Assembly (NCBI GenBank): GCA_965222225.1
Contig: CBDCTK010000002.1
Location: forward strand, 32,001 to 96,000
Origin: Candidatus Poribacteria bacterium
GTDB lineage: Bacteria > Poribacteria > WGA-4E > JAJDTR01
Direction of reading: 5' to 3'
Length of the DNA: 64,000 nucleotides
Positions within the stretch are counted from its first letter, which is position 1; every line of letters begins with the position of its first letter. Below are positions 1-64,000 of this stretch, one piece after another. The notes under the pieces were generated by a model. The model was not told the origin of the DNA. It worked only from the letters and a program-made list of their open reading frames with translations, and did no database searches. Position numbers and translations under genes: made by a program.

Positions 1-5
1 GTATT

Positions 6-548
6 GTGGCAAAACGACATCTGGATCTGGGTGGAATGGCGTCACTAACAACGCCACTTTTTGAAATTGTCGAGATGAAGACAGTTAAGGCAGTTTTCAG
101 CGTTATCGAATCAGATCTCGGCAAATTGAAACTACAGGCACGAGCATCTATTCGGGTCGATGCTTTGGAGAATCCCGTGATGGGCGAGATTTCGCTGATC
201 AGTCCTACGCTCGATCCATCAAGTCGTACAGTAAAGATTGAGATCCGGGTCGAAAATCCAAGTATGAATTTGAAGCCGGGTATGTTCGCTAGAGCGACGA
301 TTCCTGTCGAGGTTCATGAAGATGCGGTTCTGATTCCGCGTTCCTCGGTGCTTGAAGATGCAAATCGCGACCTGCGGAGCGTTTTCGTCGTTGCCGAGGG
401 CCTGAGCAAACGGCGGACAATTGAGATTGGGCTATCAAAAGGCAGTGATGTTGAGGTAACCCAAGGGCTTGTTGAAGGAGATACAGTGGTTATTGCCGGC
501 CAGCATGCTTTGACAGATGGTGAAAGCGTCACAGTGGTCGCCCCTTAG
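6..548 (+). CDS. RND efflux periplasmic adaptor (membrane fusion protein), 5'-truncated by window edge
   Basis: ISPTLDPSSRTVKIEI, LKPGMFA, LIPRSSV and GLVEGDTVV motifs typical of the MFP C-terminal half. Confidence 0.85.
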   Translation: MAKRHLDLGGMASLTTPLFEIVEMKTVKAVFSVIESDLGKLKLQARASIRVDALENPVMGEISLISPTLDPSSRTVKIEIRVENPSMNLKPGMFARATIPVEVHEDAVLIPRSSVLEDANRDLRSVFVVAEGLSKRRTIEIGLSKGSDVEVTQGLVEGDTVVIAGQHALTDGESVTVVAP

Positions 549-646
549 CGGCGGTGAAGGGCGAGACTTGAAGAGACAAATCCGCGCCAACTCTCTCGCG
601 ACGAGTATGACGTTTGCTTAGAGGAGTGCAAGAGGTGTGAATCGTC

Positions 647-2128
647 ATGAGTACGGAGGACCTCCTAAAAGGCGGCCAGCCCATAAAAATAGAGCACATT
701 TCCGGCCCCGAAATCAAACCCCATGAGATTCTCGAATTTGAGTCAATGCTACGGTTTCAAGACGAGCAACTGTTTGGCGAATCCGGCTTTGAAAAGAGCG
801 GAAAAGTTGTCATTACGAGAGCACCCGCGCGGTTGGATGTCATGGGCGGGATTGCCGACTACTGTGGAGCAAATGTCGCCGCATTGACGCTTGAACACGG
901 AGCAGTTGTTGGCTGTCAAGTACGGGAAGACAGACAGCTCAGAGCGCTAAGCCTCGGAGTTGATAGTCACTCATTGCTGGGATTGCAGATTTCTGTAGAA
1001 GAATTCTATGACCGAGGACATCTCAAGTCGTATAATCAGATCCGTCAACTCTTCGCACGAAATCCCAAAACAGCGTGGACAGCATATGTGCTCGGAGGTT
1101 TTTACGTTCTGCTGAAGGAGGGCAAGATCAAGCGGCTGCCGCACGGGGCCACGATCGCAATTAAGAGCAGCATCCCGATGCGAGCAGGAATCGCGTCATC
1201 CGCCGCGATTGAAGTGGCGATGCTAACAGCTACCAACGCCGTTTATGAATTGCGAATGGACGCGAAAGAAATCGCTCGAGTTGGACAGATTGTCGAAAAC
1301 CGCGTTGTTGGTATGCCCTGTGGACCGATGGACCAAATAACTTCCGCTTCCGGAGAGCGGGGGGCAATTCTCGCCATCTGCTGTCAATCCGACCCTGTTC
1401 TTGAAGCCATGTCCCTCCCCTTTAGGACGAGGGTGATAGGTATACACAGCAAGGTTAAGCGCCCATCAAATGCCGCTTATATTGATGTTCGCACCGCCGC
1501 GTTCATGGGGTTGACAATCCTTCAAAAAGAATTGAATATTGAGAAACTACGGAATAATTATTTGTGCAACCTCTCCGTGCAGGAGTTTCGGCGGAGATAT
1601 CGAAGTTACTTGCCTGCCCGGATGAAGGGCCAACATTTTCTCAATCGGTACGGTGGAACGGTGGATTCGGCGACAGAAGTCAATCCCCAAAAAACTTACT
1701 ATGTGCGAAGCCGCGTTGAACACCCAATTTATGAACACGCTCGCGTTGGGAAGTTTTTCCGATGTATTAAAGATGCCGCTGCCGACGCCGAAAATGTGAA
1801 GACTCACTTAAAAGACGCGGGAAAACTTATGTACGCTTCGCACTGGAGTTATCGGTATCGCGTAGGACTCGGATCGCCCCAAATTGAGCAGATTGTCAAT
1901 TCAGTCCGCAAAATCGGGATCGAAGGAGGGTTCTATGGTGCTAGAATTACGTCCGGCGGCAGCGGCGGGACAGTTGCAGTGCTCTGTCATGGAAACATCT
2001 CTAGCGGGTTGATCCAAATCCTTGCCGCTTACAAGTTGGCTTGGGGACTTGAAGCGGAGGTCTTCTATGGTACGGCGCTCGGCGCATGCCAAACCGAGCA
2101 CACTGTGTTGCACCTTTCCAAGGCGTGA
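647..2128 (+). CDS. GHMP-family sugar kinase (galactokinase/L-arabinokinase-like)
   Basis: RAPARLDVMGGIADY, IPMRAGIASSAA ATP loop, CGPMDQ, GARITSGGSGG. Confidence 0.85.
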   Translation: MSTEDLLKGGQPIKIEHISGPEIKPHEILEFESMLRFQDEQLFGESGFEKSGKVVITRAPARLDVMGGIADYCGANVAALTLEHGAVVGCQVREDRQLRALSLGVDSHSLLGLQISVEEFYDRGHLKSYNQIRQLFARNPKTAWTAYVLGGFYVLLKEGKIKRLPHGATIAIKSSIPMRAGIASSAAIEVAMLTATNAVYELRMDAKEIARVGQIVENRVVGMPCGPMDQITSASGERGAILAICCQSDPVLEAMSLPFRTRVIGIHSKVKRPSNAAYIDVRTAAFMGLTILQKELNIEKLRNNYLCNLSVQEFRRRYRSYLPARMKGQHFLNRYGGTVDSATEVNPQKTYYVRSRVEHPIYEHARVGKFFRCIKDAAADAENVKTHLKDAGKLMYASHWSYRYRVGLGSPQIEQIVNSVRKIGIEGGFYGARITSGGSGGTVAVLCHGNISSGLIQILAAYKLAWGLEAEVFYGTALGACQTEHTVLHLSKA

Positions 2129-2279
2129 CACGAGTCAAGCTATAGGTATTACTTCTCCAAGTGATTAATTTCTCCTCCAAGAGGGAAAACGCTTGTAGCG
2201 CAAGGATGTTGAAGTATTCTCCCGCCTCTGACAACAAATGTCCCGTTGTTGAAGCAATCAAGCCAAATGGTGCATACTC

Positions 2280-3347
2280 ATGAAATACAATAAATGCGTG
2301 TTTACGCTAGTAAGCTTGCTAGTCTTGACTCTTGCTATCATTCCAAAATTCGCCCTCGCCGAGGATGGTAGTCATGCCGCGGAATTTCTCAGCCACGGTG
2401 TTGGAGCGAGAGCCTTGGGAATGGGAAGCGCCTTCGTGTCAATCGCCGATGACGCGACCGCAGCCTACTGGAATCCGGCGGGGCTTGCGAAGGTTGAAAA
2501 GCACGCATTCTCTATTATGTATTCGGACTCCTTCGGAGCAGGGGAGGGAGGCCTTCTCAAGAAGGGCATTGTAGAATATAATTTCGTCAACTACGTGCAT
2601 AAATTCAGCGGGTTCGGGAGCATCGGGATTAGTTGGATCCGGCTAGGCGTTGATGATATTCCACTTACGACATTCACGGATACCAACGGCAATGGCCTCG
2701 ACGATGATTATCTGGAGTTGGATGGGATATCCGGTAAGAGCGAGAACGATGGTCAATACTTTGAGCCGCCAACCGTGACGGGCTATTTCAGCAACACAGA
2801 TAATGCCCTACTTATTTCCTATGCGCGGAAGGTTGGCCCAAAACTCTCCATTGGCGCGAACTATAAACTCCTCAAACAGTCAATCTTTGAAAACGCGGGA
2901 TCCGGAAACGGTCTTGATGTCGGTTTTATAGCAGGTCCCTTCGTTGGCTTTCACATCGGTGGGATGCTAGAAGATGCAACCGGCACTCAAGTTCGTTGGG
3001 ATACCAGTACCGAACCGACCTTTACACGTAGTCCTAGATTTAGGTTCGGCGCTTCGTATCAACGCATGCTGCCCGTAATCGGAGATGTAACAGTTGGTGC
3101 AGACGTGCAGATGAATCAAGAAGACCTTGATCAGGAGAATGAATCGAGCGGCACACTCTTCCGCTTGGGGGCGGAATACTGGCTACTAAACGTCGTTGCT
3201 TTTCGTGTAGGCATTGAGGCCGAACAATTGGCGTTAGGCGCCGGATTGCGTCTCAAAATGGGAGAGGCGACGATGTTTGCAGATTATGCTTTCAACGCCC
3301 ACGACATCGGTAATTCGCAACGGATTTCGATTTCGGGCATCTTTTAA
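2280..3347 (+). CDS. PorV/PorQ-family (UPF0164) outer-membrane beta-barrel
   Basis: Signal peptide, GARALGMGSAF..DDATAAYWNPAGL signature, C-terminal Phe. Confidence 0.8.
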   Translation: MKYNKCVFTLVSLLVLTLAIIPKFALAEDGSHAAEFLSHGVGARALGMGSAFVSIADDATAAYWNPAGLAKVEKHAFSIMYSDSFGAGEGGLLKKGIVEYNFVNYVHKFSGFGSIGISWIRLGVDDIPLTTFTDTNGNGLDDDYLELDGISGKSENDGQYFEPPTVTGYFSNTDNALLISYARKVGPKLSIGANYKLLKQSIFENAGSGNGLDVGFIAGPFVGFHIGGMLEDATGTQVRWDTSTEPTFTRSPRFRFGASYQRMLPVIGDVTVGADVQMNQEDLDQENESSGTLFRLGAEYWLLNVVAFRVGIEAEQLALGAGLRLKMGEATMFADYAFNAHDIGNSQRISISGIF

Positions 3348-3976
3348 TTCTCAGGTTTTTACCTCCCTTCTCGTACTATACTCATAACTCATATATCAAA
3401 ATGTGGCGTGAAAACAGCAAATCCCCAAAGGGACTCTAACCCGTGTTCCGATTCACCCTGATGCACAGAAAACTTCCTAAGTGTATACATTTACGAAACT
3501 CCCTGCCTTTTCTGTTTGAACGTTTCAAGCCGATCCCAGTCCCTCCGCCGAACAACGCAGACAACGTGAAAGCGCCAACGTTTCCCATGTATCGCCAGAT
3601 CATCACTCAAACGCGATTCATCCTCATCCTATCCTGCCAGTCATTCTATCAAGCCAAGTGGCAGCAAATCTCCCTAACGTAATCAGTGGTTAGATTTATT
3701 CCAAGTCCGTCAAGATTACCGTTCATACCGCCTCGTCAGACATTTTGCCAACATCGTTTGAAGGTCAAGAAACGGGGTTGAAAGAAATCAAGGAGGTATT
3801 ATTAACCGACGATGTTCATATATATTGTGTTAACATCATAAATAAGATACTATATACTGACACTATGATATATACCGTTAGCTATGGTTTCGTCTGTCTA
3901 ACACGCTCACAGTCCAGATATAGTATGTCAATGAAAATCATACGCCAAATAACTCGCACCAAAAGTAATTATTTTC

Positions 3977-4005
3977 TTGACAAAATCCACATGTCTGCTT
4001 ATAAT
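3977..4005 (+). promoter_or_regulatory. Consensus sigma70 promoter upstream of TonB-dependent receptor locus
   Basis: TTGACA (3977-3982), 17 nt spacer, TATAAT (4000-4005). Confidence 0.75.
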
Positions 4006-4198
4006 GTTTCTAGGATTTAACAAAGTAGCGCTTTAATCGACCATCCCCCATGATCTACGGTCAGTAGAAATGTTCCGACTCGAATCGAAGTCGGCTAAAA
4101 TGTCAATTCATTTTCGCTAACGCAATTAATGAGTCCACAGTCCAAATTCTCAAGGTTTGAAGAGGCACTGACATTGAAAACAACGAAAGGAATTGAAC

Positions 4199-4673
4199 AT
4201 GAAAGAGTGGTATTGTCCTAAACTTACGATTCTGGTGGTTAATATTCTCGCTATTATTCTCCTTACGTCTATTGCTGTGGGATAGGAGACCACCGAAAAG
4301 ATGAGTGCGGAATCCGATGAGGGAGAGACCGAAGAGGTGATTGACATTGAAGGTCTCGCAATTATCGGCTCTCGTCTGCAAGCGCGATCAGTGGAAGATT
4401 CCGCACTACCTATTGATATTCTTGGATCGGATGAGTTCATCAAGCAAGGAGGGACTGATTTGCGGTACCTCATGCGAAACGTCGTCCCGTCGTATTATGT
4501 CAATAACGATTGGCGTTCAAAATGTCCTGAATGTCAAACCGGACAATGTCACTTCTTCAGAACCTGATATTGAGAACTTTACCTCTCAAATCGTCGGAAG
4601 GCCTTTTGGCGAATACAGTCCATACGGGTTTGGAGGTGCGTTCTGGTACGCCAAGTATAACTACAACTTCTAA
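4199..4673 (+). pseudogene. TonB-dependent receptor pseudogene (nonsense codon plus large internal deletion)
   Basis: RBS GAAAGGA, ATG 4199, signal peptide, TAG at 4283 where the paralog has Gln; plug start (SALPIDIL..IKQGGTDL..NVVPSY) joined out of frame near 4505 to the terminal strands (SPYGFGGAFWYAKYNYNF). Confidence 0.85.
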
Positions 4674-5012
4674 GATCTCTTTTCATGGGGTTCAGGCAGT
4701 ATTGTCCATCTTGCCGATGTGGCAGTAGATTATCGTGTGAGCAAAGCGGCGGGAAGCACCGCTGTCTGACTGCTTCGCATGGTTGCTTTGAATCATTAAC
4801 TCTAAGGTTACCTCATGAATTCGATTGGTTTGACACAACTTGAGATGAGGGCCGAGTATGCGATATCCGTTTTGGTGCTTTTCTCGCTTTGGTTCCACTC
4901 TCATTTGGCTCTTCGGCGTTTCAACAGAGCCTAGCCACAAAAACACAGGTACATAAGTTCCAATCTTCTAAAGTTAACGTCATATAGTCACATACAGCGA
5001 AAGGAATTGAAA

Positions 5013-7593
5013 ATGAAATTGAAGTTATATCCGCAACTTGCAACTCTCGCGCTTAGCATTGTTGCAATGCTTTTTTGTGTTGTCTATCGCCATAGCGCAG
5101 GAAGCCCCGGAAGAAGCGGCTGAAATGGAATCCGAGGAGTCCATGGAAGGCGAAATCGTGGAACTTGAAGGCGTGGTAACCATCGGTACTCGCGCAAAAC
5201 GACGCTCCGCGATTGATTCAGCCGTGCCGATTGACGTGATCAGTGGCGATGAGCTCATCAAGCAGGGCGCCACAGATTTGCAAGACCTGTTGAGAAACAT
5301 TGTGCCATCATACAATGTAAACACACAACCCATCAGCGACGCGGGAACGGTCGTTCGACCCGCGAATCTACGCGGTCTCGCTCCCGACCACACGCTAGTG
5401 CTTGTCAACAACAAACGGCGCCATCGTGCCGCTGTTATCCATTGGCTGGGTAATGGCTTGGCTGACGGGGCGCAGGGGCCGGATCTCTCGGCGATTCCGG
5501 CAATTGCGTTAAAGCAGGTGGAAGTCCTCCGAGACGGCGCATCTGCCCAATACGGTTCGGATGCAATTGCAGGTGTGATGAATTTCCAGTTGAAAGACAA
5601 CTATGAGGGTGGCTCTTTTGAATTCAAGCCCGGTATCTTTCAATACGGGGATGGGCAGACATTTGCCGTGGCGGGTAATATCGGTTTGGGTAACGCGGAG
5701 ACGTGGACCAACCTGAGTCTGGAATATGGCGGCGCAGATCCTACCATTCGCTCGGTACAACGTGAAGATGCCCTTGCCCTAGTTTCCGCTGGAAATCGTA
5801 GTGTAAGAGACCCGGCGCAAATTTGGGGATCACCCATTGTCGAAGGCGATGTCAAGTTATTCGCCAATTACGGGAGTAAACTCACGGATTCCGCCAATTT
5901 CTATGGGCACGCAAACTATGCCAGTAAGCGGGTTGAAGGCGGGTTCTATTACCGGAATCCCAATACTCGCAGCGGTGTGTTTAGTACCGATAGCGGAGAA
6001 ACACTGCTGGTTGGCGATCTGACGGGTGGAGAATACCCGAACATCCCCATCACGAACCATGTTCCGGATCCCGATGAGTTGGCAAAGGTTATCAGGGATC
6101 CCAATCTTTTTACCTTCCAAGAGATGTTTCCGGGCGGTTTCACGCCGAGATTTGGGGCGGAGACGATTGATAGTTCCGTGCTCGTGGGGATTAAGGGCGA
6201 CGCTTTGGGAGACACACTCGGATCGCCACTGGACTGGGATTTGAGCGCCTATTTTGGGCGTCATTACGCCGATTTCTTCATCTTCAACACCGTAAATGCA
6301 TCTCTGGGACCGGATACCCCTACAGACTTCGATCCGGGTGACTACATTCAGACCGATTACAACCTTAACTTTGATGTGACGCACTCGCTCAGCGACATGG
6401 TATTCCTCGCCGCCGGACTGGAACGTCGGAATGAAGAATTTGAGGTTGTAGAGGGCCAGCGAGAATCCTATCAAATCGGACCTTTGGCCGGTCAAGGCTT
6501 CAGCGCGGCCTCTAACGGTTTCTCGGGCTTCAGTCAGATTACCGCGGGCAAGTGGAACCGTGCCAACCTTGCAGCCTATTTGGAAAGCGAGCTCAGACCG
6601 CTTGAACACCTGCTAGTTAGTCTCGCGGTGCGAGGGGAGGACTTCGATGATTTCGGGAGGACTGTCAACTACAAGGTGGCTACTAACATCGGCATTAAAG
6701 ATTTGCTTGCCGACGCAGGTATGATCTCCAACGATGAGATGGACCTGAAATTCCGCGGCAGTTACAGTACCGGATTTAGGGCGCCGACTCCCGGTCAACA
6801 AAATACGTTCAACGTTACCACCGAGTTCAATTTTGAAAAAGATGATTTGGTGAATAACGGCACCATCCCGTCAACCAACCGAGCGGCAACGCTGGTGGGC
6901 GGAAAGGCTCTTGAGCCCGAAGCATCAAAGAACTTCACCGGCGGTCTCGCTTTCACTATGCGGAACATCCTCCTCACGGTAGACCTCTTTGGTATCCGAA
7001 TGAAGGACCGGTTGGCACTTTCTCAAGACTTCGAGCTCTCTGCGGAGCAGAAGGATGAGTTGATTAAAGCGGGGGTAACCAGCGCTGCTAACCTGCAAGA
7101 GTTCCGATTCTTTACCAACGACTTCGATACCACAACCCAAGGTGTGGATGTGGTGCTTACGGTGCCAATACCCAATGGCACTCTCACCGGTATTTATAAC
7201 CAAACAGTGACCACCGTTACCGACTTCAATCCGGTAACGCTGGATCTCTTGAGGATAAAAGAATTGGAGGAAAACCTTCCGAAACAACGAGGAGGTCTCA
7301 CAGCAACGCAGGCTATAACCGACCGGTGGAGTGCGTTAGGACGTGTCAGTTTCTTCGGTGACTGGTTCGATTCCGAAGATGATGAGACATACACTGGAAA
7401 GGCGTTGTTCGACCTTGAAACGTCTTACATATCGTCCGGTGGATTAACCCTAACCATTGGCGGCCAGAACATCCTCAATACCTATCCTGACGAGAATCCG
7501 AAGGCTCTCAATATTGGCAATCAGTACGGTCAGTTCAGCCCGTTTGGATTTAACGGTGGGTACTGGTATGCCAAATTCGGTTACAGTTTCTAA
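5013..7593 (+). CDS. TonB-dependent receptor; true start probably ATG 5013 with a 1-nt frameshift in T6 (5071-5076)
   Basis: Plug motifs NLRGL..TLVLVN..RRH and VEVLRDGASAQYGSDAIAGVMN, YSTGFRAP, C-terminal YSF; ORF track starts at TTG 5038. Confidence 0.9.
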
Positions 7594-7612
7594 ACTGGCA
7601 ACCGGGTTATGT

Positions 7613-7670
7613 AACTTCTAGAGCAACTCCTGCCGGTTTCGCAAACTAGCAGGAGTTGCTCTAGAGAGTT
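7613..7670. terminator. Long hairpin between convergent genes (bidirectional terminator candidate)
   Basis: TCTAGAGCAACTCCTGC ... GCAGGAGTTGCTCTAGA perfect 17-bp inverted repeat. Confidence 0.7.
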
Positions 7671-7790
7671 TGTCAATGCCTTTACTGTGTGCTCGGCATG
7701 GCTTTGATATCCATTCCGAGCACCAATATTCATTGTCGGTTCAATGGCGCCGACGAATCGTTTCAAGACTATTTATTTGCCCACCATCCC

Positions 7791-10700
7791 TCATCTAACG
7801 ACGGCGATTTTTCCAATCTTTCTCAGGTTCCCGAACTCCATCACATAGATGTAAATTCCACTTGTCACGTCTGATGTGCCGTTACTCAGAAGCAGCCATT
7901 CCTTTCGACCTCGGTCAGTGGATGTCACGGTCAACCTCTCTACGAGTGAGCCACTTGGGTCATAAATATTGATGGCGGTATCGGTAGGGAGCCCATCAAA
8001 TGTAACAACGCCCTTATGGAATTCGCTTGGTCGGACAGGATTTGGAAAAACGGTCAGTTGGGTGAAATCCTTTAATTCCACAAGATTAGCTGCGGGTGGA
8101 ATTTTTACCAGCATGGCTGATGCGCGGGGGTCGATTGGATTTCGATCGCTATCCTGAACTTCTGAAACAGCAATCTCATAGATGCTACCGGGAATTAAAT
8201 CGTCCTGTCGAAAGCCGAGAATTGCGCGTTTTCCCATCCGGTCACGAAAGGCTGACTGTGGAATCACACCGGAAATGTGTTCCGGTTTTCGCAGGAGGAA
8301 CCGTTTTTCGTTCCCTATTTCTCGTCCCATCGGTCTATCAAACGTAACAGCGATTCGATTTTCTCCAAGGTGTTCCGCGTCTATCATCCTTGGCGGGGTT
8401 CGCGGAGTAGCCCACACCGGAGCCGTCCAATCCGTCTCAATCCCATTTTCACTCACCGCTGAAACGGCGTACCAATAGGTCGTATTCTTCTTCAGCGCCC
8501 GATCAAAGTATCTTGGTACGTCGAGGTTCTCTTCAATTTTCTCAAATTCCACCATTCGGGGCGAGATTGATACCTCTTTTTCTTGGTTGGAGGTCGTTGC
8601 TCGGTATACGTTAAAAAGACTCACATCGCTCGGGGTTTGCCAGGTTAACTGAACAAGGCTTTCCGTTAATGGAGCTGCGACTAGATCCCACGGTTGGATA
8701 TTTGCGACGACTTTCGTCTTGTCCGCGCGCGTATTCTCAAAAGTGAGAAGATTATCCCGACTGTTGAGAAATATCTCCTGAAAACCATCTTCATCTGAAT
8801 CCGCAAGAAGAAGACTCGGGGTGTTCCACACTTCGTGATGCCAGACTGGCGTAAAAGAAGTTCGACCCTGTTGGAAAACATGAACGCTTGGGTTTGTAAG
8901 AATTATGAGTTCATTCCGTTCATCACCGTCAAGGTCTCCAACAGCGAGGCTATTACCCCTTAGTCGATATGGGGCAATCTCTTGCGACCATACCGAGACA
9001 TAACGATTGTCTCCCGTGGTGGTAAACAGGGTGAATTTCCAGCGAGCCGGCAGTGAAGGGAGGTCTTTCTCAATCGTTCGGCTCCCAACGACAAAATCTG
9101 AAATCCCATCGCCGTTCAGGTCTCCGATAGCGTATTGATGGGCATCCAGCCCGTCAATACGCAACTGCCACGTCTGCGTTAACTGATTGTCTCCAATTGC
9201 TTCGTAGAGATGTAGTTCTCCTTCACTATCTCCCGTCAATAATTCTGTTCTGCCATCTCCGTCAAAGTCGTCGATAGCGAACTGCTCGCCATAAACGTTG
9301 GCTCCATCCGTCTCACTTTTGAGACGGATGATTTCCTCGTAAATATCATTTCCTTGATTTTCGTAAATAAGGATTGCACCGTTATTGTTATCGGCTCCGA
9401 CTATTTCTTTGCGCCCGTCTCCGTCAAGATCGGCAATCTGTCCAGCCGAGAGAAATGGCGATTCCCAAATCTGCCGTTTCGGGTAATCGGTGCGCGTCAG
9501 ACTCTCAATAAGAAAGATTCTATCTTCGGTGCTTCCCAAGATTTCCAAAAGTCCATCTTCGTCGGTGTCATCAACCGCCCATGGCTTAAAGGCGAAGGCG
9601 CTTGTATGCTTGAGTTCATAGCTGCCGGAAGGGGTACGCTCATGGATTTCTATGCCTGAAGAAAGATCGCCAATCAAGGGAAGCCCCACAATTTCGAGTA
9701 AACCATCTCGGTCAAAGTCTGCGGTAACACTTCCGATGTGCATCGGTGGAATTCCAGTGGATTCTCCAATTAACCCGTGCGGAGAAATCCGGCTGCCCAT
9801 GACATCCAGTTGATAATATCTACCTCGATTGTCTCCAATCGTTTCAAGTCCTGCCGCATTTCGCGCACGGACAAAGTAGTCATACCGGCCAGGGCTCAAG
9901 GACAATGAAAATGAGTGTTCTCTGCCGACTGCTGATTCATCAATAGTAGAAAATGGTGCAAGTATTTTTTGGGCGCGATAATTTAGTGAGTCAACTGTCA
10001 AATCATCCGTCGACCACGAAAAGGATACGACAAACTGACCTTTTGACAGTTGTTCTCGCGCCTTGATACCGCGCACTATAGGCGGCGTTCGATCTACAGA
10101 CAGAACGACTTCATCGCGGGCAATCGCGCCTGTCTTCGCCACGGTTTCCAAACGAACCGTGTACGTCCCTTCAGGCACCTCCGCGATCTCCCAGATTAGC
10201 AGTCTTTCCTTTGTCTTTTGCCGGAAAGACGGGAGATTGATTGCGGTCCACATTGTGGGCGTTGTTGACTCACCGTACATCAACTGCCACGTATTAAACT
10301 TGAATCCACCCGCGGTTCCAATCAATTCGATTTTGCTTGAACCGCCGCCACCGGTTTCAGGCGCAAGAATCCGTGCCTGCATTGAACCACTTGTTATCAG
10401 GGCTTTCGCCGCGTTAAGATTACCGGCCCCGACAAGTTCCGGGCTTTCAAGGGTTGAATCTGCAGTATTTATAATTATTTGTCGAGTTTCTTCATGTGTC
10501 AGGTTAGGGCGTTTTGACAAAATTAAGGCTGCGACTCCTGACACGTGCGGCGTTGCCATGGATGTTCCCGTCAACCGACGGTAGCGGTTGCCAATCTGAG
10601 TGCTCAGAATGACGTTTCCAGGTGCACCAATATCAATTGACGCACCAAAGTTGGATTGATAGAATCTCTGTTTATTCTGATCAGTAGCGGCAACGGCGAT

Positions 10701-11867
10701 TACTTTGCGATAACCCGCTGGGTAGATTGTGTTCTGTGCTCGTTCATTTCCGGCAGCAGCAACCAAGAGAGCTCCGCGCGCGTAAGCGTAATCTATCGCG
10801 TCACGAATTACGAACGAATTCCGAGAGCTGCCCCAACTCATGTTGATGATTCTTGCGCCATTATCCACGGCATAGACAATCGCGGCTGAAGAATCGTCGT
10901 CCTGCAGATGGGTGCCAGCCCCGTTTGACGCCCCTGCCCGAAGTGGCATCAAGGTGCAATTCCACGCCACCCCCGCAACTCCAAGTCCGTTATCCACATC
11001 TGCCGCAGCAATGCCCGCCACATGAGTTCCATGTCCCGACCCATCGATTGGATCGTTGTCGCCGACCACCGAGTCGCCTATGACTGCGACATTGGGGGCG
11101 TCTGTAAAGTCCCAGCCTCGAATGTCATCAATATATCCGTTTTGATCGTCATCAATGTCGTTGTCTGGAATTTCATCGGTGTTGCGCCAAATCTTCGCGG
11201 CGAGATCTTGATGAGTATAATCGATGCCGCCATCTACGATTGCGATAGTCACCTCAGAACTACCTTTTTCAATTGCCCAAGCTTGAGGCATTTCAATTAG
11301 GGGGAGATTCCACTGCTCTTCGAATCGGGGATCGTTGGGGACGATTTCGGACGCGAGCGTTTGACGTAGATAGTTAAACTCAACCGCCTCAATCAAGGGG
11401 TGTGACGAATAGGCGGCTTTTAGGGAATCGAGATTGGAAGAAGTCGAAAAGCGCAAGAGATAGATACGTTCAAGGTTCGGATTCGCTGCCGGGTTGGCGA
11501 CATGAGGGAAAACGCGGGAAAGCGACTGAACCCCCATTTGGGAATGGAATACGCGAATCGCGGAACTTTCGTGCACGCGTTTAGCCTCCGCTTCGCCTTC
11601 AGACGTCACTCGGATTAGGAGTTCGCCCAGTGTAACTTCCGACAGTTGCTCCGAGGTCGGAAAATTGCTCCCGCCCGCCAAGGCAGATAGTGGCAATAAT
11701 ACTAGCATCGCCATTGCCACAGAAACTCGCCTAGTTTCGGACGATAGGTTTAAGCAGTATACAGGATGCAGGGCTTGGTTCACGGTGTTTTCCGGTTTGG
11801 TTGGCGAGGTAAGAAAATGGATCCAACTGCGGTTCAACTTCGGATGGGGCTTTCTTAATCGCAGCAC
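7791..11867 (-). CDS. Secreted S8 subtilase with FG-GAP/VCBS repeats, FN3/Ig domains and T9SS-type C-terminal domain (start probably downstream, near 11714-11786)
   Basis: Catalytic IVDGG, HGTHVAG, GTSMATPHV; DxDGDG repeats; VFPNP...SGIYIY..KIAVVR tail. Confidence 0.9.
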   Translation of the reverse strand: MLRLRKPHPKLNRSWIHFLTSPTKPENTVNQALHPVYCLNLSSETRRVSVAMAMLVLLPLSALAGGSNFPTSEQLSEVTLGELLIRVTSEGEAEAKRVHESSAIRVFHSQMGVQSLSRVFPHVANPAANPNLERIYLLRFSTSSNLDSLKAAYSSHPLIEAVEFNYLRQTLASEIVPNDPRFEEQWNLPLIEMPQAWAIEKGSSEVTIAIVDGGIDYTHQDLAAKIWRNTDEIPDNDIDDDQNGYIDDIRGWDFTDAPNVAVIGDSVVGDNDPIDGSGHGTHVAGIAAADVDNGLGVAGVAWNCTLMPLRAGASNGAGTHLQDDDSSAAIVYAVDNGARIINMSWGSSRNSFVIRDAIDYAYARGALLVAAAGNERAQNTIYPAGYRKVIAVAATDQNKQRFYQSNFGASIDIGAPGNVILSTQIGNRYRRLTGTSMATPHVSGVAALILSKRPNLTHEETRQIIINTADSTLESPELVGAGNLNAAKALITSGSMQARILAPETGGGGSSKIELIGTAGGFKFNTWQLMYGESTTPTMWTAINLPSFRQKTKERLLIWEIAEVPEGTYTVRLETVAKTGAIARDEVVLSVDRTPPIVRGIKAREQLSKGQFVVSFSWSTDDLTVDSLNYRAQKILAPFSTIDESAVGREHSFSLSLSPGRYDYFVRARNAAGLETIGDNRGRYYQLDVMGSRISPHGLIGESTGIPPMHIGSVTADFDRDGLLEIVGLPLIGDLSSGIEIHERTPSGSYELKHTSAFAFKPWAVDDTDEDGLLEILGSTEDRIFLIESLTRTDYPKRQIWESPFLSAGQIADLDGDGRKEIVGADNNNGAILIYENQGNDIYEEIIRLKSETDGANVYGEQFAIDDFDGDGRTELLTGDSEGELHLYEAIGDNQLTQTWQLRIDGLDAHQYAIGDLNGDGISDFVVGSRTIEKDLPSLPARWKFTLFTTTGDNRYVSVWSQEIAPYRLRGNSLAVGDLDGDERNELIILTNPSVHVFQQGRTSFTPVWHHEVWNTPSLLLADSDEDGFQEIFLNSRDNLLTFENTRADKTKVVANIQPWDLVAAPLTESLVQLTWQTPSDVSLFNVYRATTSNQEKEVSISPRMVEFEKIEENLDVPRYFDRALKKNTTYWYAVSAVSENGIETDWTAPVWATPRTPPRMIDAEHLGENRIAVTFDRPMGREIGNEKRFLLRKPEHISGVIPQSAFRDRMGKRAILGFRQDDLIPGSIYEIAVSEVQDSDRNPIDPRASAMLVKIPPAANLVELKDFTQLTVFPNPVRPSEFHKGVVTFDGLPTDTAINIYDPSGSLVERLTVTSTDRGRKEWLLLSNGTSDVTSGIYIYVMEFGNLRKIGKIAVVR

Positions 11868-11903
11868 TTTGCAGAATTCGATTATTTCGTATATGACAAA
11901 TTA

Positions 11904-13076
11904 TCATAGCAACTGCACAATGACAACGGTAAAATCGTCCTGAAGCGGATTGCCAGAGCAGAAATCGGTTAACTCCGCATCCAGAGCAGTTATCATTGTG
12001 TGCGGAGAATGGAGCGCATACTCGTTGAGAAAGCGCTCCAGTGCACCAGTGCCATATCCTTCTTCACCAGCGCCTCGCGCCTCTGTCAGACCATCGGAAT
12101 AAAGAAAAAGGCGATCTCCGGACTGCCAGCTAATCTGTTTCGGTTCGGGTTGAAATTTTAGGCGTGTTCCAAGCGGGGGTGAGCCGTTGGTCTTTAGCAC
12201 ACTCCACCTCTGTTCTTTTGCGCGATATAGATAGGGGTGAGGGTGTCCCGCATTGGCGAACGTGAGCGTGCAATCGGAATGGTTGAGTATGAGATATGAA
12301 AAGGTCATCAGCATACGCGTGTGGCGATAGTTGCGCACAATCTTATTGAGAGCAGTAAGCACAGAGGATGGCGATGGATCGATTCCCATTTGGAAATCAA
12401 ACCCGCTGCTCACGAGAGCAACTAACAAACCGGAGTAGAAACCGTGTCCCGCAACGTCACCAATTGCCACACTCACGCGGCCATCGGGCAAATGGAAATA
12501 ATCGTAGTAGTCGCCGCCAACTTGGGCTGCCGGCTGGCTTTTTCCTGTCAGATGCATCCACTCCAACGAAAAATCGCCAGTCGGAAGCATGGTTGTTTGA
12601 ATCTCATGGGCACGTTTAAGATCGTACTCGTGTTGTTCCTGCTGGCGTACAGCGGCAATTCGGTATACCGTATCTTGTTTAATCTTCTGTCCCAATATCC
12701 GCAATAAGCCACTGACGACTTGCGGCGAGGTTGACAACACCTGATGAAAGTCGCCACGGTGAAGTTTTAAGAGCATAACGTCAGTTTTCGCACGTACTGT
12801 GGCGCTGTGGGGTGAATGATCAAGCAAAGCCAATTCGCCTACATATTCGCCCTCAATTCTCTCTTGTATTTCAACTGCGCCGGACCAAATTGCGACTTTC
12901 CCTTTCACAACAAGGTAAAGCCCGTCTGCCAGTTCACCTTCATTGAAGAGAGTGTCTCCTTCCGAGAGCCGGAGCATTTGCATTTTGTTACCGACTGCAT
13001 TCAATACATCTTCCGGTGCACCTGCGAAGAGTGGTGTTCTGCTGAGGATTGTCGATAGTTCCGCCGAGGATAACAT
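11904..13076 (-). CDS. cNMP-binding domain fused to PP2C/SpoIIE (RsbU-like) phosphatase
   Basis: GELALL..PHSATV cNMP motif; VGGDYYD, GDVAGHG, ANAGHP, YSDGLTE, DDFT. Confidence 0.9.
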   Translation of the reverse strand: MLSSAELSTILSRTPLFAGAPEDVLNAVGNKMQMLRLSEGDTLFNEGELADGLYLVVKGKVAIWSGAVEIQERIEGEYVGELALLDHSPHSATVRAKTDVMLLKLHRGDFHQVLSTSPQVVSGLLRILGQKIKQDTVYRIAAVRQQEQHEYDLKRAHEIQTTMLPTGDFSLEWMHLTGKSQPAAQVGGDYYDYFHLPDGRVSVAIGDVAGHGFYSGLLVALVSSGFDFQMGIDPSPSSVLTALNKIVRNYRHTRMLMTFSYLILNHSDCTLTFANAGHPHPYLYRAKEQRWSVLKTNGSPPLGTRLKFQPEPKQISWQSGDRLFLYSDGLTEARGAGEEGYGTGALERFLNEYALHSPHTMITALDAELTDFCSGNPLQDDFTVVIVQLL

Positions 13077-13200
13077 TCGCCTAATACTCCCTGAATCTCG
13101 GTTTCGTAAAACCCTTACTGTTGTAAGACTGGATTATGCAGTCAACTTCTGGTAGAATATCCGACGCAGTTCAATGTTATAGATTGCTTGAGGTGTAACC

Positions 13201-14094
13201 ATGAACAAGATTATACTTGATACTGATATTGGTGACGATATTGACGACGCCCTTGCCTTGGCGTTTGCCGTCTTGAACCCAGAAATTGAGTTGGTTGGCG
13301 TGACAACCGTGTTTAAGAATACGGAAAAACGTGCCGAGCTAGCGTGCTCTGTGCTGGAAGCGTTGGATGAAACAAGCATTCCAGTTCATGTCGGAATTGG
13401 CAAAACCGTTCCGCAATCCATTCCAGATTGGGAGCGAATTGCGGCAGAGCATCAGCCAAGACAGATGGAGATTCTGACCCGGCGGCAATCATCGATTAAG
13501 CCGCGTCCGACACGAGCAGTTGACTTCATCATTGATACCATCATGTCGGGACATGGCGACATTACCCTTGTTCCGATCGGCCCGCTCACAAATATCGCGG
13601 CAGCGCTCCTCGTAGAACCTCGGCTCATTCAGAAGACGAGGATATGCTTGATGGGTGGCGCAATCGGCCGGATTACGCCAGAGTGGAATGTGCTCTGCGA
13701 TCCGGAAGCAGCGCGGATTGTGTTCGGCTCCGGTGCGAACATCACAATGGTGGGGCTTGATGTGACGACCAAATGCAAGATGACGTACGATCAGGTGAAA
13801 GCTATTGGCGCGGTGCAGCGTCCAATCAACGAAATCTGCTTTGAGCTAATCCATCTCTGGGGTGGTGATAACCCCGAGCCGCGTCCGACGCTTCACGATC
13901 CATTAGCTGTCGCGTTTGTTGTTGATTCGACTTTATGTGAAATGAAGGAGTTACGAATCGCCGTTGAAACCCGTGCTGATTATGTGCAGGGACTAACAGT
14001 CCCAATAGACGGGCAACCGAACACTTCGGTATGCGTAGATGTCGATGCGCAGCGGTTCATGGACTATTTCCTTGGTACTTTAACGCGTTCCTGA
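13201..14094 (+). CDS. Inosine/uridine-preferring nucleoside hydrolase
   Basis: DTDIGDDIDD, IGPLTN, EWNVLCDPEAA, LHDPLA. Confidence 0.9.
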   Translation: MNKIILDTDIGDDIDDALALAFAVLNPEIELVGVTTVFKNTEKRAELACSVLEALDETSIPVHVGIGKTVPQSIPDWERIAAEHQPRQMEILTRRQSSIKPRPTRAVDFIIDTIMSGHGDITLVPIGPLTNIAAALLVEPRLIQKTRICLMGGAIGRITPEWNVLCDPEAARIVFGSGANITMVGLDVTTKCKMTYDQVKAIGAVQRPINEICFELIHLWGGDNPEPRPTLHDPLAVAFVVDSTLCEMKELRIAVETRADYVQGLTVPIDGQPNTSVCVDVDAQRFMDYFLGTLTRS

Positions 14095-14114
14095 AACAAG
14101 GGATGATAGATTCT

Positions 14115-14465
14115 TCATCTCCGCTGTCGATGCAACAGTTCCAGTATTTTTTGAAGGTCTGGATCATTCGGGTTAAGACGATTCACTTCTTCAGCTTCAT
14201 GGATTGCGGCATCCAACATACCTATATTGTAATATGCCCAACCCAGAGCGGCATGAATGATTGCCGACTCCGGTTCCAAATGCAACGCTTGTTGGTATTG
14301 CTCTATCGCCTGGTCATACTCCTTCTTTTCAATATGGTCGTTGCCACGCTCAAAATACGGATTACGGTGACCGTCTACCGACAGGCGCGCGCTTTTGTTG
14401 GATTGGTGCATCTGTCCACAACCGGCATGAAGTAAAACGCAGCACAGGAATGCGGACACCTTCAT
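14115..14465 (-). CDS. Small TPR lipoprotein
   Basis: ATG 14465, lipobox LHAGC, two TPR units. Confidence 0.7.
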   Translation of the reverse strand: MKVSAFLCCVLLHAGCGQMHQSNKSARLSVDGHRNPYFERGNDHIEKKEYDQAIEQYQQALHLEPESAIIHAALGWAYYNIGMLDAAIHEAEEVNRLNPNDPDLQKILELLHRQRR

Positions 14466-14894
14466 CAATTCCACTATTACCTCCTCTTGACCACATAAGA
14501 TAGCACCATCCAGAAAAAGTGTCAATTTGAATTTCCAATGGGGTTGGACCTATCTGCAGTGGATACGGCGGAATAGTGTCGAGTTTCTTCGTGTTCAATC
14601 GCGTTTGCTTGTGTCAAGTACACCCAATGGCAGGCACACCATCGGATTAGGTTAGGGTGCGGCGCTGTCTGTTGACCACTTTCTCGACCGCATCCTGTGC
14701 CGCTTCGTCAGTTGACTGCCTCTTAGCTCGACTTTGTACATTTAAGTGGGATAACGGACGGTGTCAATCAAGCGTTGAAGAGGAGCGGGGACATTTTAAT
14801 TATTTGGCTTATTTGATTGACCGTTGAAAAAGTCCGTCCCTAGCGATTTCCTATCCCCATACAACCTGTAAGGATCGCTATCGCACGGGATTTA

Positions 14895-14923
14895 CTATCG
14901 CGCTCTTTAATCAGTCGCTTGAT
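14895..14923 (-). repeat. Covarying 29-nt hairpin motif, copy 1
   Basis: + strand CTATCGCGCTCTTTAATCAGTCGCTTGAT, preceded by GGATCGCTATCGC and GGGATTTA stutters. Confidence 0.85.
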
Positions 14924-15025
14924 GGCCTCTGGCGCTTTCAAATGCTGGTGCGCAGTGTGCACCCTACAAATGTACAAAGTCGAACTTAGAAAACAAACCC
15001 TTATAGTAATCCGTGGAAATTTCTC

Positions 15026-15054
15026 TTGACAAAATGGAGGTGTTGCTATATACT
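15026..15054 (+). promoter_or_regulatory. sigma70 promoter of tRNA operon
   Basis: TTGACA, 17 nt, TATACT. Confidence 0.8.
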
Positions 15055-15080
15055 TTACGAGCTTATTAAGTTGTGGGTCC

Positions 15081-15157
15081 GGGCGGGTAGCTCAGTTGGC
15101 CAGAGCGACGGCCTTACAAGCCGTAGGTCACAGGTTCAAGCCCTGTCCCGCCTACCA
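15081..15157 (+). tRNA. tRNA-Val(UAC)
   Basis: Cloverleaf: acceptor GGGCGGG/CCCGCCT, anticodon arm ACGGC-CT TAC AA-GCCGT, T-loop TTCAAGC, encoded CCA. Confidence 0.97.
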
Positions 15158-15182
15158 ATAAATATTCAAACGTCATCCTATC

Positions 15183-15261
15183 GGATCCGTGGTGTAGCTT
15201 GGTTTAACACATCTGCCTGTCACGCAGAAGATCGCGGGTTCAAATCCCGTCGGGTCCGCCA
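15183..15261 (+). tRNA. tRNA-Asp(GUC)
   Basis: Acceptor GGATCCG/CGGGTCC, anticodon arm TCTGC-CT GTC AC-GCAGA, TTCAAAT, encoded CCA. Confidence 0.97.
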
Positions 15262-15276
15262 GTTTATATCTCACCT

Positions 15277-15318
15277 AAACCACAGGTTGTTTGGTCGTCA
15301 AACAGTCTGTGGTTTTTT
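15277..15318 (+). terminator. Intrinsic terminator after tRNAs
   Basis: AAACCACAGGTTGTTTG-loop-CAAACAGTCTGTGGTTT ending in a T run. Confidence 0.8.
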
Positions 15319-15374
15319 GTTATCTATACCTTTCTTGCTCGCATGACGATAGTCCTAGTACGGAGGTTGCCCTC

Positions 15375-16685
15375 GTGTTAGACCTAAAATTCATTCGCCG
15401 GAACCCTGATGCCATACGAACTATGCTCGACCAACGGAGGATGACTGCGCCTTTAAATCAGCTCCTTGAGATGGATAGTCAATGGCGCGAGACTGTCACC
15501 GGCGTAGAAAATGCCAGGAATCATCAGAATACCATCTCAAAAGGCATTGCGCAACTCAAGATGAACAAGCAGGATGCCTCCGAGCAAATTGCGGAGATGA
15601 AAGGACTCTCTCAGGAACTCAAGAGGTTGAGCAAGCAATCAAATGTCCTTAAGCAACAGATTAATGAGATGCTATTGACGATTCCGAACCTGCCGGATTC
15701 AAGTACTCCTGTTGGAGGCAGCGAGGAAGATAACATAGAAATCAAGCGATGGGGTAATCCGAGAACCTTCGATTTTGAATCAAGACCGCACTGGGAACTT
15801 GCGGAAGAATTGGATATTGTAGATTTTGGGCGGGGCACAAAAATCGCCGGAAGTAATTTTATACTGTTCAAAGGTCTTGGTGCGAGGTTAGAGCGAGGGT
15901 TGATTAACTTCATGATTGATTTGCACGTTTCCAAACACGGTTATACAGAGATTTCTCCGCCGTTTCTCGCCAATCGTAGAACAATGACCGGGACCGGACA
16001 ATTGCCGAAATTTGAAGAAGACATGTATCGCTGCGACCGGGACGAAGAGAATGAAGACAGCGATCTCTTTCTTATTCCAACTGCCGAGGTGCCTGTCACC
16101 AATATCTTCGCAGGGGAGATTTTGGACGCCGACGATCTTCCGATTTATTACGTCGCATACACGCCTTGTTTCCGGCGAGAAGCCGGCTCGTATGGACGGG
16201 AGACACGCGGGTTACAGCGCCTTCACCAGTTCGACAAAGTCGAAATGGTGAAGTTTACACTTCCCGAAAAATCTTACGATGAACATGAAGCCTTGTTGCG
16301 CGATGCCGAGGATATACTACAAGCCCTTGGTCTCCCCTACCGGGTCATTCAACACTGTTCGGTTGAATTGTCGTTCGCGGCTGCAAAATGTTACGACCTC
16401 GAACTTTGGTCGCCCGTAGATCAGAAGTTCAATCTAGAGATTTCTTCCTGCAGTAACTATGAATCGTTCCAAGCCCGACGCGCGAATATCCGGTTTCGTC
16501 GTCAACCGCATGCAAAAACCGAGTTTGTTCATACACTCAATGCGTCGGGCACTGCGTTGCCTCGATTGGTCATCGCGATTCTTGAGAATTATCAACAGGA
16601 GGATGGGACGATTCAGATACCGGAATTACTAAAGCCGTACATGGGCGGTATCGATCTAATCACGTCGGATAGTATATCAGAATAA
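15375..16685 (+). CDS. serS: Serine--tRNA ligase
   Basis: GGAGG RBS, GTG start MLDLKFIR; GQLPKF, LIPTAEVP, CFRREAGS, HQFDKVE, EISSCSN, HTLNASG. Confidence 0.97.
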   Translation: MLDLKFIRRNPDAIRTMLDQRRMTAPLNQLLEMDSQWRETVTGVENARNHQNTISKGIAQLKMNKQDASEQIAEMKGLSQELKRLSKQSNVLKQQINEMLLTIPNLPDSSTPVGGSEEDNIEIKRWGNPRTFDFESRPHWELAEELDIVDFGRGTKIAGSNFILFKGLGARLERGLINFMIDLHVSKHGYTEISPPFLANRRTMTGTGQLPKFEEDMYRCDRDEENEDSDLFLIPTAEVPVTNIFAGEILDADDLPIYYVAYTPCFRREAGSYGRETRGLQRLHQFDKVEMVKFTLPEKSYDEHEALLRDAEDILQALGLPYRVIQHCSVELSFAAAKCYDLELWSPVDQKFNLEISSCSNYESFQARRANIRFRRQPHAKTEFVHTLNASGTALPRLVIAILENYQQEDGTIQIPELLKPYMGGIDLITSDSISE

Positions 16686-16731
16686 AGAATTCCCCGATTT
16701 ACCAAGATTTTAATGTGATCTGGAGGAATGA

Positions 16732-17568
16732 ATGGACGAGGGCAAAGGTTACGCGAACCCCCAACTGCTAATCTCTCCCGAAACGCTAATCGACAGGCTA
16801 GGTGACGAATCGATTTGCGTTGCGGACACACGACCGACGCATGAGTACGCCGCTGGGCACATTCCCGGCGCGATCCACTTGGATCTGTATTCGCTTAGCT
16901 TGAATGACACGAGCGAGAGACCGTTCAAGTCGTTCATGTGGACGATTGCTTATCTCCTGCGTCAGCGCGGAGTTGATCCGACCAAGACGATCATTTGGTA
17001 TGAGGATATCTCGGGCATCTGTTCCGCAAGGGGATTTTGGTTCTGCGAATACCTTGGGCACGAAGATGTTCACGTGTTGGACGGCGGGTTCAATGCCTAC
17101 GTCGCGGCAGGTGGGCGCGTTAGCATCGAAGCAGACGGGCCCCCGGAAGTTCCGGCGTTTCCAGAGGCCCCGCAATCTCATACACATCTAGACGCGGATA
17201 CAATCCACGGATTGCTTGGAGACGCTGACTTCGTTGTCCTTGATACGCGCACCGACGACGAGCACTATGGGCGAGTTGCCCGCTCCGCTCGCGGCGGCGC
17301 GATTCCGGGGTCAATCCACATTGAGTGGCGCAACAATCTGGATGAAACGGGCGCGTTCAAGTCAGCTCCCGAGCTCCGCGAACTGTATCAATCCGCAGGG
17401 ATAACGCCCGAAAAACGTGTCATGTGTTACTGACAGGGCGGCTACCGCTCTTCCAACGCCTATCTGGCGTTGCGACTCCTAGGGTATCCGAGAGTCAGCA
17501 ATTATTTAGGGTCGTGGAAAGAGTGGGGAGATCGGCTGGATTTGCCGATCGAGATTCCAACCGCGTAA
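16732..17568 (+). CDS. Tandem-domain rhodanese/sulfurtransferase, probable selenoprotein (UGA 17431-17433 at the catalytic Cys position)
   Basis: GHIPGA motif; frame continues past TGA as CY-U-QGGYRS...NYLGSWKEW to TAA 17568, completing the rhodanese C-terminal signature. Confidence 0.85.
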
Positions 17569-17655
17569 TAGATAACAGAGATGAGGGCGTTGTATCTCGC
17601 TCACGGGTAGGGCTGGCAGGGAGTTCTATGGGGATTAGCTATCGCAGTAAGATTT

Positions 17656-17684
17656 CTATCGCATTCATTATTCGCTGGCGTGAT
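17656..17684 (-). repeat. Covarying hairpin motif, copy 2
   Basis: CTATCGCATTCATTATTCGCTGGCGTGAT then CCCGATCTAC; partial left-end stutters upstream. Confidence 0.8.
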
Positions 17685-17803
17685 CCCGATCTACGGGAAG
17701 GGGACACATACCGGGTTACGTAACGCAGTGGATTTGGCAATCCACTGCGAGCGATGATTGAGTCGCTTTAACTCACATTCTCCAGGTTGTTTGTCTCGCA
17801 AGA

Positions 17804-20773
17804 CTACTGCAAGATATCTTCGATCGCCAACGGATTGTCCGACATTTCTTGGTTTGCCGCTTCCAGTTTTTCTCTGCTTGATACCACGCATACCGCACCT
17901 TGATTCAGATTGGACTCAAGCAGTCCCAAAAGCGCACGTTTGACCGATTGAGGGGTACCGGACTTCAGACGCGCGTAGCGTTCCTCCCGTTTTTCAGGCG
18001 TTTGTCCAGTGAGATGACGGTGAAGCGCATCACTCGTTGCCTCGTTCGGTCGAATCGGCTGCTCATAGTTCTTCGCCGTGGCAATAATTGCACGGTCGAT
18101 GTCCGTTTGTGTCCACTGAGTTCCGTGAACAAAGTCGGTCACGCCGTTAAACACTTGGAGAGTTCGACTGATATGTGGGTCACTGTATGAACCGAGATAC
18201 AGCGTTCGACCAAGCGGGCTATACGTGAACCAGGCGCCGTAGGCGTTGCCCTTAAAACGTATCTCGTTCATAATGTAGTCGAGACGGACCATGTGGGCTC
18301 CAAGTGATAACAGTGTTTGATCCGGGTGTGAAGCGTGCTGCGCGGGGATAACTTGGGCACAGTGTGCGACTTGGATAGGCCCCGCCAATCCCTCGCGCGG
18401 CGGAGCTTCAAAGGGAGTGAATCCAACCGGTATCTCAGCTATTGTTTCGTCTCGCATTTTTCCCACCCAGTCCGACAACGTCCCAGAAACTGTTTTGAAA
18501 GCGGAATCGGAGCCAGTGAAACTAGCAGTTACCCGCCCGCGTACTAGCAGAAAATCTCGAATTTCATCAATCTTGCCCATCAGATCGCCACTTTGCTCAT
18601 CAAAATGAGCGTTCAACTCCTCGCTTAGCGAAAGTTGAGGCAAGCCGGAAACCTGCTCGTTCAAATAGCTCTCAGGATTTAGACCGCGCGCGGCGTGATA
18701 CATTGCAGTGCTGGAGCCGTTGTGCACCATATCCGTGCGGTATCTAGCCCGGCTCTGGACAAGCACATCGCGAAGTCGCTCCGAATCCCTAGGATCTAGG
18801 CTGAACAGTAAATCGTGAAACACACTTAACGCCGGAGCAATCTGATCGTCAAGCGTCTTAAGTTGAAAGCGCATATGTCGCAGAGACTGATTCCCGTTAG
18901 AGGCATGTGTCCCAAATCCGGGCGCGCATCCAATCCCGCCTGTAGAAGCGGCCACACGCCGCGCCATCTGCTCGTAGTTCACCCCCGCTGCACCCAACTT
19001 GCGGATAGCTTCAGCATAGCGCGGCAGATATTTCCAGAGATGTTCCGGCAGCCCCTGTAGGTTGAAATTCAGAATAAGATAGTTGATACCGTTTGCGAAG
19101 ACATCATTGTGCAGCAGTTCAACACCGTGGACACTTTCAATAGTCGTCGGGATATGAGTTAAGCGGTTGGGAAGGTCCGTGACTTTGAGTTGCGGGAGCT
19201 TTGCCAGTGCTTCGGGAGCGTTCGGCTCACTGTTGAGCCGGTCCAATTCCTCAGCATCCGCTGCAATCTGTTTCATCTCCGCGTCCGTGAGTTGCGATCG
19301 AACTTTTGCCATGCGATCGGCAAACTCGGTATCAATACGTCCCTGCATTTTCCGATCTGGCTTCACGACAGCGGTTAATCTATGTGGATTTTCCAGCAGT
19401 CTTTCCCGGATGAGCCGATTGAAAAGAGACGGCTCAGCCTCATATTTGCGTTTACAGGTTGACAGATGCTCTGCCATCGGCAGAAATGTCAGCGGATCCG
19501 TGCCGTAAATCCATGTTGAGATTACTCGATCCAGCATTTCCAAAGGAAACATCGATCCGATTTCGAGAAAATGATAAGCCGCCTGTTGGAATGCGGCTTC
19601 CACCAATTCTGGCTCAATCTCAATGTTAGCGACTTCGGAGAGCGTGTCGATCGCCAAGTTTGCGAAGGTATCAACACGGTCCGGTTCGCTGCCTTTCAAC
19701 CCAACGCGAAAGTTTCCTTCTAGCCCGACTGCTCCCGCTCCTGAATAGATTAGGTCCGCTCCGAGCTTCGATCCGATGACCGCCTTTTTCAACGGTGCTC
19801 CCTCATTACCCAGCAAAATCAGGCTCAGAATGTGCATCAACACGGCGTCTTCGGGATCGGTTGCGTCACCTGCTAGCCATTGAAGCATGAGGTACGTCTT
19901 TTCTGTGAGTGGTTCATCGGACGCTACGGGATAGGTGTCGGTCAGCGATCGAGGTTCTTCCCAGCGAGGCTGTCGAGTGATATTTACCCCCGGGGTTTGT
20001 CGAGCAAATCCTTTGAGTCTATCGGTAAGGAACGCCAAGTATTCAAGCGTCGGAATATTTCCATAGAAGAAGAAATAACCATTGCTGGGGTGATAATAAT
20101 CCTTGTGGAACTGCTTAAGAGCGGTGTACGTCAAATCGGGAATTGCGACCGGATCCCCACCGGATTCATTGCTATAAATCGTGTCCGGCAACAGTCCGCG
20201 CGTGACAGAACGGTACATGAGCGATTCGGGATCGGAGAATGCCCCTTTCATCTCATTGTAGACAATCCCGCTGACTGTCAGGTCGCCGGTGGGATTTGCA
20301 GGATCTGCTGGAGCGAGATGGTGACCTTCGCGTTTGAATGTCTGTTCCGTCAGCAACGGATGAAAGACAGCATCAAAATATACTTCGGCGAGATTGAAAA
20401 GATCTTGCTTCACATTGCTCGCCACCGGGTAGTAGGTGCAATCCCAACCGGTCATAGCGTTGATAAACGTCGCCATGCTCATCTTAATCATCTCGAAGAA
20501 CGGCTCTTTAACCGGATATCGGCGCGAGCCGGCAAGCACGCCGTGTTCAAGGATATGAGGCACCCCCGTGTCATCTGACGGCGGTGTGGGGAAGCTGATA
20601 GAGAATAGGTTCTCGGCATCGTCGGCGTGAAGATGCATCAGTCTTGCACCACTTGGCTCGTGTTCAATTTGATATGCTACGGCACGCAACTCTTCAAGTG
20701 GCGTGATTGCTTTTACCTCAAAATCGTCAATATGTTGTCCCACTTGCAACGTTACTTCTGGAGTTTCGGGCAT
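17804..20773 (-). CDS. M16C metallopeptidase (presequence protease/insulinase-like)
   Basis: Inverted zinc motif HILEH, FINAMT, VYNEMKG, IRFKGNAYG. Confidence 0.92.
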   Translation of the reverse strand: MPETPEVTLQVGQHIDDFEVKAITPLEELRAVAYQIEHEPSGARLMHLHADDAENLFSISFPTPPSDDTGVPHILEHGVLAGSRRYPVKEPFFEMIKMSMATFINAMTGWDCTYYPVASNVKQDLFNLAEVYFDAVFHPLLTEQTFKREGHHLAPADPANPTGDLTVSGIVYNEMKGAFSDPESLMYRSVTRGLLPDTIYSNESGGDPVAIPDLTYTALKQFHKDYYHPSNGYFFFYGNIPTLEYLAFLTDRLKGFARQTPGVNITRQPRWEEPRSLTDTYPVASDEPLTEKTYLMLQWLAGDATDPEDAVLMHILSLILLGNEGAPLKKAVIGSKLGADLIYSGAGAVGLEGNFRVGLKGSEPDRVDTFANLAIDTLSEVANIEIEPELVEAAFQQAAYHFLEIGSMFPLEMLDRVISTWIYGTDPLTFLPMAEHLSTCKRKYEAEPSLFNRLIRERLLENPHRLTAVVKPDRKMQGRIDTEFADRMAKVRSQLTDAEMKQIAADAEELDRLNSEPNAPEALAKLPQLKVTDLPNRLTHIPTTIESVHGVELLHNDVFANGINYLILNFNLQGLPEHLWKYLPRYAEAIRKLGAAGVNYEQMARRVAASTGGIGCAPGFGTHASNGNQSLRHMRFQLKTLDDQIAPALSVFHDLLFSLDPRDSERLRDVLVQSRARYRTDMVHNGSSTAMYHAARGLNPESYLNEQVSGLPQLSLSEELNAHFDEQSGDLMGKIDEIRDFLLVRGRVTASFTGSDSAFKTVSGTLSDWVGKMRDETIAEIPVGFTPFEAPPREGLAGPIQVAHCAQVIPAQHASHPDQTLLSLGAHMVRLDYIMNEIRFKGNAYGAWFTYSPLGRTLYLGSYSDPHISRTLQVFNGVTDFVHGTQWTQTDIDRAIIATAKNYEQPIRPNEATSDALHRHLTGQTPEKREERYARLKSGTPQSVKRALLGLLESNLNQGAVCVVSSREKLEAANQEMSDNPLAIEDILQ

Positions 20774-20809
20774 TCAAGTCTCCTTCTCTGATTGAATCGG
20801 ATTTTTTCT

Positions 20810-22081
20810 TTAGTTATCGGATACGGCGATTAGATGATTTCGCGTGCGCAAGAACAGAGTTCCTTCGGATATTGCCGGGGTTGCCATACAGATGTTTCCC
20901 ATAGCATTCGTGGCGAGAACTTTGAATTCTGGTCCCGCCTGAATGACTTAGATGCCACCAACTTCGCTCGTAAAGTAGATTTCGCCGTTAGCGGCGACCG
21001 GTGATGCCGTAAAGCCGGTAGCACCACGACCTAGACGTTTTTCATAAATGCGTTCACCCGTATCTGCTTGGTAGCATGACAGAACACCGTTGTCCCGGCA
21101 GCTATAAAGATAATCGCCGTAATCTATGGGAGTTTGCATATATGCTCCACCTGGGTCATCACTCCAAACGATATAGTTGCCGACATCAGGTTTTTTTCCG
21201 GGCGAAATATCTCCGCCTCCGCTAAGTTTCCACAGCCCTTGGCAGGGATCAAAATCATAGCCCCCGATATGTTTGTAGCCATTTACGACAACTTGGGTTT
21301 TGTCTTCTCGGCTTTGAATCGCCGGAGTGCACCACGTTGGCACTTCGTCGCGCGGTGTTTTCCACATGTATTCCCCATCTTCTATTCTGAATGAAGTTAT
21401 GATTGAACCTATTTGAACCTCGCACTGGACGATTATCACGTTTTCATGAATCGCGGGTGAACTTGCAAAACCCCATTGCGTCTCGGGTAAGTAAAAGAAT
21501 CCAGAGTCAAGGATACCCAAGTGACGCTTCCAAAGCACCGTCCCATCCATGTTATAACAATACAGCCCTTCGGAACCAAAAAAGGCAACCACGTATTTAC
21601 CATTTGTAGCCGATGTGCAGTTGGCGTGAGTCGTTTTCGGATATCGCTTTATCTTAGGTACAGCTTGGTGCACGGTTCGCTTCCATAGAATTTCCCCTGT
21701 GTTTTTATCGAGGCAATAAACAAGCCATTCATGTACGCTCTCGTCATCTACCGGCTCAACATCGCCATACAGCCCAACTTTCAGCGGTGTATCCATTTTT
21801 CCGCTGATTGCGGTGGTTATGTAGATGCGTTGATCTCAAATCACCGGACTGGAATGCCCTAGACCAGCAATTGGCGACTTCCACTTGATGTTCTCAGAAT
21901 TCTCTATGTGCGAGGAGGTTGGAGTTGGGAAATTCTCAGCCACACCGCTGGCGCCCGGTCCACGAAAGGTCGGCCAATGTACGCCCTGCGGCTCAGTAGC
22001 TGCCGCTGCCACACAGATGAAGATTATTTGAATGGCGGCAATAGGTACGACCATAGTTGCCGCCTTGAGTGGGGGTTTCAT
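20810..22081 (-). pseudogene. PQQ-like (BamB-type) beta-propeller pseudogene
   Basis: WPTFRGP, GLGHSSPVI then TGA 21836-21838 at the usual Trp position; second stop TAA 20948-20950; frame resumes VIQAGPEFKVLATN..ATPAIS to TAA 20810. Confidence 0.8.
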
Positions 22082-22252
22082 AATCCTAAACCAGTCCTAT
22101 GTTGTATTAGTCAACGAAACGGTTTACATGTCATTCTGTTCCCACGGATGGACGACCTCACCGGTCAAGGCTTGGATTTGGCACTCCAAGCCGAGCGGGA
22201 AAAAGCTATGAGCATCTAACATTTACGTGACCAATACAAAACCAGTCCCATG

Positions 22253-25012
22253 TTAAAGCGGTACAATCTGGACGGGGCAAACCTTGAGTTCAGCAGTTTG
22301 TGTAATCGGATCGTAGCCAGAGCCCGTGAGGATATTGACCGGTACATCACTGAAACTGAAACTGGCGAAAACCGTACCGCGGGGCGAACGGTTTGTGCTT
22401 TTTACCCTAATCTTCACCGAGCCGCGCCGACTGGACATCTTGCACCAATCGCCATCCGTGAGCCCCCACTCTATTGCATCGGCGGGATGCACTTCAAGAA
22501 CTTCCTCTGATAATAAATAATCAATCCCCTGCGCGCGCCCCGTCTGTGTGCGTGTATGGTAGGACGCAAGCCTACGACCCGTCGTGAGCCACACCGGAAA
22601 TTCGTCGCTGATTATTTCTGCAGGATCGCGATAGTTTACAATCGAAAAAATTCCGCGTCCGTTGACGAACTCGCCTTCATGCAATCGCGGGGTGCCGGGG
22701 TGGTCGTCATGGGGCACGGGCCATTGATATTCGCCGGCATCAATTCGCTCCCAATCAAGACCTGCGTAGATAGGCGAAACACGGCATAGTTCGTTGAAAA
22801 TATCCTTGGGGGATTCAAAGTCGAATCCGTTGAACCCGAGTCGTTTGGCAATCTGACAGATAGCCCACCAATCGGGTTTTGCCTGTCCCTGCGCCGGTAC
22901 CGCCGCACGCATCCGCTGAACGCGCCGTTCGGTGTTAGTTTGCACGCCATCGGTTTCCGCCCAAGCAGTCGCCGGCAGGACAACATCGGCGAGTTGTGCT
23001 GTGTCGGTCAGGAAGATATCGATTACTACAAGGTGGTCAAGACTGCGTAACGCATGCTCGCAATGCTCTCGATTCGGGTCGGAGAGAAGGGTGTTCTCCC
23101 CGTCAATTAGCATTGCCCGAATCCGATCGCCGCAAAGATCGAGTGCCGTTACTTTGGTAATACCATTTTCAAGATCGATTGTCCTGCCGTAAAGCTCCCT
23201 GAACTTCTCTTGATTTGCGGCATCGGTAACCGGCTGGAATCCGGGGTAATTGTTGGGAATAGCGCCGCTGTCACCAGCCCCCTGAATGTTGTTCTGGCCG
23301 CGCATCGGGTTTATGCCGGTGCCTTCTCGTCCAACATTGCCGGTCATCAATGCGAGATTACAGAGACTTTGCACATTCTCGACGCCGCAGATGTGTTCAG
23401 TGATGCCAAGCGTGTAGTAGATTGCTCCTTTGTCTGTCCTGCCGTACCAAATTGCCGCGGTTTCGATATCCTTTGCCGGCACATTCGTAATCTCCTCCGC
23501 CCACTCGGGCGTGAACTGCGTGATGTGCTCGAAAAAGTCATCAAACTCGACCGTCCGATTGCGGATAAATTCATCATCCATCAATCCCTCGCGTGCGATC
23601 ACGTGCGCCATGGCGAGTAGCAATGCGGTGTCTGAACCCACTCGCAGGGGGAGATAGAGATCTGCCATTTCGGCGAGCTTAATTCTCCGCGGATCCGCCA
23701 CGATGAGTTTTGCTCCGCGTGCCACAGCCTTCTTGATGCCCGTCGCAGCAACCGGGTGACATTCGGTCATATTGGTTCCAATGCAAAAAATCACGTCCGG
23801 TTTCTGCATGTCAACGAGCGGATTTGACATCGCGCCGCGTCCAATTGTGGCTGCCAGACCGGCAACCGTTGGCGCGTGTCAGGCACGGCTACAGTTATCA
23901 ATATAATTCGTCCCGAAGCCTGCGCGAATGAATTTCTGCATTATGTAAGCCGCTTCGCTCGGCGCGCGGCCAGAAGCAACGCCGTAAACGCTGTCTCGCC
24001 CATATTTCGTTTGGGCTTTTCGAAAACCTTCGGCGGTACGATCAAGCGCTTCATCCCACTCCGCCTCGTGCAACTTTCCGTCTCGTCCGCGGACAAGGGG
24101 TGTGGTCAGTCGATCCGAATGCTGAACGAAATCAAAAGCGAATTGTCCTTTGACACAAAGCGCGCCTTTGTTCGCCGGTCCGTCCATGGCTGGCTGGATG
24201 CCAACGATTTTCTCGTTCTTGGTCAGAACATCAACCGAGCACCCTACGCCGCAGTAGGGACAAATGGTGCGAGTTTTTTCAATTTCACCGGGCAGATCGA
24301 CCGCACGCATCGCCTTTTTGTCGCCAAGCGCCCCGGTTGGGCACGTCTGTACACACTGTCCACAGAAGGTGCACGCAGACTCCTTCAGAAGCCCGTTAAA
24401 CTCCGTGGTAATTTTCGTGTGAAACCCTCGGTTCATGACGCTAATCGCGTAGTCTCCCTCCTGTTCGGCACATACACGAACGCAACGGTAGCAGGAGATA
24501 CAGAGGTCGTAATCGCGCAAGATAAACGGGTTGGTGTCATCTACATTGCTCTTGCCAGATTGTTTGCCCCTGAAACGCCCATTCCGCGTCTGATAGCGAT
24601 CGGCAAGGGTGGAAAGTTCTTGAGAAGCGTAGCCTCGCAGCGGATCGACAGCCGTCTCGGGATTTTCTGACGCAACCATTTCAAGTAGCGTTTTTCGATA
24701 TTTCTCGATTTTCTCCGTCGCCGTTTGGACGACCATGCCAGATGTCACCTTCGTTGTACATGATGCGACAGGATTTCGCGACCCTTCAAGTTCAACGACA
24801 CAGAGTCGACATCCTCCGAAGGCATCAAGGCGAGAATCGTAGCATAACGTAGGGATGTTTTTACGATTGCGGGTTGCAACTTCGTAAATTGTTTCGCCAT
24901 CCGCGAAACTCACTATCTCCCCGTCAAGAGAGATTGTATTTAGCCTTTTTTCTTCGACGGAAGATTCTCGTGTTTGTCGCTGTTTAGTCATTTGATTTCT
25001 CATGGTTTTCAT
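22253..25012 (-). CDS. fdhF: NAD-linked formate dehydrogenase alpha subunit, selenocysteine-containing (UGA 23879-23881)
   Basis: 2Fe-2S and 4Fe-4S motifs, CPYCGVGC, DNCSRA-U-HAPTVAGL in frame with downstream ORF, RGQNNIQG, molybdopterin C-terminus. Confidence 0.93.
23849..23867 (-). promoter_or_regulatory. Bacterial SECIS element of fdh
   Basis: GGTTGCC-GGTCT-GGCAGCC hairpin starting 11 nt after UGA, closely resembling E. coli fdhF SECIS (GGTTGCAGGTCTGCACC). Confidence 0.85.
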
Positions 25013-25151
25013 CCGGCGAGATTTACTAATTAGTTCACATTTTCTAGGTCTGCGACGTTTTCTATTATATGATAACTTGGGTGAGATATGAATCCTGATT
25101 TACGGATTCAGGCGTATTGTACCAGTTCGTGGGTCGGGCTGGAAGGGATCT

Positions 25152-25180
25152 CTATCGCGCTTCTTATTCAGTCGCTTGAT
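25152..25180 (-). repeat. Covarying hairpin motif, copy 3, inside a REP-like palindrome
   Basis: CTATCGCGCTTCTTATTCAGTCGCTTGAT flanked by GTGGGTCGGG (25129) and CCCGACCTAC (25181). Confidence 0.85.
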
Positions 25181-25244
25181 CCCGACCTACCAGAATAGGT
25201 AGCACATGGGTGACAAAGGTCCCTTGGTAGACTTGAGACGCGAA

Positions 25245-26921
25245 TCACAGTTTACCCTCAACGTGCCGCTCGACATTCTTCGGGAAGTACCGTATCATGC
25301 TGTCGACAATAAGTGGAGCGGCCATGCCGAGACCGCAGGCGCTCGTCGCTTTCATTGCCTCGCTAATGTCATTTACTTCTCTGAGCCATTCTCCCATATC
25401 CATCGGACCGGCATCTCCCCCTAAACGTTCAGTGAGGCGTTGTGTTCCAATCCGACAGGGAAAACATTTTCCACACGATTCTTCGGCAAAGAATTCCATT
25501 GCGTTGCGCGCTATGCTCACAATGTCTCGGCTGTCGTCGAAAACGATAATTCCGGCAGCGCCTAGCATTGAACGCTTTGCTTTTACACTTGGTTCATCAA
25601 GTGTTACTTCCAGGTCGTTTCCGGAGAGGAAACCGCCCGACAATCCTGCCATAGTGACCGCCTGAATGGAACGATCTCTTTGTGCGCCACCCGCCCAGTC
25701 GTAAAGCAGTGTTTTCAGCGGCAGTCCAAACGGCACCTCGTAGTTGCCCGGTTTCTGAATATCGCCCGAGAGACTGATGACCTTCGTACCGGCGTGACCA
25801 TTTAATCCAAGCCCGCGATACCATTCCGCTCCGCGGTGAAGAATCTGCGGTACAGAAACGAGTGTCTCAACATTATTGACTGCGGTTGGAAGATTCTCAA
25901 ATCCGTGAGTCACCGGATAGGGCGGGCGATTCCTTGGAAACGGGTGTTTGCCTTCAAGACTGTTCAGGAGCGAACCTTCTTCGCCACAGATATATGCCCC
26001 TGCGCCGCGTCGAATGTGGATTTGAAAGTTGAAGTCGGTTCCGAGAATTCCGTCGCCAACAAATCCTGCTTCTTCCGCTTCGGCGATTGTGCGTTCAAGG
26101 ATATCGAAAGTTTCCGGATATTCGTATCGAAGATAAATGAACCCGCGCTCCGCGCCAGTCGCATATGCGGCTAACGTCATACCCTCAATAACCGCGTGCG
26201 GGTCGTAATCTAAAATCGCGCGGTCTTTGAAACATCCGGGTTCCCCTTCATCCGCGTTACAAACAATTGTCTTTGGTTCTCCGGGCGCTTCTGCCACTGA
26301 CTTCCATTTTAGACCGGTGGGGAAACCGGCACCCCCGCGCCCTGCCAACTTACTATCAACAATGAGTTCAATGACGTTGGTTGGGGCCATCTCGTTTATC
26401 GCGTTGGTTAGTCCTTGGTACCCCCCAGTTCGCCGGTATCCTTCTATAGTAGATCTGCCGGGTTCTCGAATGGATGCAAAAACACATTCCTCAATTCCGC
26501 CGGGATTTGGTGGTGGCAGTGGAGAGGGTTTTGGTGCTATCGCCTCCGGGCTTGTGCCGGTCAATACCGAGTGTCCTTGAAGAACTGGCACAAAATCATC
26601 GCACCGACCAGCACACGGCATCGGCGTGGCACCTTTGTCCTTGAGCGCTTCAAGGATTTCTCGTCCGCCGGCTAGGCAGCATACAGGCCCCGTACATACC
26701 CTAGGAGCACTCTGCCCCGGAGAGTTACGGGAGAAGTGATGGTAGAAGGTGACAGTTCCAAACAGGTCTGCCAGAGGAATCCTAAGCCCGATAGCCACAT
26801 CCCGAAGTGCGTCTTCCGAGATAAAACCATCTCGATCGTGGAACGCGTGCAGCAGAGGGAGTAGTGGCGCTGGTTCTTCCCGCCATCTGTCGATTAGCTC
26901 ATGGTTAGTAGGGGTTGCCAT
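25245..26921 (-). CDS. Fused NuoE/NuoF-like diaphorase subunit of formate dehydrogenase
   Basis: TFYHHF..VCTGPVC; GRGGAGFPTG, NADEGEPG, GAGAYICGEE, ESCGKCFPCRIG. Confidence 0.92.
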   Translation of the reverse strand: MATPTNHELIDRWREEPAPLLPLLHAFHDRDGFISEDALRDVAIGLRIPLADLFGTVTFYHHFSRNSPGQSAPRVCTGPVCCLAGGREILEALKDKGATPMPCAGRCDDFVPVLQGHSVLTGTSPEAIAPKPSPLPPPNPGGIEECVFASIREPGRSTIEGYRRTGGYQGLTNAINEMAPTNVIELIVDSKLAGRGGAGFPTGLKWKSVAEAPGEPKTIVCNADEGEPGCFKDRAILDYDPHAVIEGMTLAAYATGAERGFIYLRYEYPETFDILERTIAEAEEAGFVGDGILGTDFNFQIHIRRGAGAYICGEEGSLLNSLEGKHPFPRNRPPYPVTHGFENLPTAVNNVETLVSVPQILHRGAEWYRGLGLNGHAGTKVISLSGDIQKPGNYEVPFGLPLKTLLYDWAGGAQRDRSIQAVTMAGLSGGFLSGNDLEVTLDEPSVKAKRSMLGAAGIIVFDDSRDIVSIARNAMEFFAEESCGKCFPCRIGTQRLTERLGGDAGPMDMGEWLREVNDISEAMKATSACGLGMAAPLIVDSMIRYFPKNVERHVEGKL

Positions 26922-27250
26922 TGTGTAGTCCCTGATCAATTGTGAGGCAGCAAATCTCGGCGTTACGCATTAGCCAATTCGGTTGCCAAAGCCAACCGAC
27001 GTCCCTAAATGGTAGCAATTTTTTCACGGTGGGTCAACACGAATTTTGTGCTCATTTGCCCCCAGCTTTTCAAGGGGCGTGAATTGGCGGTGTTTTTAGA
27101 CTCCGCATCAGTGAGAAATGCTGACAATAGAGATCTCAAAGACGCGAGCTCCCCCACGCCTGAAAGATAACCTGTTTGTAAGTGATTAGTGGCTAGTGAA
27201 AACCCTGAAACCGTATGCGGGATAATGAATGGGATCTCTATCAGGATTTG

Positions 27251-27443
27251 CTATCGCCTTCGTTATCCACTCGTTTGATCGGTCATTATTCATTCCCTTG
27301 ATCGCCCAATATCCATTCGCTTGATACTATTCGGTCAGTTAATCGCTCCGTAATCAATCGGGGCAAGATGCCCCTCCCACCCGACGGAAATATGGAATGG
27401 TGGGCAGGGGAGTCCTATCGCACTCACTATCCATTCGCTTGAT
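27251..27443 (-). repeat. Cluster of hairpin motif copies 4 and 5 with head-to-tail shortened units
   Basis: Full copies 27251-27279 and 27415-27443; 23-nt units 27280-27302 and 27303-27325; partial 27326-27343. Confidence 0.85.
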
Positions 27444-27484
27444 TCCACCCGACATATAGCTGATTGATAACTCGTTTGAGGATT

Positions 27485-27510
27485 GTCGCGATTCGGAGAT
27501 CGCTCCTACA
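27485..27510 (-). repeat. GTAG-type REP palindrome
   Basis: Minus strand TGTAGGAGCGATCTCCGAATCGCGAC; related REP-like units near 14948, 27360 and 30475-30530. Confidence 0.6.
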
Positions 27511-27582
27511 GAGTTGCGTTATGCGGTCGTTTGATTGAAATTCGTAATATCAGATTATGCATTACGCATTGCGCAATCGTTT

Positions 27583-29382
27583 TTACAGTCTCACGACGGA
27601 GTTGCGGTTGAATCGACGAGCTGCAGATAGATCGACGCGTTGTTGCGCGGTGGTCGTGATGCGAGAGCGGCAAGCGCCTTGCACGGCGTCGGGGGCGTCG
27701 TTATGGTCGGCGGAGGGGAATTGCCTGAACTGTGTCCAGAACTCGCCGGGCAAGTCCTGCTCGTTGAACGCGAGCCATCCATTGGCTATGGCTGGCTCAA
27801 GCGTACCGATGCGGTCTTCTTTGTTTTGGTGCTGCTTGTGATACATGATTCTGCGTTCAAAGCGGTGGCGCTCTTTCATCGCGCGGAACGCATGGTCGGT
27901 AGACAGCAGGATGGTGCCGTCTTTGTCGGGGCGCTGTTCGCAAACGAAGTGGGATTTGGGATACGCGGGCGCCAACATCGCCTCGGCGCGCTGTGCGAGG
28001 AGGATGGCGTGCTCCATCTGGTCGGTGAGTGCGACACGGTCAAGCCATGCCAGCAGGATGTATCCGTTCACGCCGGAGAGGGAGTCGGGGTTCATGGAAC
28101 CGCCGCCGGGGAGAGGTTCCCAAACGATGACAACGGCGCAGGCGTAACTATTGGCAAGCGCATCGCGTCCGCCCATGGTGTCGAGATAGGTGGTGAAGCC
28201 GCCGATGTCGTGCCATGGCACGACACGCCCATCGCTGCGGCGAAAGCCTTCGTCTGCCACGGAGAAGGTGACCGCTTGATCCATCTTGAACAACGCCATC
28301 CCGGGGTAGCGGGCATCGTTCTGGAGTTCGCGCATCACGCTGTGGTAGCCGCGCTCGACGATTTCTTTGCGGACGCGGACGTAGGGAAGTTTTTCTTCCC
28401 AGAGCATCTCTACGTTTGCGTTCATTTCGGATTTTCGGGCTTGGAAAAAGGCGTCGGCGCGCGCTTCGCGTTCATCGTCGTTGAGGGTTGTATCGCTGTA
28501 GACACGTTCCCACTCTTTCCAGAGGCGCTCGGCGGTGGGGTGGTAGATGTCTTTGGGATAACGGACGGCTTGGTAGCGCAGTGTCTGCCAGCCGGGCACG
28601 GTGCGGAGATGTTCGGAGAGGGATTCGGGGTGTTTGACGGTATCGACTATGATGGTGTTGGAGTGCCCGCTTCCGAGATCTCCGGCGTACATGAAGTCGG
28701 TCATGAACCACTCTCTGTCTTCACCCCGCAGATCGGGATTGAGGCAGCGTTTGGGGTCTTCGATGTCGTCGCAGAGCTTGAGTGTGGGGCGGACATCGCC
28801 GAGGAGCGCGCCGCGGGGAGACGAACCGCGTCCGAGAGGTCTCAATCCGATGCCGTTTCGGGTGTCGGTTTCGGTTTTTGTCCACGGGGCGCCGACGAGG
28901 TCGCCGAAATCGCGTCGGATGAGGGGATTGTGTTCGAGGACGTATCGGATTTCTGTTATGCGTTGGCGCGCCATGCGTTCGTTGCGACCAACGATGAGGA
29001 TGAATTCCTCGGGTTGCCTATCCATAACGAGATCGAAGTCCTTGTAGCAGATTCGCCACAGCGGGATTAGGCGATTGACAAGGGTGGTCTTGCCGGTGCC
29101 GCGGGGGGCTTGGACGTTTATCTGCTTTCCGTATTCGCCGGGCTTGACGGCGTTGAGGATATGGATATGAAAATCTTTAAGCGTGAGGACACGATAGCTG
29201 AACTTTCTGATGTACAACCAGACGAATAACTCGGGCCACCGGTACCCGGCGTGCGCCCTAATCATGCCGGCTTCGTCTTGTTGATTGTTCTTCATCTTCT
29301 CGTGTACAGTGTTCAAGACTCTCCAGCGCTCGCAGTGCTGCATTTTTTGAATCATGTCCTTGCTCGGTATTATCTTCGTCAT
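27583..29382 (-). CDS. Phage terminase large subunit homolog (orphan)
   Basis: Walker A APRGTGKTT, RG..RPTLKLCDDIED Walker B region, C-terminal KEDRI...QFPSADHNDAPDA RNase H-like motif. Confidence 0.85.
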   Translation of the reverse strand: MTKIIPSKDMIQKMQHCERWRVLNTVHEKMKNNQQDEAGMIRAHAGYRWPELFVWLYIRKFSYRVLTLKDFHIHILNAVKPGEYGKQINVQAPRGTGKTTLVNRLIPLWRICYKDFDLVMDRQPEEFILIVGRNERMARQRITEIRYVLEHNPLIRRDFGDLVGAPWTKTETDTRNGIGLRPLGRGSSPRGALLGDVRPTLKLCDDIEDPKRCLNPDLRGEDREWFMTDFMYAGDLGSGHSNTIIVDTVKHPESLSEHLRTVPGWQTLRYQAVRYPKDIYHPTAERLWKEWERVYSDTTLNDDEREARADAFFQARKSEMNANVEMLWEEKLPYVRVRKEIVERGYHSVMRELQNDARYPGMALFKMDQAVTFSVADEGFRRSDGRVVPWHDIGGFTTYLDTMGGRDALANSYACAVVIVWEPLPGGGSMNPDSLSGVNGYILLAWLDRVALTDQMEHAILLAQRAEAMLAPAYPKSHFVCEQRPDKDGTILLSTDHAFRAMKERHRFERRIMYHKQHQNKEDRIGTLEPAIANGWLAFNEQDLPGEFWTQFRQFPSADHNDAPDAVQGACRSRITTTAQQRVDLSAARRFNRNSVVRL

Positions 29383-29806
29383 TCGAGTTGTGGTCGATGC
29401 TCAACAATAGGGTTTTTCGGATCGGGGTAATACTACGCGCAATTGACAGCACATCATTCGGGCTTTGTAATTCGATGTGATTGAGACCTTCAAGCACTTT
29501 TTCTATTAGCTTAGATATTGCCATGGAAGCGTGTAATGACGTGCCTTGGGTGTGTCTTTCGCACTCTGCTTGAAAGTGCTTGAGAGTGCTTTCATAGATT
29601 GGCTTCCATTTTTTTGCGAATTTACCGTGGAACGGATTGCAGGTTCGTGTGGCGTCTTGGATTATCCGCCGAGGCACATCTTTCCATTCGGGATGCGCCT
29701 TGATAAGAGCGTCGACAATAGCGGTTGTGGTGGCATTCTGCCAGACCCGTTGATAGATGGTATCGGCGCGCTCTTCGTCTGTGAGTTTGACTTGAACGTG
29801 TTTCAT
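29258..29806 (-). CDS. Hypothetical protein, candidate terminase small subunit
   Basis: GAAGGAG RBS, about 180 aa, helical, directly upstream of and overlapping terL; assignment is positional only. Confidence 0.5.
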   Translation of the reverse strand: MKHVQVKLTDEERADTIYQRVWQNATTTAIVDALIKAHPEWKDVPRRIIQDATRTCNPFHGKFAKKWKPIYESTLKHFQAECERHTQGTSLHASMAISKLIEKVLEGLNHIELQSPNDVLSIARSITPIRKTLLLSIDHNSNDEDNTEQGHDSKNAALRALESLEHCTREDEEQSTRRSRHD

Positions 29807-29979
29807 AATGAGAACTCCTTCGATCAGCGGTTAATGGACAGTGACAAGCAATAACGGAAGAGTCCTGACCGGCAAATTAAAACTGGATCGCTTTTGGACT
29901 CCAGTCGGCTTTACACGCGGTTGCTTGACCCACCACTGATTACGTTACACAATTCAGTTGTTCAGCGAAAAGATGGAAT

Positions 29980-30038
29980 AAAAAAAGCCCACTGGCGGCT
30001 ATCTGTTGATTGACATCAAAGAAAGCCACCAATGGGCT
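29980..30038 (-). terminator. Terminator-like hairpin in the leader of the terminase pair
   Basis: AGCCCATTGGTGGCT...AGCCGCCAGTGGGC followed by T7 on minus strand. Confidence 0.7.
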
Positions 30039-30156
30039 GATTATAGATATGAAATTTAATTCAGCGCGGTTCGCCGCAGTTTGTGTACGGTGGAACGCGC
30101 GCGTATGACTATCAAATCGTAGAAGCGGATCAATACCGCGGGGTACAAGTATGGGG

Positions 30157-30185
30157 ATTGTACCATGTTGGGGCGGATTTTTCAA
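30157..30185 (-). promoter_or_regulatory. sigma70 promoter facing the terminase pair
   Basis: TTGAAA, 17 nt, TACAAT with extended TG. Confidence 0.6.
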
Positions 30186-30209
30186 TCGTTGAAAATACGT
30201 CTGAACATT

Positions 30210-30390
30210 GGGGAAGGGGAAAAACAGTGGTCAGTGACCAGTGGCTAGTGGTCAGTAGGAAGGGAGGAAGGGGAGAAAACGCGAAGACGGGAAGATTGGA
30301 AGGGAGGAAGAAGGGAGGGAGGATGGAAGAGTGGAAGGAGTGGGAGGGGAGGGGACAGGAAGGGGGTGTATGGGGTGGTTGGGTGAGAGG
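30210..30390 (+). repeat. Purine-rich low-complexity tract with G4-forming potential
   Basis: GGAAG reiterations and six G3-5 runs at 30342-30383. Confidence 0.65.
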
Positions 30391-30675
30391 ATTGTCTGGA
30401 TCGCTGTCTGAATCGCAGATTACACGGATTAAAGGATTTCGCGGATTGGGAGGGAGGGCGTACGGTAAGAGAGAAATCGGCGATCCCTCCCTACAACTGC
30501 TGAATCGCGACCGGGAGGTTGATCCTACAGAGGTCGGTTGTCCGACTACGATGAAGCAATCGAGGAACGGCAAGCTCTATCGGGATTGGATACCGCACCC
30601 AATTTCTCACATGGCACTCCTCTGGAGTGCGGAGATGGGACACATCTCTTATCTACAGATATACCACAGGATTTA

Positions 30676-30702
30676 CTATCGCGCTCCGTCCGGTCGCTTG
30701 AT
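30676..30702 (-). repeat. Hairpin motif copy 6 (2-nt deletion)
   Basis: CTATCGCGCTCCGTCCGGTCGCTTGAT then TCCCGCCTAC. Confidence 0.8.
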
Positions 30703-30789
30703 TCCCGCCTACGGGTTTGGTGCCGCACGACTTTCCCAACTGTTGTACGTATGTACAAGTTCGAGCTAGGTAAAGGCAATAAGATTGGC

Positions 30790-30817
30790 TTGACAAGACG
30801 ATGTCTTATGCTATACT
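30790..30817 (+). promoter_or_regulatory. sigma70 promoter of methyltransferase operon
   Basis: TTGACA, 16 nt, extended TG, TATACT. Confidence 0.65.
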
Positions 30818-30998
30818 TATGAGACTTGGATAAACGTGCGAAAACTAGTGGAAGTGGTGGCCAAGACGCTCAGGCGTACCTTGCCACAGGATATGAAATT
30901 CCGTATCTTGATGTAGCGACTAGGAGGACATACCACATATTGGGTAAGCCTTATTGTGGAACACTAGTTGCTTCGATAGGTATCAATCTCTCTCGACT

Positions 30999-32120
30999 AT
31001 GAAACAGCGAGACGGCTTCACAATCCTTGCGGATACAATGGACAAAAAAGCCGCAGTAGAAGGAAAACCTATTGGTAGCGGCGACTGCACGTCAGCATCC
31101 TCGGACGATGCGCTGACCGCCGGCTGCTTATTCAGTGGCATGGGAGGGTTCGCTACAGGACTAGTTCGAGCGGGGTTTACCATTCGTTGGGCATCTGACC
31201 ACGATCAGTTTGCATGCGCCACGTTTCGACACCGATTGCCGAACGTGTCAGTTATCGAAAAAGATGTACAAGAACTTTCAGTGGCCACGGACAGTCTGAC
31301 TACCGTTGATGTAGTAGTCGCAGGTTTCCCTTGTCAGAGCTTCTCAATGGCAGGAAACCGCCTGGGCTTCAAAGATCCGCGGGGTCGCTTGTTTTTCGAA
31401 ATCCCGCGACTGTTGACAGAATTCGAGCTAAACGATCACCCTCGATTGGTGATTTTAGAAAATGTACCGCATTTGCTGCACGGGGCGGAAAAGTCTTGGT
31501 TTGATGAGGTTCGACGCGCATTGCGAAGAGCGGGTTACTGGTTCAGAGAGGAATCGTGCTGGACGGTGAATGTCAAAGATGCAACCGAGCTGCCACAGGA
31601 CCGCGAGCGATTGTTCATGGTCGCGGCCTCGCGCCAGCATTTTCGATACAATCCATTTAAGCCGCCAAATGTCTCAAGCAGTAAGGCAGCGACACGGCGC
31701 CACATCGACGACTCTATCGACCGGCAACGGCCGGGCGCTGATGAGGCATATTTGCCTAAAGACAACCGCTATTATAAGATGATTGACAATGCGATGGCGA
31801 CTGGCGAATCGGATAAGAATATCTATCAATTGCGACGTTCATATGTACGGGAAAAGAAGGAGGGATTGTGTCCTACGTTGACCGCGAACATGGGTATCGG
31901 CGGCCATAATGTACCGTTTATTCGGGATGGTTGGGGTATACGTCGCTTGAGCGTAAAGGAAGTTGCGACGTTCCAGGGGTTCAACGGGGAGGAGCCACTA
32001 TTCCCTAACATACCAATACAGGAGCAATACCGGCTTATGGGTAATGCAGTGTGCGTACAATTAGCACAATTAGTCGCGCACGAATGCGCCAAGATTTTGA
32101 AAGGGGAGAAAACAGAATGA
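30999..32120 (+). CDS. dcm: DNA (cytosine-5)-methyltransferase (start may be ATG 31038)
   Basis: Motifs I LFSGMGG, IV GFPCQ, VI ENV, VIII QDRER, X GNAV. Confidence 0.93.
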   Translation: MKQRDGFTILADTMDKKAAVEGKPIGSGDCTSASSDDALTAGCLFSGMGGFATGLVRAGFTIRWASDHDQFACATFRHRLPNVSVIEKDVQELSVATDSLTTVDVVVAGFPCQSFSMAGNRLGFKDPRGRLFFEIPRLLTEFELNDHPRLVILENVPHLLHGAEKSWFDEVRRALRRAGYWFREESCWTVNVKDATELPQDRERLFMVAASRQHFRYNPFKPPNVSSSKAATRRHIDDSIDRQRPGADEAYLPKDNRYYKMIDNAMATGESDKNIYQLRRSYVREKKEGLCPTLTANMGIGGHNVPFIRDGWGIRRLSVKEVATFQGFNGEEPLFPNIPIQEQYRLMGNAVCVQLAQLVAHECAKILKGEKTE

Positions 32121-34068
32121 GTTCAAAAATCGGCTGGGAGTTTCCGCCGACAAACGGCGGGCAGGAAGACGGGTATAACCACTCCGGCATTACACATTTC
32201 GACGGAGCGCCTTTATCAAGCCTTGCCCGCGAAACTATTCAGAATTCGCTTGATGCGCCAGGGCCGCGAGGCGGATCGGTTCATGTTTCTTTTGAGTTGG
32301 TTGAATTGGCTACGGAAAGCCTTGGGGGAGAGGAATTATTGACGGCCGTTGCGGCATGTGACCGGGAAGAATTTGACAGCACGAAAACGGAAGAGGCGCT
32401 ACAAACGGCTCGGGAAACACTTAAGCAAGATAGCGTAAGTTGCCTGCGGATATCCGATCAGAATACAACTGGACTTGAAGGAGACAGATGGCGAACACTG
32501 GTGAAGATGCAGGGGGCGAGCCATAAACCAGACACGGAAGGGGCAGGCGGGTCGCATGGGATTGGGAATACGCACCATTCGCGGTATCAAAGCTGCGTAC
32601 GGTGTTTTATTGGACTTGCTACCAGGACAACGGAAGCCAGAGAGAGCGATTTCAAGGGAAATCAGTGCTCATGTCACATCAAGGTAAGCACGGTAAAACT
32701 CAAGGCACCGGATTTTATGGAATCAAGGATCAGTGTCTCGAGTTGAATGATTCTGAGATTCCTCGTGAATTTCGAGTGCTTGGTACCAATGATGTATCAC
32801 CTATATCCGGAACGAGTCTATCAATCGCAGGGTTCACGGCAATCGATAATTGGCGCAGACGGATTGCGTCAAGCGTGATTGAGAACTTCTTTTATGCTGT
32901 TCACCAGGGCAAACTGACGGTCATAGTTGAGCCAGACGAAGATCAAAGTCAGCATGATTTACTCGAAATTGACAAGGAATCGATAAAGAAATGGTTCGAT
33001 TTCTTGGAAGAGAGTCCGGTTTGTATGGACGAGTCGGTAGAAGATGTCCGCCGTGAATTGAGAGAAGCACGTACGTTTTGGGAGCTTTCACAAGAGGCGC
33101 CGACAACGGAAACCCAAGACAAAGACCTTGGGCACTGCCAATTGTGGATACGCGTTGGCGAGAATCTACCAAGTAAAGTGGCGTTAATTCGGCGTACTGG
33201 GATGCTAATTACAAAACAACAAGATGGCTTAATACGATTCCGTGGCTACCAAGATTTCGTCGCTCTGTGCGTGTGCGAAGACCCAGAGGGCAACGAATTG
33301 CTCCGCAATATGGAAAACCCCCGACATGACAAGTTTGAGCCGGAGCGACTACCGGAAAACGAGAGAAACAAAGGACGGAGGGCTTTAAAGCGTATCACCA
33401 AATGGATACGTGAGGAAATTCGGAAAGTGGCAGGCCCACCTGCTGGCGGCCAGTCGACGGCGCTTGAAGAACTGGCAAAATTTCTACCGGATTTACAACC
33501 CGATGATGGGTTTGACGATTCTAACAGCGACAGAGAGAGTCGTGGAGAACCAGGTTTTGGCCAGCGGGTGAAAGTCGCACTCAAACAGGTGCCTCAGTCA
33601 GCGCCGAAGGGTTTGATGACGGAAGAGGATTCGGAGGATGACGGCAGCGACGGAGACGACACCGGCAATGCAGGTGGGAGCGGTGTGGGCGGAAACAGCG
33701 GCGAGGGCGGAAGTGGCGGTAAGGGCGACGGCGACGGTGAAGGCGGCACAGGAGGTCGTGGCGGAGCCAGAGTTTTGTCAACACCAATTCCGGTGTCGAG
33801 CGTCCGAGTGTTGCCGATCGACGGTCAGAAGAACCGTTACCGGCTCTGTTTCAGGGCGGACGGCGACGGCGATGCGCGACTTGAGTTGCATGAAGCTGGA
33901 GATTCATCTAGCGTTTCGCGACCGGACATTCGAACGGTTAATGACCACGAATCGCTTGAGCGGGTTCATCTGCAGAAAGGTAAGCGCAAAGAGGTGATCA
34001 TTACGGCCGAAATGCCAATCGGAGACAGGGCGTTACGGCTTCGGGCTATACGAGCCAAAGGAGATTAA
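32117..34068 (+). pseudogene. GHKL-type ATPase-like protein (about 650 aa), frameshifted at 32567-32568
   Basis: ATGA overlap with dcm; LARETIQNSLDA, ISDQNTTGL, GGSHGIG; restoring one A gives GIGKYAPFAVSKLRTVFY in frame with ORF 32602-34068. Confidence 0.75.
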
Positions 34069-34071
34069 CAA

Positions 34072-34938
34072 ATGATTTTTGACGCTGGCAAAGCTTGGCC
34101 ACATCCGGTGCTGCGTCCTCCTATTTATGGCGACGACTATCCGCGAGCCGAATTTGAAGTCGATATCGAAGTCAAGTGCGTGAAAGGGAGCACCGAGGTC
34201 GACATCTATGTGCATTTCGAACTCAGTGATCCGGATCTTCGAGCGTTAGTGGAAGACGGTGTGGCACAGTATGTGCTGCTGATAAAGTCGTCCACAACCC
34301 ACTTTCGCAGGTGTTTCCAGTCAGCTGACCCGCGGTTAATGCATTCCTTTCCTGCCGGCGACTTGAGTGGTAAGGTGGAATTCGCTTCTTATCTAATCTG
34401 TAGCCGTGACATTCACAATTTTAATGCGACGGGTTGGCATTCTGATTTTGACGGTAAGACGTTCAGCATTGCAACTGGATCCGTGCTTGCGGAGGACAAG
34501 CCTAAGCATTACTGGCTGTACACGTCGCCAGAAGCGCCAATCGGCTCGATTTTTGAACTTAGCCCTCGTTCCAAACATCCCGACCGCTACTGGGAGTATA
34601 ATCTTGAACATGAGCGTGTCTTGATTGTAATGTCGACCCATGATGCGGAACTGCTAACATCGGCCCGATCCCAGTTGTCCGATCGAGGCGAGGGCTACTA
34701 TCTATTGAATGGGCTTTATTTTCCCGCTTTGCTGGCTGTGTTGACTGAGGCGGATCGCTACGCGGGAAACTTCGAAGACTATCGATGGTTTGCATCGCTC
34801 AATCAACGCTTGGAGGAAGTCGGTTGTGATTCCCTTGGGTCTGAAAACGCCAATCGTGTGGTTGATGCCCAAAAGATACTAGACTTTCCCTTCACAAAGA
34901 TGCCTCTAATTGCAAAAGAGGAGAACAGTAACGAATGA
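34072..34938 (+). CDS. Hypothetical protein in dcm operon
   Basis: AAAGGAG RBS, tightly coupled, N-terminal WPHPVL. Confidence 0.75.
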   Translation: MIFDAGKAWPHPVLRPPIYGDDYPRAEFEVDIEVKCVKGSTEVDIYVHFELSDPDLRALVEDGVAQYVLLIKSSTTHFRRCFQSADPRLMHSFPAGDLSGKVEFASYLICSRDIHNFNATGWHSDFDGKTFSIATGSVLAEDKPKHYWLYTSPEAPIGSIFELSPRSKHPDRYWEYNLEHERVLIVMSTHDAELLTSARSQLSDRGEGYYLLNGLYFPALLAVLTEADRYAGNFEDYRWFASLNQRLEEVGCDSLGSENANRVVDAQKILDFPFTKMPLIAKEENSNE

Positions 34939-35684
34939 CGCAAGTGCGTTACTATACGACAGCCACACTAGAAGAGTTGCGGAATAACGTCGATGATAAT
35001 TTGGATTGGTATTATACACCAGAAGGGTCACCGCCTCAAGCTACTACGTGGAATGACATAAGGCAGTCAAACATCACGGGAACCACGCTGAACGGAAAGT
35101 TAGAGATCGATTCGCAACGGTCGCCTAAGACGGACATTGCGAATGCGATTACGGTTTTCGAAGCATTGTCAGACTTAACGCCACATCAGGCATCCTTTGA
35201 GCGGTTGTGGGCATATCTTTGCCACTGCGATTGTCCTAAGTATGTCGCGCGTCGCTGGCTGAAAACTCGCCCAGATGACCGTAAAGAGGCTGTTCGAAAA
35301 GTTTTCAATCATTTTTTTGCGAAAGGAAACAGAGCACTGATACGAGACAACGGAGTCTCCAGGCTCTGGTGGCTGGGAAAAATCGCGCACGATATAGACC
35401 CGGAAGAACCGTCAAGGTTCTTATCCATCCTCTTGCACAGACAGGATGTGAGGTCTGCATTGATAGAACGTCCGTCAATATCAATGAACCGAAGAGTACT
35501 TCGGGCCATTTACGAAGTTATGATGACGCAATGGCTTAATGGTGGTGCGTTGTTTGAACGCAAAACCTTCCGACGCTGGATGGTAGCGTTGAATCGACGT
35601 GGGGGAGTTGTGTTATTGGACGCGCTTCCGGACGATGCTCTCGCGGGACTGTTACGCGAAGAGGCAGAACAGGCGCTCAAGTGA
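34935..35684 (+). CDS. Hypothetical protein (possibly DUF6339-like)
   Basis: ATGA coupling; ERLWAYLCH, RW and RDNGVSRLWW motifs; family label from recall only. Confidence 0.65.
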   Translation: MTQVRYYTTATLEELRNNVDDNLDWYYTPEGSPPQATTWNDIRQSNITGTTLNGKLEIDSQRSPKTDIANAITVFEALSDLTPHQASFERLWAYLCHCDCPKYVARRWLKTRPDDRKEAVRKVFNHFFAKGNRALIRDNGVSRLWWLGKIAHDIDPEEPSRFLSILLHRQDVRSALIERPSISMNRRVLRAIYEVMMTQWLNGGALFERKTFRRWMVALNRRGGVVLLDALPDDALAGLLREEAEQALK

Positions 35685-35691
35685 GAGACGT

Positions 35692-36126
35692 ATGGACAAC
35701 CTTTCGTCCGCTGACCGCTCATGGTGCATGTCTCGTATTCGATCGAAGGGCATGAAGCCGGAACTAGCCGTTCGTTCAATGGTACACCGCTTAGGGTATC
35801 GGTTCCGGCTGCACCGCCAGGACTTGCCGGGCAGGCCAGACATAGTACTGCCCCGCCACAAGGCGGTTATCTTTGTAAATGGCTGTTTCTGGCATTGGCA
35901 TCCCGACCCTGAATGTCCGATTGCTGGCTTGCCGAAGTCAAACATTCAGTATTGGAAGCCAAAGCTAGCACGCACTCGGATCAGAGATCAAGAACACATA
36001 GCCTGCCTTAAGAACGAAGGTTGGCGCGTTTTAACGGTATGGGAATGTCAACTTCAGAATTCTGTCGATGTCCTTCATCAAATCCACGTGTTTCTTGAGA
36101 CTGCTAACAACGTAGCCGCAGATTAA
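35692..36126 (+). CDS. vsr: Very short patch repair endonuclease
   Basis: MSRIRSKGMKPE, DLPGRPDIV, FVNGCFWHWH, WRVLTVWEC. Confidence 0.93.
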   Translation: MDNLSSADRSWCMSRIRSKGMKPELAVRSMVHRLGYRFRLHRQDLPGRPDIVLPRHKAVIFVNGCFWHWHPDPECPIAGLPKSNIQYWKPKLARTRIRDQEHIACLKNEGWRVLTVWECQLQNSVDVLHQIHVFLETANNVAAD

Positions 36127-36218
36127 TCGTAGTTTGACTCAAAAGAAAGCGTCTTCAGCCAATCAACTAACATACTTGATCGAAGACATTTGACCCCTCT
36201 TGGAAAAGGAAATCGTAG

Positions 36219-37121
36219 TTGATGCAAGATGGAATGGCATTCGCTGATTTTCTAACAAACATCCCGCCCAACCAATGCGAACTTGTCGAAGATATAAGCA
36301 TTCATCAGAGTAATGCACCTCCTGTAAGGTCATACTACCTTCGTGCTCCCGAACTCGAACTTTACTGCCAAACATGCAAAGGCGGTAGAACATTTCGGTG
36401 CGCGACTCGTATCCCAGTATCCAATTCAATAATTGCTGGGGCAAATAAAATCCAATCTGAGGTTGACACACCTAGAGAGACTGCGTACCTCCATATTCAC
36501 TATCAGTGTTCAAATTGCCAAAAATCAGAGAAAATCTATTCTTTGGCAATAAAAATTTCCATGTTTGAACCGCCCAATTATACTGCTCATTGTTGCAAAC
36601 TTGGTGAAATCCCCTCTTTCGGGCCCCACATACCGGTAACCCTCACTGGACTAATGTCTTCCGACGAATTACTTCTCTTTGAAAAAGGAGCGAAATCCGA
36701 AAGTGCCGGCTATGGCATAGGCGCGTATACATACTACAGAAGAATAGTGGAAAGCCAAGTCGACACATTATTGAGCAAAACCGTCGAAGTATTGCATGTC
36801 AATCGCCCGCCTGATTTTGAAGTACAAATTGACATACTACGGAAGGCCATTGGCCAGAAAATGGTTGGGGCTAAGCTGAATACAGCAAAGGATAGCAGGC
36901 CACAATTCCTTTTCTATAATGGCAAGGACCTATTATCCGTGCTGAATGAAAGACTCGGCCTAGCGATTCATAATTACAGCGATGAAGAATGCCTAAGCCT
37001 TGCACGGCACATTAGAAGGGTGTTGGTCGAAATTTGTGAAAGAATATCCGAGTTTTCGAAACAGAGCGCAGAGTTAGACGAATCTGTTTCCGCATTAAAT
37101 CCACCAAAGAACATAAGCTAG
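36219..37121 (+). CDS. Hypothetical protein with two CxxC motifs and possible HEPN-like C-terminus
   Basis: CQTC, CSNC; YYRRIVE; RLGLAIHNYSDEEC (Rx5H). Confidence 0.65.
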   Translation: MMQDGMAFADFLTNIPPNQCELVEDISIHQSNAPPVRSYYLRAPELELYCQTCKGGRTFRCATRIPVSNSIIAGANKIQSEVDTPRETAYLHIHYQCSNCQKSEKIYSLAIKISMFEPPNYTAHCCKLGEIPSFGPHIPVTLTGLMSSDELLLFEKGAKSESAGYGIGAYTYYRRIVESQVDTLLSKTVEVLHVNRPPDFEVQIDILRKAIGQKMVGAKLNTAKDSRPQFLFYNGKDLLSVLNERLGLAIHNYSDEECLSLARHIRRVLVEICERISEFSKQSAELDESVSALNPPKNIS

Positions 37122-37279
37122 TATCACTCACAGCGCACTTCACATTCTATAAGGAAACTGCAGATAGTTTTGCGATATCGCTGCCCTAACCTACTCGCAG
37201 CAATCATCACCAAAGTTTGGCTCAATCAAGTACAGAATTTTCCGTGGGCTGACTATCGCAGTACTTGTCGAAACCGTTC

Positions 37280-37889
37280 ATCGCTCGTTACTCAGACGCT
37301 TGAACGCTATCAACTCGTTTGATTCCAAACATCATGGACTTTGCACATTGCACTCCGCTGGAGTGCAAGTCGAGACTATGGGTTGGCTATCGACATAGCA
37401 CTGCTCTGCAGTGCAAAGGCGTGGCTATCGATTGGCTAAAGACATTATAGATTTCTATGGGATTTCTATCGCGCTCCTTATTCAGTCGCTTGATCGCATT
37501 CTACAAATATGGTGCATGAATGCCATCTTGATTTGATAAGCGCAGCACGCGATTGCCTAGAGAAAACGCTCTTTGCAATGGACACTCATCGCATTGTATG
37601 ATAGCATAGGCTGAAGTGGAAGATTGGCCATAACCAAAGCGGCAGACCTACAAAAGATGGGGCACGCTAAGCAGACACCCATAGGGATCAAGTTAAGCGT
37701 TTTAGGGTGCATGTCACGTGGTTTCAATGTCGTAAACTGCTAATTTCCATGTAAACTTGGACGAGGAAATACCAATCCATTGATTGATGGGTGAGCCACA
37801 GAAGATGATTTGTGGCGCTCGTTTCCGTAAGGGCGTGGCCCGGTGCGGTTGGAGGGATCTCTATCGCCCTCGTTGTCCACTCGGTTGAT
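37280..37889 (-). repeat. Hairpin motif copies 7 (degenerate, 37280-37323), 8 (37466-37494) and 9 (37861-37889)
   Basis: CTATCGCGCTCCTTATTCAGTCGCTTGAT; CTATCGCCCTCGTTGTCCACTCGGTTGAT. Confidence 0.85.
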
Positions 37890-38007
37890 CGCACCTACCG
37901 TCTGGAGCACGACGGGAAAACCCCACCAAATGCTAGACAAACTCTCTTAAATTGATCCTCATGGGTCACGCTAAGCAGACACCAAACAGAATAGGCGAAA
38001 CGATCAC

Positions 38008-38802
38008 ATGAACACAGCCATTGAGATTAGCGAAGAACACAAACAACAATATAAGGACGAAGGCTACTTTATTCTTGAAAACGCCATCCCGGAGCAATTG
38101 CTTGACCTGCTTCGAAGTGAGTGTCAGCATTTCATTGACCTCCTGGATACTCGAATGGATGAGAATGGTACCGATGTAATGGGTCTAAATCATCGAAATA
38201 AGCGTTATTTTGCTTCCAACTGCTATCTGCAACAACCTAAATTGCGAAAATTTCTTTTCAGCGAAATGATAGCCGACATTTGCCGTGCTACGCTCGGCGA
38301 CAACGCCTATCTGTTTTGGGAGCAGTACGTGGTCAAGGGGGCATCTGAAGGCATGAAGTTTAGTTGGCATCAAGATTCGGGATATGTTGGTTATCCCGAC
38401 CACAAACCGTATCTTACATGTTGGTGTGCGCTTGATGACATGTCAGAGGAAAACGGCACCGTCTACGTCATGCCGTTTTCACACATCGGTATCCGATCGT
38501 GGGTCAAGCATATCCGCGAGGAGGGAAGCAACGACCTTGTAGGCTACTTCGGCGAGAAAAAGGGGGTTCCGGTGGTCGCTCCAGCCGGGAGCATCGCCGC
38601 TTTTACAAGCGTCAATTTCCATTCCAGCAGCGCAAATCGAACGCCGCAACTTCGCCGCGCATTTATAGCGCAATATTCCAGCGAGCCGCTTCTCTCACAG
38701 GATGGAACGAGATTGTGGGGCGGTGCCGAGCCTCTTTTGATTGACGGTAAAGGTGCGGTTGGAATGCCACCTCCGGATATGCCAAGCCGATTTGACGAGT
38801 AG
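38008..38802 (+). CDS. Phytanoyl-CoA dioxygenase (PhyH) family Fe/2OG oxygenase
   Basis: WHQD, LTCWCALDD..ENG, FHSSSANRT..RR. Confidence 0.9.
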   Translation: MNTAIEISEEHKQQYKDEGYFILENAIPEQLLDLLRSECQHFIDLLDTRMDENGTDVMGLNHRNKRYFASNCYLQQPKLRKFLFSEMIADICRATLGDNAYLFWEQYVVKGASEGMKFSWHQDSGYVGYPDHKPYLTCWCALDDMSEENGTVYVMPFSHIGIRSWVKHIREEGSNDLVGYFGEKKGVPVVAPAGSIAAFTSVNFHSSSANRTPQLRRAFIAQYSSEPLLSQDGTRLWGGAEPLLIDGKGAVGMPPPDMPSRFDE

Positions 38803-38863
38803 ATAGAAATATCGACCAAACCCACGAGATGCTGCGGGATGGTGAACAGAATTGGGTGAGGAT

Positions 38864-39970
38864 TTAATTCACTGATGGGTTGAAGGGTTCAAGCGATATT
38901 GACGGTACCCCCGTTGTGATTAGCTCACTGATGAGGACACCGGTAATCGGCGCCAGTAAGATGCCATTTTTGAAATGCCCGGAAGCAATGATTACATTAT
39001 CTAAATCGGGCGCTTTTCCAAGACAGGGTCCGTTTTTAATATGAGGACGCAGCCCTGCCCAAGCTTGCGCAAAAGGCATTCCCGCTAGTTCGGGAATCAA
39101 CGTTGTGCCTGCCTCAATCATCTGCTGTATACCTTCCAACGTTGTTCGCTTGTCGTACCCCACGAACTCGACTGTCGCCCCAATCAGAATCACCCCATCC
39201 GATCGGGGAACAAGGTAAACCCCCAGACCGTCGATTGTGTGTCTCAACACGAGGGGCATAGCGTCGACGAGCACTATCTGCCCGCGCGACGGCTGAATTG
39301 GGAGGTGAAAACCGAGTTCTTGAGTCAGTGCTCCCGACCAGCAGCCGGCAGCAACAACTATCGTGTCTCCGCGGAAGAATTTGCCGTTTACCTTGACGCC
39401 AGAGATTCGGTGGTTTTCGCGTACGAAGCCGTCAACTGGATTACCGAGCAAAAACTGCGTGCCTAGCTGCGCAGCCCCCTTTGCGAGCGCCTTGACGAGT
39501 TTCGGGTTACGAACTTGAGCATCCTCGGGAAACCGCACACCGCCCACCACTGATTTTGATGCAGCAGGTTCTATCTCCCATATCTGTTCCGCCGCCAACA
39601 CCTCCGCCGAGAACCCGCGATCTATTCGTCGCTCCGCCAGTCCAATTAAGCCGGTTTTCTCCTCCTCATTGAAAAACAGCGAGAGTGTCCCAGATCGGAT
39701 GAATTCAATATCAATCTGCGTACGTGCTTTCAGGTCGTCCGTCAACGATGGATAAAGAGCAAGGCTTGCCCGACACAGTTCTGGATACGGTTGCCGGGTT
39801 GACGCGTGCGATGTCAGAATGCCTGCTCCCGCCCAAGATGCCTCTCGACCTACGCCATCGGCTTTGTCAATCACCAATGTCTTTACGCCGGCTTTGCCTA
39901 GATTGTAGGCGATAGCACAGCCGATTACGCCCGCTCCGATAATTATAACATCTGAGCCCACGGTTGGCAC
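38864..39970 (-). CDS. thiO: Glycine oxidase (ThiO-like)
   Basis: GAGVIG, ASWAGAGIL, YLVPR, GLRP, GHFKNGILLAP. Confidence 0.8.
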   Translation of the reverse strand: MPTVGSDVIIIGAGVIGCAIAYNLGKAGVKTLVIDKADGVGREASWAGAGILTSHASTRQPYPELCRASLALYPSLTDDLKARTQIDIEFIRSGTLSLFFNEEEKTGLIGLAERRIDRGFSAEVLAAEQIWEIEPAASKSVVGGVRFPEDAQVRNPKLVKALAKGAAQLGTQFLLGNPVDGFVRENHRISGVKVNGKFFRGDTIVVAAGCWSGALTQELGFHLPIQPSRGQIVLVDAMPLVLRHTIDGLGVYLVPRSDGVILIGATVEFVGYDKRTTLEGIQQMIEAGTTLIPELAGMPFAQAWAGLRPHIKNGPCLGKAPDLDNVIIASGHFKNGILLAPITGVLISELITTGVPSISLEPFNPSVN

Positions 39971-39991
39971 TCCACGATAATAAAAGGCTAA

Positions 39992-40192
39992 TTAATTGTC
40001 CATTCGCCTGCTAAACTTACGCGCTTTCGCCCGTTTCTGTTTTGCTTCCCTCTGTTTTCGTTTCTTTTTCTCCGAGGGCTTTTCGTAAAACTTGCGCCGC
40101 CTTATCTCTCTGAAAAGCCCTTCCTTCTGAAGCTGACGTTTAAAAACCTTTAGAGCCTTTTCGACATCGTTGTTATAAACCCTTGTTTCCAC
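39992..40192 (-). CDS. rpsU: 30S ribosomal protein S21
   Basis: EKALKVFKR..RRKFYEKPS; AAGGAG RBS. Confidence 0.95.
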   Translation of the reverse strand: METRVYNNDVEKALKVFKRQLQKEGLFREIRRRKFYEKPSEKKKRKQREAKQKRAKARKFSRRMDN

Positions 40193-40669
40193 ATTTATTC
40201 CTCCTTAATTGATTGTTTGTTATTTATGCCATTGCCAACTCAAATTTAGTTTCGACCGCCACCAAGTCAGATCGTATTTCACGCGACTCTCGGACTGTTG
40301 AAGCAGAATTTTGAGTTATCATTCTTGGAGTTCGTGTCAATACTGTCAGACCGACGCTTGTACAGCAATTACAAGAGCAACTACCTGTATCCGAAAGCGC
40401 AGCATGAGTGCAACTCCAGTGGAATAACCAGTGAGTCCAAACGGATATAGCGGGCCAAGATAGTCAGGATATTTCTTAGTCGTTTCATGGTTAATCCTTC
40501 CCGCAGTTCAATCAGGGCCCGAAACCATAAACATTAGTATTATACCCTATTTTTTGTGAAAACCCTACTTAAAATCATCGTATTAGTTTTAATGAAGCGG
40601 AGAAATCACATTACAATCGTGGAAGTCGGATAAATAGTGGTTCCATTGCTTTGGCGGAAGCAATTGTGA

Positions 40670-40698
40670 TTGACGGATTTGCCGAATTGTCGTAAGAT
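40670..40698 (+). promoter_or_regulatory. sigma70-like promoter for second PhyH gene
   Basis: TTGACG, 17 nt, TAAGAT. Confidence 0.5.
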
Positions 40699-40821
40699 TT
40701 AGTTGCGTTCTCTGTCGTTATTTATCACTTTACTCAGCTACCAAAAGGCAAAGTCAAACCTGATTCACAAAGCAGGACGCCCGAAGGATAAAGTAAGTCT
40801 TAACAGAGAGGAAATGAAACA

Positions 40822-41571
40822 ATGCCACTCACTAAACAACAGATAAGGGCTTATGAGACGGAAGGATTCGTTTCAGGCATTCCGATTGAGAACGAGGCAG
40901 GAGCCTTGCGTTATCAACGTCAGTTTGATGCCTTGGAGGCTAAACAGGGCAGGGAAAAATGCCAAACCGGTATGCTTGACCGCCATTTCGATCTGGAATT
41001 TATTTGGCAGTTGGCGACACACCCGAAAATCCTTGAATGCATTGAAGACCTCATGGGCCCAGACGTCCTGCTCTTAGCAACACATGCTTTCTGCAAATAC
41101 GGCCCACAGAAGAAATTTGTCGCATGGCATCAAGATGTAACCTATTGGGGGCTTGAGCCACCGGAAGCGTTGACCGCGTGGTATGCTATTGACGATAGCG
41201 ATCGAGAGAACGGATGTATGCGGGTAATTCCCGGCACCCACCTGGGCTTTCGAGAACACGGAAAGTCTGAGAGGGAAGGAAATTTGTTGAGCGTCAATCA
41301 AGAGGCAGCCGTTAGCGAAGATGAGGAAAAAGGTGCCGTAGACTTTGTCTTGAAAGCGGGGGAAATCTCAATTCATCACGGAACAATTATCCACGGCAGC
41401 TTGCCGAACCGGTCCACACGTCGACGTTGTGGCTTGACCATCCGCTATATTCCCCCGTGGGTTAAGCCCGTTGACTCGGCTTCGGTGAAGCGGTGGAAGG
41501 CTATTCTACTCCGCGGTCAAGCCAGATATAAGAATTTTGAGACGACACCAAAACCGTTTCCAATGTCGTAA
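40822..41571 (+). CDS. PhyH-family dioxygenase
   Basis: WHQDVTYW, ENGCMRVIPGTH, IHGSLPNRS.RRR. Confidence 0.9.
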   Translation: MPLTKQQIRAYETEGFVSGIPIENEAGALRYQRQFDALEAKQGREKCQTGMLDRHFDLEFIWQLATHPKILECIEDLMGPDVLLLATHAFCKYGPQKKFVAWHQDVTYWGLEPPEALTAWYAIDDSDRENGCMRVIPGTHLGFREHGKSEREGNLLSVNQEAAVSEDEEKGAVDFVLKAGEISIHHGTIIHGSLPNRSTRRRCGLTIRYIPPWVKPVDSASVKRWKAILLRGQARYKNFETTPKPFPMS

Positions 41572-41746
41572 TCGGTTGTGCAGATTAAGGCGCAAACTCA
41601 AGTGGTGGATGGAATAGTACAGTGCGTCCGAGGCCTGCCTAAATTTGCGTTATACGCGCCAGCCTACATCCGGCAAATGCAGGCACGTGGTTCAATTTGT
41701 TGCGCACTTGCATGAGCCAGCCGCTTCACATGAGGAGGGTTTAGAT

Positions 41747-42886
41747 TTGACCAATCAATTGTACGATGCGATTGTTATCGGTGCCGGAAGTATGGGTAGC
41801 GCAGCGGCGTATCATCTTTCCAGAGCCGGTGCGAAGACGCTGGTGATTGAGCAGTTTTCACGGGGGCATACGTTCGGAAGCTCTCATGGCAACACACGGA
41901 TAATCCGTCTTGTTTATGAAAAACCCTTTTACACAGAGTTAATGAAATCCAGCTATGCCTGCTGGCGAGATCTCGAACGCGAATCAGAAAAGAAATTGCT
42001 TTATACCACTGGAAGTGTAGTTATCGCGCCGGTTGGGCACGAGTACGTAATCAGCACACGCGCAAGCCTTGATGCTGCGGGAGTCGAGTCTGAGTGGTTG
42101 AACGAGCAGGAGTTGGCTTCACGGCTGCCGCAATTCAAGATTGAGCCCAATACGATGATAGCCCTCTGGCAAAAGGATGGCGGCTTTCTACACGCCTCCG
42201 AATGTATATCCACGCACTTAGACTTGGCAAAGGAGCAGGGCGCAAAAATTCGAGAAAACACTGAGGTTATTACGGTGGATTGGGAGGCAAGTTCTCCGGT
42301 CGTCGTTTGCGAGGGCGAACGCTTCCAAGGAAAGAAAGTCGTAATAGCTGTAGGACCTTGGGCAGGACGGATTCTGCCAAATCTGAACCTACCGCTCACA
42401 GTAACCCGTCAACAGGTGGTTTACTTTAAACCAAAAAAGGAATCCTACTTCCAACCTGCCCATTTTCCGGTGTTTATTGATGTAACGAGACCGAAGTCGT
42501 TTTATGGCGTACCGGATTTCGAGGACAAAGGCGTGAAAGTGGGGGTGGACGGACATGGGGAGGAGTTCGCAACTTCCCTTGATTCGTGCAACCGTACACC
42601 CGAACCGGAATACATAAATTATGTTCGCGAATTCGTGGGCGAACGGATGCCCAACGCCGCCAGCGATGTATGCCACGCAGAAGTATGCCTCTACACGGAG
42701 ACGCCGGATAAGGATTTCATCATCGATTTACACCCCGATTGCCAGAACCTCGCCATTGCCGGAGGTTTCTCTGGGCATGGGTTTAAGTTTGGTGGGCTTG
42801 TTGGGAAGATACTTTCGGAACTTGCGCTAACGAGTGAAACTCGCTACGACATCAGTCATTTTCGGATAGATCGATTTGGTAGGTAG
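41747..42886 (+). CDS. Monomeric sarcosine oxidase / N-methyltryptophan oxidase (SolA family)
   Basis: GAGSMG, GSSHGNTRIIR, CLYTETPD, FSGHGFKF; TTG start after GAGGAGG. Confidence 0.88.
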   Translation: MTNQLYDAIVIGAGSMGSAAAYHLSRAGAKTLVIEQFSRGHTFGSSHGNTRIIRLVYEKPFYTELMKSSYACWRDLERESEKKLLYTTGSVVIAPVGHEYVISTRASLDAAGVESEWLNEQELASRLPQFKIEPNTMIALWQKDGGFLHASECISTHLDLAKEQGAKIRENTEVITVDWEASSPVVVCEGERFQGKKVVIAVGPWAGRILPNLNLPLTVTRQQVVYFKPKKESYFQPAHFPVFIDVTRPKSFYGVPDFEDKGVKVGVDGHGEEFATSLDSCNRTPEPEYINYVREFVGERMPNAASDVCHAEVCLYTETPDKDFIIDLHPDCQNLAIAGGFSGHGFKFGGLVGKILSELALTSETRYDISHFRIDRFGR

Positions 42887-42900
42887 ACAACGGGCGTTCC

Positions 42901-43704
42901 TTATCTTTCCTTCACGCCGCGTGCCAGCTCTCCCGCGAACTCCCCAACGTTCGCCAGAATCGCCGCTTCATTTTCCAGATGCTGTTCTATGACGTTGATG
43001 ATTGCGCTCCCAACGATAGCTCCGTCCGCAAGTTGTGCAACTTCCTGTGCTTGTTTCCGCGTGGAAACGCCAAACCCGACGCAAATGGGTTTGTAAGTGT
43101 GTTCGCGAAGTTGCGAGATCATCGGGGAAATCTCGTCTGACAGCGAATCTCGCGCGCCGGTCACGCCAGTGACCGATACGCAATAGATGAATCCGGTGCT
43201 AACCGCCGCAATGACGCTCAGTCGCTCCGGCGGGCTCGTAGGTGACACCAGGAAAACCGTTGCTAGGTTGTATTGTTCAGCGATTGCTAACAACGTGCCC
43301 GCTTCTTCGGGCGGCAGGTCAGGGACAATCACGCCATCCACCCCCGCCTCGCTTGCAGCACGGCAGAATTCATCCTCGCCCATTCGAAAGATGGGGTTGT
43401 AGTATGTCATGAGCGCAATTGGAATCTCTGTCTTACGCCGAACTTCTCGAACCAAATTAATGATCTGCCGTAATGAAATTTTACCTGCAAGTGCTCGCTC
43501 GCTTGCACGTTGAATCGTCGGTCCATCGGCAATTGGATCGGAAAACGGAACACCAAACTCAATGAGATCGGCGCCGGATTTTTCGAGCGTTAAGAGAAGT
43601 TTTTGACTAAGTTCCGGCGTCGGGTCGCCGGCACAGATATAGGGCATGAACGCCCGTTCTCCCCGATTCTGTAGTTCTCTAAATTTCGATTCGATTCGAT
43701 TCAA
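42901..43704 (-). CDS. trpA: Tryptophan synthase alpha chain
   Basis: GVPFSDPIADGPTIQ, MTYYNP, PDLP, GVTGAR, VGFGV. Confidence 0.97.
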   Translation of the reverse strand: MNRIESKFRELQNRGERAFMPYICAGDPTPELSQKLLLTLEKSGADLIEFGVPFSDPIADGPTIQRASERALAGKISLRQIINLVREVRRKTEIPIALMTYYNPIFRMGEDEFCRAASEAGVDGVIVPDLPPEEAGTLLAIAEQYNLATVFLVSPTSPPERLSVIAAVSTGFIYCVSVTGVTGARDSLSDEISPMISQLREHTYKPICVGFGVSTRKQAQEVAQLADGAIVGSAIINVIEQHLENEAAILANVGEFAGELARGVKER

Positions 43705-43880
43705 GATAAACCCTTATTAAATGTATGTGCCAAATCTGTGAAGTTTGAACTGGAGGACCATAGCGCGTCGATAACCGCACACCTGTATCAATCCACAATC
43801 CAGTTGACGTAGGTGTGAACTCCGAAGCCACTTTGCCACCTGAATGAGGAATTAGTGTTTTTCTTGTGGTCAAACGCCCC

Positions 43881-45452
43881 CTATTTCAAAATGAGCATTT
43901 TTCGCGTGGCTTGGAACGGGGCAGCATGTAGGGTGTAGAAATAGAGTCCGCTGGAAACTCTTTCTCCGATTTGGTCTTTGCCATCCCAGTAAACCGCGGT
44001 TTCACGAGTAAGATAACTCCCGGTTTTTTGCTGTCCGAGATTCAATTCTCGAATCAGTTGCCCCTGCACGTTGTGAATGCGGAGCATAACAGAAGCATCT
44101 GTCGCCAACTGATACGGCATCCACGTCTCCGGATTGAAGGGGTTCGGGAAGTTTTGAAGCAGGGCGGTGCGCTTGACCCGACCGAACGTGGTCAGTGACA
44201 ATCCAAACGGTTCGATGGCAAAGGGTGGAGTATCAAAGGCTTCGATGGTGCTATACACGTAAGCCGCGTGACCGTCACCGTTGGGCCATCCGTCGTGCAC
44301 CAAAAACGGCTTGCTATGAGATGAGATAGCCGCGGTGTTTTCGCTCATGGAGACTGCGTATCCGAAGTTCAAATCTCTGGCGCCGTGCTCAGGCGTAACC
44401 TTCGCGGTCTGCGTCCAAACTCCGTCTTCGCGTACAAACGAGTAAGCGGCACCCGATCCCCTTTCGGGACGGTCATATCCAGGCGCTCCAACGATAACGA
44501 TGTTCCCGGTGGTAGCAACACCCGCTCCGAAGTTATGTCCTTTCTCGGCATCTTTGGGTCTCAACTTTGCTTGTAGTTTCCAACTGTTGCCATCCGGGAC
44601 GAAAATGTATGCAGTGCCGACATCTTTTGCGTTTTCGCTATCGTAGAACGGTGATCCCACTACAATGGTTTTCCCCATGAGTCCGACAGAGGTTCCAAAA
44701 CGATCGGCTTTTCCGCCATCATCTACCGCGAGTTTGGCTTGTTGAGTCCACCTGTTCCCGTTTCGCACGAAAACGTAAGCGGCACCGGTAAATCTTTTTC
44801 CGCCGTGAGTGTGGCCGTTTGCTCCAATGATTGCGGTGTTGCCATGGACGAAGACAGCTTCCCCGAAGGCGTCCGATCCACTCAGATCCGTGGGAATTAG
44901 CTTTGCCTGTTTCCGCCACGTGATCCCGTCACGGAAGAAGACATAAGCGGATCCAGCGTCCTTGCCGGCATCGTCGTCCCTTGGTACGCCAATGATGGCG
45001 GTGTTTCTGTCGACCGAGACGGACTCGCCGAAACTGTCCGCTGCTTCTGGATTGTCCCCTACAAGCCTTGCACGTTGTTGCCACGTTCTACCGCTTCGGG
45101 CAAAGACAAAAGCGGAGCCGGATTTATCCGCGCCCGCATTGGCGTTTGGCACCCCGATCACCGCGGTGTCACCACTAATGGCAACCGACCATCCGACATT
45201 GCCGTCATGCTGGGGAATCAATTTCGCCTGCTCTTCCCAGTTATTGCCATCGCCTACAAATACCTTGGCGTAGTTTTGACCGGGCGATCCGACAATCACA
45301 GAACTCCCACTGATATCCGAAGACATCTGTGGTCCGGTCGTTTCCTCGTCAGCAACTAGCTTTATTTCCTTCTGTCCGAATGCCAGTTGATTCACAGCTA
45401 CCAATTGTATACCGAGAACCAAACATGCGAGAATTGCCAACGCCTTTCTCAT
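43881..45452 (-). CDS. Secreted FG-GAP beta-propeller protein with FlgD/T9SS-like C-terminal domain
   Basis: Signal peptide; FG.SV...GAP...G.AYVF repeats; QNFPNPFNPETW..TRKMLILK. Confidence 0.9.
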   Translation of the reverse strand: MRKALAILACLVLGIQLVAVNQLAFGQKEIKLVADEETTGPQMSSDISGSSVIVGSPGQNYAKVFVGDGNNWEEQAKLIPQHDGNVGWSVAISGDTAVIGVPNANAGADKSGSAFVFARSGRTWQQRARLVGDNPEAADSFGESVSVDRNTAIIGVPRDDDAGKDAGSAYVFFRDGITWRKQAKLIPTDLSGSDAFGEAVFVHGNTAIIGANGHTHGGKRFTGAAYVFVRNGNRWTQQAKLAVDDGGKADRFGTSVGLMGKTIVVGSPFYDSENAKDVGTAYIFVPDGNSWKLQAKLRPKDAEKGHNFGAGVATTGNIVIVGAPGYDRPERGSGAAYSFVREDGVWTQTAKVTPEHGARDLNFGYAVSMSENTAAISSHSKPFLVHDGWPNGDGHAAYVYSTIEAFDTPPFAIEPFGLSLTTFGRVKRTALLQNFPNPFNPETWMPYQLATDASVMLRIHNVQGQLIRELNLGQQKTGSYLTRETAVYWDGKDQIGERVSSGLYFYTLHAAPFQATRKMLILK

Positions 45453-45552
45453 AGAAAGATCCTTTCGACATTGAATCGCCGACGATTATGCGAGCAACTC
45501 AATATGATGCCATTCCCATCAGGAGGCAATATGGAGGACTCGTGATGCATTC

Positions 45553-48339
45553 CTATTTAGATATCAACATCTTGCGTGTCGTGGCAAAATCGTGCGTCTT
45601 GAGCGTGTAGAAGTAGGTACCGGAGGAGACTTGCTCACCGGTGCTGTTGCGCCCATCCCAGTATGTGGCTGTGGAGCGTGTCATGTAGAAACCAGCCGGT
45701 TTAATCCCGAGGTCAAGTGTCCTTACAAGACGGCCAGACACTTCATATATCTGTATGGTGGCGAAACCAGATTGACTAAGTTGGAAAGGCAACCACGTCT
45801 CGGGGTTGAACGGATTGGGAAAATTCTGCGCCAGTTGCGTCTGCTTCGGACGAACATCACCCACAATCAGCGGTATCCGCTTGTAAGCCTGTCGGATGTC
45901 CGCGATATCGACCATGTGGTGGTGCGGCCCCGAAACAATGTTTCCATCGTCATCAATCACTGTGATATCAAGCACATCGCCCGCTTGTACGACACTATTC
46001 CGATTGAGATTTGCCCACACTGCAGCGATGTGCGTATTGTCAGTAGCAACTCGATCTGTTGCCGTCGCGCCAGTACGTAGGTTTTTGGCAATTACAGTAT
46101 AATTGGTCTGCGGCAGAGCATTCTTCAGATCGCTAGTCACGACAAACGCCCAAGCTTCTGCGAAATGGGTAATCCCCGGCGCCGCCGCGGGTTCATTTTC
46201 CCACGCCTTACCAGAGAACGCAACCGAGCCGCCTTCAGGTGTGTTAACAATGTATGCATGGCCGCCTTCAATAGAGAATCCCGAGCCGCGCTCATCGTCA
46301 GTGAAGGCGACGAAATCTTGGGAGGCGGAGTCAAGTCGTATGACGGCGGTCGCATTCACCATTTCAGCGAATCTACGGGCGGAAATCGGATCTTCGGGCA
46401 CAAGTGGCAGAGAAATCATGTTCAATCCCTGTTCTAGAGAGGTTACAAAGATTGCCGGAACCGGCGGCGTTTCCCACAGCAATAAAGCTCCATCAAGCCC
46501 ACCGCTGGCAATTACACTGCCATCATTGTTAAAAGCGACGCTGTAAACAGACGATTTGTGTCCGTGCAAGGTCTTGATACGCGCAAGTGTATTGGTATCC
46601 CAGAGGCGAACCGTATTATCCCAACTTCCAGTAGCGATTATTTTTCCATTCGGACTGAAGGTTATGCTTTTAATGACGCTTTGGAACGAGTCAACAGATT
46701 TCCGCAGTTCACCGGTTGTAACGTCCCACAAACGAATGATGGCGTCCCAGCCGCCACTCGCCACCGTATTCCCGTCAGGACTAAAGGCGACGGTAAGCGC
46801 ATCACCACTGTGTCCTATGAGCTTGTGCAGTTCCTCACCGGATTCGACATCCCATAAACGAACAGTATTGTCTCGACTTGCGCTAGCGAGCTTGCGACCA
46901 GTGGGGCTGAATGCCAGTCCTTCGACACCGGTCGTATGACCGACGAGCGTTTTCAGCCGCGCTCCCGTCGCCACATCCCACAAGCGGATATCGTCATCTT
47001 CACTTCCACTCGCAAGTGTAGTTCCATCAGGGCTGAAGGCTAAGCTGATGAGATAAGCTCTGTGGCCGACAAGAGTCTTGAGGTGCGCCCCTGTGTCAAC
47101 ATCCCATAAGCGGACAGTATGGTCCTCGCTCCCACTAGCCAGTGTGCGTCCACCCGGACTGAAGACAACGATACCTATATCGTCTGTGTGTCCAAACAAG
47201 ATGTGGTCGAGTTTTCCCGTTTCGGTATTCCAAAGTCGAATGGTCGAGTCCCAGCTTCGACCGACAAGAGCACGGCCGTCTGGTCTGAAACTAACGCTCA
47301 AGACGACATCCGTATGCACGGTGACGGTATTGAGGTGGGCGCCTGTCTCGGCATCCCAAAATCGAATAGTGGCATCCCATCCGCCAGTGGCGAATGTGCC
47401 GCCATCGGGATTGAAATCGACTCTGACCACATCTGCCGTGTGCCCGGCAATGGTCGTTTTCAATATTCCCGTGTCGGTATCCCACAGGCGGATCGTGTCG
47501 TCTTCACTCACGCTCACCAACGTGTGACCATCCTGTGGGGAAAAGGCGAGGTCGTAGATAACGGAGGTGTGACCGGTGAGAATCATGGTTTGCGTTGCTG
47601 TCGCAATGTCCAAGAAGTGAATCTCGCCGTTATAATCGCCGCTGGCAAGCGTTTCTCCATCCGGACTAAAAGTGACCGCTTGGACAAGCGACCTGTGTCC
47701 CGTGATGTTTTGGAGTTCCTCGCCCGTAGCGACATCCCACAGGCGCGCGGTTTGGTCCCAACTCCCGGTTGCAAGCATAGTACCGTCCGGACTGAATGCT
47801 ACAGTATTTACGCGATCGCTATGCCCCTCGATAGTTCGAATCTCCTCCCCCGTTGCCATATCCCAAAGGCGGACTGTCCGGTCATAACTCGCGCTGGCAA
47901 GTATAGTCTCATCCGGGCTGATGTCTATGCTACGGATACCGCTCCAATGTCCCTCAATAGTTTGGAGTGACTCACCAGTCTCGGGATCCCATAGCCGTAT
48001 AGTTGTATCCCAACTCCCGCTGGCAAGCACGTTGCCACTGCTAGAGTACGCCAAGGCAGTGACCTCCTCCGTATGTGCGGAAAGTAACGCCACCTCTTCA
48101 AAAGTCGCTGTATCATAAATCCAGATGCCGATGGAGCTAGCAGCCGCAAGGCGGGTACCGTCGGGAGAATACTTGATTTCTGCCACCCAGCCTTTTCCGA
48201 CGCGCTTTTTGGCGTCCTCCGGCAAACTCCACTGCGAAAAATCCTCCGCCTCTTGCGCTAACGTGTTTAGCGAAAACAGGGTCAAAAGAATAAACGCCAT
48301 CAAAATAATTTTTATATTGAAGATCTCCATAAGCTGCAA
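45553..48339 (-). CDS. Secreted WD40-repeat protein with FlgD/T9SS-like tail
   Basis: About 14 GH..V..FSPDG..LASGS.D.T.RLWD repeats; QNFPNPFNP. Confidence 0.92.
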   Translation of the reverse strand: MQLMEIFNIKIILMAFILLTLFSLNTLAQEAEDFSQWSLPEDAKKRVGKGWVAEIKYSPDGTRLAAASSIGIWIYDTATFEEVALLSAHTEEVTALAYSSSGNVLASGSWDTTIRLWDPETGESLQTIEGHWSGIRSIDISPDETILASASYDRTVRLWDMATGEEIRTIEGHSDRVNTVAFSPDGTMLATGSWDQTARLWDVATGEELQNITGHRSLVQAVTFSPDGETLASGDYNGEIHFLDIATATQTMILTGHTSVIYDLAFSPQDGHTLVSVSEDDTIRLWDTDTGILKTTIAGHTADVVRVDFNPDGGTFATGGWDATIRFWDAETGAHLNTVTVHTDVVLSVSFRPDGRALVGRSWDSTIRLWNTETGKLDHILFGHTDDIGIVVFSPGGRTLASGSEDHTVRLWDVDTGAHLKTLVGHRAYLISLAFSPDGTTLASGSEDDDIRLWDVATGARLKTLVGHTTGVEGLAFSPTGRKLASASRDNTVRLWDVESGEELHKLIGHSGDALTVAFSPDGNTVASGGWDAIIRLWDVTTGELRKSVDSFQSVIKSITFSPNGKIIATGSWDNTVRLWDTNTLARIKTLHGHKSSVYSVAFNNDGSVIASGGLDGALLLWETPPVPAIFVTSLEQGLNMISLPLVPEDPISARRFAEMVNATAVIRLDSASQDFVAFTDDERGSGFSIEGGHAYIVNTPEGGSVAFSGKAWENEPAAAPGITHFAEAWAFVVTSDLKNALPQTNYTVIAKNLRTGATATDRVATDNTHIAAVWANLNRNSVVQAGDVLDITVIDDDGNIVSGPHHHMVDIADIRQAYKRIPLIVGDVRPKQTQLAQNFPNPFNPETWLPFQLSQSGFATIQIYEVSGRLVRTLDLGIKPAGFYMTRSTATYWDGRNSTGEQVSSGTYFYTLKTHDFATTRKMLISK

Positions 48340-48646
48340 TGTTGGTTACGGACCTTAACACGTTAAGGTCGCATACTTCAGTTTATTGTCTTCTGTCGGA
48401 GTCGAATTAAGCTTGAGATTTGTGACGCCCCAAATTTCAATGAAAGTCGCAGGGGTATGTGCATATTGCTCCGATTGTGCAATCAAGTCTGATATCTGAT
48501 AATGGTGGTTTGAGGAGCAATTGTCGCTAGACTATTTTAACGAGCTTGCAAGTCAAATTATTCTAAAAGAACGTATGCCATTTTTCTATATTTGCAGTAC
48601 ATTAATGGCGTCAATCAAGCCTTCCCAATGCTGGGCAGGAAGATCT

Positions 48647-48869
48647 CTATCGCGGTTGTTATTCACTCCCTTGATCCCCGCCTACCGGGTTTGGTGTGCA
48701 GGGAATTGGTTGGTATGGGTTTTTCATACAGCATTATTGAAAACCATTATATGCAATATTATTCAAACGAAATGGTATTACGCATTAACAGAAGGTCGCG
48801 ATTCGGAGATTAGATTTCTATCGCATTCACTATTCGCTCATTTGATGGGTGATTATCCATTCGCTTGAT
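48647..48869 (-). repeat. Hairpin motif copies 10 (48647-48675) and 11 (48818-48846, plus unit to 48869)
   Basis: CTATCGCGGTTGTTATTCACTCCCTTGAT; CTATCGCATTCACTATTCGCTCATTTGAT. Confidence 0.85.
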
Positions 48870-49203
48870 CGTGCCTACTACTATTTCTAGCTTCAGTTGA
48901 ATGAGTGTTGGGTTTCACTATACGATTGAACTGCGTAAGTCCTATCCGTGTTACGCGGTCAGGATTCAAACTCCAGAACTCGAAGTGCTAAGCCGGCAAG
49001 ATCACAACGTTGAAGGAATGCAATCGTGTATGCCCAGTGACACATGGGGAGAGCGTACATCAAAGAGGCAATCTGCCGATGAATCGAGGTGACGTCAATC
49101 GTTTCGGTCCATTGCGTAAAAAAACGTGATGCACACGAAACAAAATATCTTTTTGCTAATCCCGCCATCCAATTATCCAACCAAATCCATCCGGCAGCCG
49201 AGC

Positions 49204-51696
49204 TCATTTCTGTATCAACATTTTCCGTGTTTCCGCAAAATCCTCGGCAGTCAGGGTATAGAAGTAAACACCACTTGCTACCACCTCGCCGTGCCTATTG
49301 TGACCATCCCAATATGCCGCATGACTCCGATCGGTGTAGAACCCTGCGGTCTGGCGGCCTAAATCTATTCGCCTTACGAACTCACCATTGACATCATAAA
49401 TTGTAAGCCGCACACTTGCGTCTTCGGCGAGGTGATACGGAATCCACGTTTCAGGATTGAAAGGATTCGGATAGTTCGGCAACAGTACGGTCTTCGTTGG
49501 ACGCAGAGCCGTGAGAAGTTGCTCCAAGAACCGAATACCTCTTTGCGACACAGCATCCGTAAGCTTCAATTCCCATGCTTGCGTGAGCCACTGCTTTACG
49601 TCCGCTGCGTTCAGCGTCACCACCATGTCGGGATGCGCCGGCGATGCGGCTGCCGCTACTCCCAACGCGCTAGCAACCGCAACCAAGTCCAATGTATTGA
49701 TTTGACCATCTCCATTGATGTCGGTAGCCGCATTCTCCTCCGCGTCACCAAAGGCTGAAGCAACTAGCACGAGGTCAAATATATTTAACTCCCCGTTCCC
49801 GTCTGCATCCCCGACGATGGAGGACGATTCTGCGCCAATGGCCGGGGGCAGTGACGGCGCGTCCCAAACCAACACGGTGCCATCCCTTCCTCCACTGGCG
49901 ATGGTGCTGCCATCAGGACTGAAAGCAACGCTCCTAACGCTTGATGTGTGTCCTATAAACGTGCTTATGAGTTCACCCGAAACAACATCCCATACACGAA
50001 CGGTGTTGTCCCAGCTTCCACTGGCAATTGCGCGACCGTCGGGGCTAAACGTGACGCTACGGACACCACTTTCATGTCCCGTGAGGGTTTTTAACGCGTC
50101 TCCCGTCGTCGCATCCCAGATCCGAATCGTATGATCTTGGCTGCCGCTAGCCAGAAGCGTTCCGTTGGGGCTGAAAGCAACGCTCAGAACATCGGCTTCA
50201 TGTTCTGCGATGTACATCCGTGTTCTGCCAGAAGCCACATCCCATATACGAATCGTGTCGTCGCGGCTTCCACTTGCGAGTATCTCACCATTGGGGTGAA
50301 AATCGATGCTCTCAACTCCAGCCAGGTGCCCGTAGAGAAAGTCCAACCGCTGACCCGTAGTTGTATCCCACAGCCGAACGATGTCGTCCTCGCTGCCGCT
50401 AGCCAGTATACTCCCGCCGGGACTGAAGGCAAGGCTAATCAGATAAGCCCAGTGTCCAACAAGCGTTCTAAGAAGTTCTCCGGTGTTCGAATCCCATACC
50501 CTTACAGTGTCGTCCTGACTTCCGCTAGCGATCTTACTACCATCCGGACTAAAAACGACCACGTCTACGTCATCCGTATGTCCTACGAGCACATTATCAA
50601 GCTGACCCGTTTCCGTGTTCCAAAGACGGATGGTCTTGTCCCAGCTTCTACCGACGAGCGTCTGACCGTCAGGCGAAAAAGTAACGCTCAACACGAGATC
50701 CGCATGCCCCGTGATACTGCTAATTTCGTCTCCCGTCTCGGCATTCCAGAATCGGACAGTGGCATCAAATCCGCCGCTGGCTAACGTCTTGCCATCGGGG
50801 CTATACGCAATCCTGTAGACATCAGCCGTATGTCCGGTGATCGTCTTGACGTTCGCGCCCGTTTTGGTGTCCCAAAGTCGAATGGTGTCGTCTTCGCTAG
50901 CACTCGCCAGCGTTTTGCCGTCCAGCGAGAAGTCAATGTCGTAAACATCCGAAGAATGACCGCTGAGTGTCCTGAGTAGTGTTCCGGTCTCGACATCCCA
51001 CAAGTGGATCATGGCGTCAAAATCCGAACTGGCGAGCATGTTCCCATCGGGACTGAAAGCAACTGCCCGAACAAGCGAGGAATGCGCCGGGAAGCTCCTG
51101 ATTTCCTCCCCCGCGACTGAATCCCACAAACGGACAGTGTGATCCCAGCTTCCACTGGCGAGAGTCTTGCCATCTTGACTGAAAGTAACGCTATTCACCC
51201 AGTCGGTGTGTCCGGTGAGAGTTCTTAGCTCTTCACCCGTGGCAACATCCCATATACGAATTGTTTTGTCGTCGCTCCCACTGGCAAGCGTGCTGTCGTC
51301 CTCACCGAAAGCCAAACTTCGAATAGCAGCCTCATGTCCCGATATGGTTCGGATTTCGTCTCCAGAAACAGCATCCCACAGCCGGATGACATTATCGTCG
51401 CCTCCACTCGCTATCGTACTACCATCCGAAGAATACGCGATAGCATTTACTGTTTTCGTATGCCCGGTCAGCAAATCAATCTCTTGATTGGTTGCCGTAT
51501 CGTAAATCCAAATCCCGATTGAACCTGCAACCGCGAGACGAGTGCCATCGGGAGGGGAATATTGAATTTCACGTATCCAGCCTTTGCCGAGGCGCTGTCT
51601 TGCTCCTTGGGGTAAATCCCATTGCGACGAATCTTGCGCGAACGTATATAGTGAAGATATGGGTAGTAAGGCCACCAACATCAGGATTATTTTCAT
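49204..51696 (-). CDS. Secreted WD40-repeat protein with dockerin-like and FlgD/T9SS-like domains
   Basis: WD40 repeats; GDADGNGELNIFDL / DINGDGQINTLDL; NYPNPFNP. Confidence 0.92.
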   Translation of the reverse strand: MKIILMLVALLPISSLYTFAQDSSQWDLPQGARQRLGKGWIREIQYSPPDGTRLAVAGSIGIWIYDTATNQEIDLLTGHTKTVNAIAYSSDGSTIASGGDDNVIRLWDAVSGDEIRTISGHEAAIRSLAFGEDDSTLASGSDDKTIRIWDVATGEELRTLTGHTDWVNSVTFSQDGKTLASGSWDHTVRLWDSVAGEEIRSFPAHSSLVRAVAFSPDGNMLASSDFDAMIHLWDVETGTLLRTLSGHSSDVYDIDFSLDGKTLASASEDDTIRLWDTKTGANVKTITGHTADVYRIAYSPDGKTLASGGFDATVRFWNAETGDEISSITGHADLVLSVTFSPDGQTLVGRSWDKTIRLWNTETGQLDNVLVGHTDDVDVVVFSPDGSKIASGSQDDTVRVWDSNTGELLRTLVGHWAYLISLAFSPGGSILASGSEDDIVRLWDTTTGQRLDFLYGHLAGVESIDFHPNGEILASGSRDDTIRIWDVASGRTRMYIAEHEADVLSVAFSPNGTLLASGSQDHTIRIWDATTGDALKTLTGHESGVRSVTFSPDGRAIASGSWDNTVRVWDVVSGELISTFIGHTSSVRSVAFSPDGSTIASGGRDGTVLVWDAPSLPPAIGAESSSIVGDADGNGELNIFDLVLVASAFGDAEENAATDINGDGQINTLDLVAVASALGVAAAASPAHPDMVVTLNAADVKQWLTQAWELKLTDAVSQRGIRFLEQLLTALRPTKTVLLPNYPNPFNPETWIPYHLAEDASVRLTIYDVNGEFVRRIDLGRQTAGFYTDRSHAAYWDGHNRHGEVVASGVYFYTLTAEDFAETRKMLIQK

Positions 51697-52073
51697 TAAG
51701 AGACTCTCCTTAATTCTCAGATTGATTGTATCGGTCGCGTATATGCAGGCGATTTTCGTGCCGTAATTTTTTTTTAGGACTTACGCAATTCAGTTTTTAG
51801 GAACGTAGAGCTGCGTTCCCAACGTACCTGATTCGTAGAAAATGACAAAGACGTAAGGGGTATTACGTACGTAGGGATCCCACAGGTATGTAGCAGCCAA
51901 CAATGAAAACATGAAAAAACGTCCTACAAATGACCGAAATTGGCTTTGCCACCGATTATTTAAACAGACTCTTATTGTGAAAGTCCTGTTCGGATGCAAT
52001 CAAGGTTCCATAACTATTACCCGACGAGATATGTGCGCATGACACAGGCCGGTCTCGCCGAAGCGACGCCGTC

Positions 52074-53633
52074 CTATTTGTTGATTAGCATTCGCCGCGT
52101 TGCTTTGAAATCCTTAGTAGACAGCGTATAGAAGTAGAGACCACTTGCCACGGATTCGCCATCTTGGTTGCGGCCGTCCCAATTTGCCGCGCTACTCAAA
52201 TCGACATAGTGCCCCGCGGTCTGATGCCCCAGATCCAGGGAACGTACTAGAACGCCGTTTGCGTCAAAGATTGTGAGACTCACATCCGCGTTGCGCGCGA
52301 GGCGATACGGAATCCACGTCTCCGGGTTAAACGGGTTAGGAAAGTTTTGAAGCAGACGTGTCCGCTTGACCTGTCCCAAGGTTGTCACTTTCAACCCAGT
52401 CGGGTCTACGGCGAAGGGCGGCGTGCCAAAATCTTCTATTGTATTAAAGACATACGCCTGCACGCCGTCACCGTGAGGCCATGTTGGAGCGTCATGCGGT
52501 ATGTTGTGAGCCGAGATAATGGCGGCATTCTCGCTCACGTTAACCGAAAACCCAAAGTGGTAATCTTCGCCCACGTCGTGGGGAACAACCTTTTCCTTTT
52601 GCTGCCAGACACCGTCGGTTCGCACAAATGAGTAAGCCGCGCCTGAACCTACTTTGACATCGTCATCCCAAGGCGCCCCCACAATGGCGATGTTTGGGGT
52701 CATGGCAACACCGGTTCCAAACTTATGCCCCTTCTGTGCATCATTGGGAAGCAGCTTCCCCTGTTCCTTCCAAGTATTGCCGTCAAACTGATAGGTATAA
52801 GCGGCACCGGCGTCCACTTTGGCTTCGGTATCGCGAAACGGAGCCCCTACAATAATGGTTTTCTCGCTCATACTGACGGCAGTGCCGAAACGGTCGGCCT
52901 TTGCGGCGTCGCTAGCCGTCAATTTAGCCTGTTCTGTCCAAACCCCATCCCGCCGCGTAAACACATAGGCAGCACCGGAGAATCTGACGCCATTATGTGA
53001 GTTTCCGTTTGACCCGATGACCGCCGTATTGCCAAGCACGAAGACAGACGATCCGAAAGCATCTCCTTTGGCAGAATCCGAGGGTATGAACTTTGCCTGC
53101 TGTCTCCAGTTGTTTCCCTCCCGGAAATAGACATAGGCTGAACCGGAGTCTCTTTCAACCTCATCGTCCCCTGCTACGCCGACAATGGCGGTATTCCTGT
53201 CGATGGCTACATCCTCGCCAAAGGCGTCGCCCTTTACCGGTCCGTCATAGAGGAGTTTTGCCGCCTGTTTCCAGTTATTTCCGCTTCGATGGAAGATAAA
53301 AGCTGCACCGGCATCGTTCAACTGTGGCGCACCAACTATAATCGCATTCCCACTTATGGAAACACACCAACCAAACCTACCCCTACCGCCGTCCGGGATA
53401 ATTTCCACCTGCTTAACCCATTTCTTTCCTTGCGTCTCGAACACGGTAGCGAATCCGCTTTCAGGAACTCCGACGATCACCGTATCGCCGCTGATGTCGC
53501 TGGACAAGTGTGCTACGCTATGCCCTGCCTCTTCCGCGACAAGCTTCTGTCCAACTTGAGGCGCGGCGTGACCGGCAGTTGCCAAACCAATGAAGAGTAG
53601 TAAACAAATGGCAAACAGACGTACCGATTTCAT
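52074..53633 (-). CDS. Secreted FG-GAP protein with FlgD/T9SS-like tail
   Basis: ATG 53633 MKSVRL matches start of paralog at 55398; FG-GAP repeats. Confidence 0.9.
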   Translation of the reverse strand: MKSVRLFAICLLLFIGLATAGHAAPQVGQKLVAEEAGHSVAHLSSDISGDTVIVGVPESGFATVFETQGKKWVKQVEIIPDGGRGRFGWCVSISGNAIIVGAPQLNDAGAAFIFHRSGNNWKQAAKLLYDGPVKGDAFGEDVAIDRNTAIVGVAGDDEVERDSGSAYVYFREGNNWRQQAKFIPSDSAKGDAFGSSVFVLGNTAVIGSNGNSHNGVRFSGAAYVFTRRDGVWTEQAKLTASDAAKADRFGTAVSMSEKTIIVGAPFRDTEAKVDAGAAYTYQFDGNTWKEQGKLLPNDAQKGHKFGTGVAMTPNIAIVGAPWDDDVKVGSGAAYSFVRTDGVWQQKEKVVPHDVGEDYHFGFSVNVSENAAIISAHNIPHDAPTWPHGDGVQAYVFNTIEDFGTPPFAVDPTGLKVTTLGQVKRTRLLQNFPNPFNPETWIPYRLARNADVSLTIFDANGVLVRSLDLGHQTAGHYVDLSSAANWDGRNQDGESVASGLYFYTLSTKDFKATRRMLINK

Positions 53634-53844
53634 GATAAATCTCTTTCTGATTTTACGGTTGCATGATACAAGGCGTAACTTCAGACGCAGGTTCTCCGAT
53701 TCTTGCAACCTAAACCTACTTCAATACACGCATCCTGCGTGTCGCATGGAATGATCGTGCGCGGAGCGAGTAGAAATAGACGCCGCTCGCGACGCCTTCG
53801 CCGAATCGGTCTCTGCAGAGCCGGTTTTGCGGATTGGAAAGAAC

Positions 53845-55398
53845 TTATTTTTGGATTAGCATTCGCCGCGTTGCTTTAAAATCGTCAGTGGACAGCGTAT
53901 AGAAATAGAGACCGCCTGCCACGGTTTCGCCATCTTGATTGCGGCCGTCCCAATATGCCGCGCTACTCAAATCGACATAGTGCCCCGCGGTCTGATGCCC
54001 CAGATCCAGGGAACGTACTAGAACGCCGTTTGCGTCAAAGATTGTGAGACTCACATCCGCGTTGCGCGCGAGGCGATACGGAATCCATGTCTCCGGGTTA
54101 AACGGGTTGGGAAAGTTCTGGAGCAAATCTGTCCGTTTTACCTGTCCCAAGGTTGTTACTTTTAGCCCAGTGGGCTTGATGGCAAAGGGAGGCGTGCCAA
54201 AATCCTCTATTGTATTAAAGACGTACGCCTGCACACCGTCACCGTGGGGCCACGTAGGAGCACCATGCGGTATGTTGTGTGCCGAGATAATTGCAGCATT
54301 CTGGCTTACGTTAATCGAAAATCCGAAGTGATAATCTTCGCCCACGTCGTGGGGAACAACCTTCTCCTTCTGTCGCCAGACCCCGTCAGTTCGCACAAAC
54401 GAATAGGCAGCACCTGAACCTACCTCGACGTCATCGTCCCAAGGCGCCCCCACAATGGCGATGTTTGGGGTCATGGCAACACCGGTTCCAAACTTATGCC
54501 CCTTCTGTGCATCATTGGGAAGCAGCTTTCCCTGCTCCTTCCAAGTATTTCCATCAAACAGGTAAGTGTAAGCGGCACCGGCATCCCCTTTGGCTTCAGT
54601 GTCACGAAATGGAGCCCCAACAATGATCGTCTTTTCACTCATACTGACGGCGGTCCCGAAACGGTCCGCTTTTGCGGCGTCGCTAGCCGTCAATTTAGCC
54701 TGTTCTGTCCACACTCCATCTCGCCGCACAAAGACATAGGCGGCGCCACAATATCTGATACCGTTATGTGTGTTTCCGTTTGACCCGACCACTGCCGTAT
54801 TGCCAAGGACGAAGACAGACGATCCGAAAGCGTCTCCTACGGCCGAATCCGAGGGGACGAGTTTCGCCTGCTGTCTCCAGTTATTTCCCTCCCGGAAATA
54901 GATATAGGCTGACCCGGAGTCCCTTCCAACTCCATCGTCCCCTGCTACGCCAACAATGGCGGTATTCCTGTCGATGGCGACATCCTCGCCGAAGTCGTCA
55001 CCATCTGCCGGGTCCTCATGGGCAAGTTTTCCCACCTGTTTCCAGTTGTTTCCACTCCGTATGAAGACAAAAGCCCTACCGGAACCCGCCGTCTCTGGCG
55101 CGCCAATTATAGCCGAGTTCCCGCTGATTGCAACAGACCAACCAACACGTCCGCCGTCGGCGAGAATTTCCCCCTGCTTTTCCCACTTCTTTCCCTTCTT
55201 TTCGAAGATGGCAGCGAATCCCTGTTCAGGTACTCCAACTATTACGGTATCTCCGCTGATGTCGCTAGACAAATGTGCCACGCTGTGCCCTGCCTCCATG
55301 GCGACAAGCTTCTCTCCAACTCGAGGCGCGGTGTGACTTACAGTTGCCAATCCAATGGCAAGTAGAAAACCGATGACCAACAATTGTACCGATTTCAT
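53845..55398 (-). CDS. Secreted FG-GAP protein, tandem near-duplicate of 52074-53633
   Basis: Colinear, with long identical nucleotide tracts. Confidence 0.9.
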   Translation of the reverse strand: MKSVQLLVIGFLLAIGLATVSHTAPRVGEKLVAMEAGHSVAHLSSDISGDTVIVGVPEQGFAAIFEKKGKKWEKQGEILADGGRVGWSVAISGNSAIIGAPETAGSGRAFVFIRSGNNWKQVGKLAHEDPADGDDFGEDVAIDRNTAIVGVAGDDGVGRDSGSAYIYFREGNNWRQQAKLVPSDSAVGDAFGSSVFVLGNTAVVGSNGNTHNGIRYCGAAYVFVRRDGVWTEQAKLTASDAAKADRFGTAVSMSEKTIIVGAPFRDTEAKGDAGAAYTYLFDGNTWKEQGKLLPNDAQKGHKFGTGVAMTPNIAIVGAPWDDDVEVGSGAAYSFVRTDGVWRQKEKVVPHDVGEDYHFGFSINVSQNAAIISAHNIPHGAPTWPHGDGVQAYVFNTIEDFGTPPFAIKPTGLKVTTLGQVKRTDLLQNFPNPFNPETWIPYRLARNADVSLTIFDANGVLVRSLDLGHQTAGHYVDLSSAAYWDGRNQDGETVAGGLYFYTLSTDDFKATRRMLIQK

Positions 55399-55479
55399 GG
55401 TGATCTCCTTCCGATTTTACGGTTAGATAGTACGACGCGCCATTTCAGACGCGGTTTCTCATAATCTTGCATTCTTTAC

Positions 55480-57117
55480 CTATTTCAAAACGAGCATTCT
55501 GCGTGTTGCACGGAACGATCCCGCATGGAGTGTGTAGAAATAGACACCACTGGAGACGCCTTCTCCGAATCGATCCCTGCCGTCCCAATAGGCAGCGGTT
55601 TCGCGGTTAAGATAACTCCCGGCTTTTTGGCTTCCGAGATCTAACTCACGCATTAGTTGCCCTCGGACATTGTAGATGGATAAGGATACAGGGGCATCGG
55701 TCGCCAGATGATACGGCAGCCATGTCTCTGGGTTGAAGGGATTGGGGAAGTTTTGAAGCGGTGCAGTGCGCTTGACACTTCCCAATGTTGTCACCTGCAA
55801 TCCATTCGGATCGACAGCATACGGCGGAAGACCGAAGTTCTTTTCCGCGCTATAGACGTACGCCGCCGAACCGTTGCCAAATCCGGGCGCTCCCTCTGCT
55901 GCCGCGCCAGCGGTAACAATAACGGTGTCTCGGCTAATCGAGACCTCGGAACCGAAAACCTGGCCCATCACCGGATCATCGGGCACAATCTTCTCCGTTT
56001 CCTTCCAGACTCCATCAGTGTTTAAGAATGCATAGGCAGCCCCTGAGCCCAGTCCTTCCTCTTCATAGAGCGGAGCGCCAATGACAGCGATTTTTCCAGT
56101 GGTGGCAACACCGGCTCCGAAGTGATCGCCCGCTCGCGAATCGTCACCGACGAGTTTTGCCTGCTGTTTCCACGCGTTTCCTTCGCGCACGAAGACATAG
56201 GCGGCGCCTGCATCTTTTCCGCGTCCGGCATCGTTCAGTGTCGACCCCACAATAATGGTATCCCCATGGACGCCGACTGAAACTCCGAAACGGTCGCTCT
56301 TTGCAGCGTCTTCGGCTGTGATTTTTGCCTCCTCAACCCACCTCTCACCTTGGCGACCAAAGACGTACACGGCGCCGGAGAATCTGATGTCAGCGTGTGT
56401 GTGACCGGGTGCTCCGACGACAATAGTATCTGCCTCAATGGCAACAATCTCTCCGAAGCTGTCTGATCTTGCAGTGTCTCGCGCAACAAGCTTTGCTTGC
56501 TGTTTCCACGTATTCGCGTCTTTAATAAATACATACACGGAACCCGAGTTGGGACCGGCATCATCGTCCTTTGGTACCCCAATGACCGCAGTGGTGTCAT
56601 CGATGTCGACAGCCCAGCCGAAAGCGTCGCCCGATTCCGGGTCTTCGGCTAGAAGTTTCGCCTGCTGTTTCCAATTCTGCGCAGTCTTTCCAAAAACATA
56701 AGCTGCGCCGCCGTCTGCCGCAACACCGCCTTGATGGCCCGATGACGGCGACCCAACGATGGCATAGGTGGGGTCTCCGCGTCCCGGTGGACCGGTGATG
56801 GCGACCGCGAAGCCGAAGGAGGCCTGCCCAGGATTCTCTTTATCACGGTCGCTTCGAATAAGTTGGGCGGTCTCTTCCCACTTGTTGCCGGCCCGTGTGT
56901 AAATCTTGGCGAAGCCATCCGTGTTTAGAAAACCTACCGCATGGGCGCCAATGATAATGGTATCCCCGAGGATATCCGCGGGCATTCGTGCTTTATTGCG
57001 CATTCCGTCAGGGGCTCCAATCAGCTTTACTTCCTTCTGTGCATAGACTGTGTGGTTGACCGCTACTAGAGCAACACTCAAAACCACACTAATGAACGTG
57101 AACTGCAACGTTTTCAT
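55480..57117 (-). CDS. Secreted FG-GAP protein with FlgD/T9SS-like tail
   Basis: Same architecture. Confidence 0.9.
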   Translation of the reverse strand: MKTLQFTFISVVLSVALVAVNHTVYAQKEVKLIGAPDGMRNKARMPADILGDTIIIGAHAVGFLNTDGFAKIYTRAGNKWEETAQLIRSDRDKENPGQASFGFAVAITGPPGRGDPTYAIVGSPSSGHQGGVAADGGAAYVFGKTAQNWKQQAKLLAEDPESGDAFGWAVDIDDTTAVIGVPKDDDAGPNSGSVYVFIKDANTWKQQAKLVARDTARSDSFGEIVAIEADTIVVGAPGHTHADIRFSGAVYVFGRQGERWVEEAKITAEDAAKSDRFGVSVGVHGDTIIVGSTLNDAGRGKDAGAAYVFVREGNAWKQQAKLVGDDSRAGDHFGAGVATTGKIAVIGAPLYEEEGLGSGAAYAFLNTDGVWKETEKIVPDDPVMGQVFGSEVSISRDTVIVTAGAAAEGAPGFGNGSAAYVYSAEKNFGLPPYAVDPNGLQVTTLGSVKRTAPLQNFPNPFNPETWLPYHLATDAPVSLSIYNVRGQLMRELDLGSQKAGSYLNRETAAYWDGRDRFGEGVSSGVYFYTLHAGSFRATRRMLVLK

Positions 57118-57327
57118 GAGAATCTCCTTTCAATGCTAACGGCCCAGCCAAAATCTTTACATTTGCCCTGTACGTCATACGATAGCGGGTGTTCAATAGC
57201 GCACAGAGCGGCGAAAAATAATCTTGCTCTACGTTCCGTATCACAATGTTAATAGAGCACCTCCATAGCTTACGTCATTATATGCGATTATATGTGGAAT
57301 TCAGTCTCGCCGACCATTTTCGTTTTT

Positions 57328-58911
57328 CTATTTCAAGATGAGCATTTTACGCGTCGCTTGGAATTGGCCGGCCTCCAGGGAGTAGAAATAGACTCCAGTA
57401 GAAACAGTAGTCCCTAACTGGTCTAGCCCGTCCCAATATGCAGCAGTATCGCGGGTCAGATAAGCGCCCTCCTTTTGCACGCCGAGTGCCAACTCGTTTA
57501 TCAGTTGCCCTCGGACGTTGTGGATGCGAATCGAAACGGGAACATCGTTTGCCAAGTAATATGGAAACCACGTCTCCGGGTTGAATGGATTGGGGAAGTT
57601 CTGAAGCAACGCTGTCTGCTTTACCTTTCCCAACGTCGTCACCTGTAGTCCAAACGAATCAACACCGAATGGAGGCGTTCCAAAATCCTCAATGCTACTA
57701 TAGACAAACGCTGCTGCGCCGTCAGCCAATCCGGGTCCGCCCTTGGGTTTACTGTGTGCTGAGACAACCACGGTATTCTCGCTCATCGCCACCCAAAAGC
57801 CAAAAAAGCCGTCTTTTATAGGAATGAGAGGAACAACCTGATTCTTCTCTTCCCAAACGCCGCCTGTCAGGACGAAAGCGTAGGCTGCACCCGATGCGCG
57901 CTGACCTTCGTCCCGCGCTTTAGTGCCTAATACAGCGACTTTTCCGCTTGTGGCGACACCAAAGCCGAGTTGGTCTGCTTTCCGCGCGCTCTTGATTGTC
58001 AGCTTCGCCTCCTGCTTCCAGGTGCCTCCTTCCGGTAAGAATATATAAGCGGCACCGGTGTCAGCGCCACGATCAGTATCGTGCAACGGTGCCCCGACGA
58101 CAATCGTATCCCCGCTCAGGGCGACAGAATGGCCGAAACGGTCGCTTTGTGCTGCATCAGCGGCGGTGAGTTTAGCCTGTTCCACCCACGTCTCTCCCTG
58201 ACGCGCGAACACATAGACGGCACCGGCGAATCTTATCCCGTTATGCGTGTGCCCGGGCGCCCCGACGACGATGGTGTTCTTGCGAACAAAAACGACGTAC
58301 CCAAAGGCGTCGGACCGACCGGAATCTTCTGGAACGAGTTTTGCCTGTAGTTTCCAAGAGCCGTCTAATACAAACACATAAGCTGCGCCAGAGTTGTTAT
58401 CGGCTGCGTCGCTTTTTGGCGCCCCAACTACCGCCGTGATTCTATCCACAGAGACGGCATGTCCGAGATTGTCCGCCGCTCCGCCATCGTCGGCAGTGAG
58501 TTTGGCGCGCTGTTTCCAATCTCCTCCGCTCTTCGTGAAAATGTATGCGCCACCGGAGTCATCCGCTGTTCCATCGTGTTGCGGTGCGCCTACGATCGCG
58601 ATGTTCGCGCCGCCCCGACCAAGCGGACCGTTGACGGCAACCGAGAAGCCGAAGTTGTCTTTATCTCCATCCTTGGCGATAAGATCGAACTTCTCCTCCC
58701 ACTCCCCGCCATTACGTTCATAAATCTTCGCCAGACCGACGTGAGAGTGTACGCCGACAATCACTGTGCCGCGAAAGACCTCAGCACACATCTGTGCCTG
58801 GCCCTCGGCGTCATCCGCGATCAGCATTACTTCCTTCTCGGCGGGATAACCAACGGATGTCAGATGGATACAAAGAAAGGAACTGATCAGGATAAATCGA
58901 GCCGTTTTCAT
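57328..58911 (-). CDS. Secreted FG-GAP protein with FlgD/T9SS-like tail
   Basis: Same architecture. Confidence 0.9.
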   Translation of the reverse strand: MKTARFILISSFLCIHLTSVGYPAEKEVMLIADDAEGQAQMCAEVFRGTVIVGVHSHVGLAKIYERNGGEWEEKFDLIAKDGDKDNFGFSVAVNGPLGRGGANIAIVGAPQHDGTADDSGGAYIFTKSGGDWKQRAKLTADDGGAADNLGHAVSVDRITAVVGAPKSDAADNNSGAAYVFVLDGSWKLQAKLVPEDSGRSDAFGYVVFVRKNTIVVGAPGHTHNGIRFAGAVYVFARQGETWVEQAKLTAADAAQSDRFGHSVALSGDTIVVGAPLHDTDRGADTGAAYIFLPEGGTWKQEAKLTIKSARKADQLGFGVATSGKVAVLGTKARDEGQRASGAAYAFVLTGGVWEEKNQVVPLIPIKDGFFGFWVAMSENTVVVSAHSKPKGGPGLADGAAAFVYSSIEDFGTPPFGVDSFGLQVTTLGKVKQTALLQNFPNPFNPETWFPYYLANDVPVSIRIHNVRGQLINELALGVQKEGAYLTRDTAAYWDGLDQLGTTVSTGVYFYSLEAGQFQATRKMLILK

Positions 58912-58965
58912 GGTATTAGCCCTTTATGTCAAAGTGCCGAGTGTCGGACGAAAGTTTCAATCGCA

Positions 58966-59838
58966 CTAGAGTCCGCGCTTCACTTTCCCCCAAGTCGTTG
59001 TGAGTTTGTCCGTCGGTTCAACAGCAAATGAGCCGCGCGCGTTCTTGTCAATTTCGTCTGCAGTCAGTGCCCTATCATAGACACGGTAGATAGCGATGGA
59101 GCAGTTGCAGGTCCGAGCTTGCTCGGCTTGACTGTGAGAGAAGATTGCGTGCAGCGACATGTCATGCTTCTTGTTCCACTTGACACCCGTTCCAAACTTC
59201 GCACGTTGTTCGCCGTCTATATAGGTGGTAATTTCATCCCCGCTTTCAAAGACAAAATGCGCCCAGTGCCACTCACCGTTTCCAACCGTAAGTCTCGTCT
59301 TGCCGTTGCCTAAGTCTTCACGTGCCCCGATAGCACCCTGGGCGATACTAACATTCTGAAATTTCCCCTCGCCCCCATCGTCTAACCAGATTCGCACGTT
59401 TTGCACGCTTTCTCTTGGAGATGCCTGCAGTCCGACGAGGTGGTGTTCCTGTGCCAGCAAGCCGCCGTTGACCCGCACCAGCAAGCCCATGGTGAAATCT
59501 TCGAGATTTACGACTGGCGTGTTGTTCCCGGGTGCAGCATTACTGAATGTTGAACCGGATTTCTCGGCGGTGTACCATTTCGTGTTTTCCTTGAAACCGA
59601 TTTTCTTGATCTCAATGACGCCCTCTTCTAGCTTGGGTAGATCGCCGGTGTGTCCAAGTTCTCCACCCGCCTCCCCAGCGTTTCTCCAGGCTTTGTCATT
59701 TCTCCCTTGGTCGGTTTCGACCGGGTTGAAATAGAGGACAGCGCCGGGAACCGCTTGGGCAAATACTGTCGAGCATGTCGAGGCGAGAAGCAAGAGCACA
59801 CCGGCAACAGCGATAGTGGTTGGTATATATTTCAACAT
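58966..59838 (-). CDS. Secreted LamG/concanavalin-like protein with AVxPxxKLTTTWG tail
   Basis: Signal peptide from ATG 59838; WHWAHFV..TYIDG, RVYDRALTADEI; AVEPTDKLTTTWGKVK. Confidence 0.8.
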   Translation of the reverse strand: MLKYIPTTIAVAGVLLLLASTCSTVFAQAVPGAVLYFNPVETDQGRNDKAWRNAGEAGGELGHTGDLPKLEEGVIEIKKIGFKENTKWYTAEKSGSTFSNAAPGNNTPVVNLEDFTMGLLVRVNGGLLAQEHHLVGLQASPRESVQNVRIWLDDGGEGKFQNVSIAQGAIGAREDLGNGKTRLTVGNGEWHWAHFVFESGDEITTYIDGEQRAKFGTGVKWNKKHDMSLHAIFSHSQAEQARTCNCSIAIYRVYDRALTADEIDKNARGSFAVEPTDKLTTTWGKVKRGL

Positions 59839-60095
59839 TCTGAAATCCCCCATAAAGAGTTTATTGGTGCTTTGAGTCCATTGTAAATCATGCTGATAGT
59901 TTGTGTTGAAGGCTTTTTGTGGAACCTCCAAAAATGCAGACGCGAACATAGTGTAAGTTTCAGAAACCAAATTTGGGTTATGAGCGAAAAGTCAGCAGAG
60001 ATTGCGGCCATATTTGGATTCTTATTTCTACACCAAAACCATACGGTTGTCAAGACAATTTTGTGTCTTTCTTCGTTCTCTTTGTGTCAAAATTT

Positions 60096-60143
60096 TCCAA
60101 TACACAATTCCTCCAATACACAATTCCTCCAATACACAATTCC
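60096..60143 (+). repeat. Perfect 16-bp tandem repeat x3
   Basis: TCCAATACACAATTCC x3. Confidence 0.9.
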
Positions 60144-60283
60144 GTTGTAGTGACATTGACCTAATGGTCAAATCCTATTGCAACGCTTGACCCCCTTCGT
60201 ACCGGCGACTGAATGATTCTGCCAATCGCCAACCTTAAACCTCTACCGCTTCGGATAGTGTCAGATTACAGAACTTCACGGGA

Positions 60284-60312
60284 TTGACGCCGCCAAGCGA
60301 TTGCGGTATCAT
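60284..60312 (+). promoter_or_regulatory. sigma70-like promoter
   Basis: TTGACG, 17 nt, TATCAT. Confidence 0.55.
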
Positions 60313-60427
60313 TATGGCAGTCCACAATTAATACGGTAGTGCCTTTTCGGCTAGTCAACTTAATACTGCGTATATGCTGCCGTGGAAAGACAATCTTCTT
60401 TAAAACTAACTCCCAAGGAGAAATAGA

Positions 60428-61396
60428 ATGAATTTTAAGGAAAAACTGACATACACCGCGCTTGGCGGAATACTTGTTGTGATAGGTATGATATTGGCAT
60501 CGTTCCTTACCGACCTCAGTGTCGCACAGAATGAACAGAATGATATGTCCATCATGGATGATATGTCCATCATGGAATTCGACGAGATTAAGTGCCGCAG
60601 ACTAAGCATCGTTGATAATAAAGGAAAAACGCACGCCGTTCTGCAAAAGACTTTTGAACGCATGTCTGATACGGCAGATGTCATTCAGATTTACAATGAC
60701 GACCGTCGAATTGTCTACAGCGTAGGATTCGATCGACCGGGAAATGGCGTGTGGAAAGTCAACAACCGCCACGGGAAGAGAGTCATCATGTCTGGAGTGG
60801 AAAGTGATAGTGGTAACGGTTATCTGGAGGTAAAAGGTACAAACGGCGGCGTTGCCGCCGTCACCGCAGGAGACTATGGTGGAGCAATTCATCTATACCA
60901 GCAGGAGGGCGGTGAAGCGAAGGCTATCTTGGGACTCCAGCAAAGTGGAGGCGTCATGCAGGTAGAGGGCACAAATGGTGGCCAGGCGCGAGCTTATGTC
61001 GATGAGAATGGCGGCGGAGTCATGAGCGTAATCGGTCAAGATGGAGGGCCTTCCAAGGCGATGTTAGGTGTTCACGGCGAAACAGGTTTCGTACGGGCAG
61101 ATCGAACGGGGGGCGGTTCGTCTCAAATTCAGGCTGATCGAAACGGCGGCGCCATACAGCTATTCAATTCGCGGGATGGAACCCCGACCACAATGTTGGG
61201 GATCTATGGTGATGGCGGCGGTTTCCTGCGAGTTAAGGGCACAAACGGAGGCGCGGCTGAGGTCAAGGTCGATAAAAATGGCGGATCAGTTGGAGTGTTC
61301 GGGGTTGGAAGCACCGGATCTCAGGCGGCGTTAGGCGTCGGTAAGGATGGAACCGGTGCCGTTTGGATCTGGGACAGGAATGGCATCATGCAGTAG
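60428..61396 (+). CDS. Exported glycine-rich beta-repeat hypothetical protein
   Basis: AAGGAG RBS, N-terminal hydrophobic segment, recurring G.L.V.GTNGG.A units. Confidence 0.75.
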   Translation: MNFKEKLTYTALGGILVVIGMILASFLTDLSVAQNEQNDMSIMDDMSIMEFDEIKCRRLSIVDNKGKTHAVLQKTFERMSDTADVIQIYNDDRRIVYSVGFDRPGNGVWKVNNRHGKRVIMSGVESDSGNGYLEVKGTNGGVAAVTAGDYGGAIHLYQQEGGEAKAILGLQQSGGVMQVEGTNGGQARAYVDENGGGVMSVIGQDGGPSKAMLGVHGETGFVRADRTGGGSSQIQADRNGGAIQLFNSRDGTPTTMLGIYGDGGGFLRVKGTNGGAAEVKVDKNGGSVGVFGVGSTGSQAALGVGKDGTGAVWIWDRNGIMQ

Positions 61397-61993
61397 CAAT
61401 GGAAGGGCGGAAGAATGGAAGATTGGAAGCGTGGGAGATTTTCACCCACGCAGCCTCAATCCTCTGGAGCGAAAGATTTGAAGCTAACTGTTTGAAGCTA
61501 ACTGTTTGAAACTTAGAATCCGATTGCAAATTCTAGAAGTAGCTTGAAAAGTAGCTTGAAGAACGTCATTTTGTAGTCCTCCGAAATTTCATACTTTTCA
61601 TACTTTTCATACCAAACGGGCATTTTTAGCAGAGGCCAAAAAAGGGTGAAAACTCTTACTACGACTGGCTTCTTGGCAGTTTCGACATTAAAGCGGTTGA
61701 GACGTTGGTATGAAATTTTGGTATGAAACTTTAATTGCCATTCAAACCAGTTGAGATATTAGATTGACGTTTGGAGAAATGTCGTTTAGAGCCTGTTTAC
61801 ACGGTGGGCGACAAAGCCATTTTCGGTTATTTGGACTTCATGCACTTTCGAAGGTCCCATCTGCGATTTGGCAATCGAAGATTCACTCCGGGGCTTGATG
61901 GTCTATTCGTTAAGAGAATAGGTATAAGGAGTGCGTAATTTGACTGCTTGAAAGCACGACAACGTACTGCAGACAATCTCACATGGAGGATTT

Positions 61994-62058
61994 CTATCGC
62001 ACTCACTATTCGTTCGGTTGATTGTTATTCACTCGGTTAATCTATTCGGGTCTTTGAT
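61994..62058 (-). repeat. Hairpin motif copy 12 with two partial units
   Basis: CTATCGCACTCACTATTCGTTCGGTTGAT (61994-62022), then TGTTATTCACTCGGTTAAT and CTATTCGGGTCTTTGAT. Confidence 0.85.
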
Positions 62059-62496
62059 CGGTTTCGGGTGAATAATTTACTTAGCGAAAGAATCAGTTAG
62101 AGACCCGGAGCAAAAATCTCATCTTGATTTGACGATTGAGATTATTGTGCGTCCTCGTGTATGGCCCCAGAAAGAATTCTAGTTTTCAACGAAAACTCGG
62201 TTTCAGCGTGAATCTCTCTAACCGAAATGGAATTTCAAAGAAGATCGATTTAACCAATGTATATAGTATATATTGTGTTACTGCCTATAAATACATACTA
62301 TATATTGACGTATCGACAAGTTGCTGATAGTGCTAATGCTCACCCAACATGTTAAATGTCCCCACACAGTATGTCATCGAAAATAATGTACCAAATAACT
62401 AGCACCAGAGGTTACTTAAGCGCTACATTTTTTGCCTCACCTTAACAAATCTCAAGTAATGTGTTGCGCAGTTATCAATAAGGAGGACTAATCAAC

Positions 62497-64000
62497 TTGG
62501 CTCGCTTAGAAGACTTACAACAAGGCGCTAACGTCAACGGCATATTGCCCAATCAACAGGTTACGGTCGTGAACGTGAATTGGTTCGGTAATTCCGTTAT
62601 TGAATTGACCTACAGGGACGCAAGTGGAAATCTCGGTAGCCAACTCATTTATCGCGATAATGAGCCGGAACTTGAAATTGTGACCGTAGGACGTCCGTGG
62701 AGTTTTGATGGCGACGGGGAGAAGTTCCGACTTGTCTCGGAAGCCTACCGCATAAAATTGGCACACCTTTTCGATCCGCGACTGGCGGTGCATACTTCGA
62801 ATGTCGATCCCTTGCCGCACCAGATAACGGCGGTCTATGAGGAGCTGCTGCCGCGCCAACCGCTTCGTTATCTGCTTGCCGACGACCCGGGAGCGGGGAA
62901 AACAATCATGACCGGGTTATATCTGAAGGAACTCCTGGTGCGAGGCGATTTAAAACGGTGCTTGGTCATCTGCCCCGGTAGCCTCGTTGAGCAGTGGCAG
63001 GACGAACTGTACCGACGCTTCCATTTCCGCTTCGAAATCCTTACGCGTGAGATGATAGAATCCGCACACACCTGAAACCCATTTGAAGAGCGGAACCTGC
63101 TCATCTGCCGACTCGACCAGTTAAGTCGAAACGACGATATCCAAGCGAAACTAGAACTAACCGACTGGGATATTATCGTCTGTGACGAAGCGCACAAAAT
63201 GTCAGCTTCATTCTCGGGCGGTGAAGTACATGCAACAAAGCGTTATCGGCTCGGTCAATTGGTCGGAAGACTCACGCGGCACTTTCTCTTGTTAACCGCA
63301 ACGCCGCATAACGGGAAGGAGGAGGACTTCCAACTTTTTCTCGCGCTATTAGACGCAGATCGCTTTGAGGGGCGTTTCCGCGATGGGGTCCATCTCGTGG
63401 ATACTTCTGACTTGATGCGCCGAATGGTCAAGGAGAAATTGCTGAAATTCGATGGTACGCAATTGTTTCCGGAACGCCTCGCTTACACAGTTAATTATGC
63501 GCTTTCAGATCGGGAAGTCCAACTTTACCATGCCGTGACGGAATACGTGCGTGAAGAGATGAATCGCGCCGACCGCCTAGAGGGCGGCGCCAGTAACGTG
63601 GTTGGGTTTGCACTGACCTCCTTACAGCGACGGTTAGCGTCCTCGCCAGAGGCGATTTATCGATCGATTCAAAGGCGCCGAGAGCGACTGGAGAAGCGGT
63701 TGCAGGAAGAGAAGACTCATCAACGTGGCGCAGAATCCCTGATAGACATGACGCAGATTCACTCCGCGTCAATATATGATGACGATGACGACCTGCCGGC
63801 CGAAGAGGCGGAGGCAATTGAGGAGGAAGTCGTCGACCGCGCTTCGGCTGCTAGGACAATTGCCGAACTTCAAAGGGAGATTCGGACGCTCCAACGCTTG
63901 GAAAATCTCGCGCAAGTGGTACGTCCCAGCAACACAGATCGGAAATGGGAGGAACTTTCTAGCCTGTTGCAGGGGCGCAGCGACGCATCCGCGTCTACTC
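62497..64000 (+). pseudogene. SNF2-family helicase (defence-associated type) with in-frame TGA at 63073-63075; runs off the window
   Basis: LLADDPGAGKT, QWQDEL; after the TGA the frame continues [20 protein letters not shown]. Confidence 0.85.

Follow-up and report, generated by a model that had tools for sequence, protein, structure and literature searches.

Copies of the repeat in the 64-kb window

The window, which is the whole 64-kb stretch of DNA that was analyzed (32-96 kb of the contig), harbors a short repeat at twelve dispersed loci. Ten of them match the 29-nt consensus with ≤3 mismatches, all on the + strand (starts 14895, 17656, 25152, 27251, 27415, 37466, 37861, 48647, 48818, and 61994), compared to a mean of 0.00 matches in 100 dinucleotide-preserving shuffles. 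The loci at 30676 and 37280 are degenerate copies recognized by eye; the loop of the former is shortened, and the latter has several changes. The original observation is thereby confirmed. The full extents of the twelve loci are as follows:

14889..14923, + strand, element copy of 35 nt (6-nt head plus 29-nt core); complement folds; one mismatch to the consensus
17650..17684, + strand, element copy, most diverged of the ten, with 0/4 Watson-Crick pairs on the + strand; two mismatches
25146..25180, + strand, element copy within another REP-type hairpin, between host loop and 3′ arm
27245..27345, + strand, array with extra heads, then a complete copy (core 27251-27279) and three head-less hairpin modules
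27409..27443, + strand, element copy, consensus match
30669..30702, + strand, degenerate copy with short loop; CCCGCCTAC from a host REP comes next (read from sequence)
37279..37323, + strand, degenerate copy or module pair (read from sequence)
37460..37494, + strand, element copy, consensus match
37855..37889, + strand, element copy, core identical in the orthologous copy of the congener G019
48641..48675, + strand, element copy inside a ~211-nt block missing from the orthologous spacer of G019, and also of G010, G115, and G103
48812..48872, + strand, element copy plus one extra module; copy common to G019
61988..62022, + strand, element copy, consensus match

The left flank of the copy at 25146..25180 ends with ...GGGTCGGGCTGGAAG and the right flank starts with CCCGACCTAC..., and uninterrupted, near-identical host hairpins of this type are present elsewhere in the genome. 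The three head-less modules of the 27245..27345 array end with TTGATC, TTGAT, and TTAATC, and the G019 array matching 48812..48872 contains an extra head and extra modules. A hand recount of Watson-Crick pairs in the ten copies (3+0+4+2+2+4+4+4+3+3) yields exactly the 29/40 given previously.

The repeat unit in the genome

The host genome, a sponge symbiont of Candidatus Poribacteria, contains 1,091 copies, of which 1,088 are chromosomal. The unit is non-coding, spans ~35 nt, and reads GGATYT-CTATCGC-NN-TC-NN-TATYC-NN-TC-NN-TTGAT on the + strand. Columns 8, 9, 12, 13, 19, 20, 23, and 24 are variable in the 1,088 chromosomal copies, and all other columns are 85-99% invariant except column 17, which is C or T. 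Based on crude longest-ORF gene calls, 856/1,088 copies (79%) are intergenic, compared to 17.6% of the sequence being non-coding. The hairpin feet are ATCAA and GCGATAG, and a GTAG or CGTC tetranucleotide is absent at the foot. CCTAC is located ≤40 nt downstream of 352/1,088 copies and is part of host REPs that are found also without an insertion. Each 35-nt unit takes on a single covarying hairpin, and distinct left-end and right-end subterminal hairpins are absent.

Covariation and fold of the minus strand

The column pairs with the highest mutual information are 12/20, 9/23, 8/24, and 13/19, together with the adjacent head pair -4/-3. Among the 1,088 copies, pair 12/20 is mainly GC (469), AT (283), or CG (247); pair 9/23 is CG (524), TA (240), or GC (208); pair 8/24 is CG (296), AC (261), GC (231), or AT (226); and pair 13/19 is CG (487), TA (405), or CA (151). 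The Watson-Crick fraction amounts to 0.831 (83%), compared to 0.382 (38%) on average and 0.403 at most when partners were shuffled 500 times, and to 0.12-0.29 in slid registers, and 98 distinct paired stem combinations cover 890/1,088 copies. The symmetric variable columns thus covary, and the near-invariant columns are the unpaired ones, both as proposed from the window. Mismatches among the listed classes are mostly A.C/C.A on the + strand, corresponding to G.T on the minus strand (480 cells vs 79 G.T/T.G), and the same holds for 151 copies from other genomes (78 vs 12). As the wobble pairs fall almost only on the minus strand, it is the minus strand that folds. Strong covariation and these strand-specific mismatches support the earlier claim that the motif is selected to pair within the minus strand. 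Covariation is uninformative on the AA/GC “bulge” and the ATC/GAT outer stem, as neither of them varies.

As a single-stranded nucleic acid, which is most likely DNA, the complement adopts an irregular hairpin. The fold would consist of two free-sequence 2-bp helices with a tandem G.A/A.G internal loop between them, closed by a G-RAT-A loop, and would be flanked by invariant ATCAA on the 5′ side and GCGATAG-ARATCC on the 3′ side. DNA nearest-neighbor energies do not predict the hairpin alone to be stable (z-scores of -1.07 to +1.28 vs shuffles for the ten window copies, target-fold mean of +1.2 kcal/mol for all 1,088). Under RNA energy parameters, the minimum-free-energy structure is the proposed fold in 749/1,088 minus-strand copies, 63/1,088 plus-strand copies, and 0/1,088 shuffles.

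The RNA result would fit an alternative in which the motif is an RNA-level cis element, whose tandem-G.A hairpin would form in transcripts and either be bound by a protein or act on the stability, processing, or termination of mRNA. RNA motifs often contain tandem G.A loops, and the tolerated mismatches are of the G.U type on the folding strand. However, copy orientation has no relation to the flanking genes (-- 299, ++ 256, -+ 151, +- 150), and it follows the GC skew with gene direction balanced out. Tandem-gene spacers would transcribe the folding sense in 299 and the non-folding sense in 256 cases. Furthermore, other DNA repeats harbor copies, and congeners differ in the copies they carry. 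The motif also matches no Rfam family at gathering score in the window, a check that had accompanied the original prediction: only two tRNAs reach this score among the curated covariance models, and a search of 27150-27500 at E≤1 gave one chance-level match (E 0.88) and nothing meaningful. An RNA-level role is accordingly regarded as quite unlikely.

Insertion and array formation

When the flanks are joined at the boundaries of the 6-nt head and 29-nt core, the resulting uninterrupted sites are present up to 25 times elsewhere. Insertion is precise and leaves no target duplication at the reconstructed empty sites (21 reconstructions recovered), and the flanks appear to favor G(C/G)G before the minus-strand 5′ end of the element. 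The targets are often other REP hairpins, and the element is co-linear with their GTAG strand. Orthologous spacers differ in element content among five congeners. Another repeat, REP-A, has a copy downstream of the intact 157-aa Y1 gene (see below) that contains the element in G010, G019, and the present genome, but is uninterrupted in G031 and G115.

Heads (GGATYTCTAT-like) and head-less hairpin modules additionally form tandem repeats beside the core. At least one further TCNNTTGAT is found within 100 nt in 586/1,088 copies and at least one extra head in 425/1,088, and the module number of arrays differs between the present genome and G019. These features would fit an immobile repeat with arrays that, as in short tandem repeats, arise locally when units of 11-12 nt and 23-24 nt slip or are duplicated. 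But the copies occupy 429 separate loci, and the stems differ in 209/215 cases of direct neighbors, which shows that the arrays are not simple duplications. Differing neighbor stems and the precise 35-nt insertions, for which intact empty sites exist, largely refute local slippage, leaving it highly improbable. Neighbors <400 nt apart are co-oriented in 286 and inverted in 84 cases, without an inverted-doublet (REPIN/BIME) organization.

The element is best read as a new family of REP-like repeats that move as single-stranded DNA and lack the GTAG tag and inverted doublets of classic REPs. A structure-specific single-strand DNA enzyme may cut and join the element at replication forks, and recognizability to this enzyme would be under selection, which would preserve pairing in the stems and hold the unpaired bases constant.

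Orientation and distribution

The copies had been described as strictly co-oriented. This is true for the window, where 10/10 matches lie on the + strand, but not for the chromosome (487 + vs 601 -), and the co-orientation is only a regional bias. With clusters collapsed, orientation tracks the gene-balanced GC skew with an odds ratio of 5.1-6.4 (p 1e-13 to 1e-17). The dnaA gene is located at 2.61 Mb, where the skew turns from - to +; given this position, and if the leading strand is G-rich as usual, the folding strand lies on the C-rich, lagging-strand sequence. In G019 and G010, the copies of the syntenic stretches are co-oriented as in the window, and one congener shows mixed orientation along 4.9 Mb.

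The motif was searched in 121 Poribacteria genomes, with a reversed-pattern control giving 0 matches in all 121. It is present in 15/121. In genus g1, it is found in 8/8 genomes when the present one is counted (280-761 exact copies), and in genus g3 in 4/4 (111-126 copies). In the two largest other genera, it is found in 0/32 and 0/45 genomes. Among the Poribacteria genera searched, the motif is found only in two.

A strand bias of this kind could also stem from a strand-specific signal that serves the host chromosome, for instance the binding site of a protein of replication, segregation, repair, or the nucleoid. Such a site would be held in a fixed orientation to fork movement, and mobility would only be its means of spreading. 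The replication-type bias (odds ratio 5-6), the co-orientation in the window and the two syntenic stretches, the invariance of non-palindromic bases, and GATC at both ends, 31 nt apart, in 46% of the copies (those with C at position -1) are in line with such a signal. However, agreement with the skew is limited to roughly two thirds to three quarters of the loci, and orientation is mixed in 99/233 multi-copy clusters. The motif did not turn up in most of the Poribacteria genera searched and is thus not a general requirement. The orientation of the GTAG-tagged REPs of the genome is biased equally strongly, suggesting that the bias comes with the insertion or retention of REPs and does not mark a dedicated signal. 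A chromosomal signal is considered unlikely: of the strand-specific replication signal proposed earlier, the replication-type bias stands, but it is partial and equal in GTAG REPs. A polarity motif of the KOPS/Chi type, which would be strongly skewed along replichores and conserved across a wide clade, does not fit the partial skew along the chromosome, the congener of mixed orientation, and the presence in 15/121 genomes. The preferred reading, which is probably correct, is a REP-like miniature mobile element that is lineage-specific (two Poribacteria genera) and whose minus strand folds as a G.A hairpin.

The candidate enzyme

The enzyme acting on the element is probably one of the Y1 HUH transposases of the genome. 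The genome has five Y1_Tnp matches, all at 2.56-3.73 Mb of the contig and hence outside the window, where a cognate enzyme had indeed been reported missing. TnpB was not found in the genome. The intact TnpA-Y1 comprises 157 aa (chromosome 3,080,255-3,080,728) and carries the subclass-1.2 signature Y---Q--HH (RYIKNQEAHH). Its gene has motif copies on both sides, and a copy lies ≤200 nt away in 6/6 g1 loci examined. The flanking repeat of the gene itself is REP-A, which is found at 30/30 loci and has a CG-NN-AG directly 3′ of its hairpin, like the tail of the element. The copies beside the gene have inserted into REP-A, and their closeness to it may come from target preference only. The proposal to look for HUH genes flanked by the motif led to one such intact gene, with copies that lie in its own repeat. 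Being flanked by inverted copies is also not specific, since most of the 96 adjacent opposite-orientation copy pairs listed, 250-2,500 nt apart, bracket ordinary ORFs.

The 157-aa type is present in 76/121 genomes, including genera without the motif; it is interrupted by a stop in G115 and G082, and G017 has just a fragment of it. Two of the four g3 genomes, both with motif copies in the range of 111-119, yielded no match to it. The other four Y1 families are unflanked in congeners or not co-distributed, and none of the five is co-distributed with the motif. The suggested REP/HUH-mobilized family is therefore borne out in its REP-like nature and insertion polymorphism, but not in its RAYT/HUH link. 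As both insertion polymorphism and replication-type bias are seen, the two alternatives of the original prediction each touch something real.

The subclass-1.2 TnpA-Y1 of 157 aa is the best candidate for the enzyme, with REP-A sharing the CG-NN-AG tail. It might form a third kind of REPtron that serves both the widespread REP-A and, in two genera, the 35-nt element, each being a hairpin followed by CG-NN-AG, although this extension is tentative and rather doubtful. If true, the placement of the folding strand on the lagging-strand sequence would imply insertion via the nascent lagging strand or selective excision of the copies on the lagging-strand template, and an orphan class of Y1 HUH proteins would gain a candidate function. 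If the enzyme link fails, the element would be one more selfish repeat family.

Comparison with known systems

REP elements are known almost solely from Proteobacteria, where they carry GTAG tags and form inverted doublets. The element suggests that a REP lifestyle is possible with a far smaller, largely non-Watson-Crick fold, and it is a clear case of REP-type repeats whose orientation bias is linked to replication. Its roughly one thousand natural variants amount to a natural SELEX for a single-strand-DNA-binding enzyme, indicating which positions pair and which stay fixed.

Among the closest systems are REP/BIME with TnpA-REP (RAYT), especially E. coli group-2, which are likewise short, intergenic, high-copy, and hairpin-forming, and in which conserved unpaired or mismatched bases also weigh more than the stem sequence. 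Recognition is strand-specific in REP/RAYT, and Y1 HUH genes are likewise present in the host genome of the element. The element differs in having no GTAG/CGTC foot tag, helices of just 2+2 bp around the tandem G.A loop, clusters of direct repeats and head/module arrays instead of inverted doublets, no dedicated RAYT flanked by it, and an orientation biased to replication-type skew. E. coli TnpA-REP requires the mismatches A12A13-G26C27, and the minus strand of the element can be drawn with the same mismatch pair, AA opposite GC, in the lower stem (PMC8266576).

IS200/IS605 elements (IS608, ISDra2) probably share with the element a duplication-free insertion by a short preferred sequence, and they also have a folded single strand and an orientation bias linked to replication. 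Unlike them, the element has one hairpin instead of a left end and a right end, and no transposase inside any copy. Its + strand ends with TTGAT, the pentanucleotide that is the insertion target of ISDra2, which may be a coincidence. IS608-type elements are said to insert in the lagging-strand template (PMC6006769), whereas the folding strand of the element is on the lagging-strand sequence; this placement, opposite to the IS608 rule, is common to the GTAG REPs of the genome. Quentin et al. 2018 describe weak, atypical non-GTAG structures by Y1 genes that were found by eye, reach up to ~600 copies, and flank TnpA-Y1 class 3 and subclass 2.6 genes (PMC6006769). The CnGA foot given there for class 3 is not seen in the element (PMC6006769). 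Subclass 1.2, whose signature the 157-aa candidate carries, is characterized by these authors as having few copies, no IS ends, and no REP that goes with it (PMC6006769).

The G.A pairs of the element lie in a symmetric 2x2 loop. In kink-turns, two helices are separated by a bulge of three nucleotides with tandem G.A pairs after it, and a kink-turn RNA motif is ruled out as the loop has no bulge. DNA mini-hairpins of the GCGNAGC / GCGNNAGC type contain a sheared G.A pair (PMC13037366). The element differs from them by its single closing C.G pair and by a stability that DNA energies do not predict. The C-G-(loop)-A-G form of the mini-hairpins (PMC13037366) recurs in the invariant CGATAG and the C/T-G-RAT-A-G/A loop of the element and also in the CG-NN-AG tail of REP-A.

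Copies in the window and the genome

The element, a repeat of about 35 nt with a 6-nt head and a 29-nt core (+ strand GGATYT-CTATCGC-NN-TC-NN-TATYC-NN-TC-NN-TTGAT), is a real, abundant, and structurally unusual REP-like mobile repeat family that is limited, as far as searched, to two genera of Poribacteria. A search of the window with the 29-nt consensus (up to three mismatches) returned ten copies, all on the + strand (starts at 14895, 17656, 25152, 27251, 27415, 37466, 37861, 48647, 48818, and 61994), and none was expected from 100 dinucleotide-preserving shuffles. The two remaining loci of the 12 in the original prediction, 30676 and 37280, are degenerate copies that were seen by eye. A hand recount of the ten full-length copies gives the same 29 of 40 Watson–Crick pairs.

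The source contig, of which the window covers bases 32,001–96,000, is 5.64 Mb long and belongs to an assembly of two contigs with 50% G+C. It carries 1,088 chromosomal copies, 487 on the + strand and 601 on the − strand, and the 63-kb contig adds three more (1,091 in total). The strict co-orientation that had been claimed thus holds for the ten window matches but not genome-wide.

When the 1,088 chromosomal copies are profiled by position, conservation extends past the core by six or seven bases on the left (GGGATYT) and a single base on the right (C) and falls to background beyond these. Columns 8, 9, 12, 13, 19, 20, 23, and 24 of the core are variable; the others, apart from column 17 (C or T), carry a single base in 85–99% of copies. 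Many copies form arrays, with extra heads (GGATYTCTAT-like) to the left, and hairpin modules that lack a head and end in TTGATC to the right. The 46% of copies that carry C at position −1 have GATC at both element ends, 31 nt apart (e.g., window 25146–25181), as part of a GGATC...GATCC terminal inverted repeat, and tandem modules supply additional GATC sites at a spacing of 12 or 23–24 nt.

The 14895 copy is followed, about 160 nt downstream, by two tRNA genes (window 15081–15258). Between motif copies, window 37335–37425 contains two hairpin repeats of another family (...TTGCACTCCGCTGGAGTGCAA... and ...AGCACTGCTCTGCAGTGCAAAGG...), and the TTGCACTCCGCTGGAGTGCAA-type repeat is also present in the version of the 27.2-kb spacer found in the congener G019. 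Parts of the window occur as contigs in six RNA runs. Promoters of single-subunit phage polymerases, suggested by ACTCACTAT-like runs in the core, were rejected: the window is chromosomal without a phage match, and the genome holds 1,091 copies.

Covariation and the folding strand

The proposal that the variable columns covary as a hairpin is borne out genome-wide. When all column pairs of a 69-nt frame are compared, the four predicted pairs are among the five with the highest mutual information (1.13, 0.94, 0.75, and 0.41 bits); the only other pair in this range joins the adjacent head columns −4/−3 (0.42 bits).

Base combinations of the four predicted column pairs (+ strand)
8/24: C-G 296, A-C 261, G-C 231, A-T 226
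9/23: C-G 524, T-A 240, G-C 208
12/20: G-C 469, A-T 283, C-G 247
13/19: C-G 487, T-A 405, C-A 151

Overall, 83.1% of the cells are Watson–Crick, compared to a mean of 38.2% (maximum 40.3%) over 500 partner shuffles, a control that ignores the kinship of the related copies. Slid registers reach 12–29%. The 1,088 copies comprise 645 distinct cores, and since 98 distinct fully paired stem combinations account for 890 copies, the set does not consist of a few amplified masters.

The commonest non-Watson–Crick cells are A.C/C.A on the + strand, which correspond to G.T on the complement. Among the classes listed, they number 480 versus 79 for G.T/T.G, and the same asymmetry (78 versus 12) is found in 151 copies from loci of other Poribacteria assemblies. 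Because wobble-compatible mismatches fall overwhelmingly on the complement, this is the folding strand, which reads ATCAA-NN-GA-NN-GRATA-NN-GA-NN-GCGATAG.

Under DNA nearest-neighbour parameters, the ten window copies are no more stably folded than shuffles (minus-strand z-scores −1.07 to +1.28), and the target fold has a mean of +1.2 kcal/mol over all copies. The pairing signal is therefore evolutionary rather than thermodynamic, as the covariation is strong, yet the fold is unstable under DNA parameters. RNA parameters make the target fold the minimum-energy structure for 749 of the 1,088 copies on the minus strand and for 63 of 1,088 on the plus strand. Three readings would account for the pairing signal: sheared G.A stacks in DNA may be undervalued by the energy model, the fold may be held by a protein, or RNA may be the molecule concerned. 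Tandem G.A pairs are favoured in a pyrimidine-GA-purine context, which is carried by about 75% of the copies in the position profile.

Genomic context and insertion

By crude longest-ORF gene calls, 856 of the 1,088 copies are intergenic on a chromosome with a non-coding share of only 17.6%. The flanking genes, read in the motif's own frame, fall into the classes −− (299), ++ (256), −+ (151), and +− (150), so that motif orientation has no link to the direction of transcription. Neighbours less than 400 nt apart are co-oriented in 286 cases and inverted in 84; within 150 nt, the stems of co-oriented neighbours differ in 209 of 215 cases.

When head and core (6 + 29 nt) are excised and the flanks joined, sequences are obtained that are present elsewhere in uninterrupted form. 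A junction in a GTAG-tagged REP, for instance, is found 25 times, and no target duplication was seen at the joined flanks. An example from the window is the following copy:

25146–25180, + strand: element copy that splits another REP-type hairpin between its loop and 3′ arm

Judged by these junctions, the element is an insertion. CCTAC is present within 40 nt downstream of 352 of the 1,088 copies versus 72 upstream; the folding strand thus tends to run in the same direction as the GTAG strand of the host REP.

Copy content differs between congeners. A block of about 211 nt with the 48647 copy is absent from the orthologous spacer of G019, and both the 48647 and the 48818 copies are missing from that of G010, G115, and G103. 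A fifth congener, G031, has an unrelated copy on the opposite strand in this spacer. G019 shares the 48818 copy, in a version with an extra head and extra modules, as well as the 37861 copy, whose core is identical. Homology between the source genome and G019 ends at or beside the motif-bearing spacers at 25.2, 27.1–27.5, and 30.6 kb. The 211-nt block (window 48567–48778) is composite, with the 48647 copy inside a GGCGGGG...CCCCGCC-type hairpin, and this host hairpin recurs with an insertion elsewhere in the genome. The block may represent a larger mobile unit.

Distribution in Poribacteria

A scan of one genome per species gave at least 101 matched stretches, and all 80 listed are from metagenome-assembled genomes of Candidatus Poribacteria; a cyanobacterial origin, considered because of the irregular GC skew, was rejected on this ground. 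The phylum was then represented by a sample of 121 genomes, which were searched with an exact 30-nt pattern and, as a control, its reverse. The motif is present in 8/8 genomes of the window's genus (280–761 copies each) and in 4/4 genomes of a second genus from a neighbouring family (111–126 copies each). Three further genomes contain one or two copies each, and the two largest other genera contain none (0/32 and 0/45 genomes with the exact pattern). The reversed pattern gave zero matches in every one of the 121 genomes. In the window, the element matched no Rfam family, a check that had been proposed with the motif, and no description of it was found in the literature on REP, RAYT, and palindromic intergenic repeats in Poribacteria, judged by titles and abstract openings.

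Orientation and the replication strand

Copies are regionally co-oriented, and their orientation follows raw GC skew in 100-kb windows with an odds ratio of 4.5. Copies within 3 kb were merged into 429 loci and compared to a gene-balanced skew, the mean of the + gene and − gene skews, which removes the coding-strand effect. The odds ratio is then 5.1–6.4 (p 1e-13 to 1e-17), and the association is present whether or not a copy has a REP as neighbour; roughly a quarter to a third of the loci disagree with the skew. The dnaA gene lies at 2.61 Mb, where the gene-balanced skew changes from negative to positive. To either side of this gene, CTATCGC is read from the G-rich strand, presumed to be the leading one, which places the G.A hairpin strand in the lagging-strand sequence. 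GTAG-tagged REPs of the source genome (222 copies, up to 3 mismatches) are biased in the same direction: their GTAG strand tends to be the C-rich one (odds ratio 0.14). Motif orientation in G019 is mixed. The skew changes sign again near 0.8, 3.2, 4.2–4.4, 4.6, and 5.5 Mb, so the chromosome is rearranged or imperfectly assembled; these sign changes suggest many inversions or assembly joins.

Relation to known repeat systems

The element resembles REPs in being small and intergenic and in having a strand-specific fold, in which mismatches and unpaired bases are kept while the stem sequence is free; in E. coli, REPs require an AA/GC mismatch (PMC8266576). It differs from classic REPs by the absence of a GTAG tag and of inverted doublets, and no dedicated flanked RAYT was found for it among the five Y1_Tnp matches of the genome. 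Apparent insertion without duplication and the replication-linked bias are shared with IS200/IS605 elements, whereas the single hairpin and the lack of TnpB in the genome are not. Its strand placement is opposite to that stated for IS608 (PMC6006769).

Candidate enzymes and REP-A

Five Y1_Tnp matches are found in the genome and none of them in the window, in agreement with the original prediction that no cognate enzyme is encoded there. TnpB/IS605 partners were not found in the genome. Of the five Y1_Tnp matches, a 157-aa protein (chromosome 3,080,255–3,080,728) is the only intact one with motif copies on both sides. It scores above the NCBIfam cut-off for IS200 (65.8 bits) and under that for RAYT (30.6 versus 80), and it contains RYIKNQEAHH, the Y---Q--HH signature of TnpA-Y1 subclass 1.2. 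This subclass is described as low-copy and without IS ends, and REP goes unmentioned, in the passages on it in Quentin et al. 2018 (PMC6006769). In 6/6 loci of the window's genus, the gene has a motif copy no more than 200 nt away, and homologues occur in 76/121 genomes, some of them from genera that lack the motif.

A different repeat, REP-A (GCNCC-NNN-GGNGC-GNNANGTNTATAG), forms arrays that flank the 157-aa-type gene in 30/30 Poribacteria loci (L001/L107 and L108–L136), in + orientation directly upstream and − orientation directly downstream. REP-A is present in 100/121 genomes, reaching 272 copies, and its range of genera nearly coincides with that of the gene. Gene and repeat together resemble a REPtron, which published descriptions of this Y1 subclass lack. 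The REP-A stem covaries between genera (GCCCC/GGGGC, GCACC/GGTGC, GCTCC/GGAGC), and its skew bias has the same direction as that of the GTAG-tagged REPs, although weaker (odds ratio 5.1, p 0.02).

The search for motif-flanked Y1 or RAYT genes that had been suggested thus did return the 157-aa gene, but the motif copies beside it are insertions into REP-A, at a site that carries the insertion in the source genome, G010, and G019, while G031 and G115 have it empty. The four other Y1 families fail on distribution or flanks. A truncated RAYT at 3.56 Mb, although bracketed by motif copies, was rejected as the cognate enzyme because no copy lies within about 1.5 kb of its intact orthologues in G010, G103, and G019; the distributions of the 247-aa, the 171-aa-frame, and the TAG-broken Y1 genes do not match that of the motif.

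The element targets REP-A, and immediately 3′ of the hairpin both repeats carry CG-NN-AG and then a tail that ends in ATAG. Targeting and common tail provide a circumstantial link between the element and subclass 1.2. The CG-NN-AG tails take the C-G-(loop)-A-G form of the GCGNAGC/GCGNNAGC mini-hairpins, which are very stable in DNA (PMC13037366). Mobilisation by some Y1 enzyme is moderately favoured; the narrower assignment to a subclass-1.2 Y1 is tentative, at less than even odds.

The 247-aa RAYT-like gene (chromosome 2,563,965–2,564,705; L002/L193) is 99% identical to its counterpart in G019 (L194), and the genes that flank it are 84–93% identical between the two genomes. Elsewhere in the 121 genomes it occurs only as a fragment in G115. 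A recent transfer of this gene is possible.
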